NCBI GenBank assembly: GCA_037442105.1
Contig: JBBIQV010000003.1
Coordinates: 63,670 to 127,669, forward strand
Length of the DNA: 64,000 nucleotides
From: Nitrospiraceae bacterium
GTDB lineage: Bacteria > Nitrospirota > Nitrospiria > Nitrospirales > Nitrospiraceae
Direction: 5' to 3'
Shown here: one piece after another, positions 1 through 64,000 of the stretch
Layout of the letters: every line of letters begins with the position of its first letter
Numbering within the stretch: the stretch's first letter is position 1
Notes under the pieces: model-generated
The model's database searches: none
What the model was told of the DNA's origin: nothing
What the model saw: the letters and a program-made list of their open reading frames with translations, nothing else
Translations under genes and position numbers: made by a program

Positions 1-704
1 TGCGGGTGCAGGACCAGGGCGGGCTGTTTGCCACCCAATCTTTCACCGTGACGGTAGCAGGGGGCACACCGCTCCCGGCCGGGCTGGTGGCGGCCTACGC
101 CTTCAACGAAGGGACCGGCGCCACGGTGGCCGATGCCACGGGCCGGGGCCACACCGGGACTCTCGTCGGAGCCACCTGGACTCCGTCCGGCCGGTATGGG
201 GCGGCCCTGGTCTTCAACGGGACCAATGCGCGAGTGACGGTGCCGGATGCGGCGGATCTGGATCTGACCACCGGCGTGACTCTGGAAGCCTGGGTCTACC
301 CGTCGGCGGCCGGCGGCGGCGCCTGGCGGACCGTGATCACCAAAGATAATGCAGCGAACCTCTCCTATCTCCTCTATGCGAATACGGATACGAATCAGCC
401 GGGGATGTTCGTGGGCAGCACCTTCCAGCAACAAACGACGGGTGGTGCGACGCTCGCGGCCAACACCTGGACGCACCTGACGGGCACCTACGACGGCGCG
501 ACCATACGGTTGTACGTCAACGGGGTGCAGGTGGCCAGTCGGGCACAAACTGCACCGATGGCGACGAACAATGATTTGCTGTCCATCGGCGGCAGCAGCG
601 TGTGGGGTGAATGGTTCGCCGGCCGGCTCGATGAGTTGCGCATCTACAACCGCGCGCTCACGGCTGCAGAGATTCAGGCGGATATGGCGGCGCCGTTGCC
701 GTGA
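1..704 (+). CDS. 3' end of a secreted/surface protein: end of an Ig-like repeat plus a LamG/concanavalin-A-like jellyroll domain (5' part outside window)
   Basis: Open frame from the window edge (RVQDQGGLFATQSFTVTV), then LamG-type motifs (TLEAWVYP, WTHLTGTYDG, LYVNG, FAGRLDELRIYNRALT). Near-identical to the C-terminus of 3395..6502. Confidence 0.85.
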   Translation, partial: RVQDQGGLFATQSFTVTVAGGTPLPAGLVAAYAFNEGTGATVADATGRGHTGTLVGATWTPSGRYGAALVFNGTNARVTVPDAADLDLTTGVTLEAWVYPSAAGGGAWRTVITKDNAANLSYLLYANTDTNQPGMFVGSTFQQQTTGGATLAANTWTHLTGTYDGATIRLYVNGVQVASRAQTAPMATNNDLLSIGGSSVWGEWFAGRLDELRIYNRALTAAEIQADMAAPLP

Positions 705-781
705 GCGGCAACTCGGCGAAGAGGAAATAGGAGAATGAATTGCAAGCATCGCTTGGAGAGTCCCTTAAGGAGGAAACTATC

Positions 782-2002
782 ATGACACATGCTCGAGCAT
801 ATCTTCTCTCACTGCTCGCGCTCATCGGCGTGAGCCTGGTCGGGGTGGATGCCCATGCTGCCGCCAACGTGCAATGTCCCGGCGACACGAACGGCGACGC
901 GATCATAGACGCACCGATTCCGGGGCGGCAGATCGTGTGCAAGCACCTCTCGGCCGGCGATGGATTCATCTCCATGGCTGACGGCAAGACCCTCTACATT
1001 TTCGGGTTCTCGGACCTGACGGGAGTTCCTCTGGCGGAAGCCCTGAGCCGGGGGGTTCTCGCGGCCAATTTCACGGCTCCAACGCTGAGTTTCAAGGAAG
1101 GGGACGAGGTCTACCTCACCCTGACCAATGCCGGCACCTTAACCCGTCCGGACCTCTTCGATCCCCACACGGTCCACTACCATGGATATCCGAACGCCGC
1201 CCCGGTGTTTGACGGGGAGCCGATGGCCTCAATCGCGATCAACCAGCAGTCCAGTCTCACGTACTACTACAACGTCGTCGAACCGGGAACCTTCATGTAT
1301 CACTGCCACGTGGAAGCGACGGAGCACATGCAGATGGGCATGCTCGGCAATCTCTACGTCCATCCCAGACAAGACGGCACGTCCTACACGTTCGGGGGAA
1401 AGACCTTTACGAAGTTCGCCTACAACGACGGCGACGGCTCGACCGGCTACGACGTGGAATATCCCATTCAGATCGGTTCGATGGATCCCGTGTTTCACGA
1501 TCTCCATCTCGGAGTCCAGCCGCTGCCCTTCGCGAATATGAAGGATACGTATGCCGTTCTGAACGGGCGCGGTTATCCCGATACCGTGAATCCCAATCCT
1601 CTGCCCCCTCCGGCGGAGAAAGTCGCGGCGGGTCACGCCTCGGCCAACGACTCCTCCCAGCGGGATTCTTCGCTCATCACCGCGACGGCGGGTCAGAAGA
1701 TTCTCCTCCGGATCAGCAATCTGAACGTCACGAAAGACTACACGCTGGCCACGATGGGATTGAGGATGAAAATCGTCGGCATGGGGTCTCATATCCTGCG
1801 CGGGCCAGGAGGCGCCTCGCTCTATTACGAGACGAATAGCGTGACGGTCGGCAGCGGTGAGGCGATGGAGGCTTTGATCGACACCACCGGCGTCGCTCCG
1901 GGCACCTATTTTCTGTATACGACCAATCTGAATTACCTCAGCAACAACGTGGAAGATTTCGGCGGGATGATGACTGAAATCAGAATCCTGCCGGGTGCCT
2001 GA
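782..2002 (+). CDS. Secreted two-domain multicopper oxidase subunit A (complete type-1 Cu site and half of the trinuclear-site ligands in domain 1)
   Basis: RBS aggagg before ATG 782; Sec signal ending AHA. Motifs HTVHYHG and YHCHVEATEHMQMGM. Domain 2 lacks the His motifs. Confidence 0.85.
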   Translation: MTHARAYLLSLLALIGVSLVGVDAHAAANVQCPGDTNGDAIIDAPIPGRQIVCKHLSAGDGFISMADGKTLYIFGFSDLTGVPLAEALSRGVLAANFTAPTLSFKEGDEVYLTLTNAGTLTRPDLFDPHTVHYHGYPNAAPVFDGEPMASIAINQQSSLTYYYNVVEPGTFMYHCHVEATEHMQMGMLGNLYVHPRQDGTSYTFGGKTFTKFAYNDGDGSTGYDVEYPIQIGSMDPVFHDLHLGVQPLPFANMKDTYAVLNGRGYPDTVNPNPLPPPAEKVAAGHASANDSSQRDSSLITATAGQKILLRISNLNVTKDYTLATMGLRMKIVGMGSHILRGPGGASLYYETNSVTVGSGEAMEALIDTTGVAPGTYFLYTTNLNYLSNNVEDFGGMMTEIRILPGA

Positions 2003-2038
2003 TGCGCCTGTGGAAGGAATTGAAGAAGGAGACCAGCA

Positions 2039-3325
2039 ATGATGCACACAATTAGGAGAATGGCCCGGCTCGGTTCGCTTTTCGTCACGCTGGTCGGTGT
2101 GATGCTGTCGGCCACACCGTCGAATGCCGTAGTCGATGGAGTGCCGGGGCCGACCTTCGCCCTTGTCGCAAAGGCCGGATACATCTCGACAGGCGATGGA
2201 CAGAGCTTACTCGCCTGGGGTTACGCCAACGGTGCTGGCCTGATGCAATATCCCGGTCCCACGCTGATCGTGAACCAAGGGGACACGGTGTCAATCACGC
2301 TCACGAATGAGTTGAGCGTCCCGGTGTCGATCGTGTTTCCTGGACAGCAGAATGTGCAGGCCAGCGGTGGAAACGCCGGCACGCTCACGCGTGAAGCGCC
2401 GGCCGGCGCTCCGGCGACCCCGGGTGGGCCGGTGACCTATACCTTCATCGCCTCGCGCCCCGGCACCTATCTCTATCACAGCGGGACCCAACCGGAGTTG
2501 CAGGTGGAGATGGGGCTTGTCGGCGCGTTGGTCGTGCGGCCGACCGGTGCCGATCCTCTTCACCATGCCTATGACCATCCGAACACAGCGTTCGACCACG
2601 AATATCTTTTTCTTCTGACGGAGATGGACCCGAACATCCATCGGTTGATGGATCTGGGATTGGGGAGTCAGGTCGATTTCACCAAGTACCATCCCACGCT
2701 CTGGTTCATCAACGGGCGAAACGGCCCGGATACCATGGCGGCTGCTGCAGCGCCGTGGTTTCCGCACCAACCCTACAACTGTCTGCCGTTGATGCATCCG
2801 GGCAATAAAGTGCTCTTGCGTCTCATCGGCGCGGGTCGAGACCGGCATCCGTTTCATCACCATGGGAACAATACGTGGGTGATTGCGCGCGATGGACGAA
2901 TGTTGCAAAGCGTGTCAGGAGTCGGTCCCGACCTGGCCGAATCCAACTTCACTATTCTGACTGTGCCTGGGGAGACGGTCGACGCCATTTTCGAATGGAA
3001 CGGCAAAGGGTTGGGTTGGGACATCTACGGCCATACCAGCACGGACCCGCTCGAACCGAATGAGTATGCGCCGGATCATGGCAAGCCCCTCCCGGCGACG
3101 TTGCCCGAGCTTCAGAGTCTCACGTTGGGCGAGGCCTGGAGCGGCAGTCCGTTTCTTGGAAAGGTGGAACCGTTACCGCCCGGCCAAGGGGGGATGAACC
3201 CGTTGGGGGCATTCCCGTTCATGTGGCATTCGCATAACGAAGTGGAACTGGTCAATGACGACATTTTCCCCGGCGGGATGTTGACCATGATGCTGGTGCT
3301 GCCACCGAGTGCACCGATTCCTTGA
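2039..3325 (+). CDS. Secreted two-domain multicopper oxidase subunit B (His motifs in domain 2 only, no T1 Cys)
   Basis: Signal peptide; cupredoxin-type PGPTLIVNQGD; degenerate YLYHSG; HPFHHHG and MWHSHN in domain 2. Confidence 0.85.
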   Translation: MMHTIRRMARLGSLFVTLVGVMLSATPSNAVVDGVPGPTFALVAKAGYISTGDGQSLLAWGYANGAGLMQYPGPTLIVNQGDTVSITLTNELSVPVSIVFPGQQNVQASGGNAGTLTREAPAGAPATPGGPVTYTFIASRPGTYLYHSGTQPELQVEMGLVGALVVRPTGADPLHHAYDHPNTAFDHEYLFLLTEMDPNIHRLMDLGLGSQVDFTKYHPTLWFINGRNGPDTMAAAAAPWFPHQPYNCLPLMHPGNKVLLRLIGAGRDRHPFHHHGNNTWVIARDGRMLQSVSGVGPDLAESNFTILTVPGETVDAIFEWNGKGLGWDIYGHTSTDPLEPNEYAPDHGKPLPATLPELQSLTLGEAWSGSPFLGKVEPLPPGQGGMNPLGAFPFMWHSHNEVELVNDDIFPGGMLTMMLVLPPSAPIP

Positions 3326-3394
3326 GAATAACGGCTGCTAACTGAGAATTTGAACGCGGCGAGTTTTTACAACAATCAAGCGGGAGTGACGGCG

Positions 3395-6300
3395 ATGCGC
3401 ATGCTTAACGGGTTGTTCAGAAGGTTGGGGTTGGCACTGGCCGGGGTCGCGCTCATGTGCGCGCCCGCATGGTCGATCGACTACTACCTCCAGGCTGAGC
3501 GCTTTCTGATGACGATGCCTGATGGGACCAGCGCTCCGATGTGGGGCTATGCGCAATATAGCGATAACACGTTCACAACCCTGGTCAAACCGGCGTCCGT
3601 GCCGGGTCCCCTGCTTGAAGTGCCGGCCGGGGACTTGTCGGGGCTCACGATCCATCTGAAAAACAACCTTCCGACTCTCAACGGTCAGCCGGTCCCGACG
3701 TCGATCGTCATTCCGGCACAGCCTGCCGCCTTAGCGCCGGCGACGTTTACGGATGCGCAGGGTCGCACAAGGGTCCGGTCGTTTACGACGGAAACCGCTC
3801 CGGGGACGGTCGGAATCTATAGTTGGCCGACCCTCAAGCCGGGCACATACCTGTATGAGAGCGGGACCCATCCACAAGTTCAGATCCAGATGGGGCTGTA
3901 TGGCGCAGTAGTACGTGACTCCGCCTCCGCCCCCCTCGAGGCCTATCCGGCGATTCCGTATACCGCACACCACGTATTGCTTTTCAGTGAAGTGGATCCA
4001 ACCCTGCACGCGGCGGTCGATAACAATACCTATGGGACCCCTCCGATTACGAGCACGATCAATTATGTCCCAAAGTATTTCCTCGTCAATGGAGCTGCTT
4101 ATGGTCAGACCACGGCGCAAATCGATGCCGGCCAAACCGGTGACCGAGTGCTGTTGAGACTCCTGAATGCAGGATTAGAGTCCCACGTGCCCACCCTCCT
4201 GGGAGCCTACTTCCAGCTTGTGGCGGAGGATGGGAGCCCTCTGCCGTACCCAAAGGAGCAGTATGCGGCGCACCTGGCAGCGGGAAAAACGCTCGATGCG
4301 ATTTGGACACCCGCGACCGATGGCGTGTACCCGATTTATGACCGGCGCTTGCGGCAAGGAATGCTCGCGCAGCTCGCGGTGGGAACGAACCGTCCGCCTG
4401 TCATTACCTCCGCGCCGGTGACCACGGCGACAGTGGGCATTGCCTATAGCTATCAGGTACTCGCCACAGATCCGAACGCGGGCGATGTGCTGACCTATAG
4501 CCTGACGACGGCACCGACCGGCATGACGATCAGCGTCACCGGCTTGATTGGTTGGACCCCAACGGCGGCGCAAGTTGGGCCCCAGGCGATGACGGTACGG
4601 GTGCAGGACCAGGGTGGGCTGTTCGTAACCCAGTCCTTCACGGTGACGGTAGCGGCGGCCAATATCGCGCCGGCTATCACCTCGACGCCGATCCTCACGG
4701 CGGCAGCAGGCACAGCCTATAGCTACCAGGTGGTGGCGACCGATCCGAACGTGGGTGACGTGCTGACCTATAGCCTGACGACGGCACCCACCGGCATGAC
4801 GATCAGCGCCACCGGCTTGATTGGTTGGACGCCGACGGCGGCGCAGGCCGGCCCTCAGGCCGTCACGGTACGGGTGCAGGACCAGGGCGGGCTGTTCACT
4901 ACGCAGAGCTTCACCGTAACAGTCGCGGCAGCCGGCCCGGCGGTCGTCAGCATCACGCTGCGTAACGCCACTGCTGCCGGAGATCCGATTATTGTTCAAC
5001 CTCTGGTCAATGGGGCAGACCTCAACCTGAGCGCGCTCTGCGGCGGCTGCCAGGTAAATTTCCAGGCCGTCACCTCGCCGGCAACGATCACGGGCGGGAG
5101 CGTCAGGCTGGTTCTGACCGGCGCGACGGCTCAGGCTCGGAATGACAACACAAACCCCTACACACTGCCGGCCAATCCAGGTGGCAACTATGCGGGGATC
5201 ACATTGAACCCCGGTTCGCACACCCTCACCGCGACACCCTATAGCGGGACCAATGCTACGGGAACCCCGGGCACGCCTTTGACGATCACGTTCACGGTAG
5301 GGGCTGCGAATGTGGCGCCGGCGATTACTTCGACAGCGATCACGACAGCGGTAGCCACCTATCCCTATAGCTATCAGGTCGCTGCGACCGATCCGAACGC
5401 GGGCGACACGCTGACCTATAGTCTGACGGCGGCGCCCGCCGGCATGACGATCAGCGGAACCGGCTTGATCAGTTGGACGCCGACGGCGGCCCAGGTGAGT
5501 CCGCCGCAGCCATTGGTCACGGTACGGGTGCAGGATCAGGGAGGCCTGTTCGCCACCCAATCCTTCAACATCGCAGTGGCAGCCAACCAGGCACCGGCGA
5601 TCACCTCGACGATACCGCCCACGACAGCCACAGTGGGTGTGGCCTACAGCTATCAAGTGGTGGCGACGGACCCGAATGCGGGAACGACGTTGACCTACAG
5701 TCTCACCACTGCGCCGGCGGGCATGACGATCAGTGCCACTGGTTTGATCAGTTGGACGCCGACGGCGGCGCAAGTCGGCCCGCAAGCCGTGACGGTACGG
5801 GTGCAGGATCAGGGCGGGCTGTTTGCCACCCAATCCTTCACCGTGACGGTTGCAGGCACTCCGCCGCCGCTTCCGGCCGGCTTAGTGGCGGCTTATGCCT
5901 TCAATGAAGGGACCGGCACGACGGTGGCCGATGCCACGGGCCGTGGTCACACCGGGACTTTCGTCGGAGCCACCTGGACTCCGTCCGGCCGGTACGGGGC
6001 GGCTCTGGTGTTCAATGGAACCAATGCGCGGGTGACAGTCCCCGATGCGGCAGATCTGGATCTGACCACCGGCGTGACGCTGGAAGCCTGGGTCTACCCA
6101 ACAGCGGCCGGTGGCGGCGCCTGGCGGACCGTAATCACCAAAGATAATGCGGCAAATATCTCCTACCTCCTCTATGCCAATACGGACACAAACAATCCGG
6201 GGATGTTTGTGGGCGGCACCTGGCAGCAGCAAGTCGTGGGTGGCTCGACACTAGCGGCCAATGTCTGGACGCACCTGGCGGGTACCTACGACGGCGCCAC

Positions 6301-6502
6301 CATCAGGTTGTACGTCAACGGAGTGCAGGTTGCCAGTCGGGCGCAAACCGCGCCGATCGCGACGAACAATGATCTGCTCTCCATCGGCGGCAGCAGCGTG
6401 TGGGGCGAATGGTTCGCCGGCCGGCTCGATGAGCTGCGCATCTACAACCGCGCGCTCACGGCGGCGGAGATTCAGGCAGATAGCGCAGCACCGCTGCCGT
6501 GA
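3395..6502 (+). CDS. Secreted MCO-like protein lacking the canonical Cu-ligand motifs, fused to four Ig-like (putative Ig/cadherin-like) repeats, an inserted beta domain and a C-terminal LamG domain
   Basis: RBS gggag before ATG 3395; signal peptide; PGPLLEV and YLYESGTHPQVQIQMGLYG (degenerate cupredoxin). Four NxxPxITS...YSYQVxATDPN...VRVQDQGG repeats; LamG tail. Confidence 0.85.
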   Translation: MRMLNGLFRRLGLALAGVALMCAPAWSIDYYLQAERFLMTMPDGTSAPMWGYAQYSDNTFTTLVKPASVPGPLLEVPAGDLSGLTIHLKNNLPTLNGQPVPTSIVIPAQPAALAPATFTDAQGRTRVRSFTTETAPGTVGIYSWPTLKPGTYLYESGTHPQVQIQMGLYGAVVRDSASAPLEAYPAIPYTAHHVLLFSEVDPTLHAAVDNNTYGTPPITSTINYVPKYFLVNGAAYGQTTAQIDAGQTGDRVLLRLLNAGLESHVPTLLGAYFQLVAEDGSPLPYPKEQYAAHLAAGKTLDAIWTPATDGVYPIYDRRLRQGMLAQLAVGTNRPPVITSAPVTTATVGIAYSYQVLATDPNAGDVLTYSLTTAPTGMTISVTGLIGWTPTAAQVGPQAMTVRVQDQGGLFVTQSFTVTVAAANIAPAITSTPILTAAAGTAYSYQVVATDPNVGDVLTYSLTTAPTGMTISATGLIGWTPTAAQAGPQAVTVRVQDQGGLFTTQSFTVTVAAAGPAVVSITLRNATAAGDPIIVQPLVNGADLNLSALCGGCQVNFQAVTSPATITGGSVRLVLTGATAQARNDNTNPYTLPANPGGNYAGITLNPGSHTLTATPYSGTNATGTPGTPLTITFTVGAANVAPAITSTAITTAVATYPYSYQVAATDPNAGDTLTYSLTAAPAGMTISGTGLISWTPTAAQVSPPQPLVTVRVQDQGGLFATQSFNIAVAANQAPAITSTIPPTTATVGVAYSYQVVATDPNAGTTLTYSLTTAPAGMTISATGLISWTPTAAQVGPQAVTVRVQDQGGLFATQSFTVTVAGTPPPLPAGLVAAYAFNEGTGTTVADATGRGHTGTFVGATWTPSGRYGAALVFNGTNARVTVPDAADLDLTTGVTLEAWVYPTAAGGGAWRTVITKDNAANISYLLYANTDTNNPGMFVGGTWQQQVVGGSTLAANVWTHLAGTYDGATIRLYVNGVQVASRAQTAPIATNNDLLSIGGSSVWGEWFAGRLDELRIYNRALTAAEIQADSAAPLP
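4388..5855 (+). repeat. Four ~270-bp intragenic Ig-like repeat units (approx. 4388-4660, 4661-4930, 5309-5585, 5585-5855)
   Basis: Recurrent DNA and peptide blocks, e.g. ctgacctatagcctgacgacggcacc and gtacgggtgcaggaccaggg. Confidence 0.85.
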
Positions 6503-6509
6503 GCGGCAT
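5796..6509 (+). repeat. ~700-bp near-identical direct repeat of 1..711 (Ig end + LamG cassette)
   Basis: Colinear match by eye with one 3-nt indel; identity continues past the stop codon (gtgagcggca in both copies). Confidence 0.9.
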
Positions 6510-6545
6510 CACGCTGCGGATGATGCAATTGGCGAGAGAGAGGAG

Positions 6546-7058
6546 ATGGCGATGCAGAAGAGTCAACCAGCGGCTGGGACTGCTCGGTTTGCCAACGGAC
6601 TACTCGGGACGGTGTGGAGGGTGGCGTTCAGTTTGACCCTCGCCACAGCCGGTTCTGCCGGTGCTCATGGGGGGGACCATGGGCCTTTCACCACCCGGTC
6701 CGTGTCGCCGGTGCAGCGACTGGCCATCGAACAGGCCTGGGGCATCAGCGTGGAAGGAATCCGGCTGACGGCCGCCGGCCATATGTTGGATTTTCGTTAC
6801 CGCGTGCTCGATCCGGGGAAGGCCGGGCGACTGATCCATCCGAAGATGGGGCTGCTCGTCATTGAGGAGAAGAGTGGAGCCGAATTGCCCGTTCCGACCA
6901 TGACCAAAGTCGGTGCGCTCAAGCAAACCAGGAGTCATTTACATCCGGAACGGACCTATTCGGTCCTCTTTGCCAATCTGAACGGCAAGGTCAAAGCGGA
7001 TGCCGTCGTGACGGTCATGTTGGGTGACCTGAGGATCGAACACCTGGTGGTTGAATAG
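6546..7058 (+). CDS. Exported hypothetical protein associated with the MCO cluster
   Basis: RBS gaggag near ATG 6546/6552; signal-like segment ending AGA, followed by HGGDH; compact beta-rich domain. Confidence 0.7.
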   Translation: MAMQKSQPAAGTARFANGLLGTVWRVAFSLTLATAGSAGAHGGDHGPFTTRSVSPVQRLAIEQAWGISVEGIRLTAAGHMLDFRYRVLDPGKAGRLIHPKMGLLVIEEKSGAELPVPTMTKVGALKQTRSHLHPERTYSVLFANLNGKVKADAVVTVMLGDLRIEHLVVE

Positions 7059-7069
7059 AGGGTATTGCT

Positions 7070-8875
7070 ATGAAGGCTTGGTGGGTTCGTCTCGCGGCGT
7101 TAGCCTGTGGCTGTTTTCTGGCGTGGGATGGTCACGCCGCGGTGATTGCTCCTGAACTCGACGCGGCGATGCAGTCGCCGGGCGCGGGAGAGGAAATTCC
7201 AATAATTGTGACCTTCCATAAAAAGGTCGACCCCAAGTCCTTCAAAGACGACGATAAACGGGTGCGGCGTTTCAAGCTTCTTCAGGCTCTCAAGCGGGAA
7301 GCGGAGGGGGAACATAAATCGGTTCGGATCTTCGCCGAGGGAAGGGGAGGAAAAAAGATCAAGCATCTATGGGCCGGTCGCGCGCTGGCGTTAACCGCCT
7401 GTCCGGATGTCATTCGGGTGCTTGCCTCGCTGCCGAGTGTGGAGTCCATCAGGTTGGATGCGGTCATCCATGCTCCGACCACGACCTATGTGTCTACTGC
7501 CACGCCTGAATGGAACATCAGCGCTGTCAAGGCGCCTGACCTGTGGAGCCTTGGGTTTAAAGGACAGGGTGTGGTCGTGGCGAATCTGGATACAGGGGTA
7601 GATGCTCAGCATCCCGACCTTTCGACGCAATGGCGTGGCGGGACCAACAGTTGGTACGACCCGAACAGCGAACACCCGACGCCGCACGATGCCGACGGCC
7701 ATGGCACGCAGACGATGAGCTTGCTCGTCGGGCGCGCCGCCGGAGGTACGGCGATCGGGATGGCTCCCGATGCGAAGTGGATTGCCGCAAAAATTTTCAA
7801 TGATGCGGGTTTGTCGCAGGAGAGCGTGATCCACCAGAGCTTGCAGTGGGTGCTCGATCCGGACGGCAATCCGGCGACGGACGATGCGCCGGACGTCGTG
7901 AACCTGTCGTGGGGGCTCTCGGGGGTGAACACCTGCAACGCCGTGTTCCAGGCCGAAATGGAGGCTCTGAAGACGGCCGGGATCTCCGTGGTCTTGTCGG
8001 CCGGCAACTCTGGTCCGAGCGCCTCGACCAGTGTCAGCCCAGCCAATAATCCTGGCCAGATGTCAGCCGGCTCGGTGGACGACCGGCTCAACGTGTCGAC
8101 GTTCAGTAGTCGCGGCCCTTCCGCTTGCGACGGCGGGATTTTCCCGACGGTGGTGGCCCCCGGCGAAAACATCGTGACGGCCGATCTGTCTTTCGGCGGA
8201 CTTGCGGTTTACACGACCGTCGCCGGGACCTCGTTTGCTGCCCCGCACGTCTCCGGGTCGATGGCGCTCCTGTTGAGTGCGGTACCGACCGCCAACGTCG
8301 GCGATCTCGAGTCGGCGGTGACTCGCACGGCTGTCGATCTGGGCACGGCCGGACCCGATCAGGACTCGGGACATGGTCTGATCGATACCCTAGCCGCCTA
8401 TGAAGCACTACGCAACGGCGGGCAGGGGGCCATGGATGCAGACGGTGATGGACATCCCGGTACGGTGGACTGCAACGATCAGAATCCGGCGGTCCATCCC
8501 GGTGAGCGGGAGATCAAGTACGACGGGATTGATCAGGATTGCAACGGCTACGATCTGACCATCACGATCGCGAAGGCGAAGTACAACTCGAAGAAACACC
8601 TGCTGGTCGTTGAGGCCACCAGTGTACTGAGAGCCAATGCCAGGCTGGAACTGGTCGGGTTCGGTCCTATGAGGTGGAACGCCGCGAGAGGACTGTGGGT
8701 GTTCCGGGCGCCGCTGCCGGCAAGTCCTTCTCAGATTACGGTGAAGGGAGTTGAAGGTCAGGAGAGTGCGCTCGTGGCAGCCGGTCAAATCGGGTCGAAG
8801 CCCAAGAACTCGAAGGGCAAGGGCCACCGAGGAGCCGACGCCCATCCGGACGAGGTTGAAGACGACGAGTCCTGA
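7070..8875 (+). CDS. Secreted S8 (subtilisin-like) serine protease with a MopE-like Asp/Cys metal-binding repeat
   Basis: Catalytic triad motifs NLDTG, GHGT and GTSFAAPHV; oxyanion SAGN; DADGDG...DCND...DGIDQDCNG repeat; signal peptide and propeptide. Confidence 0.9.
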   Translation: MKAWWVRLAALACGCFLAWDGHAAVIAPELDAAMQSPGAGEEIPIIVTFHKKVDPKSFKDDDKRVRRFKLLQALKREAEGEHKSVRIFAEGRGGKKIKHLWAGRALALTACPDVIRVLASLPSVESIRLDAVIHAPTTTYVSTATPEWNISAVKAPDLWSLGFKGQGVVVANLDTGVDAQHPDLSTQWRGGTNSWYDPNSEHPTPHDADGHGTQTMSLLVGRAAGGTAIGMAPDAKWIAAKIFNDAGLSQESVIHQSLQWVLDPDGNPATDDAPDVVNLSWGLSGVNTCNAVFQAEMEALKTAGISVVLSAGNSGPSASTSVSPANNPGQMSAGSVDDRLNVSTFSSRGPSACDGGIFPTVVAPGENIVTADLSFGGLAVYTTVAGTSFAAPHVSGSMALLLSAVPTANVGDLESAVTRTAVDLGTAGPDQDSGHGLIDTLAAYEALRNGGQGAMDADGDGHPGTVDCNDQNPAVHPGEREIKYDGIDQDCNGYDLTITIAKAKYNSKKHLLVVEATSVLRANARLELVGFGPMRWNAARGLWVFRAPLPASPSQITVKGVEGQESALVAAGQIGSKPKNSKGKGHRGADAHPDEVEDDES

Positions 8876-8936
8876 GAAAGCGGCAAGTCCGCAAACAATG
8901 CCGAGTTCACTATCGATGTAACAAGAGGAGCAAGAC

Positions 8937-9377
8937 ATGAAAGCGCGACAACCGAATCCTGTGACGCGGCGGAGCAGCCAGACGGGTTTCACGTTGCTTG
9001 AACTGCTGGTCGTCATGGTGATTATCGGACTGCTGGCAGGCTTTGTCGGGCCTCGTTATTTCTCGCAAATCGGCAAGTCCGAAATTAAGGCGGCTCGTGC
9101 TCAGATGGACGCCCTCGAGAAAGCGCTCGATCAATATCGTTTAGATGTCGGGAAGTATCCTTCGACCGAGCAGGGACTTGTGGCACTCAATACGGGGCCT
9201 TCCAACGAGCCGAAATGGGGTGGACCGTACTTGAAAAAGGGCGTCCCCCTCGATCCCTGGGGGAAAGCCTATGTGTACAAATATCCGGGCGACCATAACG
9301 AATACGACCTCTTGTCGTTCGGAAAAGATGGACAGCCCGGCGGGACCGGCGAAGGCGAAGACATCAAGAACTGGTAG
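8937..9377 (+). CDS. gspG: Type II secretion major pseudopilin
   Basis: GFTLLELLVV prepilin motif; YRLDVGKYP, W-GPYL, DPWG and GKDGQPGG motifs. Confidence 0.93.
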   Translation: MKARQPNPVTRRSSQTGFTLLELLVVMVIIGLLAGFVGPRYFSQIGKSEIKAARAQMDALEKALDQYRLDVGKYPSTEQGLVALNTGPSNEPKWGGPYLKKGVPLDPWGKAYVYKYPGDHNEYDLLSFGKDGQPGGTGEGEDIKNW

Positions 9378-9389
9378 CAGAAGAGGGTC

Positions 9390-10583
9390 ATGCAGTACCA
9401 GGTGAAAGCGCTCCACGGTTTCGGCGGCATCGAAGGACTGACCGTCGATGCGCTCGACGTGGACGAGGCGAGACGTCAGGTCGAGCGGATGGGCTACCAG
9501 GTCCTGACTCTGAAGCCGAAACGTGAGTGGGCCGGTTTGTCTTTTTCACCTCGATCGCAAACCTTCCCTCTTGTTCTGTTCAGTCAGGAGCTGGTCGCTT
9601 TGCTGGGGGCAGGCCTGTCGCTTCTGGAGGCGCTCGAAACACTCGCCGAAAAGGAACGACGCCCTGATCTCAATCGGATCCTTCAGGACATCTTGACTAA
9701 ACTTCGTGAAGGCCAGCCGCTCTCGGTCGCGCTCCAGCACTTCCCGAGAAGTTTTACGCCGCTGTACGTTGCGACCATCCGGGCGAGCGAGCGGACCGGC
9801 GACCTCGGCGAGGCCCTCACCCGCTTCGTCGTCTATCAATCTCAATTGGAAAGCGTCCGCAAGAAACTCGTCAGTGCGTCGATCTACCCCCTGGTGCTGT
9901 TGGCGACCGGCGGTCTGGTGATGGCGTTCTTACTGTTCTACGTGGTGCCGAAATTCAGCCGTGTCTATGAAGACGTCCGCGGAAATCTCCCGTTCCTCTC
10001 CCAGCTCTTGCTCCAATGGGGAAAATTGCTCGAGGCCCATGGCAGTGAAGTCCTGATGGGGGGACTGCTCGCGATCGCCGGATGTGTCTACGGAATCACG
10101 CGGCCGGCGGTGAAAGGGTGGGCGATTGAACGATTGTGGGCTGTCCCCTCCCTCGGAAGCCGCTGGCACGTCTATGAACTCGCCCGGTTCTATCGCACGC
10201 TCGGCATGTTGCTCAGAGGCGGCATCCCCATCGTGCAGGCGCTCGGCATGGTGGCGGGACTGCTGCCACCCATGCTGCGCAGCCAGCTCTCGCTCGCGAC
10301 CGGCGATATTCGCGAAGGGAAGTCTGTGTCGCATGCGATGGAGCGACGCGGACTGACGACGCCGGTTGCGCTGCGGATGTTGCGCGTGGGCGAGCGCAGC
10401 GGCCAAATGGGCGAGATGATGGAGCGCATTGCCGCATTTTACGACGAGGAAATCGCCCGATGGGTCGAGTGGCTGAGCCGCCTCATCGAACCGGTGTTGA
10501 TGGCGGTGATCGGCCTCGTAATCGGGACGATCGTCGTGCTGATGTACTTTCCCATTTTCGAATTGGCGGGGAGCATTCAATGA
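9390..10583 (+). CDS. gspF: Type II secretion inner-membrane platform protein
   Basis: Two T2SSF domains (ASERTGDL, VGERSGQM), ASIYP and IEPVLM transmembrane segments. Confidence 0.92.
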   Translation: MQYQVKALHGFGGIEGLTVDALDVDEARRQVERMGYQVLTLKPKREWAGLSFSPRSQTFPLVLFSQELVALLGAGLSLLEALETLAEKERRPDLNRILQDILTKLREGQPLSVALQHFPRSFTPLYVATIRASERTGDLGEALTRFVVYQSQLESVRKKLVSASIYPLVLLATGGLVMAFLLFYVVPKFSRVYEDVRGNLPFLSQLLLQWGKLLEAHGSEVLMGGLLAIAGCVYGITRPAVKGWAIERLWAVPSLGSRWHVYELARFYRTLGMLLRGGIPIVQALGMVAGLLPPMLRSQLSLATGDIREGKSVSHAMERRGLTTPVALRMLRVGERSGQMGEMMERIAAFYDEEIARWVEWLSRLIEPVLMAVIGLVIGTIVVLMYFPIFELAGSIQ

Positions 10584-12295
10584 ACGGAACCGTTGTGATG
10601 AAGGAGACCGACCTCGCGCTCGACGTGCAGGCCAGTTTTCCTGTCAGCCTCATTCGCCAGGCGCGGGAGGAGGCCGCGCGTTCCAACCGGCGGGTGGTTG
10701 AAGTGTTGGAGGAGCAGACGGGGCTTGCTCCGGCTGCCTTCGTGTCCGCGCTTGCAGCCACGTTTCACTACCCTGCTTTACCGGCTGATGCCCTGAACCG
10801 GCTCACCCCCGACTTTCAGTTGCTGCCGTACTCTGAGGCGCTCAAGTGCGAGTGCATGGCCGTCCGCGACCACGAACGGCGCCTGGGGATCGCCTTTTGG
10901 GACCCGTTTGAGCCGGCGCGGCAAGCCGGGCTGGAACAGCGGATCGCCGAGCCCTTCGTGTGGCACCTCGTGCACCGCGCGGACTTTAGCGCGTACCTCG
11001 GGCGGTACGAAGAGTCGCTCCGCGCGATGGACGGTCTGGTGCGCGACGCGGAACAGGAGCATCGCACGGCCGGGGCCGTCGAGGACCTGTCCATCAAGTC
11101 CATCAGCGTGGATACCAGTCCCGTCGTCAAACTTGTTCACTCGACCATCTACGATGCGCTGAAGGCCGGCGCGAGCGACATCCATTTGGAGACGGGGCCG
11201 AGCGGCCTCAAGATCAAGTACCGGATCGACGGGATGCTGGCTTCCGTGGGAGGGGTGGAAGGCCTCGATCTCGCCGAGCAGATCATCTCCCGCATCAAGG
11301 TCATGGCGGATCTCGACATTGCGGAGCACCGGATTCCTCAGGACGGGCGGTTCAAGCTGGCGATCAGGGGAAGGACGGTGGATTTCCGCGTCTCGATCAT
11401 GCCCAGCGCCTATGGCGAAGACTCCGTCGTGCGGATCTTGGACAAGCAATCCCTTGCGGACAGAATTCTGGGCCTGCGTCTCGACAGTCTGGGATTCGAT
11501 GAGGTTGCGGTGACCCAGTTGCGACGCCTCGCCTCCGAGCCCTATGGCATGATGCTGGTCACCGGTCCGACCGGCAGCGGAAAGACGACCACTCTCTATG
11601 CCGTGCTCAGTGAGATCAACAAGGGCCACGACAAGATCATCACCATCGAGGACCCGGTGGAGTATCAGTTGCCGGGTATTCTGCAGATTCCTGTGAACGA
11701 GAAGAAGGGACTCACTTTTTCCCGAGGTCTGCGCTCGATCCTGCGGCACGACCCGGACAAAATCATGGTCGGCGAGATCCGCGATTCCGAAACCGCGCAA
11801 ATCGCCGTTCAGTCGGCCCTGACGGGGCATCTCGTGTTCGCCACCGTCCACGCCAACAACGTGCTGGACATCATCGGTCGCTTCATCCACATGGGGGTGG
11901 ACCCGTATAACTTTGTCTCGGCGTTGAACGGCGTTATGGCGCAGCGTCTGATTCGGCTGGTCTGCGCGAGCTGTGCCGAACCGGATCGCACGTCTCCAAA
12001 GGCGCTCGCTGCTTCCGGCCTGGCCGGGGAACACGTCGCCTCCTTCCATTTCCGGATCGGCCGAGGCTGCGGGCAGTGTCACGGCAGCGGCTACAAGGGG
12101 CGGAAGGCCATTACCGAGATCCTTCATCTGAACGACGATATCCGCGAGCGCATTATCGCGAAGGAGCCGATCCGCCGGATCAAGGAGGCAGCGCGCGCAT
12201 CCGGCATGCGGTTCTTGCGCGAAGCGGCGCTGGAGCTTGTACGCAACGGCGAAACGACGCTGGAGGAGATCAACCGTGTCACTTTTGTGGCGTGA
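10580..12295 (+). CDS. gspE: Type II secretion ATPase
   Basis: ASDIHLE, RIPQDGR, Walker A GPTGSGKTTT, TIEDPVE, LRHDPDKIMVGEIRD, CxxC...CxxC zinc motif. Confidence 0.95.
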   Translation: MNGTVVMKETDLALDVQASFPVSLIRQAREEAARSNRRVVEVLEEQTGLAPAAFVSALAATFHYPALPADALNRLTPDFQLLPYSEALKCECMAVRDHERRLGIAFWDPFEPARQAGLEQRIAEPFVWHLVHRADFSAYLGRYEESLRAMDGLVRDAEQEHRTAGAVEDLSIKSISVDTSPVVKLVHSTIYDALKAGASDIHLETGPSGLKIKYRIDGMLASVGGVEGLDLAEQIISRIKVMADLDIAEHRIPQDGRFKLAIRGRTVDFRVSIMPSAYGEDSVVRILDKQSLADRILGLRLDSLGFDEVAVTQLRRLASEPYGMMLVTGPTGSGKTTTLYAVLSEINKGHDKIITIEDPVEYQLPGILQIPVNEKKGLTFSRGLRSILRHDPDKIMVGEIRDSETAQIAVQSALTGHLVFATVHANNVLDIIGRFIHMGVDPYNFVSALNGVMAQRLIRLVCASCAEPDRTSPKALAASGLAGEHVASFHFRIGRGCGQCHGSGYKGRKAITEILHLNDDIRERIIAKEPIRRIKEAARASGMRFLREAALELVRNGETTLEEINRVTFVA

Positions 12296-13088
12296 TCGGG
12301 TCCAGGCGTTGCTCGGTCCCCATCAGGTAACGCTTGCGCGGTGGCAGCGCGGCCTGCGCGCGCAGGCAGTCGCGCGCACGATCCTGCATCTTTCTCCGCT
12401 CCCTCCGGGTTCGACAAACTGGACGGAGGCTGTGGCGCGGCTCGGAGAGGCTCTGCTGCAGCCGGAATGGTCGAAAGCCGATCTCTCGGTCACCCTCTCG
12501 AATCATCTCGTTCGGTACGCGGTCGTGCCCTGGAACGACCGGCTCAGCGACGAGACGGAGCAGTCGGCGTTCGCGCTCCAGTGCTTTGCAAGGGTGTACG
12601 GGCTGCCGGCGCAGAGCTGCGCGGTTCGGGTCAGTCTCGATAAGGCCGGCTCGCCTTTCCTGGCCGGCGCCGTGGATCGGGGACTGCTGGACGAATTGGA
12701 AAACATTGCCGGTCAATGTGGTCTCAGGCTGCTCTCTGTAAAGCCGTTGCTGATGGAACTCTTTAATCGCTGGCGGAGGCGGTTCACCGAAGCAGTCCAG
12801 TGGGTCTGTATCGTCGAGGAGGGGCTGGTGTGTGCTGCGCTAGTCGGCCGCGATCACTGGATCGTGGTGCGGTCCATGCGGGTTCGATCGGACTGGCCGT
12901 CCGAACTGGTGGCGTTGCTTGAACGCGAGCAGTTCGTCACGGACGACGCATCATTTGCGCAAACAGTGTTCTTGTACGTCGCGAATGGCGTCGATGTCGA
13001 TCTGCCCACGAACCAGTGGGTGGTCCGTCGTCTGTATTGGTCGCCGCAGGATGTGTCCGCGCTCTCGGTGATGCCATGCGTCCGTTGA
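12276..13088 (+). CDS. T2SS assembly-platform protein, GspL/PilM-like cytoplasmic component
   Basis: GTG start after ggagg, overlapping the gspE end; operon position. Function inferred from synteny. Confidence 0.6.
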   Translation: MSLLWRDRVQALLGPHQVTLARWQRGLRAQAVARTILHLSPLPPGSTNWTEAVARLGEALLQPEWSKADLSVTLSNHLVRYAVVPWNDRLSDETEQSAFALQCFARVYGLPAQSCAVRVSLDKAGSPFLAGAVDRGLLDELENIAGQCGLRLLSVKPLLMELFNRWRRRFTEAVQWVCIVEEGLVCAALVGRDHWIVVRSMRVRSDWPSELVALLEREQFVTDDASFAQTVFLYVANGVDVDLPTNQWVVRRLYWSPQDVSALSVMPCVR

Positions 13089-13621
13089 TGCTCGACTACC
13101 GGACCGGGCGGCCCTCCGTGAACGGCCAAGGACTGCTGTGGCTTGCGGCCGGGCTCTCGGTGCTCGTCTCGGTCGGCATGTACTACGTGGAACTGGTTCA
13201 GGGCATCGAACAGTATGGAGGGCGGATCGAGACCCTCCGCTCCTTCGTGTCCCGCAACGTGCAAGGGGAAAAACAGGCGGCAGGGGATGCAAAACTGCTT
13301 CAGGCGGAGATGAAAGAGGCTAAGGCGGTTCTCCGGCGCCTCTCGGTCCCGTGGGATGAATTCTTCCGCGCCTTGGAGGAGGCGACTCGCCGGCACGCGG
13401 AGGGAATCAGGGTTATCGATGTGCAGCCGGACGCGGAAAAGGGACATGTCGTGATCAACGGGGAATCCAAAGATTTCGATGTGCTGCTCGATTATGTCGT
13501 GCAGCTTGGACAGGACGACATTCTGCGTCATGTCCGGCTTGTGAATCATCAGATTCAGCGTGAGGCGCCGGGGAAACCTGTTCGATTCTCGGTCGTCGCG
13601 GAATGGAGGGCCGGGTCGTGA
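13076..13621 (+). CDS. PilN/GspL-periplasmic-like bitopic protein
   Basis: One TM, coiled coil, PWDEFFRALE followed by a ferredoxin-like beta-alpha pattern. Confidence 0.7.
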   Translation: MRPLMLDYRTGRPSVNGQGLLWLAAGLSVLVSVGMYYVELVQGIEQYGGRIETLRSFVSRNVQGEKQAAGDAKLLQAEMKEAKAVLRRLSVPWDEFFRALEEATRRHAEGIRVIDVQPDAEKGHVVINGESKDFDVLLDYVVQLGQDDILRHVRLVNHQIQREAPGKPVRFSVVAEWRAGS

Positions 13622-14301
13622 TTCAAAAGGAGCTCGTCCGGAGCGATGCGCCGCAAGTTCGGATGAACACGGTCCCAGCCGCTGCGTCTGGAACGCTCCC
13701 TGCTCCGGCTGCGCTCCCAGGGAGNNNNNNNNNNNNNNNNNNNTTGTCCACCGGTCGTGTACGGTGGGTTCTTCGTCTCTGGATCATGAGGCTGGGAACG
13801 GTCGGGAAGCTTGGTCTGGGGCTGGCGACACTCGGCGGCGTGTTCTACGTCTCCGCTGTGTTACCGGCTGTGTCTGAACTGCGTGAAGCAAAGGGGGAAC
13901 TGGCGGCGATGCAAGAGCGCGCCCAGCGTGACGCGGTTGTTGCCGCACCGGCCGGTTTGGGGCCGGCGGAAGAATTGGCGAAGTTCTACGGCTTCTTCCC
14001 CTCGGACCAATCTGTGCCGGACGCGCTGCGCACCATCTATCATCTGGGGATGGCGCAGAATCTTCAGCTCGAACAGGCCGACTATCGCGTGACTCTCGAG
14101 GGGCAGAGCCGGCTGTATCGCTACGACATCTCGTTCCCGGTCACAGGGACCTACCCGGAGATCAGGAGGTTTCTCCGGAGCGTGTCGGCAGCGGTGCCGG
14201 CAGCCGCTCTCGATAAGGTGACGTTTGAGCATCGCACGGGCAAACGTGACTTGGTTCAGGCGAAGGTCAGTCTCTTGCTCTTTGCGAAAAGAGACCAATG
14301 A
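13618..14301 (+). CDS. PilO/GspM-like bitopic protein (19-N gap near the 5' end; start uncertain)
   Basis: TM + coiled coil + FPVTGTYPEIRRFL (PilO-type G-Y motif). Confidence 0.7.
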   Translation: MIQKELVRSDAPQVRMNTVPAAASGTLPAPAALPGXXXXXXXLSTGRVRWVLRLWIMRLGTVGKLGLGLATLGGVFYVSAVLPAVSELREAKGELAAMQERAQRDAVVAAPAGLGPAEELAKFYGFFPSDQSVPDALRTIYHLGMAQNLQLEQADYRVTLEGQSRLYRYDISFPVTGTYPEIRRFLRSVSAAVPAAALDKVTFEHRTGKRDLVQAKVSLLLFAKRDQ

Positions 14302-15008
14302 TGGGATTCATCAGTTTGCGCCGGCTCACTCTCTTATGTCTTACGGCACTTGCCCTGAGAGGGTTTGCTCCCTCAGGGGAATCCGATCTGCCGTCCGGCA
14401 GGGTGGAGACTGCAAAACCCGCCGTTGAGGAGACAGCGACGTCGCCGCGCGGGTCGACATACTCTCCAGCCAAGGCTGTGCCGGTCAGCGCCGAACTGTC
14501 GCTTGGCCTGAACCGGCCGGAGCGGAAGCTCACCGAGGCAGAGGTATATGATCTATTCTCTAGAACGTCTCGATCGTCGCAGCCTACCTCACGCAAGCAG
14601 AAGCCCGAACCTAGAGCCGGCGCCACGGTGGAATCGGCTCCTACCGTGCAGCCGGATCCGGTTCTGCAGACGCCGCCTGAGCCTCCGGTGGTCACTGCTG
14701 CGGTTGCACCGCCTGCGGTCGCGCCAGTGGCCCCTCCGCCGCCACCCGTTGTGGTGGCTGCGCCGTTGCCGCCTGCGCCTCCGCCGGCTCCGATCGCTCC
14801 GGTCCTGCCGTTCAAGTATATCGGGAGGATTATGGAGGCGGGCCATTCGGTGTTTTTTCTGACGAAGGACGACAAGCTCTACACCGTGAAGGTCGGCGAT
14901 GAAATCGAGGGGATGTATTACGTTGACGGCGAAATAGGCGGCCAACTGAGGCTGATCTACAAACCGCTCAGTATTGCACAAACCTTAGCCGTGGGAGCGT
15001 CCTCATGA
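14298..15008 (+). CDS. Proline-rich T2SS accessory protein (GspC/PilP-like position)
   Basis: N-terminal hydrophobic segment, poly-Pro/Ala linker, C-terminal LPFKYIG...VKVGD domain; immediately upstream of the secretin. Confidence 0.6.
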   Translation: MMGFISLRRLTLLCLTALALRGFAPSGESDLPSGRVETAKPAVEETATSPRGSTYSPAKAVPVSAELSLGLNRPERKLTEAEVYDLFSRTSRSSQPTSRKQKPEPRAGATVESAPTVQPDPVLQTPPEPPVVTAAVAPPAVAPVAPPPPPVVVAAPLPPAPPPAPIAPVLPFKYIGRIMEAGHSVFFLTKDDKLYTVKVGDEIEGMYYVDGEIGGQLRLIYKPLSIAQTLAVGASS

Positions 15009-17041
15009 ACACAACAATGAAGACGATTCTAGGCCGGTCGCAGCGGTATGTCGTATGGCTCGTCATCGGGGTTGCTTTATCAGCATGTACGGTCGACCGG
15101 CTCTATCAGCAAGCGCTCGTGGATTTCGATTCGGGACGGGTCGAAGAGGGCCTGCAGAAGCTGGAAAATGCCAGCCACCTGGACCCTGACAATCACGCCT
15201 TGCGCGCCGAATTACAGAGGCGGAAAGAATCGATCATCTACCGCTTGCTGCGCGTCGCCGAGACGGCTCGCTCGGCATCCCGGTTCCGGGAAGCCGAAGC
15301 CGGGTATCAGCGCGTGCTGGCTCTCGACGAGAAGAATTCGAGCGCCCGCACCGGGCTCGACCTCATTGAGCAAGGGCGTCGGCATGAGGCTCTCGTGACC
15401 GTTGCCAAGGATCTGCTGAGGCAGAATGATCTCGCCGGGGCTCAGAGCAAGCTGAGTCAGATACTGGTGGCCGATCCAAAGCATGCAGAGGCAATCCGGT
15501 TACTTCATGACATCGAGGATCGCCTGGTCCGAAACGCTTCTGCAAAGCCGGTGGTCAAACCGAAACAAGAGAAGCCGGTGAATCTGGAGTTCCGCGATGC
15601 CAAGCTGGCCATGATGTTTGAAGCCCTGTCGCGCACGAGCGGGATTAATTTCGTGCTGGATAAAGACGTGAAGGGTGACACGAAGGCTTCGATTTTTCTG
15701 AAAGACCTGCCGGTGGACGAGGCGCTCGACTTGATCATCTCGCAGCAAGCACTTCGCAAGAAGGTGCTCAGCGACAATACGATCCTGGTGTATCCCAACA
15801 CTCCCGACAAGCGAAAACAGTACGAGGACCAGATGGTCCGGTCGTTCTACTTGACCCACGCCGATCCCAAACAAGCAATGAATCTCCTTAAGGTCATGCT
15901 CGACACCAAGGTGCTCTTCGTGGACGACCGTTCAAGGCTGGTCATTATGCGGGATACTCCTGAAGCGATCCAGATGGCCGAAAAGCTGATGGGGTCGCTC
16001 GATCTGCCGGAGTCGGAGGTCATGCTGGAGGTCGAGGTGATCGAGATTCAGCGTTCGAAACTGATGGAACTCGGCATCAAGTACCCGACTCAGTGGACAT
16101 TGAGCGCAGCAGCCGCCGCGACGACGGGGGGGACAGCGAGCGCGCTCACCCTCGACCAACTCCTGAAGTTGACCAAAGAACAAGTGAATTCTTCGGCGGT
16201 CAGTGTCACGGCGGATTTCAAGAAGGAGGTCACGGCGGCCGATATCCTGGCAAGTCCTCGGATCAGGGCCCGCAACCGCGAGAAAGCGAAAATCCTCATC
16301 GGCGATCGGGTTCCTGTGATCACAAACGCCGTCACTCCCACGACCGTCGGGTCGAGCGTCGTCACCGGGAGCGTGCAGTATGTCGATGTGGGTCTCAAGC
16401 TCGATGTGGAGCCCGTCATTCATCGCGACAACGATGTCGCCATCAAACTGACGCTCGAAGTCAGCAGCATCGTGCGAGAGATTCTGAACACGATCTCAGG
16501 AACTCAGGCGTACCAGATCGGGACGCGCACCGCCTCCACTCTCCTTCAGCTCAAGGACGGCGAGACTCAGATACTTGCCGGTTTGCTCACCGATGAAGAA
16601 CGCCGGATATCGAGCCGGATTCCCGGCATCGGCGACATTCCGATCCTGGGGCGCTTGTTCTCTTCGCAACGTGACGACAACAGGAAGTCGGAAATTGTCC
16701 TGTCGATCACGCCACATCTGATCCGTGCGGCACCGCACCCTGATCCTCATGCAGCCGAATTTCTGTTCGGGACGGAATCCATGCGCAGCGGTCCGCTCGG
16801 TATGAAACTGCCGGATGAACCGCGGGCTTTTCCGAATCAATCGCGAAGCGCGCCGGCCGTGGCGCCGTCTCCTCCCATGGATGTGCCCTCGCCTGCTGCT
16901 CAACCTCCGGCTCCGCGCGACTTGTTCACGCCGCCCCCGGTGTTCGATCCAGGAGCATCGACGCCGCAGGGGGGGAACCACCCACAGGATTCCGGCGAGC
17001 CGTCGAACTCGGAGCGAATCGTTCCGGAATCGGGAAACTGA
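15005..17041 (+). CDS. gspD: Secretin with lipoprotein signal and N-terminal TPR region
   Basis: Lipobox LSAC; helical repeats; LEFRDA STN/N0 domain; ILASPRI, IGDRVP, IPGIGDIPILGRLFS and ITPH secretin motifs. Confidence 0.9.
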   Translation: MNTTMKTILGRSQRYVVWLVIGVALSACTVDRLYQQALVDFDSGRVEEGLQKLENASHLDPDNHALRAELQRRKESIIYRLLRVAETARSASRFREAEAGYQRVLALDEKNSSARTGLDLIEQGRRHEALVTVAKDLLRQNDLAGAQSKLSQILVADPKHAEAIRLLHDIEDRLVRNASAKPVVKPKQEKPVNLEFRDAKLAMMFEALSRTSGINFVLDKDVKGDTKASIFLKDLPVDEALDLIISQQALRKKVLSDNTILVYPNTPDKRKQYEDQMVRSFYLTHADPKQAMNLLKVMLDTKVLFVDDRSRLVIMRDTPEAIQMAEKLMGSLDLPESEVMLEVEVIEIQRSKLMELGIKYPTQWTLSAAAAATTGGTASALTLDQLLKLTKEQVNSSAVSVTADFKKEVTAADILASPRIRARNREKAKILIGDRVPVITNAVTPTTVGSSVVTGSVQYVDVGLKLDVEPVIHRDNDVAIKLTLEVSSIVREILNTISGTQAYQIGTRTASTLLQLKDGETQILAGLLTDEERRISSRIPGIGDIPILGRLFSSQRDDNRKSEIVLSITPHLIRAAPHPDPHAAEFLFGTESMRSGPLGMKLPDEPRAFPNQSRSAPAVAPSPPMDVPSPAAQPPAPRDLFTPPPVFDPGASTPQGGNHPQDSGEPSNSERIVPESGN

Positions 17042-17053
17042 CCGAGGGTCGTG

Positions 17054-17530
17054 ATGGCGGACGGCAAGAACGGATTCACATTGATCGAACTGGTGATCAC
17101 GGTGTCGATCATCGGCGTCCTGGCCACGGCCGCGCTCCCCCTGGCCAATCTGGTCTCAACGCGGAACAAGGAGCAGGACCTCCGTGTAGCCCTGCGGCAA
17201 CTCCGCGAGGCTATTGATGCGTACCGGCTGGCCGTGGACGAAGGTCGGGTTACCAAAGGGGCTCTCGATTCAGGTTACCCCAAGACGCTTGAATCGTTGG
17301 TCGAGGGCGTGGTGGATGCAAAGAATCCGAAGAAGGCAAAGATCTATTTTCTACGGCGCATTCCCCGCGACCCGATGCACGCGGATCCCTCCGTGCCGGC
17401 GGTCGAGACGTGGGGAATTCGCAGCTATGAAAGTCCGCCGGATGATCCGAGCCCCGGCAACGATGTTTTCGACGTATATTCCCTGTCGCAAGATCAAGGA
17501 CTGAACGGGATTCCATATTCGCAATGGTAG
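17054..17530 (+). CDS. T2SS pseudopilin
   Basis: GFTLIELVIT prepilin motif; YPKTLESLV, LRRIPRDP. Confidence 0.85.
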   Translation: MADGKNGFTLIELVITVSIIGVLATAALPLANLVSTRNKEQDLRVALRQLREAIDAYRLAVDEGRVTKGALDSGYPKTLESLVEGVVDAKNPKKAKIYFLRRIPRDPMHADPSVPAVETWGIRSYESPPDDPSPGNDVFDVYSLSQDQGLNGIPYSQW

Positions 17531-17537
17531 GGGTTTG

Positions 17538-17930
17538 ATGCGCTGGTCCAAACGTCTCACGCACACTGTCGGCTTTACCCTCATTGAACTGCTGGTGGTC
17601 TTGGCCATCATCGCCACCCTGCTGACCCTGACGATGCCCCGCTATGTCCGCACCCTTGAGCGATCGAAGGAGGCGGTGCTCAAAGAGAATCTCTGGACGA
17701 TGCGCGACGCGCTCGACAAATACTACGGCGACGTCGGCCGGTACCCGGATTCTCTGGACGATTTGGTGACGAAGAAATATCTGCGCAATATCCCCCTTGA
17801 TCCTCTCACGGACAGCGCTTCGACATGGCAGGTCGTGTCGCCCGCCGATCCGGATCAAGGATCGGTCTACAACGTCAAAAGCGGGGCTGCAGGAACCGGC
17901 CTCAACGGTGTGGCCTACAATGAGTGGTGA
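17538..17930 (+). CDS. T2SS pseudopilin (GspG-like)
   Basis: GFTLIELLVV motif; DVGRYPDSLDDLV, YLRNIPLDP. Confidence 0.85.
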   Translation: MRWSKRLTHTVGFTLIELLVVLAIIATLLTLTMPRYVRTLERSKEAVLKENLWTMRDALDKYYGDVGRYPDSLDDLVTKKYLRNIPLDPLTDSASTWQVVSPADPDQGSVYNVKSGAAGTGLNGVAYNEW

Positions 17931-18594
17931 CGCCGTGACTGGGGGGAGAAGCGGTGGGTTCCGAATCATCCGGTCCGATGAGGAGGGATTCACCTACCTC
18001 GGTGTCTTGATCGCGCTCGCGATGCTGGGAACGAACCTCGCCCTTGCAGGAGTCATTTGGCATTTTGCGCAGCAGCGTGTGAAGGAAGGTGAACTGCTGT
18101 TTATCGGCAATCAGTTCAGGACCGCCATCGGGAGGTACTACCTCAATCAGCTTGGCCCGCAGAAAGAATATCCCAAGAAGCTGGAAGACCTGCTGCGTGA
18201 CCCCCGACACCCAGGGACGGTCCACTATCTTCGAAAACTCTATACGGATCCGATGACAGGTTCGAAGGACTGGGGGCTTCTCAAGACTCCGGACGGGAGC
18301 ATCTTGGGGGTGTACAGCAAGTCTGACCGGGCCCCGATCAAACAGGCGAATTTCGGTCCTAGTGGTCGAAACCTCGAACACAAGTCCAAGTACTCGGAGT
18401 GGAAGTTCGTCTATTTACCCGGTCAGCCACTGGGCAATTCGGCATCAAGCCAATTCGCGGATCAGAACCCTCTTGGCAGTCAGATCCCAAATCCCAACGT
18501 GCCGATCGTGGAGCGGCCCCAACCGGGTCCGTTTGGAACTCCTTCGTCGGCTGATCCACAAGCTCTTCCGAACGGAGGTCGCCAGACACCATGA
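17920..18594 (+). CDS. T2SS minor pseudopilin lacking Glu+5 (GspK-like position)
   Basis: GFTYLGVLIAL prepilin-like motif; YLRKLYTDP. Confidence 0.8.
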   Translation: MSGDAVTGGRSGGFRIIRSDEEGFTYLGVLIALAMLGTNLALAGVIWHFAQQRVKEGELLFIGNQFRTAIGRYYLNQLGPQKEYPKKLEDLLRDPRHPGTVHYLRKLYTDPMTGSKDWGLLKTPDGSILGVYSKSDRAPIKQANFGPSGRNLEHKSKYSEWKFVYLPGQPLGNSASSQFADQNPLGSQIPNPNVPIVERPQPGPFGTPSSADPQALPNGGRQTP

Positions 18595-19559
18595 CAGACT
18601 CGGTGCATAGTATGAAGTTCCCTCACTCCGACATCGTCCTTCGGGGACGCATAGAAACCGTGCATTCCGGCGAAGGGCTGCAGGAGGGGGGTGGGATTGG
18701 AGGTACAGGGATCGCGGCCTCTGGCGGCGACAGGCCAGGTCGCGGGCCTCGGCGGCATTTTCGTGTTGTGAATGGAGGTGCCAGCACCGGGACGCTGACC
18801 CTTGTAGGATTCTCGGGGGTGGCGGTGCAGGTGAACCGCCGGACGAGGTTCAAAGGTGTCGGGGTTCCCACCGAGCTGAGCGATCTCAATCCTGGAGACT
18901 GCGTCAAGGTCCTGGGATGTCAATACATGAACAACTACGTCATCGCTGCGGAGGTAGAGCGCACGGCTGCTACTGCCCAGGCCGCTCTTCAGGGCCCAGT
19001 GGACTCAGCGACCGAACCTGTCGTGGTGATCCTGGGAATGGTCGTCGACACGACGGCGATTCAGGAGAACAAATTTAAGGGGATGGACGGAACCTCCGCT
19101 GGGCGTCAGGCCTTCTTTCATGCGTTGGCTAGAGGTATGATAGTGGAGCTGGAGGGGACTCTGGCGGGGGGTATTGTTGCCTGGACCGAGGCCGAAGTCA
19201 GGAGCAAAGTCATGAAACCGCTCGGGTGGGAGTGGCAGGCCAGGGAGAGCAACGATCGACATCATGATCGAGCGGCCCTGATGAGAGTCATTGAGTACGA
19301 GATGGTCAACGAGTTCGGTGCGAGGAAGAATCGAAGCGACAGAGGCAAAGCCCTTTCGGTCAACATTAGTCGAGGCGGAATGTTGGTTTTGATGGATCGA
19401 AGGCCGGCGATCGACCAACCGATGAAGGTCTTTATGCCCACGCCCAGCAAGCCGGTCAATATTCCGACGCTGGTTGATGTCCGATGGAGCAGGAGGCTGC
19501 CGCTTCCGACCGGCAAGACTCGTGATGTTTATTTTGTGGGGCTGAGATTCGTCTTGTGA
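18591..19559 (+). CDS. DUF5666-like beta-repeat protein fused to a C-terminal PilZ domain
   Basis: GGIGGTGI and L-PGD-VKV-G / G-IVELEG repeats; RHHDR and NISRGG PilZ motifs. Confidence 0.6.
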   Translation: MTDSVHSMKFPHSDIVLRGRIETVHSGEGLQEGGGIGGTGIAASGGDRPGRGPRRHFRVVNGGASTGTLTLVGFSGVAVQVNRRTRFKGVGVPTELSDLNPGDCVKVLGCQYMNNYVIAAEVERTAATAQAALQGPVDSATEPVVVILGMVVDTTAIQENKFKGMDGTSAGRQAFFHALARGMIVELEGTLAGGIVAWTEAEVRSKVMKPLGWEWQARESNDRHHDRAALMRVIEYEMVNEFGARKNRSDRGKALSVNISRGGMLVLMDRRPAIDQPMKVFMPTPSKPVNIPTLVDVRWSRRLPLPTGKTRDVYFVGLRFVL

Positions 19560-19577
19560 GCCCTCGCGAGGAATTGG

Positions 19578-19949
19578 ATGAGGCTTTTCACTCTCGGTTG
19601 TATTCTACTCGGCGCCTGGATAAGTGCTTCTACTATGGTTGGGACCACTGCTTCTTCCCAGAACCCACAGCCAGGCAGCCAGGAGGTGGTCGAGTTTCTA
19701 GGGAAGGTGATGCATGTGTCTATAGAGGGCGGATTTTGGGGACTGATCAGCGATGAAGGGGCGAAGTATGATCCCGGCACGCTCCCTCCGAGCTATCGTG
19801 AGGAGGGTCTAAGGGTTCGGGTAAAAGCTAAAATCCTTCGAGATGTCGTGACCTTCCGAATGTGGGGTCAGCGGGTGGAACTACTTCAGATTGAAAGAAT
19901 GATGGAGCGTCACCCGACACAGACCGAGGACTTTCGCCCACGCGACTGA
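19578..19949 (+). CDS. Small exported hypothetical protein
   Basis: Signal-like N-terminus; IEGGFWGL...KYDP OB-fold-like segment. Confidence 0.6.
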   Translation: MRLFTLGCILLGAWISASTMVGTTASSQNPQPGSQEVVEFLGKVMHVSIEGGFWGLISDEGAKYDPGTLPPSYREEGLRVRVKAKILRDVVTFRMWGQRVELLQIERMMERHPTQTEDFRPRD

Positions 19950-20061
19950 GCCGCCAACCCTCCCATGAGAGATCGGTTGACTTGCTCCTCACGATATTGT
20001 ATTAGGTCAGCCCATTGCGGTAAACGAGTGGGAATGAATTCCCAATTCTGTGAAGGTGTCG

Positions 20062-20382
20062 ATGAGTTATCCTTCTCGTCCGGAACGTCTGTTTGCAAAC
20101 TGGGTGATTCCCTATGAGATGATAAGGCCGGCAGATTTGCCGGTTCGAGAATCCATCCGTGGCACTGCGGTGTCCGTGAATGTCTGCTCCGGGGGGATGC
20201 TTGTGGTGATGGACCATAGGCCCGAGATCGACCAAGTCATTAAAGTGTCCATACCAACGAGGATTTCCACTATAGCTATCGACGCGTTGGCCCAGGTCCG
20301 GTGGGCGGAACAAATTGACTTTCCGCCCTTTGCGGCGAGTTACCGCGTGGGCTTGAAGTTTCTGTTCTCTCCCTCAATCTGA
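20062..20382 (+). CDS. Stand-alone PilZ-domain protein
   Basis: VNVCSGGML, AQVRW and YRVGLKF motifs; paralogous to the PilZ domain of 18591..19559. Confidence 0.7.
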   Translation: MSYPSRPERLFANWVIPYEMIRPADLPVRESIRGTAVSVNVCSGGMLVVMDHRPEIDQVIKVSIPTRISTIAIDALAQVRWAEQIDFPPFAASYRVGLKFLFSPSI

Positions 20383-20559
20383 AAGAGATTCCGCAGCTCG
20401 GTGAGCCAATCAGGATTGGCAACAGTGTGCAGCCGGTGCAGACTCCTTCTCCCGCCGCTTGTCGAGAGATTCATTCTCAAGTTTTTCCCGCGCTACGTCG
20501 AAGAAGATAAGATGCGTCGTCGCTCAATCGAGCGGCTTTCTTCCCGGCAATGATGCGTT

Positions 20560-23127
20560 ATGGAATATACCCCGCCGATACCACCGTCTCCGGGAAACTC
20601 TAGAGTCCTCCGTCCCTGGGGAGGCAGCCTCCGCCGCCGCCTCACTTTGGGGCTCAGCACCGTCATTCTCGGCATCGTGGTCGTCGGCGCGGGCGTCGTG
20701 CTCTGGAACCAGAGTCGCCTGCTCCGAACCAATGCGGAGGACCGGGCGAAAACGATCGGGCGTACATTGGGAGCTATGGGATCCGCGGCGGTGCTCGATA
20801 ATCTGTTTCGTCTGCAAGAATCCATGCAGCAGTTCCTGTACGACACCACGATCGTCGATATCGATATCGTGGACGGGGACGACCTGGTCGTTGCTGCCAT
20901 GCGTCCGGAACGGATCGGCCTGACCTTGAGCGATCCGATCTGGCTCTCCCTGCGGAACACCAGGACAGAAAGGGTTTGGGAAGATCTGACCGATGATGGG
21001 CAGCCGGCTCTCGTCATTGTGGAGCCCTTGTTTCAGGACGAAAAGGTTCAGGCGTGGGTGCATCTGGTGGTGTCGTTGGCGCATCTAAAGGAAGAACGGG
21101 CGCGTGCCATCCAGTACATCGCGTTGTGGGCGCTGGTTCTCCTATGCGTCGGCATTATAGGAGTCGGGAGAGCGTTCAGCCAAGTGTCCAGAATAATCGA
21201 ACACCTGGTCAATCTGCTTCACATGCCGCTCAGAGCCGTGGAAGAAAGTTTAGGGCTTGGACCGCACTCCGCTGCATCGTTGCGCGCCGCTCACGTCGAG
21301 CGCAAAGACTTCGAGCGAGTGGTGGCGCTGGCGCACAGGACCGTCGAAATGCTGACGAAACAATCGCTGGCGGTGAAGGAATTGACGCAGTCGCTGGAGG
21401 AGAAAGTCGCGCATCGTACGCGCGACCTCGAATTGGCCCGGGATGAAGCGTTGGCCGCGGCCCATGCGAAGGCGGCTTTTCTCGCCACCATGAGTCACGA
21501 GATTCGGACTCCGATGAACGGCATCATCGGATTTACCGACTTGCTTCTCGACACCGGGATGACTGCGGAGCAACAGGAATATCTACGAGTCGTGCATCGA
21601 TCCGGAGAGCATCTGCTCGAACTGATCAATGACATTCTCGATTTCTCAAAAATGGAAGCCGGAAAGGTAGAGCTGGAGGCGGTAGACTTCGATCTCGGAG
21701 TCTTGATCGAAGACGTGGTTGCGCTGTTCGGGGAGCGCGCCGAGTCGAAGGGGATCGAGCTGGTCAGCCTTGTGCATGCCGGTATTCCGATGCAACTCCG
21801 AGGCGACCCCGGAAGATTGCGCCAGGTGTTGGTGAATTTCGTCGGGAACGCCATCAAGTTTACGGAACGAGGAGACGTGACGGTTGAAGTCAAAACCGCT
21901 TCCTCGCAGCCCTCAGGACTCAATTCTCCACACTCCGGGGAATCGCTCCTCCACTTTGCCGTGACGGACACAGGCATCGGTCTGACGAGCGAGCAATGCG
22001 CGAAACTGTTCGAGCCGTTTACGCAGGCGGATATTTCCACGACACGCAAGTACGGAGGGACCGGCCTTGGTCTTGCCATCTGCAAGCAGCTCGTCGACCT
22101 TATGGGGGGAACAGTCGGGGTGGAGAGCGTGCCCGGGAAGGGAAGCACGTTTTGGTTTACGGCCAAATTCTCGCTCCAAGATGGGGCCGCTGTTCCCCAA
22201 TCCCCGATTACCGGACTCCTCGATCATCAGAAGGTGTTGATTGCAGATGGTCATGCCGGCAATCGGCGGGTTTTGGATATTCATCTGAAAGCCAAAGGGA
22301 TGGTCGTGGAACAGGCCGAGACAGGGACCTCGGCCCTTCAGCGCTTGCGGGAAAGCGCATTGCGAGGTGCCTCGTTCGATCTCGCCGTTCTAGACATGCA
22401 GATGCCTGATATAGACGGACTGGAGCTTGCCCGCCGCATGAAGGCCGATCCCGCGATCCGTTCCGTCCGTCTCGTGCTGGTCACGTCTCTCGCAAGGCGG
22501 GGCGACGGCAAACAGGCCCAGCAAGCGGGCATCGCAGCCTATCTTGTAAAACCCATCAGGCAGTCCCAACTGTATCGGTGTTTGGAATTGGTTTGTGCCC
22601 AGCCTCTTGCCGCCGAGTATTCGCCTGAAAAAGCCCGGCCTCCGCTGATCACCCGGCATACGCTTTCAGAAATGCAGGCGCAAGACGCTCCGGTTACTTT
22701 GCTGGCGGAGGATAATCCGGTGAACCAGAAAGTTGCCGTGAAATTTCTTGAGAAGTTGGGATGTCGTGCGGAGGTCGTCACCACCGGCCGGGAGGCGGTA
22801 GATGCCGCAATGCGCCGATCCTATGCGCTGGTCTTTATGGACTGCCGGATGCCGGAGATGGATGGATTTGCCGCGACGGCGGAGATCCGCAGGCGAGAGG
22901 CGATGGACAAGGAGCTGGCGGCGGACAAAGGAGAAGAAGGCTCTTCCCTCTCGTCTCGTGCCGCGCGCCACGTGCCTATTGTCGCCATGACGGCCAATGT
23001 GATGTCTGAGGACCGCGAACGCTGTTTGGCGGCCGGTATGGATGATTTTCTGGGCAAACCGATCCGTTTCGAAGAGCTACGTGCCGTCCTCGACCGCTGG
23101 CTTGCCAGACAGGACGCTGCCGGGTAG
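20560..23127 (+). CDS. Hybrid sensor histidine kinase (2 TM, periplasmic sensor, HisKA, HATPase, two REC domains)
   Basis: [12 protein letters not shown]-box, GNAIKFT, DTGIG, GGTGLGL; VLDMQMP and FMDCRMP receiver motifs. Confidence 0.93.
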
Positions 23128-23140
23128 CCCGCCGAGTCCG

Positions 23141-23893
23141 TTATCGACGGGGATACTCCAGCGTGATCGTTATCTCGCCTGTCGGCGGCACGTCGATCTC
23201 ACGAGAGAGGTTGCCGAGCGACTCATGCCACACCTGCAGACGCCGGTGTCCGGACGGAACATTGACGATCCGGAACTCGCCTCGCTCGTCGCTGACGTCA
23301 AAAAAGGGATGGTCGAACCCGATGCGATAGGCGTGCATGAACTTATGCGCGTCGCATTGGACTCGATACAGACCGGCTTTCTTGGTCTGCTTGATGATCG
23401 GTCTGCCGCCCGCGGGAAGCGCGACGTTCAGGACCGTCCGCTCGTCGTTGTACACGTGCGTGTTGTGCATGATGGGATCGTCGTTCGTTACCTCGAGGGG
23501 ATTGCCCGTCTGGAAGGCACCGATCCGCGGCACGAATCGGCACTGCTTGTTTTGAATTGTTGTCGTGGCCTGTTGGGCCGCAGCGGGCGGCGCCTGGCTC
23601 ACCTCCACGCTGATGACGGCATTGTGCACCCCGCGTGTTTCGCGGTTTACGACTAACGGATCATCGGTAACCGACGACCCACAGACTTGGCTGTCCCGTG
23701 TCACCGGCACGGCCATCGGTGGCGGGACTGTCCCGGAAAAGACGACGCGACCGGTGATGGTCGCCCCTCCTTGGTCGGCCATGCCGAGCGGCTGAGAAGC
23801 AACGATGGCGCAGACCATCACCCAAGCGATCGGCCATGCCGGCCACGCATTGCGGCGAAACGGTGTCCGAGAACACACGCAGCAAGAGAACAT
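23141..23893 (-). CDS. Exported protein with a carboxypeptidase-regulatory-like beta-sandwich and a cupredoxin-like insert carrying a putative type-1 Cu motif
   Basis: ITGRV N-terminal strand; C-F-P; MHNTH...CDAHKFM; GEFRIVNVPSG...VWHE. Confidence 0.7.
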   Translation of the reverse strand: MFSCCVCSRTPFRRNAWPAWPIAWVMVCAIVASQPLGMADQGGATITGRVVFSGTVPPPMAVPVTRDSQVCGSSVTDDPLVVNRETRGVHNAVISVEVSQAPPAAAQQATTTIQNKQCRFVPRIGAFQTGNPLEVTNDDPIMHNTHVYNDERTVLNVALPAGGRPIIKQTKKAGLYRVQCDAHKFMHAYRIGFDHPFFDVSDERGEFRIVNVPSGHRRLQVWHESLGNLSREIDVPPTGEITITLEYPRR

Positions 23894-23895
23894 GG

Positions 23896-24669
23896 TTACT
23901 CCCTCCGTTCGGAAGAAAGAGACAGCACGTAGTAGACCAAGTCCCATGCCTCCGCCTCTTTGTCTCTAAGGTAATCAGCGTAGGACGGCATCGGTGTCCC
24001 GTCAAGCCCGGTCATCAATGCGCGGTAGATGTCCTGCGGGCGCGCGCCGAATTTGAAGGATGATCGATCCGTGAGGTCGGTCGCCCGCATGTGCAGCCCC
24101 CGCTCGTTCTTTAACTCCCCGGTGCGGGATACCGGTCCATCTCCCGTACCGTTGAGTCCGTGACAGGTCTGGCAGCCCAGCCGTTGGTAGCTGGTCCGTC
24201 CGTGCGTAATACTTGACTCAGAAGGAGGGAATGGCGGGAAGCCTATTATTATAGGATTGCGCGCTTCTTCGCGAAACTCAGGCCTCAATGATTGCACATA
24301 GGCGATGACTTGCCACCGTTCCTCTTCCGTGAGGCTGGCGAACGGCGGCATGTACCCGGGAATTCCTTGCGTAACGACGCGAAATAAGTCCTGGTCGGCC
24401 GGCAGCTCTCCTGTCGGCGTCGTGCGAGACCGGAACGATTCGGCGGTGAAATCCCTCGGACGGGGCGCCGAATAGCGGCCGAGGTACCAGGCGGCCGGTC
24501 CGTCTCCTTTGCCCTGCCGGCCATGACACATCAGGCAAGTCCGCTGATAGATGGCTTTGCCCATTTCGAGGGTGTCTCGGGTGTCGCCAGGTTTCTCAGC
24601 GTGAAGCGGAGCATCCGCAAGACCTACGGACATAATCAGAGCCAAAGTCACCGACGTCAGGTATCGCAT
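23896..24669 (-). CDS. Periplasmic dihaem cytochrome c
   Basis: Signal peptide; CLMCH and CQTCH; GKGDGP/GTGDGP; distal Met motifs YMPPF and TPMPSY. Confidence 0.9.
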   Translation of the reverse strand: MRYLTSVTLALIMSVGLADAPLHAEKPGDTRDTLEMGKAIYQRTCLMCHGRQGKGDGPAAWYLGRYSAPRPRDFTAESFRSRTTPTGELPADQDLFRVVTQGIPGYMPPFASLTEEERWQVIAYVQSLRPEFREEARNPIIIGFPPFPPSESSITHGRTSYQRLGCQTCHGLNGTGDGPVSRTGELKNERGLHMRATDLTDRSSFKFGARPQDIYRALMTGLDGTPMPSYADYLRDKEAEAWDLVYYVLSLSSERRE

Positions 24670-24672
24670 AGG

Positions 24673-26043
24673 TTAAAACACCACGTCGATCCCCGCGAAA
24701 AAGGCATTTCGGAGATTGCGGGCGGCCGCGGCACCACCTTCGGATTTTCTGAGATTCATGTCGTCCCGTGCGTAGATCGCAACGTTCGTCCGTAAGTACT
24801 GCTTGACCTGAAATCCGACAAAGGTTTGGGAGCTGCGTTGATCGAGCTCTCCGCCGGCATCCATGTGATCGTAACGGACCGACAATAACGTGTTGCTGGT
24901 CACATACGCGTCCGCGGCTACGGTGAGGCCGGTGGCTGTCGCGTCGAAGTCGGCCGCCAGGGCGGTCGGCACACGCGCGATGCGGTCGGCCGTGTACAGC
25001 CCGTAAATGTCGATCATTTCGTACCGCACGTTGGCGGCGACGCCGTACCGATTCCAATTCACGTCTTCCCCGGACCGGACCCTGACGTTACCGTTCCCGA
25101 AATATGTAAAACCGGACAGGCTGGCCGAGAAGAAGTTGGACCTGGAGTAATCCAGGCGCACCATGCCGTAAAAATCCTTTGCCTTACCGGAATCTCCGAA
25201 ACCCTCATTAGCGCCGTTCAGGACACCGAATTGATAGAGCAGCCAGTCGCCGAATGGGCGCCCTCGCACGTCCACGCCCATTTCGGCCACTCCGTTGTAG
25301 AGGGATGGGGCATAGGGAGAGAGTGCCGTGCCGTCCCGATGAAACAGGCCGTAGAACTTCGCCGCCGTCGCAAGCGGAAAGAGTCCGGCCCGGTTGATGG
25401 TCTGCGGCATGAATGCACCGTCGGCCTTTTTGACGTGTTCTCCGACGAATTCCAGTTGCTGGCGAAGGGTGGAAAAGGAAAACGATGCGGAAGGATCGAT
25501 CCGGCCGACGCGGATGTGCGCCAGATCGCGACCACCAAGGTTGTTGAAGGTGAGAAACGCGCGTTCTATTCCGGTTGTCCCCTCTTCCAGATTCGATTCT
25601 AGCTCCGTAAAGAACCCGATATTTTTGGTCAACGTGCCGGCCGCGAAGAGGCTGAAGACTTCCGGGAAGCCGAACTCCGTTTTGTTCTCCGCAACGCCGG
25701 GATCAGAGCCCGGCGGATTCTGTTGTTTCACGCTGTGATTCCGAAGGACGTTCCCTCGCAAACGGACACCCAGATAGTTGGCGACATCATCCAATGAGAC
25801 GTCTCCCAAGGTGCGCTTGCCCGTGATGCCTCCGTTCTCCGTGCCGGGCAACTGGTATCCGTTTTCGAGGAAACGCTCGCCGTACGGGTTGAGCCGTGGT
25901 GGTGCAGTGTGGCAGGCCGTGCAGGTCAGATTGTATTTACGTGCAAAGGGGGGAATGGCCTGGGCGTTATTCGCGATCATCAGAGTCATGGCGAACAGGC
26001 AGAGTGCGATGCTCAGCGTTGTAATCTTGACAGGAAGACCCAT
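24673..26043 (-). CDS. cyc2: Cyc2-like fused monohaem cytochrome-porin
   Basis: After the signal peptide: AIPPFARKY-NLT-CTACH-TAPPRLNPYGERFLENGY (Cyc2 N-terminal signature). Amphipathic beta strands; terminal Phe (GIDVVF). Confidence 0.75.
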   Translation of the reverse strand: MGLPVKITTLSIALCLFAMTLMIANNAQAIPPFARKYNLTCTACHTAPPRLNPYGERFLENGYQLPGTENGGITGKRTLGDVSLDDVANYLGVRLRGNVLRNHSVKQQNPPGSDPGVAENKTEFGFPEVFSLFAAGTLTKNIGFFTELESNLEEGTTGIERAFLTFNNLGGRDLAHIRVGRIDPSASFSFSTLRQQLEFVGEHVKKADGAFMPQTINRAGLFPLATAAKFYGLFHRDGTALSPYAPSLYNGVAEMGVDVRGRPFGDWLLYQFGVLNGANEGFGDSGKAKDFYGMVRLDYSRSNFFSASLSGFTYFGNGNVRVRSGEDVNWNRYGVAANVRYEMIDIYGLYTADRIARVPTALAADFDATATGLTVAADAYVTSNTLLSVRYDHMDAGGELDQRSSQTFVGFQVKQYLRTNVAIYARDDMNLRKSEGGAAAARNLRNAFFAGIDVVF

Positions 26044-26132
26044 CGCCCTTGTGCCTGACGCACGGCTGTGCTCTCCAGGCCACTACCGTGTTCGGAGGCG
26101 CGGGGATCGTGTATTGAACCGCACGCCTCTTC

Positions 26133-28109
26133 TCAGACGTTCTCCATTCCTGTGGGTTTAGCCAGGGGGATCTCCGCTGTAATCCGTGTTCCCCGTCCGG
26201 GCGAGGAAGAAACGATCAGCCTGCCGCCGAGTTTCCTGGCATGTGCCGCCATATCGGCGAGTCCCCCTCCTGCACTGCCTGATTTGATTATCTTGAAGCC
26301 GACGCCGTCGTCCTTCAAAGCAAGGCGAACGGTGTTCTTATGGGTATAGAGATGAATGACTCCGGAGCGGGCTCTGGCATGCCGCACAATATTGCCAATT
26401 CCTTCCCGCGCGATGTGTAAAAGAGCAAGTTCTTGTTCCTGGGACAGACGGCTCGCGGTCGCGCGGTCTATCTTTACCTTGAAGGGGATGGACGGCCAAG
26501 CGGCGCTGGAATGGACAAGAGCGTGAAGGGCGGCTTCGAGTTCGTTCGGGGCTTCCATTTCCGGCCAAAGGCGAGGAATGAAATCCCGCAGGTCTTGGAC
26601 CAGGCGTCGGATCTGCGAGACGGCTCGGTCGAGTTGTTGCGATGCCTCGTGCGGGGTCTGGGCAAGGAGTACTTTGGTTGATTCCAGCGTCATCCCCACT
26701 GCGTAGAGTGATTGGAGCATTCCGTCATGGAGGTCTTTGTACATCTGCTCCCGCTCTTCGGTCATCTGGCGAAGGCGAAGTTCATGCCGCCTCTTGGTCT
26801 CTTCCGCACGTCTACGATCCGTTATATCGCGGACGATCGCGGTGAGATGCGGATGGTCGCGCAGGGCTACCTGACTCAGGGACATATCGACCGGGAACTT
26901 AGCGCCGTTCTTTCGCAATCCGATGAGATCGAGATTCACGGAGACCGACTTATGGCTGAACAACGCAGCAGGAAGCACAAATCCGAAGAAGCCTGCCGCA
27001 CCTTTCTTGGATGGAGGCTGCAACATGGTTTCGATATCTTTGCCGACCATCTCATCGGCGCTGTATCCGAACATGCGACAAGCGGCCGGATTGCTCGATC
27101 GTACTTTCCCTTGGCCGTTGACAATGATGATTCCGTCCGGGGCGGTGTCTACAATGCTTCGCAATTGTTGTTCATTATCCCGCAGCGCCTCCAGCGACTG
27201 GACGGCCTGTTGTCGTGCCTGCTCAAGTTCGACCGTTCGCTGCGCCACCTTCTCTTCGAGCGTGCGGGCAAATTGCTGTAGCGCTTCGGATTGCACGGTC
27301 AACACCTGGACCGTCTGACCGGCTATGTCCGCCAACCGATCAATTTCGTCCGTATGCCCGATGCCGGCGACCGATCTGTGCGCCGGCACCTGCGCAACCG
27401 TTCCGCCGGCCGAGAGGGTGCGACCTAATGTGTCAAGCGGGGACTTCAACTGGGCGATGACGGCGTGAAAGACGTTGGAAACCCGTCGGAAGGTCATGCT
27501 GATGGCCAGAATGCCCGCTCCTATCAACGCTGAGGCGATCAACACGATTCGAGTCGCAGTCTCGTCGCGTTCTCGTTGGACCTGCACGAGAGAGACCGTG
27601 AGGCGAACCCAGGCGGCGATCACCTGGCGATCTATCAGTGGTTCGACGACCACCAGGACCGGCTGACCATCCGGTGTCGTAGAAGCCATGACCGACTCTG
27701 CGGTCTGCCTCCGCGCATCAAGCCACGCGTGGTCCTCCAGGGTCAGGCCGATCCGCCTTTCATTCATGGACGCAATGATCAAGTTGTCGGGATCCACGAT
27801 GTCGATATCGAGGATCGTGTCGTCCTTTAGGTAGTGCTGCATGGATTCCTGAAGACGGAACAAATTCTCGATCACGGCCGCCGATCCCACCGCCGCCAGC
27901 GTTCGACCGATGGCTCTGGCGCGTTCCTCTGCAGCTTCCTGAAGTAGCCGTTCCTGCTGCGTCAGCATGGTGAGCGCACCGGTTCCCATGATGGCGAGAA
28001 TCATCGCGCTGAGCGCGATGGTCAGCTTGAGGCGAAGGCTGGGCGGCCACAACCGTCTATCTTGTAAGAAGCCGGTGAGTTGCTGCGTGAATGTCTGAGA
28101 GGCTGCCAT
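26133..28109 (-). CDS. PAS-domain sensor histidine kinase, HisKA_3 (NarX/DesK-type)
   Basis: Two TMs; PAS (APDGII...NPAACRMFGY...RDITDR); DLHDGMLQSL, EGIGNIVRHA, DDGVGF. Confidence 0.9.
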   Translation of the reverse strand: MAASQTFTQQLTGFLQDRRLWPPSLRLKLTIALSAMILAIMGTGALTMLTQQERLLQEAAEERARAIGRTLAAVGSAAVIENLFRLQESMQHYLKDDTILDIDIVDPDNLIIASMNERRIGLTLEDHAWLDARRQTAESVMASTTPDGQPVLVVVEPLIDRQVIAAWVRLTVSLVQVQRERDETATRIVLIASALIGAGILAISMTFRRVSNVFHAVIAQLKSPLDTLGRTLSAGGTVAQVPAHRSVAGIGHTDEIDRLADIAGQTVQVLTVQSEALQQFARTLEEKVAQRTVELEQARQQAVQSLEALRDNEQQLRSIVDTAPDGIIIVNGQGKVRSSNPAACRMFGYSADEMVGKDIETMLQPPSKKGAAGFFGFVLPAALFSHKSVSVNLDLIGLRKNGAKFPVDMSLSQVALRDHPHLTAIVRDITDRRRAEETKRRHELRLRQMTEEREQMYKDLHDGMLQSLYAVGMTLESTKVLLAQTPHEASQQLDRAVSQIRRLVQDLRDFIPRLWPEMEAPNELEAALHALVHSSAAWPSIPFKVKIDRATASRLSQEQELALLHIAREGIGNIVRHARARSGVIHLYTHKNTVRLALKDDGVGFKIIKSGSAGGGLADMAAHARKLGGRLIVSSSPGRGTRITAEIPLAKPTGMENV

Positions 28110-28241
28110 AAAAAGCGAGCGCTCGCCTGATGCCACCACAGCGCTTGTGCTTCGCGTTTATCATGGAATTCTTCGGTTGCCAATCTTTTTCTCTGAAGAG
28201 TTGCGTCTGGGGAGGGGATGAGAGGAGATGACACGAGGGGC

Positions 28242-29831
28242 TTATGAATTGCCGGACCTCTGTTTTGCGTTCAAGGTTTCTACCCATTGGCGCTGGAACT
28301 GCTCATAGGAGAGGGAAAGCTTGTCCTGCATGGCGGCGTCGAGAGGCTGGCCGGTTGTGAGTAAGTTCATCAGTTGTCGAACCTTGAACATGCTGTACCG
28401 GTCCACCAGGTTTTGAGCCGCTGCGGAGGCTTCCAGATAAGCGGCTAACCGCGTGTCTGCCGCCAGGTTGGTCCATGGGCTTTCTAAGGAGGTGAGAGGG
28501 ATCAAAGCGGGGCCTTTCTCCCTGGCTCCTTCAAGGTCGGGCCATGGATCCTCGGCCAAGAGGATTGCAAGCCCTTCAACCAACCACGTAGGAACTTTAA
28601 CGAGATGAGCGCCCATCTTGTCACGAAGTAAGGCGTGAACAAACTCATGGCGCAGCACCCGGCTCAACCAAGCTAGGTCGTCAAGCGCTCCCCGCACGGG
28701 CAGGTGAATCTCATTTGAAGCTGCGTCGTACAACTTATCCGCCCATTCCGGGCTTCCCGTTCTGTTCGTAAAGGTTTCTGCTGTGTGCAGCACCACCATG
28801 AGGGGAGCCGAGGGGAAATGCCCGAACTTCTGGCAGATGTCCAGGTATGCAAATTCGAGGATGGCACGCACACGGACCCAGGCTTCCTCATCCTTGTCGC
28901 CGGCGAATCTCGCGATGAAGTGCTCCTGTTGTTGGAGATCGGAGTGTTGCTCGGTCTCTTTCGAACGCGTCACCTTGGCGGTTGAAATGATCGGAGCAGG
29001 TCGTGACGCGACGTTCGTTTGGAGTATCTGCGCGGCGCCGTCCTGACTCCGTGCAATCAGCCCTTGCGCGTTGCCTTTTCCCGGCTGATTGGCCAGGAAA
29101 AGCTTGTGTGGGTCGGACTGAGCCGCGAGTCGGATTTTTGCCGTCAGACTGTGGGCATAGGATTGCAGGGTCGGATCGCGCTGGGCTTGTTCAACCACCT
29201 GATTAAGGTGGCGCATGGCCGTCTCCACCTCACCTTTCTCCAGCAGCAGTTCAGCCAAGGCCAGATGCGGAAAAGGTTCGCGCGGAATTAAACGGATAAC
29301 CTTCTGCAAAAACTCGGGTGTGAGCGAAGGGTGACGAAGCCCCCAATACGCATGGGTGAGATTCAGATGGGCGACCGAACTGGCTCGATCGATGGCCACT
29401 GCTTTCTGAAATGCCTTGACTGACACCTCGATGCCGCCCGATTGTTCTTGTTGAACTCCTAGATTATTCCACAACGTGGCTACGTACTTTCGCGCGCGTT
29501 CGTGCGCTAGCACTTCGGTGGGCAACCTATGAAGTCTCGAGGCTGCCTCTCCCAAGTTTCCTTTCTCCAATTCATCGCGGATTGCCTGAAGTTTGGAGTT
29601 AGGAGCTTCGCCGGGATCCCCAAGACGCGCTGACGGAATTTGGGGATCGAGGGGTATCGCTGTTGTGGTTGGCCTGGAATCCATGGTGGTTGGCGGTTCC
29701 TCGCCATTTGTCGTAGACGGAGTGGGACGCGGGGCGTGGTAGGCCGGTTTCAGCCACCCCTGATAGAGGACAAAAATCGCCAACGCTGCGACTATCAGGC
29801 GTAAGAGAGGAGCAAGGCTACGGCGATACAT
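28242..29831 (-). CDS. Membrane-anchored TPR protein with a peptidase MA-like zinc metallopeptidase domain
   Basis: N-terminal TM; TPR (WNNLG, AHLNL, PHLALAELL); HEFVH plus WLVEGLA gluzincin motif. Confidence 0.8.
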   Translation of the reverse strand: MYRRSLAPLLRLIVAALAIFVLYQGWLKPAYHAPRPTPSTTNGEEPPTTMDSRPTTTAIPLDPQIPSARLGDPGEAPNSKLQAIRDELEKGNLGEAASRLHRLPTEVLAHERARKYVATLWNNLGVQQEQSGGIEVSVKAFQKAVAIDRASSVAHLNLTHAYWGLRHPSLTPEFLQKVIRLIPREPFPHLALAELLLEKGEVETAMRHLNQVVEQAQRDPTLQSYAHSLTAKIRLAAQSDPHKLFLANQPGKGNAQGLIARSQDGAAQILQTNVASRPAPIISTAKVTRSKETEQHSDLQQQEHFIARFAGDKDEEAWVRVRAILEFAYLDICQKFGHFPSAPLMVVLHTAETFTNRTGSPEWADKLYDAASNEIHLPVRGALDDLAWLSRVLRHEFVHALLRDKMGAHLVKVPTWLVEGLAILLAEDPWPDLEGAREKGPALIPLTSLESPWTNLAADTRLAAYLEASAAAQNLVDRYSMFKVRQLMNLLTTGQPLDAAMQDKLSLSYEQFQRQWVETLNAKQRSGNS

Positions 29832-29897
29832 GGTTCCGACTGATCACCATAAATATTGTTCGAGGAACTGGGATTCCACCTGCACACGTCTCTTCGG

Positions 29898-31697
29898 CTA
29901 GCGGAAACGAAGCGCTCCCGCCCCCGGCTTGATCTTCTTCCAAGACGATGTTTCGTGACAGCGTTCGCATGACGGGCCAAAACTGCCCTCGTGTTTGTCG
30001 TCCTTCTTATGACAACTGACACAAGCGTCGGAGGCTTTCACCTTCTTGCCCATTGGACTTCTATGGCAGGCATAACAGTCCAACTCTTTATGGCCGCCGT
30101 CCAGCTTGAAATGCGTCCGCGTGTCGTGGTCGAAATCCCAAATCTTCCAGTCTCGTGCATTGTGACAATCCTCGCACTGTAGCCCTAACCGGCGTTTGTG
30201 TACGTCTTCTTTCTCATGGCAGGCGACACAATCCGATTTGGCATCCTTGAACGCGGCCGTCAGGTGACATTTCTTGCACTCGACTTTTGCGTGCTTCCCT
30301 AATAATGGGAAGCGTGTAATGTCATGGTCAAACTTGGTTTCCTTCCACGATCGCTCGTTGTGGCACTCTTCACACTTTGTCCCTTCCTGACCTTTGTGTT
30401 TGTCGTCGTTCTCGTGGCAGGCGTAGCAAGTGGTCTTGAGCTTTTCCTTGTAGAGATGCCCCTTATGACAGCTCTCGCACTTGAGGGGTTTATGTTTGCC
30501 CAGCAATGGGTATTTCGTATCCCGATCATGGTCGAAGGGGATGGACTTCCAGTCCTTTTCAATATGGCAATTCTCGCACTTCTCGCCGTAATTCCCTTTG
30601 TGTTTATCATCCTTCTTGTGGCACGCGTAGCAGGTCGTGGGGGTCTTGTCTTTGTATAAGCGTCCTTTGTGGCAGCTTTCGCACTTGGTCGTTTTGTGTT
30701 TCCCCTTGAGCGGGTATTTCGTATCCCGATCATGGTCGAAGGGGATGGACTTCCAGTCCTTTTCAATATGGCAATTCTCGCACTTCTCGCCGTAATTCCC
30801 TTTGTGTTTATCATCCTTCTTGTGGCACGCGTAGCAGGCGGCCGGGGTTTTCTCTTTGCCTACCGGAACCTTGTGGCAGCTCTCACATTTCGTCTTCGTA
30901 TGTTTGCCCTTCAGCGGGTATGTGGTGTCCTTGTCGTGGTTAAACGAGGATGTCTTCCAATCCCTCTCTCCATGACAGGTTTCACACTTGGGACCAAACA
31001 CGCCCTTATGATAGTCGTCTTTCTTGTGACACGCATAGCAATCCATCGGTGTGTTCTTGTACCGTTCATCGGCATGGCAATCCACGCACTTGACGTCGGC
31101 ATGCTTGCCGCGTAGCAAGAAGCGGGTTTTGCTGTGGTCGAAACGAGTCTCCTTCCAGTTGCGCTCGGTGTGACAGTCGGCGCACGCTGGGCCAACGCTT
31201 CCCTTATGCTTGTCATCCTTCTTGTGACAGGCGTAGCAATCTGCCGGGGTGTCACGGTATTTGACCTTCGGCTTGTGGCAGGCTTTACACTCGGCTTTTT
31301 TGGCATCGGCGTGCGCGCCTTTTAGCGGAAAATCTGTCTGTTCGTGGTTGAACGTCTGTCCCGTGATGGGAGCGATGTTCTCCCTCCTGCCTTTGTGCTC
31401 CGTATGGCACTCACGGCATTCGCGTTCTTCCTTGAAACGTCCATGGTATCCCTGCTTTTGTGCAACGTCCTTGGTCACTTCCCTATGGCAATCGAGGCAG
31501 AGCTTGGTCTGGGCTCCCTTGTTGAAGCGCGCGTGACACTTTGCGCAATCTTCTTCCCATTTCGCGTGTCCCTCGATTACCTGTCCCGGCATGAGCGCGG
31601 TCTCGAGGCTGTCCGCCCCGCCCCGTGATGGAAACACAATCCCTGTCGCTGCCAGCACACCGACTACAACGGAAACATAGCGGAGTAAGTCCAGCAC
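29898..31697 (-). CDS. 24-haem periplasmic cytochrome c (PCC3-like)
   Basis: Signal peptide; 24 CxxCH counted by hand, arranged as 3 N-terminal haems plus seven trihaem FxH...PLxGxH units. Confidence 0.92.
   Translation of the reverse strand: MLDLLRYVSVVVGVLAATGIVFPSRGGADSLETALMPGQVIEGHAKWEEDCAKCHARFNKGAQTKLCLDCHREVTKDVAQKQGYHGRFKEERECRECHTEHKGRRENIAPITGQTFNHEQTDFPLKGAHADAKKAECKACHKPKVKYRDTPADCYACHKKDDKHKGSVGPACADCHTERNWKETRFDHSKTRFLLRGKHADVKCVDCHADERYKNTPMDCYACHKKDDYHKGVFGPKCETCHGERDWKTSSFNHDKDTTYPLKGKHTKTKCESCHKVPVGKEKTPAACYACHKKDDKHKGNYGEKCENCHIEKDWKSIPFDHDRDTKYPLKGKHKTTKCESCHKGRLYKDKTPTTCYACHKKDDKHKGNYGEKCENCHIEKDWKSIPFDHDRDTKYPLLGKHKPLKCESCHKGHLYKEKLKTTCYACHENDDKHKGQEGTKCEECHNERSWKETKFDHDITRFPLLGKHAKVECKKCHLTAAFKDAKSDCVACHEKEDVHKRRLGLQCEDCHNARDWKIWDFDHDTRTHFKLDGGHKELDCYACHRSPMGKKVKASDACVSCHKKDDKHEGSFGPSCERCHETSSWKKIKPGAGALRFR
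30508..30838. repeat. Perfect 127-bp direct repeat (30508-30634 and 30712-30838, period 204 nt) inside the 24-haem gene
   Basis: Identical sequence from gggtatttcgtatcc to gcacgcgtagcagg in both copies. Confidence 0.9.
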
Positions 31698-31712
31698 GGT
31701 GCGCCTGATTGC

Positions 31713-32669
31713 TCAGTACATATACACAGCAATCACATGAAAGACCGTACTGGCAGCCAAAATGTAAATCAGCGGAATGTGAAGCACGTGCCAGAGCGAA
31801 AACAGACGCTCGTATGTGCTGAACTGTGCGACACGCTGCACCTCCCTGAGATAAAGAGACGCCAAACCGATCGCTTCCGGCGCCCCCATCCGAAATTCCG
31901 GATGCTTCTCCGCGCGTAAGACGTGCCGCAGTTCTTGCGCACAGCGAAACTCGATTATCCTCCGCCTGAGCTCCAGCGTGAAGAAATGAAGCAAGTTGGC
32001 GGGAAAAGACCTCTCCGTGTGAATGGCCCTTTGCTCGAACGACAGCAGCCATTGCTCCACACGATGAGCGCAATGCAGCCGGGATTTTGCATCGTCCGAC
32101 CGGCCGAGGAGCTCTTTCTGAACTTTTTCCAGCGTCGCCCTGCTGCCGTACAGGCCATAGTGGATCTTCGTGTACACGAACCGGCCGATGATGCCGCTGA
32201 TGACGACGATCAGCATGCTGAAGAGCGCCACGGCCGCGTTAGGAGAACGGACATGAAAAGTGGAATGAAAAAGGACCAAAGTGGGGCCCAGGATTCCCAG
32301 CCACATATGCAAGCGAAACCAATGTTTGAGGGCTCCCCAGCGGTGCGTCCACCGCAGATGCTTTCGGAGCGGATAGGTTAAGAGCGCCAGCATCATCAGA
32401 GTTCCCGCCACTCCGAGATAGAATCCGAATCCCGATCGCGGCGTGTAGTACTTCCCATGGGCGACTTTCCATGCCAGCCATCCAAGCAGGACCGTGACTA
32501 AGAGCAAGTACGCACGTCCCAGCATGGACGGATTCTGCGAAGGTCCCGCCGGTTCAAGCGCCGCAGTCTTCGGTGAGTGGACGACGGAATGGGATGGGTG
32601 CTGCTGGATGGTATCAGCCTGAGCCAAACATGCCTCCTTCCGAGAAAAGCCGATGCCGACCGATGCCAT
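31713..32669 (-). CDS. Inner-membrane His-rich protein, ferric-reductase/cytochrome-b-like (PCC3 inner-membrane component)
   Basis: About 5 TMs; WFRLHMWLG...LFHS, WHVLHIPL and FHVIAV His motifs; directly upstream of the 24-haem gene. Confidence 0.75.
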   Translation of the reverse strand: MASVGIGFSRKEACLAQADTIQQHPSHSVVHSPKTAALEPAGPSQNPSMLGRAYLLLVTVLLGWLAWKVAHGKYYTPRSGFGFYLGVAGTLMMLALLTYPLRKHLRWTHRWGALKHWFRLHMWLGILGPTLVLFHSTFHVRSPNAAVALFSMLIVVISGIIGRFVYTKIHYGLYGSRATLEKVQKELLGRSDDAKSRLHCAHRVEQWLLSFEQRAIHTERSFPANLLHFFTLELRRRIIEFRCAQELRHVLRAEKHPEFRMGAPEAIGLASLYLREVQRVAQFSTYERLFSLWHVLHIPLIYILAASTVFHVIAVYMY

Positions 32670-33015
32670 GACCTGCTATTGATCTACCACGTTACACGCA
32701 ATTCCTGAGCCTAAATCGGAAAATGTGCCCTGATCAGACTGTGTGGTTTTGACCTACCTTTTTGTTCAAAACCGTCTGGGCCTTCTGTGCATGCGCTGAA
32801 AGCCGGAACGTCCAGTCCAGACATTTCAACGACATAAGGAAAGCGTTCCATAGTGGTCCCGGACTTGCTTGCCCTTGATGGGATCAACGGTGGGATTATT
32901 TTCCCAATATTGCTGATTGTCGCTCGTGGGGCGAACACACCAAATTCTAACGATAGGCAGAAGTTGGCTGGCTGCAGGCGTTTGTGAACAGTCTGGCTGG
33001 GTTCTGAACTTGTCG
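32670..33015. promoter_or_regulatory. Divergent promoter region of the porin-cytochrome cluster, with palindromes
   Basis: Non-coding gap between divergent genes; TTGAT-GGG-ATCAA at 32875-32887 and TGGGA-N6-TCCCA at 32891-32906. Confidence 0.4.
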
Positions 33016-34160
33016 ATGAACATGGGCGGGAAATCTCGAATTCCAGGATCGCAAGCGCTCAGCACGTTGCTCATTGCATTGCTGTTCGGCGCAGCTTGTT
33101 TTGTGAGCAGTGACGCAGAAGCGCAAGGTGGGAGAAGTCGTACTGATATCGAGTTCAATCACGGTTCAACCGGGTTTCCGTTGACCGGCGGTCATACGCA
33201 GGTCAGGTGCGAGCGATGTCATATGCAAGGAATATTCAGAGGGACTCCCACCCAGTGTATGCAGTGCCACGCACCCGGCGGGCGAGTGTTTTCGACGTTC
33301 AAACCCAGCAACCACATCCCTACCACGCTGAACTGCAATAGCTGTCACCGAACGACAAATTGGACGCCGGCCTTCTTTGCGCATACGGGCGTTGCGCCAG
33401 GCAGTTGTACTACGTGCCATAACAACAGCATAAGGCGGGGCAAGCCGGCCACGCATGTGCCGACGACGGGGGCCTGCGACACGTGCCATNNNNNNNNNNN
33501 NNNNNNNNNNNNNNNNNNNNNNNNNNNNNNNNNNNNNNNNNNNNNNNNNNNNNNNNNNNNNNNNNNNNNNNNNNNNNNNNNNNNNNNNNGACGCCGGGCA
33601 GTTGCGCGACCTGTCACAACGGCAGCACGGCGCGGGGCAAGCCGGCCACGCATGTGCCGACGACGGGGGCCTGCGACACGTGCCATCGGACGACGGCCTG
33701 GGTCCCGGCGACGTTCAGCCACGCGGGGGTGACGCCGGGCAGTTGCGCGACCTGTCACAACGGCAGCACGGCGCGGGGCAAGCCGACGGGTCACTTCGTG
33801 ACGTCGCAAGCCTGCGATGTTTGCCATCGTACAACCGGCTGGATACCGGTCAATGCCTATGTCCACCGGACGCCGTATTACAAGGCTCACCGATCCGATG
33901 TGACGTGTAACGCCTGCCATACCAATAACAATGAAATGCTGGCCTGGCCGTACGCAGCCTACAAACCTGATTGCGCTGGTTGCCATGCGGGCCGTTTCAA
34001 GCCCGATCCGCATAAGAAATCCGAGTCGCCGAGGATTCTCTACACCGTTATGGAACTGAAAGACTGCTCGGGCAGTTGCCACGTGTACACCAACTCCACG
34101 TTCACCACCATTAGCAAAAGCCGCAGCGGCCAACACCGCCCGACCGGTGGCGGCTTCTAA
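33016..34160 (+). CDS. Secreted repeat multihaem cytochrome c (>=11 CxxCH + 1 CxxxCH), interrupted by a 100-N assembly gap
   Basis: Signal peptide ending AEA; 5 haem motifs before the gap and 7 after; 47-aa dihaem repeat TPGSCATCH...ACDTCH. The two track ORFs are one gene split by the gap. Confidence 0.88.
33396..33840 (+). repeat. 141-bp tandem dihaem-coding repeat array, unresolved at the gap
   Basis: acgccgggcagttgcgcgacctgtcacaac occurs at 33591 and 33732; ggggcaagccggccacgcatgtgccgacgacgggggcctgcgacacgtgccat occurs on both sides of the gap. Confidence 0.85.
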
Positions 34161-34184
34161 CAATCGTTTCAGGGAGATACTCGA

Positions 34185-36530
34185 TTGGATGTGAGTTGTG
34201 CAAGCAGGTTGCGTCTTGTAAAACGCGTCGTCCTGCTTGGCGCCATCCTTGCCTTTGGCTTGCTCAGTGTGCCGGTTCCAGTCTCCGCGCAAGTCCTCGA
34301 TCGTATCGAAATCGTCGAAACTCCGACGGAAGCCGAGATCCACATCGTGTTTAATACGCGCGTGCTCTACCTGCGCCATACTCCTACGGACCAGGGTGAT
34401 CTGGTCCGGATGTTTTTGGACTTTCCGGAACTCGACCGGTCTCGCCGGCTCGGACGAGAACTTGCTGCGTCCCCGCCGAGCGACCTGGTACCGAAGTTTT
34501 CGGTGACGTTTCCTGATCAGGCCACGAACGGACTGTCCGTCAAGTTCAGCCGGCCGGTAAGGTTCAAAGTGAGCCAACGGGATATCAGGCGCAGCAGTCG
34601 AATCGTCATTTCTGTAAAGCTGGAAAAGCCGCAAGCGACGCCGTCTGCCATTGCCGGTTCCACTCCGCCTGTCATTTCGTCTCCGCCGGAGGAGAAAGCT
34701 CAACCGCCTCTGGCCACGCCACCCCCTCAGGTAAGATCGCGCCCATTCGCCATACCGCCTTTCCGTCCCGGAATGGATATCCAACGGTATGCGGAGGATC
34801 TGATGAAGCAGGGCCGTGGGGCGTTAACTGCCGGGGACAACGAGAAAGCGATTCAGATCTTCAATGCGTTGTTGAATCTCCCGCCCCACAAACAGTCGCA
34901 AGACGCTCAAGAACTGGTCGGATTGGCCCGTGAGCGGAACGGCGAGATCGCCAAAGCCAAAGTGGAATATGAGCAGTACCTGAAAGCCTACCCGGAAGGT
35001 GAAGGCGCAACAAGAGTTCGCCAGAGATTGGCGACACTGGCAGAAGCCAAACCGCAAGTCGCTCTACGCAAATTTGGAGAGAGGCAAGCCAGGCAAATTG
35101 ACGAGATGACCGTCTATGGTAGCGTGTACGAATACTATTACGGCGGGTATACTCAGCAAAAAACGAAGGCCAAAGACATCAACACGACGACCACGCTGAA
35201 CACCCACGACCAATCGTTGCTGGTCTCCGCTTTCGACATCACCGGTCGTTACCGCAAGAATGAGTATGACAACAAATTTGTGGTGCGCGGCACGCACTCC
35301 TGGGACTTCCTGGCTGCCGACGACGTAAGAAGGAACATTGCCCGTTTAAGGGCAGCCTATTTTGAGCACTCGAGCCAGGATTCCTATCTCCTTCGGGTGG
35401 GCCGGCAGCCGGGCAATACCGGTGGGATTCTGGACTATCGGTTTGACGGCGCGTGGTTCCGCTACACCGTCGCGCCCCAATTCCTCAACGTGAACTTGGT
35501 GGGAGGGCTGCCCCGGGAATTCAGCTTGGATGCCACGTCTGTCCCCGATGATCCCCGAAACTTCCGAGCCGACTTCAAACGCCATTTTTATGGGGCCAAT
35601 CTGGACATCGGGCCTGTGGCGGGGGCGTGGAGCGGCAACGCCTATGTCATTAATCAAGTGGTAAATGGGGTTGTCGACCGCCGGGCCGTGGGCGGGGAAC
35701 TGCGCTATGCCTCGAACGGCAAGAACGCTTATTCACTGATCGATTACGACATCTCCTACGGGGTGTTGAATGTTGCCATGCTCAACGGCACCTGGGTGAC
35801 CGAAGGCGGCACGACCTATACGGTACTGCTGGACCACCGCAAAACCCCGTACCTGCAGACGACCAACGCGTTGCTCGGGAGCGGGCTGACATCGATCGAC
35901 GGCATCTTCAAGAGCGAGAACGAGAGTGTCTTACGCCAGCAGGCCAAAACCCTCACGGCAACCAGCGACCTGTTCATGGCCGGCATTCTTCATCCTGTCA
36001 CCAAAACCTGGCAATTGGGCGGTGATGTTCGGATGAACCGGATCTCCGGCACCTCCGCGACCAACTGTCTGGTGGTGACTCCTGGGACCAGTGTGGTTTT
36101 TCAGAACCCTAATGCCGTGACCGACGCACCCTGTTCCCTCCAGGCGCTGCCTGGGACCGGCGATATCTGGACCTATACCGTCCAGGCCATCGGGACAGAT
36201 GTGCCGTTTCAGAACAGCACGTTCGTTATGAACGGCAGTTATATCAACAGCCCGACCTACCAAGGCCAGTCGTTGTCTCTGAATTCTCTCGGACGATTCG
36301 GCCAGAAGTGGCAAGTGGACACGTTCGTCACCCTCTATCATCAGAAGGACAGTACCAATATGCGCTTGTATCGCGTGACGCCGTCTTTGCGCATTGATTA
36401 CCGGTGGCTCGACAGTTGGACATTCGAGGCGGCGGGAGGGGTAGAGAAGACGATCACCGACAGCCCAACCCAGCGCGACTCGATTCTCCGGCAATTCTTT
36501 TTCTTTGGTATTCGGTGGGACTTCTCATAA
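34185..36530 (+). CDS. Outer-membrane beta-barrel (porin) with N-terminal AMIN-like and TPR periplasmic domains
   Basis: Signal peptide; TPR segment (AQELVGLARERNG...YLKAYP); alternating beta strands; aromatic C-terminus FFFGIRWDFS; follows the multihaem gene. Confidence 0.8.
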   Translation: MDVSCASRLRLVKRVVLLGAILAFGLLSVPVPVSAQVLDRIEIVETPTEAEIHIVFNTRVLYLRHTPTDQGDLVRMFLDFPELDRSRRLGRELAASPPSDLVPKFSVTFPDQATNGLSVKFSRPVRFKVSQRDIRRSSRIVISVKLEKPQATPSAIAGSTPPVISSPPEEKAQPPLATPPPQVRSRPFAIPPFRPGMDIQRYAEDLMKQGRGALTAGDNEKAIQIFNALLNLPPHKQSQDAQELVGLARERNGEIAKAKVEYEQYLKAYPEGEGATRVRQRLATLAEAKPQVALRKFGERQARQIDEMTVYGSVYEYYYGGYTQQKTKAKDINTTTTLNTHDQSLLVSAFDITGRYRKNEYDNKFVVRGTHSWDFLAADDVRRNIARLRAAYFEHSSQDSYLLRVGRQPGNTGGILDYRFDGAWFRYTVAPQFLNVNLVGGLPREFSLDATSVPDDPRNFRADFKRHFYGANLDIGPVAGAWSGNAYVINQVVNGVVDRRAVGGELRYASNGKNAYSLIDYDISYGVLNVAMLNGTWVTEGGTTYTVLLDHRKTPYLQTTNALLGSGLTSIDGIFKSENESVLRQQAKTLTATSDLFMAGILHPVTKTWQLGGDVRMNRISGTSATNCLVVTPGTSVVFQNPNAVTDAPCSLQALPGTGDIWTYTVQAIGTDVPFQNSTFVMNGSYINSPTYQGQSLSLNSLGRFGQKWQVDTFVTLYHQKDSTNMRLYRVTPSLRIDYRWLDSWTFEAAGGVEKTITDSPTQRDSILRQFFFFGIRWDFS

Positions 36531-36555
36531 AATCATCCCTGGATCATCTTGAACG

Positions 36556-37176
36556 ATGCTTGAAGTAGCCAACCTGAGTTGCAGTCGCGGAGACCGCCGG
36601 CTCTTTTCGGGAGTGACGTTTACGGTTCAGCCTGGCGGCGTGTTGTGTGTCCAAGGAGACAACGGAATCGGTAAGACCAGTCTGTTGCGTTTGGTCTGCG
36701 GATTGATGTCGCCGGAGGAGGGATCGATCAGGTGGCAAGGGACGGATATTCGCCAGTGGCACGAACGCTATGTCGCCCAGTTGATCTATGTTGGACATCT
36801 CAACGGGCTCAAGGATGACCTCACACCATTAGAGAATCTGCGGGTCTCGTCCCTTCTGGCGGGCGAGAGGCTCCCGCTCGAATCAGTTGGGGCGGCATTG
36901 ACCGCTATGGGTCTAGACCGGTCCGCTCATCTGCTGCCCACGAGCGTGTTATCTCAGGGACAGAAGCGGCGAGTGGCGTTGGCCCGCTTGTGGAGTCTCA
37001 CGCGCCCCTTGTGGGTTCTCGACGAACCTTTCGCCGCGCTTGATGCCGCTGCTGTAGATCTCTTGACTCGGCGTTTGCAGGCACATGTGAGTGCCGGCGG
37101 CATGGTTGTGCTGGCTACCCACCAGGAGGTTGACGTTGCTGCCGATTGCGTTCGCCATTTGAGGCTGACCGGATGA
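36556..37176 (+). CDS. ccmA: Haem export ABC ATPase
   Basis: GDNGIGKT, YVGHLNGLK, LSQGQKRRVALARL, LWVLDEP. Confidence 0.95.
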   Translation: MLEVANLSCSRGDRRLFSGVTFTVQPGGVLCVQGDNGIGKTSLLRLVCGLMSPEEGSIRWQGTDIRQWHERYVAQLIYVGHLNGLKDDLTPLENLRVSSLLAGERLPLESVGAALTAMGLDRSAHLLPTSVLSQGQKRRVALARLWSLTRPLWVLDEPFAALDAAAVDLLTRRLQAHVSAGGMVVLATHQEVDVAADCVRHLRLTG

Positions 37177-37856
37177 GCCGATCCGGAATGTTCTTGGCCG
37201 TTCGAGGGATCATTTGGCGAGATCTTCTGCTGGCCTTGCGACGACGCTCGGATCTGATGACGACCGTCTTGTTCTTCGTCATTGCCACCAGCCTGTTCCC
37301 GCTGGGGGTCGGACCAGATCAAGCGGTGTTACGGATAACCGCCCCAGGGGTATTATGGGTTGCCGCTCTGTTGTCCTGCATGTTGTCGTTGAGCCGGCTT
37401 TTTGCAGGGGATTATCAAGATGGCACACTGGAACAAATGCTGGTGACTCCTCAGTTGCTCGCGGCGCTCGTGACCGGCAAGGTGTGTGTGCACTGGCTTG
37501 TGTCCGGATTGCCCATCGTCCTGCTCGCGCCTCTGCTTGGATTACAGTTCGGCTTAGGAGGTGAATCGTTATGGGTGTTGACTCTGTCATTGCTGCTGGG
37601 CACCCCGGTGCTGAGTTTGATTGGATCGATCGGCGCAGCCCTCACGCTTGGCATCCGAGGGAGCGGCCTACTGATGGCTCTCTTGGTATTACCGCTGTTC
37701 GTACCCGTTTTGATTTTCGGGGCCGGCGCGGTGTCGAGCAGCATGGCCGGGATGGGGGTGGAAGCCAATTTCTCGCTGTTGGGCGCGTGTCTGGTGCTGG
37801 CGCTTGGTCTGGCGCCATGGGCCACCGCTGCGGCGTTGCGCATTGCCATGGAGTAG
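37173..37856 (+). CDS. ccmB: Haem exporter permease
   Basis: LFPLGVGP, DYQDGTLEQ, LLGTP, LVLPLFVPVLIFG. Confidence 0.95.
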   Translation: MSRSGMFLAVRGIIWRDLLLALRRRSDLMTTVLFFVIATSLFPLGVGPDQAVLRITAPGVLWVAALLSCMLSLSRLFAGDYQDGTLEQMLVTPQLLAALVTGKVCVHWLVSGLPIVLLAPLLGLQFGLGGESLWVLTLSLLLGTPVLSLIGSIGAALTLGIRGSGLLMALLVLPLFVPVLIFGAGAVSSSMAGMGVEANFSLLGACLVLALGLAPWATAAALRIAME

Positions 37857-38036
37857 CCCGCATTATTCATGAAGCTTCTGCTGCAAGCGCGGATATGCGG
37901 CTGCAACGGGCAGTCTCGGCGCTCAGCCCTTCAACATACTGCGCGAGTATGCTTCAGGGCTTCGCACCTCCGAGTGCCCGTTTCGCTTCGCATCTGCGCG
38001 CTTTCGCGACGAACCGTCATGAATAATGCGGGCTAG
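37854..38036. mobile_element. ~180-bp MITE-like element with 19-bp perfect terminal inverted repeats
   Basis: tagcccgcattattcatga (37854-37872) and tcatgaataatgcgggcta (38017-38035); TAG at both ends; nested internal inverted repeats. Confidence 0.8.
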
Positions 38037-38046
38037 GAGCTTTCCG

Positions 38047-38790
38047 ATGAAGTTGCCGGGCATCAATTGGTTCAGATTTTCGTCGCCCCAAGCGTTGTAT
38101 CCGCTTGCGGGATCACTCATCCCGTGGTTCGCCTTCGCTGCGGTGCTGTTCATCGTCATCGGCCTCTACATCGGCTTCTTCGTGGCCCCCACCGATTTTC
38201 AGCAGGGCGACGCGTACCGAATCATCTTCGTCCATGTGCCGGCAGCTTGGATGTCGATGTTCCTGTACGTGGTGATGGCGGGCTGGGCGGCCTTAGGACT
38301 GGGGTTGAAGGTGCGACCTTCTTTCATGATGGCGCAAGCGGTCGCGCCTACTGGTGCGATGTTCACGTTTCTTGCGCTGCTGACCGGTTCTCTGTGGGGC
38401 AAGCCTACCTGGGGAACTTGGTGGGTGTGGGATGCGCGGCTGACCTCGGAGCTGATTCTGTTGTTCCTGTATTTGGGTACGATATTGTTGCATGCGGCGA
38501 TTGACGATCCACGGCGTGCCGATCGTGCCAGCGCCGTCTTCGCGGTCGTCGGCGTCGTGAACGTGCCGATCATCTATTTCTCCGTTCAGTGGTGGAACAC
38601 ACTGCATCAAGGAGCGTCCATCAGCGCGACGGTGGCGCCGAAGATGGCTGCGATCATGGTCGCAGGAATGTTGCTGGTGGCGGTCGGGTTCTGGATGTAT
38701 AGCATTGCCGTGGCGCTCACGCGTCTGCGCTGTGTGGTCCTCGAGCGCGAACGTCATGCCTCCTGGGTCCAGGAACTGAAGGTGGGCTGA
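38047..38790 (+). CDS. ccmC: Haem exporter / haem delivery protein
   Basis: HVPAAW, WGKPTWGTWWVWDARLT (WWD domain), WWNTLHQ. Confidence 0.96.
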   Translation: MKLPGINWFRFSSPQALYPLAGSLIPWFAFAAVLFIVIGLYIGFFVAPTDFQQGDAYRIIFVHVPAAWMSMFLYVVMAGWAALGLGLKVRPSFMMAQAVAPTGAMFTFLALLTGSLWGKPTWGTWWVWDARLTSELILLFLYLGTILLHAAIDDPRRADRASAVFAVVGVVNVPIIYFSVQWWNTLHQGASISATVAPKMAAIMVAGMLLVAVGFWMYSIAVALTRLRCVVLERERHASWVQELKVG

Positions 38791-38969
38791 TGGCGTGGGG
38801 AAGTCTCTCGGAGTTTCTCATGATGGGTGGATATGGACTCTACGTGTGGCCCTCGATCGGAGCCACTGCCCTGAGCATGGGGTGGGAAGTGCTGGCTTTG
38901 CGCCGACGGCGCGCTACGGCGGTTCGTTCAGTTCCTCAGCAGCGAACGGTTGAAGGTAAACAACGATGA
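38790..38969 (+). CDS. ccmD: Haem exporter protein D (59 aa, absent from the ORF track)
   Basis: Hand translation [24 protein letters not shown]...RRRR; overlaps the ccmC stop and the ccmE start. Confidence 0.88.
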
Positions 38970-39442
38970 GCCCACGCCGGAAACGGTTTGCGATGATCGG
39001 GATCGGCTTGGTCGCGCTCGCGCTCGCTGCGGCATTGGTGCTGAATGCGTTCCGCAACAATCTGGTCTTCTTCTTCACCCCCACCCAGGTGGCGAACGGC
39101 GAAGTGCCGCAGGGACGAAGTTTCCGCATCGGCGGATTGGTGGAGGCGGGCAGCCTTTTGCGGGAGAGTGACGGGCTGACCGTTCATTTCGCCGTGACGG
39201 ATATGGCGAAACGTGTTCCGGTGACGTACAAAGGAATTCTTCCTGATTTGTTCAAGGAGGGGAAAGGCGCTGTTGCTCAAGGACGACTAGGCCCAGATGG
39301 CGTCTTTCTGGCGAGCGAGGTGCTCGCCAAACACGACGAGAACTATATGCCGCCTGAAGCGGCGGAGGCCTTGGCGAAAGCGAAGGCTTCCGGCGCGCAG
39401 AGCGCCCGACCACCAAGCGGTCGTGCCGCGCTAGCAAACTAA
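38966..39442 (+). CDS. ccmE: Haem chaperone
   Basis: [27 protein letters not shown]. Confidence 0.96.
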
Positions 39443-39443
39443 C

Positions 39444-41432
39444 ATGGTCCCAGAAATCGGTCACTTCGCTCTGATTCTCTCCCTGTGTATCGCGGTGGTG
39501 CAGGGAACTGTGCCGATCGCCGGAGCGGCGATCGGCAACGCTATGTGGATGGCAGTGGCCAAGCCCGCAGCCCGCGGCCAGTTTCTGTTTGTGATGATCG
39601 CTTTCGGCTGTCTGGCCTATGCCTTTGCAAGCAACGACTTCTCCGTGCTTTATGTCGCGGCCAACTCGAACTCGCAACTCCCGTTGTCTTATCGCCTGGC
39701 CGCCGTATGGGGGGCTCATGAGGGCTCGCTGCTTCTGTGGACGCTCATCCTGACCCTTTGGATGGTGGCCGTGACTCTGTTCTCCGAGCACTTGCCGCAG
39801 GCGATGCAGGCCCGCATTTTGGGTGTGATGGGGCTGGTGAGCTTCGGATTTCTCCTGTTCGTATTGACGGTGTCCAATCCATTCGAACGTCTAATCCCGG
39901 CTGCGGCGGACGGACGCGATCTGAACCCGTTACTACAGGACCCCGGTATGGTGCTCCACCCTCCGATGCTCTACATGGGCTATGTGGGTTTCTCTGTCGC
40001 CTTCTCCTTCGCCATTGCGGCTCTGCTGGGTGGCAACCTCGATGCAGCCTGGGCACGCTGGTCTCGCCCTTGGACGACCGTGGCCTGGAGTTTCTTGACC
40101 CTCGGGATTGCCCTGGGGAGCGGGTGGGCCTATTACGAGCTGGGTTGGGGTGGCTGGTGGTTTTGGGACCCGGTTGAAAATGCCTCCTTCATGCCCTGGT
40201 TGGCAGGAACTGCCTTGATTCACTCGCTGGCCGTTACCGATAAACGCGGCGGTTTCAAAGTCTGGACCGTCCTCCTGGCTATTCTCGCCTTCTCGTTGAG
40301 CCTTCTCGGAACTTTTCTCGTCCGGTCCGGAGTCTTGACCTCGGTCCACGCGTTTGCAACTGATCCGAAGCGCGGCCTCTTTATCCTCACTTTCCTGGCC
40401 GTGGTGGTCGGCGGGTCGCTGGTCCTCTACGCCTGGCGAGCCCCTCGTGTGGGCTTGGGGGGTGGGTTTACCCTTGTCTCGCGCGAGTCCGTGTTGCTTG
40501 CGAATAATGTCTTGTTGGTTGTGGCAACCGGTTCGGTGATGCTCGGCACACTCTACCCGTTATTTCTCGACGCGCTGGGTCTTGGGAAAATCTCCGTCGG
40601 CCCTCCGTACTTCGATACGGTCTTCGTTCCGCTCGTGACGCCCGCTCTTTTTCTGATGGGGATTGGGCCGATCGCGCAGTGGAAGAACGCTGAGCTGCCC
40701 GCCCTCGCAACGCGGTTCCGCTGGGCGTTCGGAGTCAGCCTCGCAACCGCTGTTCTCCTGCCGTTTGTGCTGGGAAAATGGACGCCGCTCATCAGCCTTG
40801 GTCTGTTGCTGGCAGGCTGGATTCTGGCAACCACTGTGGTCAACGTCCGCGAACGACTCGCCCATGCAGTGGGTAATCACATGCTCAGCCGGCTGATTTG
40901 TCTCCCACGGGCATACTGGGGAATGCTGCTCGCCCATTGCGGGATTGCGGTGTTCATCGTCGGCGTGACCCTGGTGAAGGGATATGAAATCGAGAAAGAC
41001 CTGCGCATGAGCGTCGGAGAGACGGCGTCGATCGGCGGGTACACGTTCCGGTTTGAAGGGGTAGAGGAACTGAAGGGGCCCAACTATGTTGCCGCTCGCG
41101 GCACGTTTCGCGTGACCAAGGATGGTCGCGACATCACCGAGATGCGTCCGGAGAAGCGAATCTATACCATCCAGAATCAACCGATGACGGAAGCCGCCAT
41201 TGATTCCGGACTGTTGCGCGACCTGTATGTATCGTTGGGCGAGCCGCTCGACGGTGATGCGTGGAGTGTACGGCTCTATTACAAGCCGTTTGTGAATTGG
41301 ATTTGGGGCGGATGTTTAATCATGGCGCTGGGCGGAGCCTGGGCGGTCAGTGATCGCCGGTACCGTTTGACGATGCGGCGCGAGCAGACAACCGTACCGG
41401 CGACGGTCCAGCCGGTGGCCCAAGAAGTCTGA
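39444..41432 (+). CDS. ccmF: Cytochrome c haem lyase subunit
   Basis: WGAHEGS, HPPMLY, WGGWWFWDPVEN, SVHAF. Confidence 0.96.
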   Translation: MVPEIGHFALILSLCIAVVQGTVPIAGAAIGNAMWMAVAKPAARGQFLFVMIAFGCLAYAFASNDFSVLYVAANSNSQLPLSYRLAAVWGAHEGSLLLWTLILTLWMVAVTLFSEHLPQAMQARILGVMGLVSFGFLLFVLTVSNPFERLIPAAADGRDLNPLLQDPGMVLHPPMLYMGYVGFSVAFSFAIAALLGGNLDAAWARWSRPWTTVAWSFLTLGIALGSGWAYYELGWGGWWFWDPVENASFMPWLAGTALIHSLAVTDKRGGFKVWTVLLAILAFSLSLLGTFLVRSGVLTSVHAFATDPKRGLFILTFLAVVVGGSLVLYAWRAPRVGLGGGFTLVSRESVLLANNVLLVVATGSVMLGTLYPLFLDALGLGKISVGPPYFDTVFVPLVTPALFLMGIGPIAQWKNAELPALATRFRWAFGVSLATAVLLPFVLGKWTPLISLGLLLAGWILATTVVNVRERLAHAVGNHMLSRLICLPRAYWGMLLAHCGIAVFIVGVTLVKGYEIEKDLRMSVGETASIGGYTFRFEGVEELKGPNYVAARGTFRVTKDGRDITEMRPEKRIYTIQNQPMTEAAIDSGLLRDLYVSLGEPLDGDAWSVRLYYKPFVNWIWGGCLIMALGGAWAVSDRRYRLTMRREQTTVPATVQPVAQEV

Positions 41433-41959
41433 TGAAACGATTTCTCCTGCCGCTTGCGGTCTTTGTGGTACTGGTGGGATTTCTCGGCGTCGGGTTGAAG
41501 CTCGACCCGCGCGAGGTACCGTCGCCTCTCATCGGTAAGCCGGCGCCGGATTTTTCGCTTCCCCAGTTGCACAATCCGGAGAAGGTCTTTTCGCCAAAAG
41601 ACGCTGTCGGAAAAGTCTGGTTGCTGAATGTATGGGCCTCCTGGTGCGGCGGTTGCCGCGATGAACATCCTGTGCTCATGCGGTTGGCGCAAAGCAGTCA
41701 GGTGCCCCTCTACGGCATGGATTACAAAGATCGTCGGGACGAGGCGTTGACGTGGCTGAGGCAGTGGGGCAACCCGTACCCCGTGACGGTAATGGATGAG
41801 ACCGGTCGTGCCGGAATCGATTACGGCGTGTATGGCGTGCCGGAGACCTATGTGATCGATAAGACCGGGGTCATCCGCTATAAACAGATCGGTCCCCTCG
41901 ATGAGGAAACGGTGCAGGGGAAGATTCTGCCTCTCGTTCAGGAGTTACAGCAGAAATGA
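41432..41959 (+). CDS. ccmG: Thiol:disulfide oxidoreductase DsbE/CcmG
   Basis: WASWCGGC, GVYGVPET. Confidence 0.93.
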   Translation: MKRFLLPLAVFVVLVGFLGVGLKLDPREVPSPLIGKPAPDFSLPQLHNPEKVFSPKDAVGKVWLLNVWASWCGGCRDEHPVLMRLAQSSQVPLYGMDYKDRRDEALTWLRQWGNPYPVTVMDETGRAGIDYGVYGVPETYVIDKTGVIRYKQIGPLDEETVQGKILPLVQELQQK

Positions 41960-42417
41960 AACGGCTGTTGTTGGTCCTCCTGCTCGTTCCATGGATTGCG
42001 GCCGCGGAAGAAACCTGGCCGTCGGCTGATAATGCGCGCGTTGAAGCTCGTCTGAAAGCATTAGCCATCGAATTGCGCTGCCTCGTCTGTCAGAACCAAA
42101 CACTGGCTGATTCCAACGCCCCGCTGGCCGAAGATTTGCGCCGAGAGATTCGCGCAATGATCGCCAGGAACATGAGCGACAAGGATATTATCGAATTCCT
42201 GGTGGCACGCTACGGTGATTTTGTGCTCTACCGGCCGCCATTGAAGGCCACCACGATCCTACTCTGGCTTGGACCTTTTGTCTTGCTTGCGATCGGCGGC
42301 ATGACGTTCGTGCTGGCGTTGAAGCGAAGACAGAGGAAATTAGCCGCTGTGGTCCTCTCGGAGGAAGAGCACGACCGAGCGGCGCAGTTGCTTTCAGAAG
42401 GAACTCGTCGGTCATGA
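41956..42417 (+). CDS. ccmH: Cytochrome c biogenesis protein CcmH (CycL)
   Basis: LRCLVCQNQ, RYGDFVLYRP. Confidence 0.94.
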   Translation: MKRLLLVLLLVPWIAAAEETWPSADNARVEARLKALAIELRCLVCQNQTLADSNAPLAEDLRREIRAMIARNMSDKDIIEFLVARYGDFVLYRPPLKATTILLWLGPFVLLAIGGMTFVLALKRRQRKLAAVVLSEEEHDRAAQLLSEGTRRS

Positions 42418-43694
42418 CCTGGCTTTTTTGGATCATTGCCGCGGCGATGGCTCTCATTGCCCTTGCGATCCTGGTATGGCCTCTGTTGAAACGTACTCCG
42501 CCGGTCTCAAACGCGGACCGTGACAAGACGCTGGTGGTCTACCGGCAGCACGTCGTCGAGTTGGAGCAAGACCTGAAGAACGGTGTTGTGACCGACACGC
42601 AGTACCAGCAAGCACGCCGAGAGTTGGAGCATCGCCTTCTGCAAGAAATAAACGAGTCGGAGGCAGTGCAGCCTCCACCAAGCTTCCAATTCAATAGCCG
42701 TGCGATGGCGTTGGCGCTTGCCGGGCTGGTTCCTTTGGTGAGCGTGCTGCTGTATCTGAAGTTTGGGAATTTGCCGGCGTTCACACATCCGACCGTCTCG
42801 ACGACCCAAGTGCGCGCGGGGACAGAGTATGACCATCGGTCGGGGGGAGGACTCGACACGTTGGCCGAGCGACTCAAACAGCGGCTACAGGAAAACCCGA
42901 GCGACGGAGCAGGCTGGGCCCTCCTGGCCCGTTCCTATGTGGAATTGGAACGCCATGCGGAAGGAGTCATAGCATTTGAAAAAGCTGCGACCATAATCCC
43001 CGATGATGCCCAGTTGCTGGCTGATTACGCCGACGCATTAGGTGTCATTCACGGTCGTAAGCTCGATGGGAAACCCGAACGATTGGTCGCGCAGGCGTTG
43101 GATCTCGATCCGCACAACCTGAAGGCTTTGATGCTGGCAGGGACCATCGCCTACGACCACAAGGACTATTCTCGTGCCCTCAAATATTGGGAGCAGGCGC
43201 GCACGGAGTTGCCTCCTGATGTCGAGCCGGAGATCAAGCAGGAGCTGACCGCGAACGTGAATGAAGTGAGGAATCTCATCGGAGGGTCCCGGAAGGTGGT
43301 GGTGAGTTATGAAGAAACCTCTCCTACCCGGGCCGCTTCAGCCAAACAAAATGCAGCGATTACAGGAAAGGTAAGTGTGGCCCCCGGTTTGGCAAGCAAA
43401 GGCTCGTTCACAGACACCTTGTTCGTGTTTGCACGGGCGGTCGAGGGACCACCCATGCCGGTCGCGATCGTTCGCGCCACCAAAAAGGATCTGCCGTTCA
43501 CGTTTCGTCTCGATGACTCGAATAGCCCTATGTCTTCGCGAAAACTCTCGGAAGCGGGAGCTGTGGAGATCGTCGCTCGTTTGTCGAAATCCGGCGACGC
43601 CGTGCCGAAAAGTGGAGATCTGCAAGGAACGAGCAAGCCGGTAAAGCCGGGCGCAGATGGGATTCAGGTCGTGATCGATACGGAGTTGCCGTAA
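42414..43694 (+). CDS. ccmI: Cytochrome c biogenesis TPR protein CcmI (CycH)
   Basis: Two TMs, TPRs (GWALLARSY), C-terminal Ig-like domain (LPFTFRLDD, ARLSKSG). Confidence 0.9.
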   Translation: MTWLFWIIAAAMALIALAILVWPLLKRTPPVSNADRDKTLVVYRQHVVELEQDLKNGVVTDTQYQQARRELEHRLLQEINESEAVQPPPSFQFNSRAMALALAGLVPLVSVLLYLKFGNLPAFTHPTVSTTQVRAGTEYDHRSGGGLDTLAERLKQRLQENPSDGAGWALLARSYVELERHAEGVIAFEKAATIIPDDAQLLADYADALGVIHGRKLDGKPERLVAQALDLDPHNLKALMLAGTIAYDHKDYSRALKYWEQARTELPPDVEPEIKQELTANVNEVRNLIGGSRKVVVSYEETSPTRAASAKQNAAITGKVSVAPGLASKGSFTDTLFVFARAVEGPPMPVAIVRATKKDLPFTFRLDDSNSPMSSRKLSEAGAVEIVARLSKSGDAVPKSGDLQGTSKPVKPGADGIQVVIDTELP

Positions 43695-43709
43695 CGTTTG
43701 GAATTCCCG

Positions 43710-45023
43710 ATGTCTCTCTCCCTCGTCACCACGTTGCTGTATCTGCTCCCGATCGTCCTTGCCTTGGCGCTCTACCACCGCCGCCATCGGAAAAAAGAAA
43801 GTCGCGATCGGGCCCGCTTGGAAGAAACGAAGACGGCCGGAATCACCGAGCCGTTGACACTGCATCCCGTCATCAACCCGAACCGCTGCATCGGCTCCGG
43901 CGCATGCGTGAAAGTTTGCCCCGAAAGGGCTCTCGGGATTGTGAAAGGCAAAGCGGTGCTGGTTCAGCCGGACCATTGTATCGGCCATGGCGCCTGCGAA
44001 GCGGCCTGTCCTGTTGAAGGGATTCAGCTCGTCTTCGGCACGGAAAAACGCGGCATTGATATCCCGCATGTGAAGCCGACATTCGAAACCAATGTTCCCG
44101 GTATCTTCATCGCCGGCGAGCTGGGCGGGATGGGACTCATTCGCAAAGGGATCGAGCAGGGGAAGCGGGCGATGGACTCTGTTCGCAAGAACAAGGGTGG
44201 CGGGAGCGAGTTGGACGTTGTGATCGTCGGCGCGGGGCCGGCCGGTCTCTCCGCCTCGCTGGCCGCCAAAGAATATGGACTCCGCTTTGTGACGATTGAG
44301 CAAGAAGACTCCCTGGGCGGGTCCGTGTATCACTATCCGCGCCGGAAACTCGCGATGACGGCGCCCATGAAACTCCCGATCGTGGGCAAGTTCAACCGAT
44401 ACGAAATCAGCAAGGAGGAACTCCTTGCATTCTGGAACAAGGTCGTTTGCGACACCGGCCTCAAGATCAATTTCAACGAACGGATGGAGGCTATCAGCAA
44501 TACGGGAAGCGGGTTCATCGTCAAAACTTCCAAGTCCAGCTACAAGGCCAAGAACGTTCTGCTTGCCATCGGTCGGCGGGGCACGCCGCGCAAGCTGGAA
44601 GTGCCCGGTGAGGAGCAGCCCAAGGTCGTCTATCGCTTGATTGACGCAGAACAGTATCGAGGGCGGCATGTGTTAGTGGTGGGCGGCGGTGATAGCGCCG
44701 CCGAGGCCGCCTTGGCCGTGGCGGATGAACCGGGAACTACGGTCACCTTATCCTGCCGGGGAGACGAAATTTTCACGCGACCAAAAGAAAAGAACCGCCA
44801 GAGACTAAAACAGGCTGACTCTCAGGGCAAAATCAAAGTGTATCTGAAATGCCATGTGAAAGAGATCGGTCCCGACTGGATCATTCTCGCTCAAGAGGGG
44901 AAGACGATCAAACTGAAGAACGATGCCGCCATCATTTGTGCCGGCGGGACCCTTCCCACGCCCATGCTCAAAGAGATGGGTGTGATGGTCGACACCTACT
45001 ACGGCACGCCTGTTCCGAAATAA
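43710..45023 (+). CDS. Membrane-anchored ferredoxin-domain FAD/NAD(P)H oxidoreductase (TrxB/FNR-like)
   Basis: N-terminal TM; CIGSGACVKVCP and CIGHGACEAACP; VGAGPAG and VGGGDSA. Confidence 0.85.
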   Translation: MSLSLVTTLLYLLPIVLALALYHRRHRKKESRDRARLEETKTAGITEPLTLHPVINPNRCIGSGACVKVCPERALGIVKGKAVLVQPDHCIGHGACEAACPVEGIQLVFGTEKRGIDIPHVKPTFETNVPGIFIAGELGGMGLIRKGIEQGKRAMDSVRKNKGGGSELDVVIVGAGPAGLSASLAAKEYGLRFVTIEQEDSLGGSVYHYPRRKLAMTAPMKLPIVGKFNRYEISKEELLAFWNKVVCDTGLKINFNERMEAISNTGSGFIVKTSKSSYKAKNVLLAIGRRGTPRKLEVPGEEQPKVVYRLIDAEQYRGRHVLVVGGGDSAAEAALAVADEPGTTVTLSCRGDEIFTRPKEKNRQRLKQADSQGKIKVYLKCHVKEIGPDWIILAQEGKTIKLKNDAAIICAGGTLPTPMLKEMGVMVDTYYGTPVPK

Positions 45024-45053
45024 GCCGCCGGGACGGCAGGATGTCCCGGCGGT
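45024..45053. terminator. GC-rich hairpin between convergent genes
   Basis: gccgccgggac-N8-gtcccggcggt directly after the stop codon; no U-tract. Confidence 0.4.
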
Positions 45054-45096
45054 CTCACATCCGCCACAAGAATGCTTCGAGCAATGTGAATCGTCA

Positions 45097-45933
45097 TCAA
45101 GTGGGGCTTTTGGATTCGAAATCCAGTTGTTCCTCGAAGTGGTAAACTCCCACTCCAAGGCGGACCCGACCAGTTCCTTTCACGGAGGGATTCGCGTCGC
45201 GGTCATGATGAGACAGCCATCGGTCCAGGGCTTCCAAGAGTTCCTGTCCCCACGCTGCCGCTATCGCGTGAAATTCTTCAGCCGCAGCGAGAGGCACATT
45301 ATCGTACATCACCTTTCGCTGGAAACGTGGTTTGGCGGGCTTCTGGTAGAGGTTGTGGTCGATGGTGGCAATGAGGTCGGCGGTATCAGATCCGAGGACG
45401 CCGAGCTTTTCGATCGGACCTTTCTGTGGAACATAGCCACGCGCCAAGAGGCAGATGCGACCATCCTTCAGACACTTCACGGCTCCCACGCTAAGTAGTT
45501 CGTCCAGCACCGCGCGGACCGGAATATCGCCGCTATAACGTTTAACCAGTTCACTGAAGGAGGTCCGTTTGCCTTCCATGCGCAGAGGGGATGGATGGCC
45601 TTTCCCATCACCAAAGTCGGAGTCTCGCACCCAGCCGGTGATCACGCGCGCCGCACGGTTGTAACGTTCTGTTGTCGCCGGGTCGCTTTCGCTCGGCTTT
45701 TGCAGGATACGATGCACTTCTTTTCTGGTGAGTCCTGTCAGAATAGAAATCCTGGATATCGTTTGCTTTTTGTTGGCGATCCCGAATTCCGTTTGGGCCA
45801 CCTCGATGTAGACCTGTTTAGCCAGTTCGGCAAAGGTCTTAAAGGACAAATGGTTTCGCAGCAGGATGCGGACAAGCGGGTAGAGAAGTTTCAGGGTAGC
45901 GGCGGAAAGTGCTTGAGCATGAGACGCCTTCAT
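45097..45933 (-). CDS. DUF6502-like protein with HTH-like N-terminus
   Basis: PLVRILLR...FAELAK...SRISILTGLTRKEV and SF-ELVKRYSGD-P-RAVLDELL pattern recalled for this family. Confidence 0.7.
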   Translation of the reverse strand: MKASHAQALSAATLKLLYPLVRILLRNHLSFKTFAELAKQVYIEVAQTEFGIANKKQTISRISILTGLTRKEVHRILQKPSESDPATTERYNRAARVITGWVRDSDFGDGKGHPSPLRMEGKRTSFSELVKRYSGDIPVRAVLDELLSVGAVKCLKDGRICLLARGYVPQKGPIEKLGVLGSDTADLIATIDHNLYQKPAKPRFQRKVMYDNVPLAAAEEFHAIAAAWGQELLEALDRWLSHHDRDANPSVKGTGRVRLGVGVYHFEEQLDFESKSPT

Positions 45934-46091
45934 GAAGCCGAGAAGATATTCTCAACCATAGCTGCGAGTCAATAGCCGACCGGGTGGAATCGAAGCGCAG
46001 GAGCCGTTTCTGACGGATGTGGCTCTCATTACCGCTCTCACCAGATAGAGGAATCAGCAGAGCGGAGGTTTCATGGAAAGCCCACGTAGGC

Positions 46092-47966
46092 TCATGGGCT
46101 TGCCGGAGGCACCGGCAGTCCCTCCAGCGCCATGATCCGCAGCGCATTCGTCGTCGGACAGGGGCCGGGGCGGAGCTTGAAATCGAAGGTCAGGGCGCCG
46201 CGATCCACACTTTCTTGAAAATGCGCGTTGGTGAGTGTCGGGATGGTCTTGTCCAGGTCCGTGAGCTCGAGGTCATGCGTGGTGATGAGACCGAATCCGT
46301 TGCCGTGACGTAACTCACCGATGTAGGCGCGGCTGCCGATGAGGCGCTCGCGGTTGTTTGTTCCCTTGAAGATTTCATCGACCAAGAATAACACCGGAGG
46401 CGCGGCATGGTCTCGCACGGCATCCAAGATGATCTTGAGCCGCTTGACCTCCGCATAAAAGAAGGAGAGGCCCGATGCAATGGAATCCTCGACGCGAATG
46501 CAGCACATCAGCCTCGCCCAGCTCCATTCGAAGCCGGCGGCACAGACCGGTGCGCCGGCTTGCGCTAAGCACACATTGATGCCGACGGTGCGGAGGAATG
46601 TGCTCTTACCGGACATGTTTGAACCGGTTACGAGCAACAGGGACCCCGTGCCCTTGATGGCCAAGTCGTTCGTCACGCGCTGGGAGGCGGGAATGAGGGG
46701 GTGACCGAGATGGGTGGCGAGTAGGCTCTCCGGGCTGCCGTTGGTGGTGACGGACGCGGAATCGGAGATCAGCGAAGGCCAGGCATAGTCGGGATGCAGA
46801 TAAGCAACGTTCGCCAGTGCCGAGGCGGCGTCCAACTCGGCTAGTCGGTCCAGCCAGGAAGGCAGATGCGCCAGGATCTTATCCTGGAGGCGCTGCAGTT
46901 TCAGCGTGTAGTAGAGATCCCAGGGACCGACGGCGTTGACCGCGAGGTGGATGAGAGGGTGTGCCCTGACGCTGAGCCGGTGCATGATGCCGGCCGCCTG
47001 CCAAATCGACCTTGAAGGGGCGGTCCGGCTGTCGGCCAGGGAACGACACAGGCTCTGTAACACAGGCTTGTGCGGAAAAGCTCCCCGTTCGATGTGCGCA
47101 AAGACGGCCCCCAGTTTTTCGAGTTCCAAATGGACCAAGACCGAGTGCTCGAAGATTTCCTCGCTGTGCCCGCCCACCAATAAAAAATAGATCAGCGCAT
47201 AGGCGGCGAAGGAAAACAGCCAGTAGCCGGGAGCCCATCCGAGCATTGCCGCAAATACCAGGCCGGCCGTGAGCATCGCGAACCCTGCCTCGATCAGCAG
47301 CAATGGCAGCAGGTTGGGGAACCGGACGGGAGTGGCGAGGGCAACGCGCAGGCGTTGTCCGTCGATTTCCGGCTCGCTGATCAGCGCAGCTTCCAGCGCC
47401 AGGCGATCGCGAAAGCGCGCCAGCGGCGCCAGTTCCTTGATAAGGGCCTGCCGAGTTCGCCATTGTTCAAATTCCGGAGGTTGGGTCAGTAGCCAGGAGG
47501 TGAGCCGTTCGCGCCCGGCCGAGGACATTGTCGTATCGATGAGTGTGAAAAGACCGCGCGGGCCGGTCAGGTCGAGATCGGTCGCATAAGGGTGTCGATC
47601 GGGAGCGGTGATGCGGGTGGCAGCCAGCGACGCCCAATCCAGCGTCACGCGCGCGAGGTGTCGGCGTTTGATCTCCTGCCACAGCCGGAGGCGATGCAAG
47701 CGGTCTTCGAGCCTGTTATGATACCAGGCCACGACGAGAAAGATCAGCACGAACAGCGCCAGCGCGGCGTTGCCGAGCGCAAACCATCCGAGCTTGTAGG
47801 GGATCACGGAACACAACACACCGGCGATAAATATTGCCAGACGGCAGCGGGTAAAGCGCACGCTGGCCTGTTGCCCTCGGTAGGCGAGGCGCCGGCTGAG
47901 GGCCAGCATACGATCGAGACGGTGCCCTTTCGATTCAGTTGTCGGTGGTTGCGGGCAGGCCGGCAT
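46092..47966 (-). CDS. Membrane-bound MutS-family ATPase (MutS domain V)
   Basis: TM segments; HPLI, TGSNMSGKSTFLR, SFFYAEV, DEIFKGTN, TTHDLEL. Confidence 0.88.
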   Translation of the reverse strand: MPACPQPPTTESKGHRLDRMLALSRRLAYRGQQASVRFTRCRLAIFIAGVLCSVIPYKLGWFALGNAALALFVLIFLVVAWYHNRLEDRLHRLRLWQEIKRRHLARVTLDWASLAATRITAPDRHPYATDLDLTGPRGLFTLIDTTMSSAGRERLTSWLLTQPPEFEQWRTRQALIKELAPLARFRDRLALEAALISEPEIDGQRLRVALATPVRFPNLLPLLLIEAGFAMLTAGLVFAAMLGWAPGYWLFSFAAYALIYFLLVGGHSEEIFEHSVLVHLELEKLGAVFAHIERGAFPHKPVLQSLCRSLADSRTAPSRSIWQAAGIMHRLSVRAHPLIHLAVNAVGPWDLYYTLKLQRLQDKILAHLPSWLDRLAELDAASALANVAYLHPDYAWPSLISDSASVTTNGSPESLLATHLGHPLIPASQRVTNDLAIKGTGSLLLVTGSNMSGKSTFLRTVGINVCLAQAGAPVCAAGFEWSWARLMCCIRVEDSIASGLSFFYAEVKRLKIILDAVRDHAAPPVLFLVDEIFKGTNNRERLIGSRAYIGELRHGNGFGLITTHDLELTDLDKTIPTLTNAHFQESVDRGALTFDFKLRPGPCPTTNALRIMALEGLPVPPASP

Positions 47967-48032
47967 ACTCGCAGGACCTTACTGGTTGCGGGGCGCACAG
48001 TCAACTTGGCACTGGGAAGGGGCGAGAGGCGA

Positions 48033-49427
48033 GTGGCGAGAGGAAAAACGAATCAGGACGAGTGGGTCGAGGTGCGCATTGCGTCGTCGGTAGATGCGGG
48101 AGAAGTGGTCGCCCAACTGAACGATCCGGCTGTGCAGGGGGCATGGCAAGAGCGTGACCTCATTCGCCTGTATTGGCCCGCGAATAAGTGGTGTCCGGAT
48201 GTGCTGAACGATCTGCGGAGCATCCTGAAAGAATTGGGTCATGGTGAGCTTGACAATGTGATCACGATCGACCAGCTCGCCGACCGGGATTGGAATGCTC
48301 TCTGGGCTCAGTCCGTCCAGCCGATCCGCATCGGCCAGCGTGTCGTGATCAGACCGAGTTGGCGGGCAGTCGACCGGCGCCCTGACGACGTAGAGTTGAT
48401 CATCGATCCGAAGCAGGCGTTCGGCACGGGCCATCATGCGACGACGCAGTTGCTGGTGGAGTGGCTGGAGGACGCGGTTCACCCCGGCGATCGGGTGCTT
48501 GATATAGGAACGGGCAGCGGGATTTTGGCGATGCTCGCATTGCGGCTCGGCGCTGCGAAGGCCATCGGCTTCGATATTGATCCGGTCGCCGTCGAATGCG
48601 CGCGTGAGTCTGTGGCTGCAAACGGCTTCGGTCCGGAGTTGGATATTCGAGAGGGTACGCTCGAGGACAGCTTGGGAGAAAGCGCTGAGCGAATCGATCT
48701 CATTCTGGCGAACCTCGATCGACAGACGTTACTCGATCTGTCGCCCGCTCTCTGTGCCTATGCGGTGCGTGGGACGCGATTGCTGGTTTCAGGGCTCTTA
48801 CTCGATCAGCAGGCGGAGATCGCCACCGTCTTCGCCTCGAACGGCGCATCGGCCGGAACCGTGCGGGAGCGCGACGGCTGGGTCGCGATTGAGTTGATGG
48901 CCCCCGAATCGTGCGAGGGGAAAACTGGGATGTTGCAGTCGCGGCGTCCGCCATATCCGCACGTGCACCAAATCAATGTCTCCGACGGCGGAGTGCCGAA
49001 GTCTCCTGTGCGAGAGGCTATGATCAACGCCGCCGGCGTTTGTGGCGACCGGCAACGGAATTTGAAGGTCCACGGAGGGCCGGACAGAGCCCTGTGCCTT
49101 TTTTCGCTTGAGCTGATCGAATCGTTACAGAAGGACGGACATTCAATTGCGCCGGGCTCGGCGGGGGAGAACCTGACGCTGGCGGGCGTCGCGTGGGCCA
49201 CGCTGAAACCGGGGGATCGGCTCCGGATCGGCCCAGCCGTCAAGGTGGAGATTACGAGTTACACGACGCCATGTGAGGCGAACGCCCGGTGGTTCCGTGA
49301 TCGGGACTACAAACGGATTTCCCAGAAGAAGAATCCGGGGTGGAGCCGGCTGTATGCGAAAGTACTTCGAGAGGGGCTGGTGCGGCCTTGTGATTTGGTC
49401 AGCATCGAGGCGGATGGCCTGGATTGA
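48033..49427 (+). CDS. prmA: Ribosomal protein L11 methyltransferase in frame with a C-terminal MOSC domain (possible internal start at 48930)
   Basis: IDPKQAFGTGHHATT, VLDIGTGSGIL; then GGVPK, HGGPDRA, GENLT, PC MOSC motifs; no stop codon between them. Confidence 0.8.
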   Translation: MARGKTNQDEWVEVRIASSVDAGEVVAQLNDPAVQGAWQERDLIRLYWPANKWCPDVLNDLRSILKELGHGELDNVITIDQLADRDWNALWAQSVQPIRIGQRVVIRPSWRAVDRRPDDVELIIDPKQAFGTGHHATTQLLVEWLEDAVHPGDRVLDIGTGSGILAMLALRLGAAKAIGFDIDPVAVECARESVAANGFGPELDIREGTLEDSLGESAERIDLILANLDRQTLLDLSPALCAYAVRGTRLLVSGLLLDQQAEIATVFASNGASAGTVRERDGWVAIELMAPESCEGKTGMLQSRRPPYPHVHQINVSDGGVPKSPVREAMINAAGVCGDRQRNLKVHGGPDRALCLFSLELIESLQKDGHSIAPGSAGENLTLAGVAWATLKPGDRLRIGPAVKVEITSYTTPCEANARWFRDRDYKRISQKKNPGWSRLYAKVLREGLVRPCDLVSIEADGLD

Positions 49428-50122
49428 TGAAGATGATGCCTCGTGTGCTTGAGCCGGAATTGATGGATGATCCGGAGCAAGCCCTCGCCTATGCTCGTGC
49501 GGACTTTGCGGAGGAGAACCAAGGTTTCGTAGATCGTTTCTGCGGGTGCTTCCCCGAACTGACGGAAGGGCGCGNNNNNNNNNNNNNNNNNNNNNNNNNN
49601 NNNNNNNNNNTGGGTTGCGGGCCGGGGGACATTCCGATTCGGTTCGTGCGAGCGTTACCCCGATGCCACGTGACCGGGATCGACGCGGCTGAGCCGATGA
49701 TTCGGTTGGCTGCGGAAGCAGTCCGAACAGCCGGCCTCTCGGCGCGGATTACCTTTCGGTGCGAGCGGCTTCAGGACGTCGTCTTATCTGAGCCGGCCGA
49801 TGCCGCGATCTCGAATAGCCTGTTGCACCATATCCCGAACCCGCTCCAGTTCTGGTATCAGCTGAAACAATTAGTCAAGCCGGGATCGCCGGTGCTGGTC
49901 ATGGACCTGCTCCGGCCTGTATCGCCGGAGGCGGCGCAGGAAATCGTGAACCGGTATGCTGCGAACGAGCCGGCAGTTCTGCGCCGGGACTTTTACCGTT
50001 CGTTGCTTGCAGCGTTCACGGAAGATGAAGTCGCGGCGCAGTTGGCGGAAATGAATTTGAGCCGGCTGCTGATCGACGTGCCCGATGATCGGCACTGGGT
50101 CGTGGGAGGAAGGGTGTACTGA
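49424..50122 (+). CDS. Class I SAM-dependent methyltransferase (36-N gap)
   Basis: EPELMDD, GCGPG, GIDAA, SNSLLHH, LVKPG. Confidence 0.85.
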   Translation: MMKMMPRVLEPELMDDPEQALAYARADFAEENQGFVDRFCGCFPELTEGRXXXXXXXXXXXXXGCGPGDIPIRFVRALPRCHVTGIDAAEPMIRLAAEAVRTAGLSARITFRCERLQDVVLSEPADAAISNSLLHHIPNPLQFWYQLKQLVKPGSPVLVMDLLRPVSPEAAQEIVNRYAANEPAVLRRDFYRSLLAAFTEDEVAAQLAEMNLSRLLIDVPDDRHWVVGGRVY

Positions 50123-50198
50123 ACGTCGCGAGTGCTCCTTCGACGGCCGCAGTCGGGACCGCTCGCGGCGCTCGGTACTATTTGAGGCGAGGTGAAGG

Positions 50199-51020
50199 GT
50201 GAGGAACGTGGTCGCGATTTGCCTGATGATGGCGATCGGGATGTCTGTGGGTATGGCTACTGCACAGCTCGAGCGATTGAAGAAACTCAAGAAAGAAGCT
50301 GAGGGTCACGTGGCAGAGGCGCCGACGGCTGATATCGGAGAAGGTCCGTTCTGGATGGGGGTGGATGGAACGCAGGCTCTGGAAGATGAACGGCCGCGCC
50401 ATCAGGTCTGGCTCGACCGCTATGCCATGGATCTGCACGAAGTCACTACCGCGCACTATGCCGCCTTTCTCAAGGCCACCAACCGAACCCCTCCCTGGCA
50501 GTGGGAAACGGTCGATCTCGCCTTGCATCATGATCGACCTGTGATCGGGGTGGATTGGGAGGATGCGCAGGCCTATTGTCGATGGGTCGGCAAGCGCTTA
50601 CCTACCGAGGCGGAATGGGAAAAGGCAGCCCGAGGCACAGATGAGCGGCTCTATCCGTGGGGAAACTCCGCTCCGACACCAGCCCTCGCCAATTTCGCCC
50701 TCGGCGCCCGCTTCAGCTATAGCCAGGTGTTGATGCCCGTTGGACAGTACCAACAAGCAGCCAGTCCGTACGGACTCTCAGAGATGGCCGGCAATGTGTG
50801 GGAGTGGGTCCAGGATTGGTATGGCGCGAACTACTATGAAACAAGCCCCTCGCGAAACCCTCAGGGACCGATCGACGGCCAGTTCAAGGTCCTTCGTGGC
50901 GGTTCGTGGTCCGACCTCCCCAAATACCTGCTGACCTATGGAAGGTTTAAGCTCCCGCCTACCACGCGCAACAGCTACACCGGCTTTCGCTGCGCAAAAA
51001 GTGCGACAAGTGATCGGTGA
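50199..51020 (+). CDS. Formylglycine-generating-enzyme (SUMF1/FGE-sulfatase) family exported protein
   Basis: FWMG, HEVT, RLPTEAEWEKAARG, MAGNVWEW, RGGSW, GFRCA. Confidence 0.9.
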   Translation: MRNVVAICLMMAIGMSVGMATAQLERLKKLKKEAEGHVAEAPTADIGEGPFWMGVDGTQALEDERPRHQVWLDRYAMDLHEVTTAHYAAFLKATNRTPPWQWETVDLALHHDRPVIGVDWEDAQAYCRWVGKRLPTEAEWEKAARGTDERLYPWGNSAPTPALANFALGARFSYSQVLMPVGQYQQAASPYGLSEMAGNVWEWVQDWYGANYYETSPSRNPQGPIDGQFKVLRGGSWSDLPKYLLTYGRFKLPPTTRNSYTGFRCAKSATSDR

Positions 51021-51089
51021 TGTGTGATTGTGATGAATGGAGAAGGGGTAGTGAGAGTGAGGGTCTATGCGTCGATCGGCGTTCGTCGG

Positions 51090-51872
51090 TCAATGTAACG
51101 AGCTTGATGATAAGAGATGGGTGGCAAGCCAGTCGGCGATCAAGGTCGTCATGGTTTTGAAGTCCTCTGCCTTTGTGAATTGATGATCGGCGCCGGAAAG
51201 CAGCTCCAGCCGCTTTGTCGTCCGTAGGGCGTCAAAAAGCTTCCTACTCTGGTGCAGGGGCACGAACTCGTCCTCGTCGCCCTGGACGATCAAGGTCGGG
51301 ACGGTGATCGCCTTGGCCGGATCGTAGGCGATCCGGCGGAGGCAGTCTTCATAGAAGGCATAGGCAAGCTTCACGCGGTTCGGGCCGCCCATAATGTCCG
51401 GGATCGTGTCGGTCGCTTTCCACTTCGCCAGTTCCTCCTCTCCGAACTCTAGCCGCAACTCTTCCGCAAAGTCGACGACGGGACATTTCAATGCGAGGCC
51501 GGCCAAGTCGGATCGTCGAGCTGCCGTGAGAATCGACACTAATCCGCCGAAGCTTGAGCCCATCAGCCCGATCCTCCGAAAGCCCTTCGATGCGCTGAAG
51601 TCCAGCGCGGCCATTGCCTGCTCCACGGCGAGGGTCGTCGTAAGACGTTCGAAGGGGCCTTGGCTCTCGCCTTGTCCGAAGAAGTCGAATCGCAACGTTG
51701 CGATGCTCCGCTCCACGAGCATGCGGGTCAGGGTTTTGTTCGTCGTGCTGTTCTTGGAGGAGAGAAATCCGTGACACAGCACCGCGACGCGGTCGGAAGG
51801 TTCGGCGGGCCTGGTCAACACTGCTGCGATCCGATGGCCCTGCTGGTCCGTGAAGGAGCACGTTTCTTCCAT
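51090..51872 (-). CDS. Alpha/beta hydrolase
   Basis: CHGF, GSSFGG, QGDEDEFVP, GADH. Confidence 0.88.
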   Translation of the reverse strand: MEETCSFTDQQGHRIAAVLTRPAEPSDRVAVLCHGFLSSKNSTTNKTLTRMLVERSIATLRFDFFGQGESQGPFERLTTTLAVEQAMAALDFSASKGFRRIGLMGSSFGGLVSILTAARRSDLAGLALKCPVVDFAEELRLEFGEEELAKWKATDTIPDIMGGPNRVKLAYAFYEDCLRRIAYDPAKAITVPTLIVQGDEDEFVPLHQSRKLFDALRTTKRLELLSGADHQFTKAEDFKTMTTLIADWLATHLLSSSSLH

Positions 51873-51881
51873 GGTGCGCCG

Positions 51882-53162
51882 TTACTTCGCCGGTTGTTTG
51901 CCGAGCAGGTGCGCGACTTTCGTGGCGAAGAGGGTGAGGCTGAAAAGCAGCAGAATAAAGCTTATCCAGGCGCTCACTTGAATGGTAGGCGCATGAAGCG
52001 GAAGACTCCAAGTGAGAGAAGCGACCACGGCCAAGCCCATCGTTCCCAGGCTCAACGAGCCGATTTGGACGGCACGCCAGCGGTTGACGATCCGAGTGAG
52101 TTGGTCGAGATAGGGCGACCGCTTCTTGTGGCTGGCCACTCGCCGAACCGCCAGTGTGACAGGCAGAAGATGGGACAAAGCGCCGACGATCGTCTGCAGC
52201 ACGAAGCCGACGAGCGCCATGTGGGTATAGGCGACCAAATGCAAGGTGCCGAACGGCAAGGCCGGAGGGTCCCAAAGCAAGTTCACGCCGACGAGCACTC
52301 CCATGATGACGGCAATCACCAGGAACAACGTGGCGACGAGGAGGTGATCTGAGGCGGCGGTTTCTTGGGCGCCGGCATTGAGCCAGGTCTTGAGCATGTT
52401 GTACGCATAGGCTCCGCTTGCCACGATCAGGACGCCGCCGCCGGCGATCTCGCTCCAGAGGGACGACTGAGAAAATCCTCCGATCAGCAGAAGGAGACCG
52501 GCGGGCCAAAGGATGAAGACGGCGCGGGCCAGCCCCGGACTGTACAACGGAGTCTGCAATACCGTGGGCAGCAAGTTGTGCATCGTGCCGATGATCGTGA
52601 GCGTCACGAAGCCCAACAGGTTGAGGTGGATATGCGAGAGCCGCGCGTGGCCGTACCAGCCGGTGAACAGACCGAAGGCCATACCGACGCCCAGCGCAAG
52701 CCCGGCGAACAACGCGACGAGGGCCAGCCCATAGAACCACAGATTCAGCGGCGGTGAATTGAGGCTGGCCTTTGCCTGCCGGATTGCGTCGCCTGCCACC
52801 GACAGGAAGGCGACGATGATGAGGACCCCGGCCCCGCTTACCACCGTGTGGTTGTGCAAGCCGAAGCCGATCAGCAAGCCGATTGTGCCGCCGTTGATGG
52901 CAAGATAGAGCATCGGATGGGAGTCCGATCGTTTCTGTCCCGTCATCAACAAGGTTGGGATGAAGGTCAGCATCCCTCCCAGGATCAGTTGCGCAACTCC
53001 GCCCACGAGCGCGCCGTGCACGTGGAGAAGGCGAAGCCAGGTGGGCAGCGAAGTTCCGCGCACGATGCCGAGAAAACCGGCCATGCCGACCAGCGAGGCG
53101 ACGATCAGCCAGGCCAGCCCTGTCAGGAGAAACAGCATTGGAGAGCAGTCGAGCCGCCGCAT
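51882..53162 (-). CDS. Polytopic membrane protein with three repeated His-containing helices (NnrS / haem-copper-oxidase-like fold)
   Basis: About 12 TMs; HVHGALVGG, HIHLNLLGF and YTHMALVGF repeats. Confidence 0.6.
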   Translation of the reverse strand: MRRLDCSPMLFLLTGLAWLIVASLVGMAGFLGIVRGTSLPTWLRLLHVHGALVGGVAQLILGGMLTFIPTLLMTGQKRSDSHPMLYLAINGGTIGLLIGFGLHNHTVVSGAGVLIIVAFLSVAGDAIRQAKASLNSPPLNLWFYGLALVALFAGLALGVGMAFGLFTGWYGHARLSHIHLNLLGFVTLTIIGTMHNLLPTVLQTPLYSPGLARAVFILWPAGLLLLIGGFSQSSLWSEIAGGGVLIVASGAYAYNMLKTWLNAGAQETAASDHLLVATLFLVIAVIMGVLVGVNLLWDPPALPFGTLHLVAYTHMALVGFVLQTIVGALSHLLPVTLAVRRVASHKKRSPYLDQLTRIVNRWRAVQIGSLSLGTMGLAVVASLTWSLPLHAPTIQVSAWISFILLLFSLTLFATKVAHLLGKQPAK

Positions 53163-53168
53163 CCCCTA

Positions 53169-53960
53169 TCATCCTTCCAGGAAGTAGAAATGGTTCGTCG
53201 GCCCTTTCCCGTGGCCGATGGCCAGGCCATGCCGGATGGCTTCCGTGACATATGACTTGGCCGCCTGGACCGCCTCAGGGACGGCTTTGCCTCGCGCCAG
53301 TTGTGCGGCGATGGCGGAGGCGTACGTGCAGCCGGTGCCATGCGTGTGCGGTGTATCGATGAACTCGCCTTTGAACACGTTGAAGAATCGCCCATCGTAC
53401 AGCAGATCGGTTGCGCGTTCCGCCGGCAGGTGCCCGCCCTTAATCAGCACGTGCTTGCAGCCGAATCCGTGGATGACCTTCGCCGCGCGCCGCGCGTCCG
53501 GCAACGTAGTGATTTCGATGCCGGAGAGTTGCTGCGCCTCGTGGATGTTCGGCGTAACGATCAGCGCGAGGGGGATCAGCTCTTTCTTCAGCGCCTCGAT
53601 CGCTTCCGGCTTGAGAAGGTGATGGCCGGTCTTGGATACCATCACCGGATCGACGACGAGGTTGGTCACGTGCTGCGGACGCAGCATCTTGGCGACGACG
53701 CGTACGATCTCGGGGGAGGACAACATGCCTGTTTTGACCGCAGCCACGTCGAAGTCGTCGAACACCGCATCCAATTGGGCGGCAATAATCTGTAGTGGCA
53801 GCTCGAAAACATCCGTCACCTCTTCCGTGTTCTGTGCGGTGACGGCGGTGATGACCGACATCGCGAAGACACCGTTCGCGGACATAGCCTTGATGTCTGC
53901 TTGGATACCGGCGCCGCCGCCGGAATCGGAACCCGCGATGGCCAATACTTGTTTGATCAC
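53169..53960 (-). CDS. thiD: Hydroxymethylpyrimidine/phosphomethylpyrimidine kinase
   Basis: [36 protein letters not shown]. Confidence 0.96.
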
Positions 53961-53989
53961 CTCGAAACTCCGTTGCTGGAAGGGCGCGC

Positions 53990-54988
53990 TCAGTGGCCCG
54001 GCGCGGGCACAGTTTCCGGCGGTTCGGCCGCCGAAGGGATGGTCCCCGGCTCGGATTTCAGCCCGCCGATCGTCACGATCGCATCGCGACGCGGCGCCGC
54101 TTCATGGAAGTGCAGTGTGAAGACCGTGCCGGCAACCGTATCTTTATCTTTCGCTGTGAATGTCAGCGGTGTCCGTTCCTTCTCTCGCGGCGATAACTCC
54201 GCTCCCCTGGTGCAGAGCCCTTCCCGGTTGTCCGCCGCTTCCTGGCGCCACTGGACCCCATGCTCATCTTCCAGATAGGTGTCTTGCAGCTTGCACAATA
54301 TCTTGACGTCTCGTGGCGACTGGCTTTCCAGCGCCAGAACGAGCTTGACCTGCCGTTCCTGTTGTTGAATTTCCGTCACGGTCAACCGGTAGAACTCATT
54401 CGAGCTGGACCAGGGCGGGAGGGTCACCGTCTTCGGCGTCTCGATCTTTTCCGTCTTCGGTCGGTCCGGTGGTTTCATCACATCGGCCAAGGGGCCTATC
54501 TTAGGGATGGTGGCTCGCGCCGCACCGAGGATCTGCATGGTGGTCGGAGCCAGCAGTTTGGTGGTGACTTGGACTCCCTCCGGCGTCTCGACGAACGTTC
54601 CGGTCACGAAGACATCGGCCCGGACGGCCTTGGCGACTTTCTGCGCCACCTTCGCCTGTGCGGGCTCTAACTGGGTCAGCTTCTGACGCTTCATGCTCGA
54701 TGCCAGCAGTTTCCGATCGACGACCTTCAGTTCGCCTGCCACCAATAGATGGGTCGCCAGCTCTTCGGCCAGAAACTGGCCCGGCGGCGTGGCCTCTCCG
54801 TGAACCGTTGTGAAGTCCACGATCGCCAGGCGTTGCTTCTTCCCCTTGATCGCCTCAGCCGTCACTCCCTCGGTGAGTTCCTTCAGGCTCTCCTCATACT
54901 TCGAGGCCGCCTGCAGACTGGAAGCAGACACGCTGAAGAGGATTGCTAATGTTGTTGCGGCCAACGCAATCAGGCGCATTCGTATCAT
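53990..54988 (-). CDS. Exported FlgO/CsgG-like domain protein
   Basis: Signal peptide; RLAIVDF...LAEEL...VVDR...ADVFVTGT pattern. Confidence 0.6.
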
Positions 54989-55034
54989 CGGGGGGAGGAG
55001 CACGGGCCCATTATACTGAGTTGGAAGAGGGTGT

Positions 55035-55355
55035 CTAGCGACAGAACTCCTTCTTCCAGTCACGCAGAATCTTCTGCTCATCGAACGTCAAGAGGTAGGC
55101 CTGGCAATAGTTCGCCCTCGCGGAACCGGCATAGCCGGTCGTGGCGCTCCCGCGGTCATAATAGGTCCACACTGTCCGGCCGTCGGCTAGCTTTTCCTCC
55201 TTATGCGGAGCCCCGTAACGCGAAGCGACCATCTCGATCGTCGCCTCATTGACTTTGCTCTCGAAATAGCCGGCCTCGAAGTAGGCGCAGGATACCGTGA
55301 GCAACGAGAAGATGCAGCCGATAAGTTTCAGTCTATTGTGAAATCCAACGGCCAT
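55035..55355 (-). CDS. Small lipoprotein
   Basis: LTVSC lipobox; YGAP...VWTY...LTFDEQKILRDW (BamE/SmpA-like pattern). Confidence 0.65.
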   Translation of the reverse strand: MAVGFHNRLKLIGCIFSLLTVSCAYFEAGYFESKVNEATIEMVASRYGAPHKEEKLADGRTVWTYYDRGSATTGYAGSARANYCQAYLLTFDEQKILRDWKKEFCR

Positions 55356-55367
55356 AAACCTCATAGA

Positions 55368-55847
55368 TCAACGTGTCCAAAGTTTCCCAACCAGTCGTCC
55401 GCCTGCATAGCCTAACGGCATCAAGACCGTCAGGACGAGCGGGAGGAAGAGGTACGCCAATGCTCCTTGAGCATCAGGATGCACCAAGGTGGTGACATGG
55501 GTCCAGAAGCTTACTCCGAACATCAGCAGCAACGCGCCCAATACTCCGGCCATCCGGCGCGAGAAGAAGGCCGGCTCCTGTACTGGTGTGCGTCCCAGGT
55601 GGAACAACAGAAACACGGAAAAGATCATGAAGGGAACGGCGTTCAAGATGCCGATCAGAAAGAAGTTGTACCCAGGGGTAAAGAAATGGAGCCGCACGTA
55701 TGCAAACGCCTGGGCCAATGTCCGTTGGTGAGCAGAAATCTCGAAGGCCAGTAAGAGCAGCCACGGCAGTATCATGCCCAAGAGAATGCTGCCCCAATAG
55801 AAGGCCAAGGTGAGGATTGCCCGCGAATGGTTGTCGGTCGTGTGCAT
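55368..55847 (-). CDS. Hypothetical 4-TM membrane protein
   Basis: Four hydrophobic segments; tight packing with neighbouring genes. Confidence 0.6.
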   Translation of the reverse strand: MHTTDNHSRAILTLAFYWGSILLGMILPWLLLLAFEISAHQRTLAQAFAYVRLHFFTPGYNFFLIGILNAVPFMIFSVFLLFHLGRTPVQEPAFFSRRMAGVLGALLLMFGVSFWTHVTTLVHPDAQGALAYLFLPLVLTVLMPLGYAGGRLVGKLWTR

Positions 55848-55857
55848 GGCGTTATGC

Positions 55858-56868
55858 CTATTGAACAGGAAGAATGTTCGCACCGGTTGCAGGTGCCGAG
55901 CCGATTGCGGCCAATGCTTCAATGACGCTCCGGCGCACCACCGGGTCCGGATCGTTCACACCGGCAGTCAAGGCCGGCACCGCCTCCTTTGCGCCAGGAC
56001 CGATCGCGCCCAGGGCTTCAGCGGCCAAGTAGCGGTGCAACGGAACATCATCCTTGAGAGTTTGAATCAGAACAGGAACGACTCCGGCAGCGTTCGGCCC
56101 AAGCTTGGCCACTTGAAGCAGGGCATAGTCTTTGGCGCCGTTTCCGGACAACATATAGGCGAGCGTCGCCGCCTCGCTTTTGAGGTCCTGCCGGGCTTTG
56201 TCGAGCGCAATTTGGGCGAGTGATGCGATAGTCTTCTGCTCGTCTTTCAGCAACGCAGTGAGCACCGCAACAGTCTCACCACTGGCCATTGTCGAGAAGG
56301 CATACTCCGCAACCGCCGCGTGGCGGACGGTGAACGCCCGGTCATGAAGCGCGCGAGTCAACGCCGAGGTGACTTCCGGCCCAGGAATGCCGATGTGGCC
56401 GAGCGCACGTACCGCACGATCACGCACGAGATCGTCAGGGTCCTGCGCAACCTTGACTAAGGCCGGGACCGCCGGCTTGGCGACCGGCCCTAAACTTCCC
56501 AGAACCTCGCAGGCTGCCCGCCGGACTTGCACGTCCTGGTCTTGCAGCGCCGGCAGGTAAGCGTCCATCACTTGCCGGGCTGCTAAGAGGTCGATGGTCT
56601 TGAGCGCCGCAGCCGCGTTCGTTCTGGCGCTGTGATTCGCATCGTGAAGCGCGTGATTCAGCAGACCGGCAACCGATGCCTTGGCCGGAGAACCGATCCT
56701 CGCCAATCCCTCCGTCGCCATGATTCTGACGGAAGCATCCGCGTCGTTCAGCGACTCGATCAACCCCGGTACCGCCCGCGACCCGGTATTCCGCCAATAC
56801 ACCAGCGCCAGCAAGACAACCAGTCCGATCAGCCCACCAACGTTCAACCAGATGTGCCGTTGCGTCAC
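55858..56868 (-). CDS. Membrane-anchored HEAT/PBS-lyase repeat protein
   Basis: Repeats of AVPAL...D-D-VR-A-ALG-IG. Confidence 0.8.
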   Translation of the reverse strand: MTQRHIWLNVGGLIGLVVLLALVYWRNTGSRAVPGLIESLNDADASVRIMATEGLARIGSPAKASVAGLLNHALHDANHSARTNAAAALKTIDLLAARQVMDAYLPALQDQDVQVRRAACEVLGSLGPVAKPAVPALVKVAQDPDDLVRDRAVRALGHIGIPGPEVTSALTRALHDRAFTVRHAAVAEYAFSTMASGETVAVLTALLKDEQKTIASLAQIALDKARQDLKSEAATLAYMLSGNGAKDYALLQVAKLGPNAAGVVPVLIQTLKDDVPLHRYLAAEALGAIGPGAKEAVPALTAGVNDPDPVVRRSVIEALAAIGSAPATGANILPVQ

Positions 56869-56951
56869 AGCAGCACTCTACCAGAAATGCCGTCCCGTTG
56901 CTTTTTCTCGTCGTTCGGCGTACTCGTAGGCAGAATCGAGGAGGAGCCGCC

Positions 56952-57146
56952 ATGAAACCTTTTACTACCGTCGCCGTGGTCGTGTTCACGCTCGTCGCCT
57001 GCCTGCACGTCCTTCGCATCCTGTTGGGCTGGGAGGTCGTGATCGGAGGGGCCGTGATTCCGGTGTGGGCCAGCTACCTCGGCCTGTTCATCGCCGGCGG
57101 GCTGGCGGCCATGCTTTGGCGCGAATCCAGGCAGGGGACAAACTGA
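56952..57146 (+). CDS. Small 2-TM membrane protein
   Basis: Strong RBS gaggag; two hydrophobic helices (LHVLR, IPVWAS). Confidence 0.7.
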   Translation: MKPFTTVAVVVFTLVACLHVLRILLGWEVVIGGAVIPVWASYLGLFIAGGLAAMLWRESRQGTN

Positions 57147-57548
57147 ACAACGGAAAGATTCCCGATGCCTGTTTGTCCTCCGTTGCATTTTGAGGAGATC
57201 GGTCTATACAAGTGACCTATGAACATGGAGCAGGTGGAAGAGATCACACACCACTATCCTCAAAATCCGCATGGATCGCCTCGAACCCAGTCGAGCTTAA
57301 CTTTCTTTCAGGATACAAACCTGCCCCGTGAAATGCTTCCCGACGCCGGGGGCTTTCCATCCCGCGTCCTGGCTCACCCTCTCGCACAAGCGGACGTACA
57401 AGAAATCGGCGAGCCGCTTAATCTGATGTTGGGCAGTCCGGCAATTTCTGGATGTGCTCGGTGAGGTGCTGAAGGTTTATCTCTGCGCGGGCACGTTCTG
57501 CTATATTGGATTGCAAGACCAGACCCCAATTCGATCCTTCGTTCGTGC

Positions 57549-57927
57549 TCACTCGAACATCTCGGTGATCTTCTCCCCGAGCGTCTCAGCTGCGAAGGGT
57601 TTGACGATATAGCTGGTGATGCCTGCCTGGATGGCCTCCATGACGTTTGTTTTCGTGGCTTCGGCAGTGACCATGAGGACCGGCATCGTTTTCCACCTCT
57701 CGTCCGCACGGATCGCCCGAAGCAGTTCGATCCCGCTCATCACCGGCATGTTCCAATCGGAAATCACGAGGCCGTACGTCCCCCCGGAGCTTCGCGAGCG
57801 CCTCTTGCCCATGCTCGGCTTCTTCGATATGGCGGAACCCGAGTCCTCTCAGAATGCCTCTGACGATGCTACGCATCGTGGATGTATCGTCCACGACGAG
57901 CACTGTTCTTGAGAAATCAATTGCCAT
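57549..57927 (-). pseudogene. cheY: CheY-like response regulator frameshifted in a G6 run at 57780-57785
   Basis: LVVDD...GQEALAKL in one frame; [11 protein letters not shown]...MVTAE...YIVKPF in another. Confidence 0.8.
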
Positions 57928-58194
57928 CGGAATCTCGCTTGGTTGAGAACGGATCCGTCCCTGGGCATGTCGGGTGTCGTGGTGACCGCGTTTGGTCGCG
58001 CTGCGTCCTTGCCCCGCAGGTGATCTAAAGGGTTGTTGGCGGCTCACACGGATTTGAATTGCAGTCACTTCATGAAAACAAACCGGACAACAGCGAGTAG
58101 CAAGTAGCCGGCGGCAACGGAGTTCTTCTTCGCTATTCGTTACCGGCTCTGAGCTGTTCGTTGAGACGCGACAAACCGTCACGAATCATGCGGA

Positions 58195-58743
58195 TTAGGA
58201 AGGAAGGTCGAGCAGTGCTTGCACGTCTTGGGCGAGTCCCAACGCCTCGGCCTGGGCGATCAGACTGTTCCGATCCGCTGCGGTCGGATTGCACACGGCA
58301 AGAATGCTCCTGGCGTCCTGGAGATCGACCGGTCCCCCAGCATACAGTTTCAACAGCACCAGGGCTTGCCAGTTTACCACTGGCACCGCAGAACCGAGAA
58401 CCTTCAGGGTCTCGACTTCTCGGAAGGCGACGTCGGCCCATTTCTGCCGGAGGACGATCAGTTGAACCGGCACGTCTTGCCCTTCGCACTTCAGGAGAAG
58501 CCGGAACACGCCGTGCAACGGATCATCGGCATCTCCAGGCTGATACGTTGCTCCGAGGTGAGCGGCGAGCGCCTGCGGCTCCGATGTCCCGAGCGCAACG
58601 GCAAGGTCGATATCCTGGGTGGCTCGCGCGACGCCCCACGCCGACACGGCGAAACCGCCGACCAGTGCGTAGGCCTGAAGCAGGCGTTGCGTCCGCGCCT
58701 GATCGAGGCGCCCAACGATCTGGGTTAAGGCTTCCGGGAACAC
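58195..58743 (-). CDS. Nucleotidyltransferase (AbiEii/DUF6036-like), putative toxin
   Basis: LVGGFAV...RATQDID motif; LKLYAG...DLQD. Confidence 0.75.
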   Translation of the reverse strand: MFPEALTQIVGRLDQARTQRLLQAYALVGGFAVSAWGVARATQDIDLAVALGTSEPQALAAHLGATYQPGDADDPLHGVFRLLLKCEGQDVPVQLIVLRQKWADVAFREVETLKVLGSAVPVVNWQALVLLKLYAGGPVDLQDARSILAVCNPTAADRNSLIAQAEALGLAQDVQALLDLPS

Positions 58744-58910
58744 GAGCGGTTCAGTTCACGGCAGAAATCGGACAATTGCAAGGCGGTCATCAGCCGTTCT
58801 TCGGGCGTCATGAGTCTGGCATGCTCGATCTTCACGTTCGAGAGCCACTGACTCAGTTTGCTGGGGCGCCGTCTGGGGCTTTCCAGGACAATCGTTTGTC
58901 GGGGAGTCAT
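58725..58910 (-). CDS. Small protein overlapping the nucleotidyltransferase, putative antitoxin
   Basis: 61 aa; MTPEERL motif; overlaps the start of the downstream gene. Confidence 0.6.
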   Translation of the reverse strand: MTPRQTIVLESPRRRPSKLSQWLSNVKIEHARLMTPEERLMTALQLSDFCRELNRSCSRKP

Positions 58911-59420
58911 GCGCTCAAGTATACACGGATCTCCGGCACCCTGACACCCTGAAAGGATGAATGGAGGGAAGGGAGCGGAATCGTCTCGTTCCGTTTCGGC
59001 TAGGACACGGGTTTTCTCCTTGGCACGAACCGGCCCTCTTCCAAGTCCTGCAAGTCAGCCCAACTGGTGATGTCGGCCCGCGAGGGATCGATGGCGTCGC
59101 GGATGGGGGTTGGCAGCCTGCCGAAACCATGAAGCAACCCCTCCATCGGTCGGATTGCTTCTGACCGTCTACCGCTGTTCACATTCTCAGCGCGAGAGTG
59201 TGATGGGCGCGCTTAACCGCGCGTGTTGGACGAGCCCATCGTCTCCATAAACGACAATCTCACATCTCAGATGCGCGCGGTGCGCGCGAGCAGAAGAGGT
59301 GCCCTAAAGTGTTCCTTGGCCGGTGTGGTCCAGGGTAGGTGACTGGCGTGTTCCAAACTGCGCGTGTCGACCGATCGCTTCCTTCTATCACTCTCTCCTC
59401 CTCCTTGGCCGGTGAGATGG

Positions 59421-59515
59421 GGAGGGGCGGCAGGGCGGCTCTTACTGCGCGCATCGAGCGACCACTTTCTGAAGTGGGGGCTCTGCGAGCACGAGAGGCG
59501 CCCTGTCGCCCCTCC
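59421..59515. repeat. Long imperfect inverted repeat (22-bp arms) with an internal hairpin; REP/MITE-like
   Basis: ggaggggcggcagggcggctct and agaggcgccctgtcgcccctcc (2 mismatches); inner ccactt-tctg-aagtgg. Confidence 0.65.
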
Positions 59516-59537
59516 AATTCCAAATAATCCATCCTCT

Positions 59538-60206
59538 TTACACCGGCCACTTTTCCTCGTTCCAGGCCATCTCCCAGAACATCCACTCGTAGCGCGAGCT
59601 GATGACGAAAGAGTCCTCCATGCGGCGGCGCTCATCCCGTCCGGCGTGCTTGGCCCACTCATCCACTTTCTTCCGCATCCACCTCTGGACTTCGGCGAAT
59701 TCGGGCGAGGCATAGAGCATCAGCCAATCGCGGTAGGGATGGTGTTTCGGCGGGGGGCCGTTCTTTAAGAAGTGTTGCCCGACCACACAGTAGATCCAGG
59801 CGCAGGGCAGGGCGACGACGGTGATCTCCGCAGCCGATCCGCTTTGCGCCACCGCCAGCAGGTGTCTGGTGTAGGCATAGTTCGTCGGGGCCATCGGCAC
59901 GGACGTCATCTGCCGTGGGGTCATCTTCCAGCGTTTACCATAGCTCTCGTGCAGGCTCCGTTCGACCGTGATGGTTTCTTCTGCGAGCTTGGCAAAACGC
60001 AGCACGGAGTCGGAGTCCGGCGCTTTCTGCGCGCCGGCGGCAAACACGCGGGAGAGATCGCCGAGAAACCGCGCGTCTTGCAAGATGTAGTACTTGAACT
60101 TCCGTTCGGGGAGGGTTCCCTTGCCGAGCGCAAGAACGAACGGGTGCTTGAGTTGGGCATCCCAAATCGGTTTCGCAAGCGTGTGAAGATGATCGGAAAA
60201 CGGCAT
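59538..60206 (-). CDS. tenA: Thiaminase II / aminopyrimidine aminohydrolase
   Basis: HPFV, YILQD, YT-HL, LPCAWIY, Y-DW-Y, YEWMFW. Confidence 0.93.
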   Translation of the reverse strand: MPFSDHLHTLAKPIWDAQLKHPFVLALGKGTLPERKFKYYILQDARFLGDLSRVFAAGAQKAPDSDSVLRFAKLAEETITVERSLHESYGKRWKMTPRQMTSVPMAPTNYAYTRHLLAVAQSGSAAEITVVALPCAWIYCVVGQHFLKNGPPPKHHPYRDWLMLYASPEFAEVQRWMRKKVDEWAKHAGRDERRRMEDSFVISSRYEWMFWEMAWNEEKWPV

Positions 60207-60223
60207 TGGGGTTCTTTGTGAGG

Positions 60224-60889
60224 TTAGCTGGCGGTCACGAGGGATCGGGCGAACTGGAAAGCGGCCTCCATATCGGGAAGTTCAGCCAGCTCCGGCGTGA
60301 TCTGAAGGTAACGGACGGCGTTATGCGCATCCACGACCATGATGGCTCGCGCAAGGATGTGAGGATCTTTCAAGAACAGGCCATGAGCCTTGCCGAACTC
60401 CCCGCCGCGGTAATCGGATAGAAAGGTCATGTTCTTGATCTTTGCCCCTTCGGCGAACCGCTTTTGGGCGAAGGGTGTGTCGACGCTGATGGTGATGAGC
60501 TCCACCATCCTGTCGAGGCCTTTGTTTTTCTCGCTGAGAACGTGCGTCTGCTGCTCGCAGACTTTCGTGTCAAGCGAAGGCACGACGCTGATGATCCGCA
60601 CCTTCCCTTTACCTTTCGTATCGTTGACGTTGACCAGCGACAGATCAAATTGTGCGAGCTTGACGTCCCGCACGGTGTCTCCGACCTTGATACCAGTGCC
60701 GGCCAGCGCAAGCGGGGTGCCTTTGGAGAGTACGGTGTTGCCTTCGCCGGCCACGGCGGTGCCGGTTGCGATCGGTAAGTTTTTGTACAGGAAACCGGAC
60801 TCCGCGGACTGTCCCATGCCGGCGCAGCCGGCGAAGACGACGGCGAAGAACATCAACGCGCGAGATTGCATCTGACTCAATCTATTCAT
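60224..60889 (-). CDS. tpx: Thiol peroxidase (Tpx-type peroxiredoxin) with lipoprotein signal
   Basis: FAGC lipobox; VPSLDTKVC, SVDTPFAQKRF, LARA. Confidence 0.8.
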   Translation of the reverse strand: MNRLSQMQSRALMFFAVVFAGCAGMGQSAESGFLYKNLPIATGTAVAGEGNTVLSKGTPLALAGTGIKVGDTVRDVKLAQFDLSLVNVNDTKGKGKVRIISVVPSLDTKVCEQQTHVLSEKNKGLDRMVELITISVDTPFAQKRFAEGAKIKNMTFLSDYRGGEFGKAHGLFLKDPHILARAIMVVDAHNAVRYLQITPELAELPDMEAAFQFARSLVTAS

Positions 60890-60965
60890 GAAGTCCTCCC
60901 GGATGAACCACGCCGGCAGCGTGGCGCGGCCGTATGAATTGTATAGGAGTGTGGATGCATCTCTG

Positions 60966-61937
60966 TCAATGTTCGAGAAACCGCAGGATGAAAGAGTTCA
61001 CGAGTTCCGGCTGTTCCCATTGCGGAATGTGGCCTGCCTTGGGGATCAGTGCCAAGGTTGAACCGGGAATCGCTCCCTGTACATCACGACCGACCTGGAC
61101 GGGAAACACGCGATCTTCTTCGCCCCACAGGATCATAGTCCGCCGGCGAATCTCCCCCAAACGCTTCGCATAACCCTCTTCCCACAACGGCACGTTTCGA
61201 CTCACGGCCAGGATCGGCGGGATGAGGCCGGGACGCCGGCGGTTGCGGTTCGACCGTTCCAGTACGGCCGGCGTGAGCCGGCTGTGGTCGTACACAATCT
61301 CCTTAAGCACCGATTCCATCGTGGTCCTGCCGAAGAGCCAGTTTCCGAGCGTGACGAGCCAGGCTGGCGCGCTCGTTTCGATCGCCCGCCGGATGAGCGG
61401 GCTGGTCAGTCTTTCCGCGATCCGATCCGGAAGGCCATCGATCAAGATGAGCCGATCGACGCGTTCCGGGTGTGAGAGCGCCATGCCGATCGCCAGGCCG
61501 GCTCCCATCGAGTTTCCAACGAGGGTGGCCTGTGTGATGCCAAGCGCGTCCATGAATCCGTGAAACGATGAGATGAGTTGGTCGGGGCGGTATTCGATAT
61601 CCGGCTTGTCCGACAGTCCTGAGCCGAGCAGATCCGGCGTGATGACGCGGTGGCGGGCTGCCAGTGCCGCCTGTTGATATTCCCATTGCCACATGGACCC
61701 CCCGAAGCCGTGGATCAAAATGACCGGTGGGCCTTGGCCGGTATCCAGGTAGGCGATCCGATGACCATCGACCACGGTGGTGTGGATGGGCAATCGTTCG
61801 ATCGAGTCAAACCAGGAAGGAATGTCCGGTGAAGAGGTACAGCCGTTGATCATGCAGGCCAGGAGCAAGGGCCAAAAGCGGACATCGACGGACAGGAGAA
61901 TGTTATCCGGCCGGCTCCAATTGCACCAGGGTCTCAT
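60966..61937 (-). CDS. Alpha/beta hydrolase (start uncertain, probably downstream of 61937)
   Basis: LIHGFGG, PDLLGSG, GNSMG, WGEEDR, AGH. Confidence 0.85.
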   Translation of the reverse strand: MRPWCNWSRPDNILLSVDVRFWPLLLACMINGCTSSPDIPSWFDSIERLPIHTTVVDGHRIAYLDTGQGPPVILIHGFGGSMWQWEYQQAALAARHRVITPDLLGSGLSDKPDIEYRPDQLISSFHGFMDALGITQATLVGNSMGAGLAIGMALSHPERVDRLILIDGLPDRIAERLTSPLIRRAIETSAPAWLVTLGNWLFGRTTMESVLKEIVYDHSRLTPAVLERSNRNRRRPGLIPPILAVSRNVPLWEEGYAKRLGEIRRRTMILWGEEDRVFPVQVGRDVQGAIPGSTLALIPKAGHIPQWEQPELVNSFILRFLEH

Positions 61938-63870
61938 CGGTCTTCACGTTCTCGCCTTCAGCTACCAGGATGGTTGTGACCCGCCCGTCGATCGGAGCCG
62001 GCACGCGACTCTCCATTTTCATCGCTTCGATGATCAGCAACGGATCGCCGGATTTGACCTGGTCTCCCTGCGCGACGAGGACCTTCACGACGCGGCCCGG
62101 CATCGGCGGCGCCACGTCGCCCGGCTTGGTAGGCTTCGGCCGTTTGGGTTTGGCGCCGCCACCGGATTCCGGCGCTTCCGGCACGCCGGCGAGCACCTCT
62201 TGAATCGGCTCGAGCGTGACTTCTTCAAGTTTATCGTTGACGCGGATGTAATAGGGTTTCCGCCCGTCGGTTTTGCGGCCTGAACCGGACACCTTGACGT
62301 GATAGGTCTCGCCATGAACGGTGACGTTGAACTCCGCCGGGGCAAGATGAAGTTCATGGGCGACAGCCGGGCCTTTGGCGGTGGCCGGTTCCAGGGGTTC
62401 AGGCGTCAGGTCCCCGCGTTCGCGCGCCTCGAAGAACTCCCGTGCGATGGCGGGAAAGAGGGCGAACGACAACCGGTCTTCCACCGTCGCCGCCGACCTC
62501 GGCAGGTCTTTCCTCAGCGCCTCCAACTCCGGCTCGAGCCGGTCGGCCGGTCTGGTGCGAATCGGCTCTTCATTGCCGATGGCCCGGGCCATGATTTCCT
62601 GATCCACCGGCCCCGGTGCACGGCCGTACAGGCCGAGGAAGTAGTTTTTCGTCTCGGTCGTGATGACTTTATATCGCTCGCCGGTGAGTACGTTGAGCGT
62701 TGCCTGCGTGCCGACGATCTGGCTCGTGGGCGTGACCAGCGGCGGGTAGCCCATTTCTTTCCGGACCCGCGGTACTTCGTCCAGCACCTCTTTTATCCGT
62801 TCGAGCGCATTCTGTTCGGTGAGCTGCGCGGCGAGGTTCGAGAGCATGCCGCCGGGAATCTGCGAGGTGAGAATTTCGGCGTCCACGCCGGTGAAGTCGC
62901 TTTCAAATTGCCGGTACTTGCGACGGACGGTTCGGAAGTGCTCCGTGATCGGTCGAAAGCTTGTGAGGTCCAAGCCCGTGTCGTAGGGAGTGTCCCGCAA
63001 TGAAGCGACGAGGGTTTCCGTGGGAGGGTGGGACGTCCCGCCAGCCAGCGGGGAAATCGCCGTATCCAACATATCCAATCCGCCGAGAATGGCCATGAGC
63101 GACGCCATCGAGGCCATCCCGGACGTGTAGTGCGTGTGGAGGTGAATGGGCACCCGTACGGCGGCTTTGAGCCGGCGTACCAGCGTGTAGGCTTCCAGTG
63201 GAGCGAGGAGGCCGGCCATGTCCTTGATGCAGAGGGTGTCCGTGCCCATGTCCTCCAGTTGTTTCGCCATATCGACGAACCGGTCGATGCTGTGCACGGG
63301 GCTGACGGTATAGCTGATCGCCGCCTCGACGTGTTTGCCGCAGGTCTTCACCGCCTTCATCGCGCGGTCGAGATTGCGGACGTCATTGAGCGCATCGAAG
63401 ATGCGGAAGACATCGATGCCGTTTTCGGCGGACCGTTCGACGAACGCATCGAGCACGTCGTCCGCATAGTGCCGGTAGCCGACCAGATTTTGGCCGCGCA
63501 GCAGCATCTGCAGTTTCGTGTTCGGCATCGCTGCGCGCAAGGCACGGAGCCGCTCCCAGGGATCTTCCTTGAGGAATCGCAGGCAGGTGTCGAAGGTGGC
63601 TCCACCCCACACCTCCAAGGACCAGTAGCCGACAGCATCGAGTTTCTGCGCGATGGGCAGCATGTCTTCGGTCCGCATGCGGGTGGCGAGGAGGGACTGG
63701 TGCCCGTCGCGGAGCGCGACATCGGTGATGAGGACCTTCTTGCCGGGTGCCGGCTTGATCTCCAGTTCCGGCTTGCCCGGACGAGGGGCTCGTCGTGGAG
63801 CGCGAGTCGCGGCAGTCTTCGCGGCGCGGGCGCTTTTTGCTGCCAGAGGTTTGTTCTTCCGTGCTGCCAT
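61903..63870 (-). CDS. cfiA: 2-oxoglutarate/pyruvate carboxylase carboxyltransferase + biotin-carrier subunit (CfiA/PycB/OadA family)
   Basis: LRDGHQSL, WGGATFD, IKDMAG, HLHTH, QIPGGM, VTPTSQIVG, EAMKM. cfiA versus pycB cannot be settled without a tree. Confidence 0.8.
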   Translation of the reverse strand: MAARKNKPLAAKSARAAKTAATRAPRRAPRPGKPELEIKPAPGKKVLITDVALRDGHQSLLATRMRTEDMLPIAQKLDAVGYWSLEVWGGATFDTCLRFLKEDPWERLRALRAAMPNTKLQMLLRGQNLVGYRHYADDVLDAFVERSAENGIDVFRIFDALNDVRNLDRAMKAVKTCGKHVEAAISYTVSPVHSIDRFVDMAKQLEDMGTDTLCIKDMAGLLAPLEAYTLVRRLKAAVRVPIHLHTHYTSGMASMASLMAILGGLDMLDTAISPLAGGTSHPPTETLVASLRDTPYDTGLDLTSFRPITEHFRTVRRKYRQFESDFTGVDAEILTSQIPGGMLSNLAAQLTEQNALERIKEVLDEVPRVRKEMGYPPLVTPTSQIVGTQATLNVLTGERYKVITTETKNYFLGLYGRAPGPVDQEIMARAIGNEEPIRTRPADRLEPELEALRKDLPRSAATVEDRLSFALFPAIAREFFEARERGDLTPEPLEPATAKGPAVAHELHLAPAEFNVTVHGETYHVKVSGSGRKTDGRKPYYIRVNDKLEEVTLEPIQEVLAGVPEAPESGGGAKPKRPKPTKPGDVAPPMPGRVVKVLVAQGDQVKSGDPLLIIEAMKMESRVPAPIDGRVTTILVAEGENVKTDETLVQLEPAG

Positions 63871-63901
63871 AGGATCAGGGAATCCGGTTCACCGCGCTGG
63901 T

Positions 63902-64000
63902 TTAGAGACCTTCATAGGAAGCGATGGCCGCTGAGATGGCGAGGACCAAGTCTTCCGGCTGCTCCAGTTCGTCGTAGTTGAACAAATCCGGGTGGGTTTC
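63902..64000 (-). CDS. 3' end of the partner biotin carboxylase subunit (partial)
   Basis: Hand translation ETHPDLFNYDELEQPEDLVLAISAAIASYEGL*, a PycA/CfiB-type C-terminus, upstream of the carboxyltransferase. Confidence 0.75.
   Translation of the reverse strand, partial: ETHPDLFNYDELEQPEDLVLAISAAIASYEGL

Follow-up and report, generated by a model that had tools for sequence, protein, structure and literature searches.

Metal oxidation by Nitrospira has already been proposed in print from scattered cyc2 and multicopper oxidase (MCO) genes, without a mechanism, and sand filters that remove iron and manganese contain unexpectedly many of these bacteria. Several described systems resemble the locus analysed here. 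In Sideroxydans lithotrophicus ES-1, the available text of two papers describes three tandem extracellular MCO genes within Slit_1812-1818; the genes are handled there as separate oxidases, and a split of copper ligands is not remarked upon in that text (PMC5566968; 10.1101/2024.09.20.614158). The porin-cytochrome conduit PCC3 comprises a porin, a repeat-rich extracellular multihaem cytochrome, a 24-haem periplasmic multihaem cytochrome and an inner-membrane protein with two His motifs, and the hosts listed in the accessible parts of the literature are Alpha-, Beta- and Gammaproteobacteria (PMC5566968; PMC9900912). Cyc2 combines a signal peptide, the motif AXPXFARKY, one CxxCH, PXL and a 16-strand barrel (10.1101/228056). 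In Pseudomonas putida, surface Mn oxidation requires a dedicated type II secretion system (T2SS) and ccmF, according to the available text of one report (PMC13689576). Comammox bacteria carry a ccm operon, with the order ccmA-I, linked to hao (10.1101/138586; PMC6852473).

We analysed a window of 64,000 nucleotides from a Nitrospiraceae genome (G000). A 53-kb island begins about 7 kb left of the window, with a LuxR-type regulator (G000:C3:56794-57657), and finishes at about position 46,000, with a DUF6502 protein (45097..45933, minus strand). An earlier note had assigned the region a span of about 46 kb. All the genes that it listed were found again by direct reading and Pfam/NCBIfam searches, but the extent was too short. 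The host is Nitrospira-like, as proposed in the note: the best oxidase-locus matches are Nitrospira sp. at 68-69% identity, and a genome of the same genus, G001, carries NxrA-type genes. No amoB match was obtained in G000, in a search that had a positive elsewhere. The region consists of three separable modules, not one obligate machine, and for each of them something similar is known, mainly in iron-oxidising Gallionellaceae. The idea of metal redox in Nitrospira, which the note also put forward, was already published on the basis of Cyc2 and MCO genes; we found no paper on PCC3 or on such an island in Nitrospira. The island supplies concrete candidate machinery for the proposed activity.

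Known type-C two-domain MCOs are homotrimers in which a single chain carries the full ligand complement. In the enzymes 3G5W and 2ZWN the type-1 site lies in domain 1, as in the window, and the trinuclear site between domain 1 and the neighbour's domain 2, as predicted for the window. In the window, however, the ligands are shared out between two paralogues, while a third is ligand-free. Domain 1 of subunit A (740..2002, plus strand) holds the type-1 copper site together with four trinuclear-site His. Domain 2 contains no copper ligand, this pattern is found in 33 of 33 aligned rows, and the best PDB match of the subunit is the type-C enzyme 3G5W. Subunit B (2039..3325, plus strand) carries four trinuclear-site His in domain 2 (HPxHxH in 42 of 42 rows, HSH in 41 of 42), with the type-1 Cys replaced by Ser and no ligands in domain 1. 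Subunit C (3350..6502, plus strand) forms two cupredoxin domains followed by Ig (He_PIG) repeats and LamG; no copper-ligand motif is present across 39 aligned rows. The eight trinuclear His are divided four and four between A domain 1 and B domain 2, with none in C. The three MCO-fold genes of the earlier note are confirmed as tandem cupredoxin-fold genes (740-6502), but not as three enzymes, since in each of them the ligand set is incomplete and the third lacks ligands altogether. Nor are they the MnxG, MofA or OmpB that the note cited: judged by architecture, those proteins are single large chains with a full ligand set, whereas the window encodes a split type-C enzyme of two-domain subunits with partial sets. 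An apparent natural A-B fusion in another locus (L073) was rejected, as its joint is an N-gap and B retains its own signal peptide.

The cassette is preceded by a giant secreted beta-helix/SdrD protein of about 2,000 residues, which begins at G000:C3:58184 and crosses a 100-N gap. The tail of this larger ORF, with the C-terminal Ig/LamG end, lies in the window (3..704, plus strand). An orthologue occurs in 34 of 41 oxidase loci; it is fused to subunit A in five loci and to subunit C in three genomes, and the fusions contain neither N nor a stop. Downstream of C are a small conserved hypothetical protein (6549..7058, plus strand; 33 of 41 loci), for which no family was found in atlas and Pfam searches, and an S8 subtilisin-family protease with a MopE-type copper-binding motif (7070..8875, plus strand; 24 of 41 loci). 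The ES-1 description fits the cassettes of G631, G587 and G338, where A and B are accompanied by a third gene, larger and without ligands, that encodes adhesin and lyase-type domains, and by the small hypothetical gene and the cytochrome described in the available text of the ES-1 papers. Their A and B are 39-42% identical to those of the window. The window cassette is likened to Slit_1816-1818 by architecture alone, not by named sequence. It differs in that subunit C and the giant are encoded separately, the S8 protease is extra, and the cytochrome/SCO genes are missing.

A T2SS gene set follows (8937..18594, plus strand), with gspG, gspF, gspE, four L/M/N/O-like genes, a TPR-secretin and three further pseudopilins. 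ATPase, platform, secretin and pseudopilins are present in one locus; GspG scores above its NCBIfam cut-off, and the GspE, GspF and GspD matches are below the equivalog cut-offs. No prepilin peptidase was detected among the 54 ORFs scanned. The gene order is the same in G274, G292, G202, G113, G133, G149 and G328. The T2SS listed in the earlier note is thus confirmed, and it is tied to the oxidase: the system adjoins the oxidase cassette in G631 and G587 and lies in the same contig region in G328; in G113 and G149 it adjoins a different MCO pair and an SCO-cytochrome. Its likeness to the P. putida Xcm and Geobacter Oxp systems is one of gene order. The P. putida GB-1 system (MnxG/McoA, Xcm, ccmF, MnxS1S2R) resembles the island in its surface MCO beside a dedicated T2SS, its need for ccm, and its two sensor kinases with a regulator, but as described in the available text it uses another oxidase family and has no multihaem conduit and no Cyc2 (PMC13689576). 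The T2SS is followed by a DUF5666-PilZ protein, identified by domain search (18591..19559, plus strand).

The second module is centred on a Cyc2-type fused monohaem cytochrome-porin (24673..26043, minus strand), assigned from motifs and a model. It contains AXPXFAR[Q/K][T/Y] in the form AXPXFARKY, a single N-terminal CxxCH and PXL, and shares the Cyc2 signal peptide. An AlphaFold2 model built from 147 sequences (pLDDT 94.9) shows 16 long strands, and the best Foldseek folds are 16-strand general porins. The Cyc2-like protein of the earlier note is thereby supported. Unlike known Cyc2 genes, this one stands in an operon with a dihaem c-type cytochrome with two haem motifs (23896..24669, minus strand), a predicted blue-copper (cupredoxin) protein (23141..23947, minus strand) and two kinases, within a larger island. 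The blue-copper protein has invariant His, Cys, His and Met in five of five rows, with weak matches only to Cupredoxin_1 (E 0.004) and amicyanin (E 0.009). The kinases are a hybrid sensor kinase (20560..23127, plus strand), found beside cyc2 in G274, G250, G292 and G099, and a PAS sensor kinase with HisKA_3, identified by domain search (26133..28139, minus strand). Kinase and regulator adjoin cyc2 in G274, G250 and G099, and a regulator-kinase pair is common to the oxidase end and the Cyc2 end. Cyc2 cluster 1 contains the proven neutral-pH iron oxidase. Other Nitrospira Cyc2 proteins were assigned to cluster 3, apart from proven metal oxidases (10.1101/2024.12.25.630300; PMC9040806).

Four adjacent genes (29898-36530) encode the PCC3-like conduit that had been claimed, and the same four are found in G328 and G330. 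The periplasmic-type cytochrome (29898..31697, minus strand) has 24 CxxCH in 599 residues, or 25 residues per haem. The inner-membrane protein (31713..32669, minus strand) is a predicted dihaem b protein of 318 residues with SGXXG and two WX3HX13H; a hydropathy scan gave four helices, compared with five predicted in the PCC3 paper. The extracellular-type repeat cytochrome (32917..34160, plus strand) is split by a 100-N gap at 33490-33589. It has at least 11 CxxCH (5 + 6) and one CX3CH, with 39% T+S+A+G, and the gap conceals further haems, as intact orthologues carry 17-43. The outer-membrane protein, with TPR and a predicted barrel (34185..36530, plus strand), has no Pfam match but is 33-35% identical to the porin-position genes of the PCC3-type loci in G328 and G330. 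Both cytochromes have signal-peptide-like hydrophobic N-termini. The set agrees with PCC3 in the inner-membrane protein of about 300 residues with its motifs, in the 22-39 residues per haem, and in the T/S/A/G-rich repeats. Together with Cyc2 and the dihaem cytochrome it brings the haem motifs in four genes to 1 + 2 + 24 + 11 = 38 CxxCH plus one CX3CH, in line with the at least 39 counted previously. A TPR and peptidase-MA protein follows the 24-haem cytochrome, as judged by domain search and relatives' loci (28242..29831, minus strand). Compared with PCC3 as described in the accessible literature, ccmA-I lies directly after the porin here, and the Fe-S/FAD and TPR-peptidase genes are constant partners. 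The PCC_1 of Manganitrophaceae instead pairs its porin with a dodecahaem cytochrome, where the window has 24-haem and gap-broken repeat cytochromes.

System I of cytochrome c maturation is complete (ccmABCDEFGHI, 36556..43694, plus strand; ccmD at 38790-38969) and tied to the conduit, as the note's claim of an own Ccm system implied; a system II ccsA is also present, on contig C45. The Fe-S/FAD enzyme of the note is found next to it (43698..45023, plus strand): a membrane-anchored 2x[Fe-S] and FAD/NAD(P) oxidoreductase of TrxR/FNR/YpdA fold, whose flavin domain lacks CxxC. In 20 of 20 further porin loci inspected, this gene adjoins the porin (19 exceed a threshold of 380 residues, and G328 has a full-length gene). 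It remains with the porin even where the ccm genes are lost, while it is intact in one of 16 ccm loci without a porin. Outside the two comammox-containing genera, the porin is found in 8 of 10 ccmF genomes and ccmF in 8 of 8 porin genomes. In quick trees the comammox hao-linked ccm genes nest among the PCC3-linked ones, and one hao-linked locus retains a broken Fe-S/FAD remnant. The constancy of the Fe-S/FAD gene beside the porin and this nesting are new. The window operon shares the ccmA-I order with the comammox operon, with CcmF about 80% identical, but lies after the PCC3 porin and before the Fe-S/FAD gene. We consider it somewhat better than an even chance that the comammox ccm operon beside hao descends from the haem-maturation operon of the conduit; an electron-exchange island would then have supplied a prerequisite for complete nitrification. 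The PCC3 link also offers an answer to the published puzzle of why a small number of canonical Nitrospira possess Ccm system I, and the constant flavoprotein partner provides a handle on PCC3 direction.

The distribution of the modules was assessed in one draw of 301 family genomes. The PCC3-Fe-S/FAD-Ccm module, scored by its porin, occurs in 43 genomes, which places a predicted trans-envelope multihaem conduit in about one in seven. The Cyc2-dihaem-blue-copper chain occurs in 36 and the split oxidase cassette, scored by subunit B, in five. All five oxidase carriers also hold the porin, Cyc2 and the island-type T2SS; they represent about three independent lineages, with G250 and G274 near-identical. 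The secretin was counted as island-like only at 50% identity or more (16 genomes), because a search at E 1e-60 also collects a common 31-41% family and matches 217 of 301. Porin and Cyc2 are both present in 13 of these 16, although 11 g18 genomes among them are perhaps a single clade. Fisher tests of co-occurrence are inflated by kinship, and our conclusions are not based on them. In genus g31, 18 of the 37 genomes give a Cyc2-like match and none has the porin. The porin occurs in two of five non-Nitrospira oxidase-cassette genomes, so the oxidase-porin link is loose outside the family.

We give about an even chance to the reading that the three modules would provide redox contact with outside minerals or dissolved metals. 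In this scheme, drawn from the sequence, A, B and C would assemble into a mixed ring that has a single type-1 copper and a single trinuclear site where A domain 1 meets B domain 2; the Ig/LamG arms and the giant scaffold would anchor it at the surface, with the adjacent T2SS as predicted export route. Taking electrons from a one-electron donor outside the cell, Fe(II) or Mn(II) being the likeliest, the ring would pass them to O2. From the cytochrome-porin, electrons would flow inward to the respiratory chain by way of the blue-copper protein and the dihaem cytochrome. PCC3 would cross both membranes, and since its NAD(P)-binding flavoprotein is kept even when ccm is lost, the inner end probably connects to the NAD(P)H pool; the downhill direction would then be export. 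The modules may share one niche, micro-oxic metal-rich surfaces, being often gained together yet mutually dispensable. Gene content, ligand division and linkage patterns are the directly observed parts of this scheme. It gains from G274, where the Cyc2 chain, T2SS, oxidase cassette, ccm and porin share one N-free contig, and from the P. putida requirement for a T2SS and ccmF. It is weakened in that no locus directly joined oxidase and conduit, and by the cluster 3 placement of Nitrospira Cyc2 proteins.

It is possible, if unlikely, that the modules act at the surface without using metal for energy, with the oxidase working on phenolic or humic matter or scavenging O2, and PCC3 exporting electrons from NAD(P)H to acquire iron, keep redox balance or give protection. 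The closest solved relatives of the oxidase are two-domain laccase-like enzymes, and its cassette, with 5,160 homologues, is spread over many phyla and common in those without known metal metabolism. PCC3 has the flavoprotein partner and occurs in symbionts of plants and animals for which metal redox is not known. Metal contact is instead favoured by the enrichment of the same families in Gallionellaceae-family genomes, the coupling with the Cyc2 chain, and the greater abundance on magnetite of an ES-1 cluster with the architecture of the G631-type cassette, reported in the available text (10.1101/2024.09.20.614158).

That the modules make up a single integrated apparatus, working inward only and supporting chemolithotrophic growth with Fe(II) or Mn(II), close to the 'one apparatus' of the earlier note, appears quite unlikely. 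Every module is present in all oxidase carriers, the same families cluster in Gallionellaceae-family genomes, and Ca. Manganitrophus, another member of the phylum, employs Cyc2 together with a candidate PCC. However, 25 of 43 porin genomes lack both a Cyc2 orthologue and the island-type T2SS, 18 of 36 Cyc2 genomes have neither the porin nor that T2SS, and the Manganitrophus PCC_1 is reported absent outside that family. MCO electrons go straight to O2, conserving no energy. The lack of an NxrA match in G000 would suit such growth, but this genome is 87% complete and NxrA-type genes are found in G001, G274 and G250. On Fe(II), expression of the two PCC3 clusters of ES-1 fell, and the available text concludes that they were not involved under those conditions (PMC8788666), which counts against a simple iron-oxidation role. 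Lithotrophic use of the kit, taken alone, is improbable in our estimate. We are equally doubtful of the wider claim that some Nitrospira-family nitrifiers, comammox included, draw energy from a Gallionellaceae-style Fe(II)/Mn(II)-mineral electron kit whose conduit ccm is ancestral to comammox ccm.

We regard it as very unlikely that the region is an integration hot spot where unrelated accessory modules without a common purpose have accumulated. Module order varies: the modules are clustered in an order other than that of the window in G274, G250 and G292, and scattered in G011 and G099. The PCC3 end carries an integrase and tRNA-Arg in G250 and G292; no tRNA is present in the window or in 14.5 kb upstream. 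Against this, genera g1 and g9 have the same set in a cluster, with protein identities of 55-80%, and the regulator-kinase pair is common to the oxidase and Cyc2 ends. The modules do co-occur elsewhere, contrary to what the note had named as a refutation.

The remaining alternative, that the scaffold is chimeric across its N-gaps or that the contig was binned wrongly, is suggested by three gaps in the region or at its edge (13725-13743, 33490-33589 and just before base 1) but is largely refuted and has a negligible probability, as each gap falls inside a gene whose two sides are one ORF in relatives, no N occurs at the module junctions, both flanks match same-genus G001 at 76-84% DNA identity, and depth is even in three public runs. 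These runs cover 13750-33480 in 30 of 30 bins; all are flagged as possible sources, and the two that depart from the window at 17 positions are perhaps a single data set deposited twice. The flanks match different contigs of G001, where the chromosomal neighbours differ, so no empty site can be demonstrated there. Among 250 10-kb bins, those over the giant/oxidase and multihaem genes reach the 99th and 97th percentile of tetranucleotide deviation, which likely reflects protein composition and is no proof of transfer; the remaining island bins lie between the 32nd and 86th percentile.

The island is real and coherent: known or already predicted parts are newly arranged in an unexpected host, with functions predicted from sequence. 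The earlier note had read it as one extracellular metal-redox apparatus. All gene classes that it listed are present, and its count of at least 39 haem motifs corresponds to 38 CxxCH and one CX3CH over four cytochrome genes. The modules co-occur elsewhere. They are clustered in the compared genomes G274, G250 and G292, but in a different order, and are spread over several contigs in G099. In our sample of 301 family genomes, the marker oxidase B is found in five, all of which also carry the porin of the PCC3 multihaem conduit, Cyc2 and an island-like secretin; porin and Cyc2 are both present in 13 of the 16 genomes with such a secretin, counts that are inflated by kinship. A single apparatus is not borne out, since 25 of the 43 porin carriers and 18 of the 36 Cyc2 carriers have the module alone. 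PCC3-ccm loci occur without the oxidase in G011, G029 and G001. We read the island as three modules that may share a common niche and would often be gained together.

The window occupies C3:63670-127669 of a 2.8 Mb, 87% complete genome (G000). To its left, the island continues with a LuxR-type regulator starting at C3:56,794 and a secreted giant of ~2,000 aa starting at C3:58,184. The DNA match to a same-genus genome (G001) ends at C3:56,786 and restarts at window position 46,108 as a separate block, which gives an island of ~53 kb. A chimeric scaffold, raised in the earlier note, is excluded: each of the three N-gaps interrupts a gene that is a single ORF in relatives (the giant, a T2SS gene, the repeat-rich cytochrome), and read coverage is even. 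Reads from three public runs (X1-X3; one subsurface and two hot-spring metagenomes, each flagged as a possible source) cover 30 of 30 bins of 13750-33480 at a depth of 5-17, with X2 and X3 probably a single data set showing 17 differences from the window. Contigs from these runs span the cyc2, kinase and 24-haem genes. The proposed Nitrospira-like host is supported by the four best of 41 oxidase B loci, which are filed as Nitrospira sp., and by the named Cyc2 homologues, which are also Nitrospira. NxrA-type genes are present in G001 and G011. The 87% complete G000 gave no match for NxrA or for amoB, the latter with a model positive in 3 of 5 genomes.

A DpnII/MboI-type restriction endonuclease gene lies directly left of the island (L001:4544-6028). 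A tyrosine integrase and tRNA-Arg(cct) are found just past its PCC3 end in G250 (L024:660-1842) and G292 (L029:14899-16225). Outside the island, 51882-53162 encodes a membrane protein with a weak COX1 match (E 1e-6), and 59440-59500 is a short repeated extragenic element with many copies in G001 (dozens of 45-100-bp matches).

The cupredoxin-fold genes at 740-6502 encode a predicted split oxidase. Oxidase A contains a type-1 site and four His, all in domain 1 (33/33 aligned rows), while B contributes four His in domain 2 (motifs kept in 42/42 and 41/42 rows) and C has no ligands in 39 rows. The loci were collected with two B-domain-1 patterns, hence the absence of ligands in that domain is not independent. 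Over 41 B loci, many truncated by contig ends, the partners are C (38), the giant (34), a separate A (33), a small gene (33) and a protease (24). Fusions of the giant with A (five loci) and with C (three genomes) mark it as a predicted part of the oxidase complex. B matches occur in 8 of 101 genomes of the family of G328, a family to which the genome with a Sideroxyarcus-titled locus belongs. In G631, G587 and G338, A and B are accompanied by a C-giant fusion, the small gene and a cytochrome; in G631 and G587 the same T2SS as in the window adjoins the oxidase genes. This cassette matches the architecture described for Sideroxydans ES-1 Slit_1812-1818, which is reported as more abundant on magnetite (10.1101/2024.09.20.614158). 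A Pseudomonas precedent combines an MCO, a dedicated T2SS and ccmF (PMC13689576).

The LamG ends of the giant (3-704) and C (5880-6500) are near-identical as protein, which suggests recent domain copying. Dihaem cytochrome c peroxidase (MauG-type) genes lie within or beside the cassette in two other phyla (L050:12937-14541, L053:926-2449). Eleven genomes of genus g18 contain a secretin relative at 50-52%, adjoining another MCO in both genomes with upstream genes read. Also in g18, at L085:3450-10210 (G113) and L094 (G149), a Tat-type MCO, an MCO with He_PIG repeats and an SCO-cytochrome fusion adjoin a related T2SS; these genes make up another type of surface MCO set.

The region 29898-36530 fits the sequence definition of PCC3, motifs included (He et al., PMC5566968). 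Of 301 family genomes, 43 have the porin, two of them as a fragment; they represent 7 of 37 genera and include the amoB-positive G088, G099 and G113. A search for the inner-membrane gene recovered it in all six porin genomes whose retrieved stretch lacked it, and in neither of two controls. The Fe-S/FAD gene (43698-45023) accompanies the porin at all 20 further loci inspected. It stays with the porin where ccmA-H have left the locus (G099, G113, G133, G277), and likewise at the ccm-free porin loci of two Gallionellaceae-family genomes. Among 16 ccm loci without porin it is whole in one (G035, with a porin on another short contig), broken in one (G184) and absent in 14, some of whose sequence stretches stop soon after ccmI. 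The protein is membrane-anchored and carries two Fe-S motifs; its flavin domain is of the TrxR/FNR type and lacks CxxC. We infer that the conduit may have a cytoplasmic NAD(P)H end. A gene for ferredoxin-NADP reductase was noted near a different PCC group (PMC13264449).

In L088:10250-15400 (G113), and in G099, G133 and G277, the PCC3 locus is reduced to porin-ccmI-Fe-S/FAD, ccmI being kept at the porin; ccmA-H are located away from it, in G113 adjoining hao. In almost every PCC3 locus read, a TPR-peptidase gene (28242-29831 in the window) comes after the 24-haem gene; a 40% paralogue of it is on contig C6. A further 30-39-haem cytochrome lies near the island in a DUF6502-DUF5666-cytochrome-NHL cluster (L020:6630-12980 of G274, L026, L030, L093, L101), of which the window retains DUF6502 only.

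The function of PCC3 is described as unverified (PMC9900912). Both PCC3 clusters of Sideroxydans ES-1 are down on Fe(II) (PMC8788666), and in strain CL21 only one inner-membrane gene is up with iron-oxidising ability (10.1101/2025.02.27.639646). These results count against iron oxidation by PCC3. Our literature search, with most subscription journals outside its coverage, found no publication that describes PCC3 for Nitrospira, this island or a heteromeric two-domain MCO. The available part of PMC6137239 names, in passing, a 'pcc-like' system for one Nitrospira MAG, and multihaem clusters are mentioned for other nitrifier families (PMC11995701).

The cytochrome-porin has the Cyc2 motifs defined in 10.1101/228056. 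Its predicted fold is a 16-strand porin with an N-terminal haem domain. Cyc2 matches occur in 54 of 301 family genomes at E 1e-10 and in 36 at E 1e-90 or better. Neighbouring genes encode a dihaem cytochrome and a second protein, which is weakly similar to amicyanin and has an invariant set of His, Cys, His and Met. This arrangement resembles the cyc2-rusticyanin-cyc1 chain of Acidithiobacillus. Cyc2 is already known in Nitrospirales (PMC9040806), and metal oxidation by sand-filter Nitrospira was proposed from cluster-3 Cyc2 and MCO genes in a preprint whose available text lacks the words 'PCC' and 'porin' (10.1101/2024.12.25.630300).

That a few canonical Nitrospira possess Ccm system I was termed intriguing and left unexplained (PMC6852473), and the hao-ccm linkage has been described (10.1101/138586). 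We find ccmF in 153 of 301 genomes (90/100 in genus g9, 53/71 in g18, 10/130 in the remaining genera); 8 of the latter 10 are exactly the porin genomes there. The same ccm operon adjoins hao in seven genomes. In quick IQ-TREE trees of CcmF+CcmG (45 and 37 rows), every Nitrospiraceae copy falls into a single group (SH-aLRT 100), with the window's copy as an early branch and the hao-linked copies as a subgroup (SH-aLRT 96, 99) nested within the PCC3-linked ones. Placed outside this group are eight copies from the family to which the amoB-positive betaproteobacterial genomes belong (mean identity 65% vs 80%). AU tests, chosen after the trees were known and run on 24 of 37 rows (LG+G4; 13 dropped, four long branches among them), reject a clade of hao-linked copies with those of that betaproteobacterial family (p 1e-82) and also monophyly of the PCC3-linked copies (p 0.007); labels come from gene context and backbone support is 85-93. 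No Fe-S/FAD remnant is seen in 14 other ccm loci of the kind found in the complete genome G184. In G184 itself, a frameshifted remnant of the PCC3-type Fe-S/FAD gene lies between ccmI and hao (L107:14600-15300).

Follow-up and report, generated by a model that had tools for sequence, protein, structure and literature searches.

A probable variant two-domain multicopper oxidase with its copper ligands divided over adjacent genes, likely a secreted metal oxidase, in a Nitrospiraceae bacterium

Three adjacent cupredoxin genes in a Nitrospiraceae genome raise the question of how an oxidase could be built from chains of which none carries a complete set of copper ligands. Genes A (nt 782–2002), B (nt 2039–3325) and C (nt 3395–6502) lie on the forward strand of the window, the whole 64,000 nt stretch of DNA that was analysed, and each specifies two cupredoxin domains, preceded in A by a signal peptide (recognised by eye). 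The operon runs past nt 782–6502 on both sides, its genes being, in order, D (giant), A, B, C, E (for a small protein) and a subtilase gene, and is followed at the present locus by a type II secretion system. Gene D begins upstream of the window (G000:C3:58109), with a gap of 100 N just ahead of the window, and its 3′ end (nt 3–704, forward strand) codes for an Ig repeat and a LamG domain. It specifies a protein of at least about 2050 aa with SdrD_B and beta-helix domains, for which a sequence search of the PDB returned no relative.

The ligands of A are confined to domain 1, as claimed in the preliminary description of this DNA, and the motifs of both A and B were found at the positions it gave. 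The HxxHxH motif of A (nt 1166–1183, forward strand) contains H129 (T1), H132 (T2) and H134 (T3), and HCHxxxxxHxxxxM (nt 1301–1342, forward strand) contains H174 and H176 (T3) and C175, H182 and M187 (T1), the roles being assigned by alignment to type C enzymes. Domain 1 carries a T1 site (H129, C175, H182, M187) and four His of the trinuclear cluster, and domain 2 has KDYTLAT and YTTNL at the corresponding places. B provides the complementary half-site in its domain 2, where alignment identifies H270 (T1 remnant), H273 (T2) and H275 (T3) in an HxxHxH motif (nt 2846–2863, forward strand) and two T3 His in H397-S398-H399 (nt 3227–3235, forward strand), with Ser where Cys sits in the T1 site. 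At the motif places of its domain 1, B has PVSIVF and YHSG. For B, the claim that ligands occur in domain 2 only holds for the motifs, but domain 1 retains one variable His (49/80 rows). In sequence alignments, the ligand positions of 3G5W and 2ZWN line up with the motifs of A domain 1 and of B. The expected sum of eight trinuclear His and one T1 site from A domain 1 and B domain 2 agrees with the 4 + 4 + 0 split found over A, B and C.

A comparison of homologous operons, proposed as a check of this complementarity, showed the ligands to be invariant. All eight of A are kept in 120/120 homologues among the matches listed and in 81/81 locus rows, H132 being His in every row aligned, and the acids flanking the T1 ligands (D124, D127, E178, E181) are also invariant (65/65 rows). 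In B, H273 and H275 are His in 77/77 ungapped rows and H397 and H399 in 74/74, while the Cys position of domain 2 is Ser in 65/65 rows. The pattern of invariant complementary ligands holds even at 37–42% identity to A and is not a product of chance.

The third chain, C, consists of a ligand-free two-cupredoxin unit (about nt 3476–4381), a stalk of four He_PIG Ig repeats plus one more Ig-like segment, and a LamG domain (about nt 6014–6475), all on the forward strand; in a related strain, C is shorter by one Ig repeat. A Pfam search with C gave no Cu-oxidase match. An AlphaFold2 model of the N-terminal 333 aa (pLDDT 93) has a fold matching nitrite reductases (NiR) and two-domain oxidases. That C keeps both cupredoxin domains without the canonical motifs (SIVIP, YESG and YDRR being found instead) is upheld by sequence and model, except that a variable His persists at the T1 position of domain 2 (50/72 rows).

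In the testable loci of two scans, A is directly followed by B without exception (78/78 and 49/49) and B by C almost always (72/74 and 31/33); A-B-C loci are spread over at least eight phyla. A B orthologue occurs in 16 other Nitrospirota genomes, all of which carry A and C as well, and singly occurring homologues, which would speak against a shared enzyme, were seen in neither scan. The division of ligands among A, B and C is ancient and fixed. A, B and C are three separate ORFs, and on the contig of the related strain the B and C junctions are unchanged. The C-D gene is about 14 kb distant or on a different contig in genomes G023 and G031. Locus L086 holds a separate two-gene split pair and no C within its 11 kb contig, which indicates that some systems can do without a third gene; when 401 genomes were searched for this two-gene type (query P0365), nothing was returned, an uninformative result.

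Fusions provide a view of which parts belong together. D is fused to A in 10/80 loci, C to D in 2/80 loci and in 3/3 plasmid loci, and B is joined to C through a linker in 6/58 long matches. In a sister subfamily, 4/150 representatives are four-domain B-A proteins that unite the two half-sites and place a B-type domain 2 immediately ahead of an A-type domain 1, an order that supports the proposed pairing of these domains. Six-domain fusions were absent among the 58 long matches and the 150 representatives. P0246 and P0335, which looked like a B-C and an A-B fusion respectively, have stretches that are out of frame and were set aside as frameshift artefacts, and P0303 and P0325, considered as A-B fusions, instead have an intact-type unit joined to a B-type unit. 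The AlphaFold2 model of the B-A fusion P0370 (pTM 0.52) has a pLDDT below 50 at the D2/D3 junction, so that the interface is not settled by the model; its top Foldseek matches were ceruloplasmin, factor V and Mnx (TMq about 0.5, rmsd about 9), a weak hint. Covariation between chains (65 paired rows) had no power, the intra-chain controls not rising above background.

The observed ligand split, folds, synteny, fusions and paralogy are best explained by a ring of A, B and C with one live centre, exported and acting on a metal substrate, an account that, taken whole, we consider probable. A and B very probably build one copper centre in trans; that C is the third member of the ring is a good deal less sure but still well favoured. 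The three chains likely form one secreted enzyme with a single active site. Domain 1 of A, with T1 and four His, would face domain 2 of B, with the other four, to give a single O2-reducing trinuclear copper centre, and ligand-free C would occupy the third place. We infer a 1:1:1 stoichiometry and the ring order B-D2:A-D1 (live), A-D2:C-D1 and C-D2:B-D1 (both dead). Electrons would pass from the substrate to the T1 copper of A and over the His-Cys-His bridge to O2, which would be reduced to water, and no single chain would be active. Export would use the signal peptides and the neighbouring type II secretion system, copper could be loaded via SCO1/SenC or CopC-CopD, genes for which lie inside the operon at some loci, and the Ig/LamG stalks and giant protein D would hold the complex out from the cell.

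A tree of 37 rows united B and C with support of 100/99, leaving the placement of B+C relative to A open; in a first quick tree, A, B, C and three intact enzymes grouped at 98. B and C are, as judged from these sequences, sister paralogues, a relation compatible with an A·B·C ring that has a single active site. The ancestral ring may have been A(BC)2, in which the His of one BC copy would have been idle and later lost. Segments at the presumed dead interfaces are better conserved than the rest of their domains in A-D2 (0.80 vs 0.68), B-D1 (0.81 vs 0.66) and C-D1 (0.79 vs 0.53), and no better in C-D2 (0.64 vs 0.61), but such segments include core strands anyway. In the step often proposed to lead from homotrimeric two-domain to six-domain oxidases, two of the three inter-chain copper centres are lost after duplication, and A, B and C may be a living model of it.

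Among the closest known systems are the type C two-domain enzymes (BCO 3G5W, mgLAC 2ZWN, Nmar_1354 9CCK), which share with A and B the fold, the ligand positions, a T1 site in domain 1 and H-x-H without Cys in domain 2. Those enzymes, however, are trimers of one gene product with all eight trinuclear His and three centres, whereas here four His are found in A, four in B and none in C, allowing at most one centre. Intact members also occur in the same subfamily (P0302, P0307, P0316). Ceruloplasmin and MnxG have six cupredoxin domains, only one trinuclear centre, and two interfaces that are dead, but in each of them one chain holds all six domains and T1 lies in even-numbered ones. The present protein would differ in having three chains and T1 in an odd domain (domain 1 of A), and the gene order A-B-C is unusable for a short-linker fusion. 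The suggestion of a ceruloplasmin/MnxG-like six-domain oxidase can be retained for the architecture only, since the ligand layout is of type C. According to the available parts of two reports (bioRxiv 10.64898/2026.07.28.741245; PMC11761707), two neighbouring monomers of two-domain oxidases each contribute four of the trinuclear ligands, and the chains of the Nmar_1354 'heterotrimer' in the latter all come from a single gene and differ in whether a dangling domain is present.

A cluster in Sideroxydans lithotrophicus ES-1, Slit_1815–1818, is induced together on magnetite (Keffer et al. 2025, PMC12016527, as far as available) and appears to be a relative of the present operon. When compared by eye, the peptides of the available Table S3 match A (Slit_1818), B (Slit_1817) and E (Slit_1815), and those of Slit_1816 (2873 aa) match both C and D; by peptide match, both clusters have a row of three cupredoxin genes, of which the last is large and lacks the motifs, and a small protein. 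The order A-B-C(D)-E is that of Paraburkholderia, Ralstonia and Cupriavidus loci. In Sideroxydans, C is fused to D and SCO1/SenC lies inside, whereas in the present locus D is separate and upstream, with the subtilase and type II secretion genes downstream. The available part of the 2025 preprint text gives no role, makes no remark on half-motifs, does not use the word 'trimer' and treats A and B as ordinary oxidases, and a published split reading of A and B was not found in the literature. The split reading makes the magnetite-induced cluster directly testable.

Whether C belongs to the enzyme at all is the main point on which another assembly could be argued. A and B might alone be the enzyme (as AB2, A2B or an open AB pair), with C and D outside the ring as an adhesin or scaffold, either separate or attached only loosely. 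The C-less split pair and four-domain B-A fusions of the sister subfamily would suit this, as would the loci with C-D unlinked from A-B and the unequal protein abundances in Sideroxydans, where the A homologue stands at percentile 29.5 and the B and C-D homologues at 74.8 and 79.3. A 1:1:1 complex would not be expected to give such values, although differences in how well peptides are detected may account for them. We regard this arrangement as unlikely, given that C is kept nearly as regularly as B with both cupredoxin domains intact, is the sister of B and is sometimes fused to it. Independent homo-oligomers, in which A would carry electrons at a blue T1 site, B would bind copper and C would be a degenerate structural paralogue, would accord with each chain forming a full two-domain unit behind a signal peptide of its own, and with the typical oxidase motifs that Keffer et al., in the part available, ascribe to the A and B homologues. 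They would leave unexplained the invariance of exactly four trinuclear His in A and of the remaining four in B, the B-A fusions, and the fact that the genes were never found apart in either scan, and are highly improbable.

As to function, the sequences indicate a widespread and new variant of the type C two-domain multicopper oxidase, likely secreted and oxidising metals, for which a metal cation, or Fe(II)/Mn(II) bound to minerals, is the likeliest substrate; taken by itself, the metal-oxidase function falls just short of an even call. Many of the hosts belong to Gallionellaceae, Thiobacillus, Sulfuricella or Rhodoferax, and the T1-side acid cluster is invariant in both A lineages and mostly absent from the intact relative P0302; both points argue against the same architecture serving another purpose, such as O2 scavenging, oxidation of Cu(I), phenolics or sulfur/nitrogen species, or cross-linking of a D/C surface matrix. 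Such a role is nevertheless a real, if lesser, possibility. Many other hosts carry names of anaerobic lineages (Desulfobulbus, Desulfatibacillum, Syntrophobacterales, Thermodesulfovibrio), an awkward fit for an O2-dependent metal oxidase, and methanotrophs, myxobacteria and plant-associated Burkholderiaceae are also among them. D has adhesin and beta-helix domains, surface growth could underlie the induction in late magnetite cultures, and a type C relative oxidises hydroxylamine (PMC11761707, available part). An enzyme assay of any family member was not found in the literature.

NiR has three His and a catalytic Asp at its copper site. NirK, which is trimeric, shares with the present proteins the two-cupredoxin fold and a T1 site in domain 1. 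The top matches include NiR folds and TIGR02376 is matched weakly, but a split copper nitrite reductase is extremely improbable: the eight His here form a trinuclear set rather than a mononuclear T2 site, TIGR02376 scores are 25–44 bits against a cut-off of 296, and a separate NirK-like gene is found on C39 of the same genome. Nitrite reduction, raised earlier as a possible activity, is unlikely because A has His at the place of the catalytic Asp.

Searches at E ≤ 1e-20 gave 4970 and 5366 matches (paralogues included) under the labels 'multicopper oxidase' or 'manganese oxidase', as though each stood alone; if the split reading is true, thousands of proteins so annotated are half-enzymes that need co-expression to work. 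It is conceivable, though somewhat doubtful, that the A-B-C loci represent an undescribed and widespread class of obligate three-chain oxidases, in which the ceruloplasmin/MnxG design of six domains with one centre arose by duplication and ligand division without fusion, a giant secreted scaffold presents the enzyme to mineral-bound Fe(II)/Mn(II), and splitting occurred more than once in the family.

Among the neighbouring sequences, a promoter/terminator scan of the locus gave signal near shuffle level. Searches of the host genome (87% complete) did not find amoA and gave for narG a weak match below cut-off. The type II secretion genes (gspG, F, E, secretin, pseudopilins; nt 8937–18594, forward strand) are likely the export route of the complex, and such genes also adjoin the operon in L005, L017, L036, L039, L048, L083 and L085. 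Gene E (nt 6546–7058, forward strand), the homologue of Slit_1815, matched no named family in a family search and is present in 61/61 testable loci. Gene F (nt 7070–8875, forward strand), an S8 subtilase with a MopE-like motif, is present in 46/52. The tails of D and C share 87% DNA identity.

Genes A (nt 782–2002), B (nt 2039–3325) and C (nt 3395–6502) are real ORFs running in the same direction. Domain 1 of A carries HTVHYH and HCH...H...M and its domain 2 has no ligands; domain 2 of B carries HPFHHH and HSH and its domain 1 has none except one variable His. All canonical ligand sets are absent from C, which gave no match to the Pfam Cu-oxidase models and is predicted by modelling to adopt the NiR/two-domain oxidase fold (pLDDT 93, 65-row alignment). 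In a related strain, contigs running from the 3' part of A through the whole of B into the beginning of C show unaltered junctions and one Ig repeat fewer than in the window; this support comes from two runs, possibly a single data set. Alignment to solved structures places the motifs of A domain 1 and of B on the ligand positions of the type C enzymes 3G5W and 2ZWN, with HSH of B falling on their HDH. ORFs, motifs and alignment thus confirm the ligand split over the three genes that was claimed in the preliminary description. Its interpretation is supported as well; A-B-C is a new form of type C two-domain multicopper oxidase and does not belong to the six-domain family. No paper on a two-domain oxidase with gene-split ligands was found in the openly searchable literature, and an earlier mention elsewhere is possible.

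All eight ligands of A are conserved without exception among the best 120 of 4970 matches and in 81/81 locus rows. In B, H273 and H275 are His in 77/77 ungapped rows (four gapped), H397 and H399 in 74/74 (seven gapped), and S398 is invariant (65/65). None of the homologues compared showed a regained ligand set in the dead domains. The same split occurs in plasmid loci of Cupriavidus, Paraburkholderia and Ralstonia at about 38–40% identity, and in a deep lineage (37% identity to A) where both motifs are present in 45/46 complete B domains 2, no motif occurs in any of 31 C genes, and an incidental HDH is seen in 1/80 A domains 2. Each domain 2 also has a noncanonical His within an E/D-x-D-P-x-x-H helix (A H239, kept in 65/65; B H201, 65/65; C H205, 64/65), likewise kept in the intact relative P0302; this His may mark an extra metal site common to all three chains. 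A few loci (G110:C4:251049–252486, L014, L009) have a B gene broken by a stop or a frameshift, reflecting either decay or assembly error.

A-B-C forms the middle of a larger unit with the order D-A-B-C-E-F. Gene D runs from G000:C3:58109, which lies upstream of the window, to nt 704; it specifies SdrD_B and beta-helix domains plus the Ig-LamG tail that C also has. Among the best 80 of 585 genome loci, B follows A in 78/78 testable cases and C follows B in 72/74 (both misses are contig ends), with D in 74/74, E in 61/61 and the subtilase (F) in 46/52; in the deep lineage (best 80 of 549 metagenome loci), B follows A in 49/49 and C follows B in 31/33. The complementary split is kept in homologous operons, a check that the preliminary description had suggested. 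By record title, the loci listed belong to Pseudomonadota, Nitrospirota, Desulfobacterota, Myxococcota, Acidobacteriota, Bacteroidota, Bdellovibrionota and Hydrogenedentes, the nearest named relative being a Nitrospira (69–71%). Distribution is patchy (17/301 genomes of the host's phylum, 1/60 others of its family); each of the 16 other carriers within the phylum also has A and C, and in two of them C is unlinked. In other lineages, copper-delivery genes lie inside the operon, in 4/4 deep loci tested (CopC-CopD) and at L085 (SCO1/SenC). A T2SS lies 3' of the operon in the window and adjoins it in several other loci. Among homologs of D (41 rows; L001:14110–19560), several His and Cys pairs are strongly conserved, together with Asp-rich motifs, and no sequence relatives of D were found in the PDB.

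In two-domain oxidases, according to two sources (bioRxiv 10.64898/2026.07.28.741245; PMC11761707), each of two adjacent monomers supplies four trinuclear ligands, so that a homotrimer of A or B alone would contain half-sites only. Natural fusions tie the parts together: D-A in 10/80 and C-D in 2/80 loci (best 80 of 585), C-D in 3/3 plasmid loci, and B-linker-C in 6/58 long matches. No credible A-B fusion was seen among the sequences examined, as expected if A domain 2 does not face B domain 1. Four-domain B-A fusions make up 4/150 representatives of a sister subfamily, the His motifs of the B-type domain 2 directly preceding the A-type domain 1. Half-site logic, fusions and synteny support the earlier proposal that A, B and C together form one split oxidase. 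Intact type C enzymes exist within the same subfamily, and in a careful tree of 37 selected rows A adjoins them (clades: A 100/100, B 99/96, C 100/98, B+C 100/99). The simplest account would be that an intact homotrimer gave rise to A plus BC, forming A(BC)2, after which BC was duplicated; C would then be the copy in which domain 2, lying opposite a dead domain, lost its His.

Several points weigh against the proposed three-chain complex. L086 (nt 4959–7305, G016:C71) has a separate pair of one D1-only and one D2-only gene that belongs to neither the A nor the B/C clade; its contig carries no C, and no third unit lies nearby. This pair and the B-A fusions show that not every system has a third gene. 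Another independent split is suggested by P0330/P0347. The domain 2 interface segment of C shows no special conservation, many hosts are anaerobic lineages (by record title, among loci listed), and in the Sideroxydans data the A homologue has a far lower abundance percentile than its partners.

D124, D127, E178 and E181, beside the T1 ligands of A, are invariant and have equivalents in the deep lineage; carboxylates near T1 are a mark of ferroxidases such as Fet3p and ceruloplasmin. Signal peptides, identified by eye, and the T2SS lead us to infer export of the complex. Keffer et al. 2025 (PMC12016527) report Slit_1816–1818 as a three-cupredoxin-protein cluster induced on magnetite and describe typical oxidase motifs in two members, the remaining one being large and motif-less; Table S3 peptides, compared by eye, match Slit_1815 to E, Slit_1816 to C-D, Slit_1817 to B and Slit_1818 to A. 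Among openly searchable literature this paper alone names these genes. On the strength of the T1-side acids, the magnetite-induced cluster and the probable export, our preferred reading is a metal oxidase that is secreted and stalk-mounted, a tentative assignment somewhat short of an even chance. One deep-lineage A (L112:5345–6940) has, by eye, a twin-arginine-like leader, in contrast to the Sec-type look of the window's A.

An intact stand-alone type C two-domain oxidase (L087:1209–2258, G105:C109) matches the domain profiles of A, B and C and could serve as an ancestor-like control in experiments. Four-domain multicopper architectures comprise B-A fusions (P0328, P0352, P0370, P0422), fusions of an intact unit to B that carry a C-terminal cupredoxin (P0303, P0325), and a ligand-free unit in double form (P0306). 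Elsewhere, the window's own genome specifies a 1656 aa oxidase (C10:824–5791), which we take from motif order to be MnxG-like, and, on C22, C25 and C39, an intact two-domain oxidase whose domains both carry T1 motifs, an oxidase of three domains and a protein resembling NirK. Within the window, nt 23,896–46,000 may be an extracellular electron-transfer island near the operon, with a diheme cytochrome (nt 23,896–24,669), a porin-like protein with one CxxCH (nt 24,673–26,043), a 24-heme cytochrome (nt 29,898–31,697) and another multiheme ORF (from nt 32,917), which contains an N gap; a ccm cluster also lies in this region.

Follow-up and report, generated by a model that had tools for sequence, protein, structure and literature searches.

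PCC3 is a porin-cytochrome c cluster described by He et al. 2017 (PMC5566968) and surveyed in the Gallionellaceae (PMC9900912); our search of the literature found no experiment on any PCC3. In Sideroxydans ES-1 the cluster has four components (Slit_1446-1449), as in the locus described here, and Slit_1447 carries the same 24 haems as its counterpart (survey range 21-27, PMC9900912). Known clusters also share with this locus a repeat cytochrome rich in small residues and an inner-membrane protein (IMP) of ~300 residues with two WX3HX13H motifs and an SGXXG motif, and the 22-strand barrel reported for the PCC3 of Leptothrix cholodnii has the strand count modelled here. Unlike published PCC3, this locus belongs to the family Nitrospiraceae and continues after the porin gene with a cytochrome c maturation operon (ccmA-I) and a flavoprotein gene. 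The published model contains no cytoplasmic partner, and we propose the flavoprotein as one. Our reading, to which we give a probability of about one half, is that the Nitrospiraceae PCC3 with its own ccm and flavoprotein wires cytoplasmic NAD(P)H electrons to the outside, and that its ccm block later served comammox hao.

Organisation and identity of the locus

The window is a 64,000-nucleotide stretch of contig JBBIQV010000003.1. It contains:

28242..29831, minus strand: TPR / peptidase-MA-like protein, which sits after the 24-haem gene in Nitrospiraceae loci
29898..31697, minus strand: periplasmic 24-haem cytochrome c (the PCC3 periplasmic multihaem cytochrome, MHC), 599 residues with 24 CXXCH motifs
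31713..32627, minus strand: IMP, 304 residues (frame 31713-32669, likely start 32627)
32628..33015, no strand: divergent intergenic region, a candidate promoter region only
33016..34160, plus strand: repeat multihaem cytochrome (the PCC3 'extracellular' MHC), with a 100-N assembly gap at 33490-33589
34185..36530, plus strand: PCC3 porin, 781 residues
36556..43694, plus strand: cytochrome c maturation system I operon (ccmA, B, C, E, F, G, H, I), 25 bp past the porin stop
43713..45023, plus strand: membrane-anchored iron-sulfur flavoprotein, after ccmI

The four core genes (24-haem cytochrome, IMP, repeat cytochrome and TPR-barrel porin) are all present, and their split, divergent arrangement, foreseen in the original prediction, is real: ~390 bp separates the likely starts of the IMP and repeat cytochrome genes. 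The divergent promoter that was part of the same claim found no such backing, a scan of the intergenic region giving one sigma-70-like site against 0.4 +/- 0.6 in shuffles, i.e. chance level. The set of four had also been taken as the whole unit, which is in fact larger, with ccmA-I and the iron-sulfur flavoprotein after the porin. The porin gene is opposite in strand to the IMP gene in 20 of 20 Nitrospiraceae loci; the inversion of the IMP and periplasmic cytochrome genes relative to the other two is found in none of 30 PCC3 loci elsewhere. The TPR / peptidase-MA-like protein has a paralogue at another site in the host genome, and a single-haem porin-like gene and a dihaem cytochrome gene lie 4 kb from the conduit locus.

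The host is a Nitrospiraceae bacterium, whose assembly (86.7% complete) gave no match to NxrA, NxrB, AmoB or hao. Its capacity for nitrite oxidation is therefore deduced from the sister genome G002. A gene of cytochrome c maturation system II is present elsewhere in the host genome.

The evidence supports membership in PCC3, a name justified by the barrel, the two histidine motifs of IMP and the homology of all four proteins to clusters with Gallionella-type porins. The prediction of a PCC3 like those of neutrophilic Fe oxidisers was right about the cluster, but the host here is not an iron oxidiser. The porin and a protein of Gallionella sp. share 37% identity (E 2e-150). Homology to the Sideroxydans ES-1 proteins is indirect, through this porin and the 21 metagenome loci found by aligning it, in which IMP, both cytochromes and the porin stand in ES-1 order; the named Sideroxydans proteins were not among the 20 proteins of two protein-cluster look-ups.

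The porin and the repeat cytochrome

The AlphaFold2 model of the porin (mean pLDDT 86.6) consists, from N to C terminus, of a β-sandwich, a proline linker, TPR helices and a 22-strand barrel, which agrees with the predicted TPR/β-barrel architecture of the 781-residue protein. The matches listed by Foldseek are outer-membrane barrels.

The visible part of the repeat cytochrome has a signal-peptide-like start and contains 11 CXXCH motifs and one CX3CH in two-haem repeats of 47 residues, with a composition of 13% Thr, 10% Gly, 9% Ala and 8% Ser. The repeats and haem motifs are as predicted, but the prediction passed over the 100-N gap, which hides the full haem number in this window. Two separate plus-strand genes or a frameshift were considered and rejected, the break being the gap and the relatives having a single frame; a lipoprotein start was likewise rejected, there being no proper lipobox and the Cys being absent from relatives. 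No contig of three sequencing runs (X1, X2, X3) spans the gap. Among the runs listed as holding the sequence, none was of RNA. The depth of the repeat contig relative to its flanks, about 8-9 times in X1 and 5 times in X2 and X3, gives a rough hint of 17-25 haems and is not a copy number. The protein would be exported to the outside of the cell, as the PCC3 source paper also predicted.

In another reading there is no continuous wire: the cytochromes would store electrons or form a polymer secreted onto the surface, and the TPR-barrel would be the export channel of the repeat cytochrome. A TPR domain joined to a barrel does resemble polymer-export proteins, the Foldseek matches listed include cellulose synthase subunit C and ushers (with low TM-scores), the haem number of the repeat cytochrome ranges from 9 to 84 among loci, and in ES-1 proteomics detected the porin and missed the extracellular cytochrome. 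However, all four genes stay clustered across phyla, and conduction would be compatible with export through the barrel; we judge this the least probable of the alternatives considered here.

The inner-membrane protein, the periplasmic cytochrome and the flavoprotein

As predicted, the minus strand encodes a 24-haem cytochrome and a histidine-bearing inner-membrane protein. The cytochrome is lysine-rich, with a single N-terminal hydrophobic segment, eight three-haem repeats (25 residues per haem) and 26 His beyond those of CXXCH. Its homologues in metagenome loci, which surround porins of Gallionella type and more distant ones, show 45-61% identity to it. IMP, as modelled, has five long hydrophobic helices and a helical insertion. 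It carries both PCC3 histidine motifs, WX3HX13H (His pairs H107/H121 and H283/H297), and SGXXG; among aligned homologues, 44 of 45 have both WX3HX13H motifs and 45 of 45 have SGXXG. IMP is predicted to be a di-haem b protein. Comparison with Pfam, NCBIfam, PDB sequences and PDB folds gave no family and no clear fold: fold searches returned only generic helical bundles (best Z 9.8) and there was no PF01794 match. A plasmid search with IMP returned eight matches, all partial and distant.

The ccm operon is supported by Pfam domains CcmB, CcmE, CcmF_C, CcmH and CycH and by ABC and thioredoxin matches. The flavoprotein behind it has an N-terminal helix, two ferredoxin motifs in which the second Cys is replaced by Ser and His, and FAD and NAD(P)H domains of the thioredoxin-reductase/FNR type. 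Among 301 Nitrospiraceae genomes, all 41 that hold the porin gene carry the flavoprotein, against only 5 of the 260 others. It stands after ccmI in Nitrospiraceae and divergent from IMP in 17 of the 18 metagenome loci with room; in the 18th, a flavoprotein piece is cut by the locus edge. Of seven loci with room from other Nitrospirota, three gave no flavoprotein match, so IMP may function without it.

Co-folding of IMP and the flavoprotein scored 0.45 (best control 0.00), with at least 88% of contacts agreeing between runs and a partner pLDDT of at least 73. The mark used was reached by 116 of 157 solved pairs and 2 of 215 mismatched pairs, those at 0.60 or under being only 18 solved pairs and both mismatches. 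The model thus gives weak backing to a contact between the two proteins.

Direction of electron flow

In ferric reductases and NADPH oxidases, electrons move outward from NADPH. IMP shows the HX13H pattern of this group (PMC5566968), and by analogy electrons would run outward here too. They would enter from NAD(P)H through FAD and the two Fe-S centres of the flavoprotein, pass the two b haems of IMP to the 24-haem periplasmic cytochrome, and reach external acceptors through the repeat cytochrome, which the 22-strand barrel would hold in place, the parts together forming a putative continuous wire. NAD(P)H is costly to a nitrite oxidiser, so exporting electrons would presumably pay only in special conditions.

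He et al. 2017 (PMC5566968) proposed inward flow, with Fe(II), Mn(II) or reduced humics as external donors that feed the barrel and cytochromes, then IMP and finally quinone; this would make the flavoprotein an accessory. Sideroxydans CL21 cells that are oxidising iron up-regulate the IMP of one PCC3 copy, the porin-like and dihaem cytochrome genes 4 kb away count in favour of this route, and the other-Nitrospirota loci in which the flavoprotein was not found fit it as well. On the other hand, the flavoprotein linkage is tight and has persisted through rearrangement, and ES-1 lowers its PCC3 expression on Fe(II) (PMC8788666). We consider this route unlikely for the Nitrospiraceae locus.

Nitrite oxidisers need reverse electron transport for carbon fixation. 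A five-part wire running inward to the cytoplasm would spare it, low-potential donors or partner cells reducing NAD(P)+ or ferredoxin directly. The flavoprotein belongs to the thioredoxin-reductase/ferredoxin-NADP-reductase type, a class that can run either way, and its linkage to the porin (41 of 41 carriers) suits this scheme too, but haem potentials below about -0.3 V would be required along the chain, and the ferric-reductase pattern is known from exporters. Such a wire is quite unlikely, and export from NAD(P)H remains our preferred reading.

Conduit remnants beside comammox hao

The ccm operon found in the amo/hao region of comammox genomes (Palomo et al., bioRxiv 10.1101/138586; Poghosyan et al., PMC6852473) has the same gene order as here. 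Where aligned full length, CcmF of the two is about 77-82% identical, and both fall in one Nitrospiraceae clade. Here ccm lies within the conduit locus of a genome without detected hao or amoB, whereas the comammox copy adjoins hao. That copy bears dead scraps of conduit genes, of which the available portions of Palomo et al. and Poghosyan et al. (PMC6852473) make no mention. The porin scrap corresponds to the following part of the window:

36380..36530, plus strand: 3' end of the porin gene, the portion still recognisable, as a dead piece, ahead of ccmA in the hao regions of comammox

The dead porin end precedes ccmA in 27 of 73 hao genomes, with 25 of 26 in one genus and only 2 of 47 in genus g9. 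Of 87 loci compared with a DNA profile of this end, 33 matched before ccmA, at 22-109 bits; among the 73 with hao the number was 27, and the highest of 1,952 control sequences scored 8.0 bits. A dead 5' half of the flavoprotein gene lies before hao in 7 of 71 hao loci. The corresponding profile matched behind ccmI in 7 of 82 loci, each of which has hao, and the highest of 902 controls scored 3.5. The porin remnants start at profile position 145-152 in 24 of 33, which is only suggestive of a common breakpoint because protein-level similarity extends further back in G173 and G189. In all nine hao-plus-porin genomes with visible downstream DNA, ccmA-H is absent after the porin. Scraps of ccm between the porin and ccmI were found in one of 15 conduit loci without ccmA-H (G082, a ccmC fragment), and most porin-ccmI gaps in such loci are <90 bp.

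In the CcmF tree, comammox forms one clade (SH-aLRT 99) within the Nitrospiraceae clade. An AU test on concatenated CcmCEFGHI, rooted on a conduit-linked Nitrospiraceae genome and not on an outside group, rejected a separate non-comammox clade (p-AU 0.0005); CcmF alone, with a betaproteobacterial outgroup, did not reject it (p-AU 0.23). The trees are built without CcmF of ammonia-oxidising Betaproteobacteria. Given the porin and flavoprotein remnants and the nesting of comammox Ccm in conduit-linked Ccm, the sequences suggest that the comammox cytochrome-maturation machinery likely came from this conduit. In an ancestor of comammox Nitrospira, the ccm block of the conduit locus would have come to serve the hao cassette, keeping the porin 3' end in front and the flavoprotein 5' half behind as scraps of its old neighbours, and comammox genomes that still hold the conduit would have lost ccmA-H from it.

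Alternatively, ccm could have come with hao from ammonia-oxidising Betaproteobacteria, the ccm-holding nitrite oxidisers being former comammox bacteria in which ccm later moved beside the conduit. This is one of the two readings given by Poghosyan et al. 2019 (PMC6852473), agrees with the CcmF-only AU test, in which separate clades were not rejected, and suits the betaproteobacterial affiliation of the nearest named outside relatives. Yet it leaves the porin and flavoprotein scraps flanking the hao-linked operon unexplained. The porin C-terminus is conserved also in clusters without ccm downstream, the porin-then-ccm order occurs outside Nitrospira as well (L077, L083, L097, L104, L105 and L113), and genera g1, g2, g11, g29 and g35 have conduit-linked ccm, with no true hao found in their searched genomes. 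Arrival from Betaproteobacteria is already disfavoured and, in our view, very unlikely; hao and its maturation machinery likely had different sources, a step in the origin of comammox.

Implications

Nitrospira are the commonest nitrite oxidisers and, to our knowledge, the only known complete ammonia oxidisers. We lean towards the broader view that an NAD(P)H-linked envelope conduit dates to early Nitrospiraceae and remains functional in about one species in seven, some comammox included, and that its private ccm, already in place, let a transferred hao cassette function, so that complete ammonia oxidation would have been built on what was left of an extracellular electron-transfer island. If the conduit works, 41 of 301 genomes gain an overlooked electron exchange with minerals, humics, electrodes or partners. 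The link between ccm and conduit offers a concrete answer to a puzzle raised in 2019 by Poghosyan et al. (PMC6852473), namely the presence of ccm system I in some strict nitrite oxidisers. With the flavoprotein as a candidate cytoplasmic partner, the PCC3 family becomes testable in vitro.

Comparison with known systems

PCC3 itself was already known; new here are the dead porin and flavoprotein pieces in the hao-linked ccm of comammox. Fortney et al. 2018 (PMC6137239) mention in passing a 'pcc-like' system in a Nitrospira bin from a hot spring; it likewise has a porin with multihaem cytochromes, but the available text gives no family assignment, distribution or ccm link. FNR genes adjoining porin-cytochrome clusters (PMC13264449) are reductase neighbours comparable to the flavoprotein gene. 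MtrCAB and MtoAB offer a functional analogy, a barrel with multihaem cytochromes across the outer membrane, but the locus has a different barrel, with TPR, and its own inner-membrane part; scores for the decahaem MtrA/MtoA family lie at 14-27 bits, with a maximum of 26.5 for TIGR03508, against a cut-off of 192. The ferric reductase / NADPH oxidase (FRD) superfamily resembles the inner-membrane end of the conduit in that a flavin NAD(P)H module accompanies a membrane protein with two HX13H motifs, but here the flavin module is a protein of its own, of the thioredoxin-reductase type and with ferredoxin motifs.

Conduit genes and neighbouring features

The conduit at positions 29898–36530 of the window consists of four genes, all of which lie where the original prediction had placed them. 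They and the neighbouring features are as follows.

Conduit and neighbouring features in the window (position, strand, product)
740–3325, plus: two tandem multicopper-oxidase genes, then genes for an Ig-repeat/laminin-G protein and a subtilase
8937–18594, plus: type II secretion cluster (GspG, F, E, secretin, pseudopilins)
18591–19559, plus: DUF5666 protein
23896–24669, minus: dihaem cytochrome c, following the porin-like gene
24673–26043, minus: 456-residue porin-like protein with one N-terminal CXXCH, without a Pfam, NCBIfam or PDB hit
29898–36530, minus: 24-haem cytochrome and inner-membrane protein (IMP); plus: repeat multihaem cytochrome and 781-residue porin
45097–45933, minus: DUF6502 protein

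The 456-residue protein presumably resembles Cyc2-type fused cytochrome-porins; in locus L028 the porin-like and dihaem pair is likewise close to the conduit, as is the dihaem gene in L259. A DUF6502–DUF5666 pair borders the conduit in many Nitrospiraceae loci and is a candidate regulator module.

The minus-strand cytochrome is made up of eight three-haem repeats (24 CXXCH in total) and contains 26 further histidines, enough for the bis-His ligation of each haem that its sequence suggests. The IMP, 304 residues long from its probable start at 32627, has the same length as most of its close homologues. It carries the motifs W103-H107-H121, W279-H283-H297 and SGIIG, which He et al. 2017 (PMC5566968) report for inner-membrane proteins of the porin-cytochrome c cluster PCC3. 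The plus-strand repeat cytochrome is a single gene interrupted by a 100-N gap, with 11 visible CXXCH; its gap-free relatives in Nitrospiraceae loci have 9 to 30 haem motifs. The β-barrel proposed for the 781-residue protein reappears in its predicted fold, a β-sandwich followed by a proline linker, TPR and a 22-strand barrel. The Foldseek matches listed for this model are outer-membrane barrels, none of them a close match (query-length TM-score no higher than 0.30).

Relationship to PCC3

At 37% identity (E 2e-150), the porin matches a protein under the name Gallionella sp., and its other named homologues are from Methylotenera, Sulfuricella and Sulfurimicrobium. Alignment to the Gallionella type retrieved 80 metagenome loci, 21 of them long enough for both IMP and porin. 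In all 21, the IMP, periplasmic cytochrome, repeat cytochrome and porin lie on one strand, in the order of Slit_1446–1449 of Sideroxydans ES-1, whereas 20 of 20 Nitrospiraceae loci (five duplicates removed) carry the IMP on the opposite strand, making this PCC3 with a lineage-specific inversion. The IMP motifs, the 22-strand barrel, the Gallionella-type porin homology and the shared four-gene set bear out the predicted match, and we put the probability that the cluster is a real feature and a PCC3 member at about 0.9. Repeat cytochromes of metagenome PCC3 loci can be long, with 84 haem motifs in L093:3105-9959 and 62 each in L087:4784-9859 and L091:4618-9657.

Host and distribution

The 11 close loci in the genome collection all bear the title Nitrospira, Nitrospiraceae, Nitrospirales or Nitrospirae. 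Searches of the host assembly, which is 86.7% complete, gave no NxrA, NxrB, AmoB or true Hao; NxrA-type genes are present in its same-genus sister. Window DNA occurs in sequencing runs from subsurface and hot-spring metagenomes, of which one may be the source of the assembly and two resemble a single data set.

The porin matched 42 of 301 family genomes, or 41 once G189, whose match is a dead 3' end only, is excluded. True Hao, found in 88 genomes with a weaker octahaem paralogue near E 1e-31 left out, occurs in 10 of the 41. An octahaem cytochrome that is common in the family (G000:C43:3183-4607) gives a weak match to the Hao profile (E 3e-31) and is not a true Hao. One hao-bearing genome, G279, has two full conduit copies (L025 and L026; repeat cytochromes of 28 and 30 haems), one of which may be foreign given the genome's 7% contamination.

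In a phylum-wide sample the porin matched 21 of 301 genomes, including full-length porins in 10 genomes of three families other than Nitrospiraceae, where the four genes share one strand and the sequences are distant. The Nitrospirota family f12, likewise outside Nitrospiraceae, has the porin in 7/7 genomes; the IMP open frames in its loci L247, L249 and L250 span 545–769 residues against the usual 300, lack a Pfam hit and could be fusions or upstream extensions.

A flavoprotein and a ccm operon beside the conduit

The system I operon ccmA-I starts 25 bases past the porin stop and is followed by a flavoprotein gene. Since a system II gene (ResB) is also present in the host genome, the system I operon is additional and likely dedicated to the conduit. 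The flavoprotein is membrane-anchored and combines thioredoxin-reductase/FNR-type domains with two ferredoxin motifs; the second ligand of both motifs is a non-cysteine (Ser and His) in 31/31 aligned homologues. It matched 46 of 301 family genomes, and every one of the 41 porin carriers is included. Of the 18 metagenome loci with room for it, 17 have it divergently ahead of the IMP, and the last has a piece of it truncated by the locus edge. These counts come from related, non-independent genomes and so do not amount to a statistical test. In Nitrospiraceae it comes last in the other operon, and the linkage has thus outlasted rearrangement. It was not found in three of the seven loci from other Nitrospirota. 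Co-folding of IMP and flavoprotein scored 0.45, versus 0.00 for the best control, with contact agreement between runs of at least 88% and partner pLDDT of at least 73; in calibration only 18 of 157 solved pairs, along with both mismatches that passed, lay in this score range, and the model weakly favours a pairing. FNR genes adjoining porin-cytochrome clusters are described in a 2026 paper (PMC13264449).

Remnants of conduit genes in comammox ccm loci

CcmF matched 130 of 301 family genomes, mostly in single copy, and full-length hao-linked CcmF is ~77–82% identical to that of the window. The ccm loci of 127 of these genomes (three fragments omitted) and of G010 were retrieved. Intact porin genes (n=19) supplied a DNA profile of their final 300 bases, which was scanned against the 500 bases ahead of ccmA in the 89 other loci having sufficient DNA. 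Thirty-five loci outscored the top control (8.0 bits, n=1,952); full-length porin genes account for two of them, which leaves 33 remnants in 87 loci. These fall in 25 of 26 hao genomes of genus g18, 2 of 47 of g9, and 6 of 14 genomes in which hao was not found. In translation the last barrel strands are recognisable but broken. The porin end is also conserved in clusters without ccm behind the porin, so the remnant ahead of ccmA is porin-derived. Duplication of ccmI marks clade B according to Palomo et al. (bioRxiv 138586), and g18, which carries it, is probably that clade.

A flavoprotein 5' profile matched past ccmI in 7 of 82 loci, all seven with hao (top control 3.5 bits, n=902), and in G010 and G173 a truncated flavoprotein gene lies directly ahead of hao. 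Nine genomes combine hao with the porin and show the DNA downstream of it; in all of them ccmA-H is missing behind the porin, and ccmI or the flavoprotein comes next.

In trees, comammox CcmF forms one clade inside a Nitrospiraceae clade that stands apart from betaproteobacterial relatives. For six concatenated Ccm proteins (32 genomes, rooted on the conduit-linked G035) this nesting reaches significance (p-AU 0.0005), but with CcmF by itself and an outside root (40 rows) it does not (p-AU 0.23). The direction of this history, as read from the sequences, rests on the remnants more than on the trees, and the comammox ccm operon very probably derives from a conduit locus.

Palomo et al. assign system II to canonical Nitrospira and system I to comammox. 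Poghosyan et al. (PMC6852473) report system I also in a few strict nitrite oxidisers and leave two readings: these bacteria once oxidised ammonia and lost the ability, or system I serves them for something else. In our set, L123–L126 and L128–L131 are system I operons of genomes in which searches gave no hao and no intact porin; G194 and G269 among them retain porin scraps, which suggests repeated loss of the conduit with ccm kept.

Proposed direction of electron flow

NAD(P)H would feed the flavoprotein, which would pass electrons to the IMP haems, from there along a 24-haem chain spanning the periplasm and on to the surface repeat cytochrome. Ferric reductases and NADPH oxidases pass electrons outward, and by analogy with them an outward path is likely here; their histidine pattern is treated in PMC5566968. 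The conduit could then serve redox balancing under anoxia or iron-mineral reduction. Alternatively, electrons may flow inward, to quinone or to NAD(P)+. Published expression data do not decide between outward and inward flow: PCC3 is down on Fe(II) in Sideroxydans ES-1 (PMC8788666), the IMP is up in iron-oxidising Sideroxydans CL21 cells, and the extracellular cytochrome is undetected in ES-1 proteomes. The type II secretion cluster of the window could serve to export a surface cytochrome.

Comparison with known systems

Nitrospira is absent from the text of the PMC5566968 supplements, whose picture tables could still list one. Fortney et al. (PMC6137239) mention a 'pcc-like' system in a Nitrospira bin, so a conduit of some kind in Nitrospira is not wholly unseen. 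Neither PCC3 named in Nitrospira nor a PCC3 origin of comammox ccm was found in the accessible portions of the open literature (subscription papers aside), which included PMC9900912, PMC9040806, PMC11429942, bioRxiv 2025.02.27.639646, PMC12903955, PMC11995701, PMC7005843 and PMC13741234; figure S1 of Poghosyan et al. and the supplement of Palomo et al. may bear on the question of system I in strict nitrite oxidisers. Its distribution across nitrifiers and the sequence scars linking it to the emergence of comammox are what make the conduit interesting. By itself the conduit is of a known kind with a predicted function; relative to known PCC3, its host, its layout and its attached modules are new.
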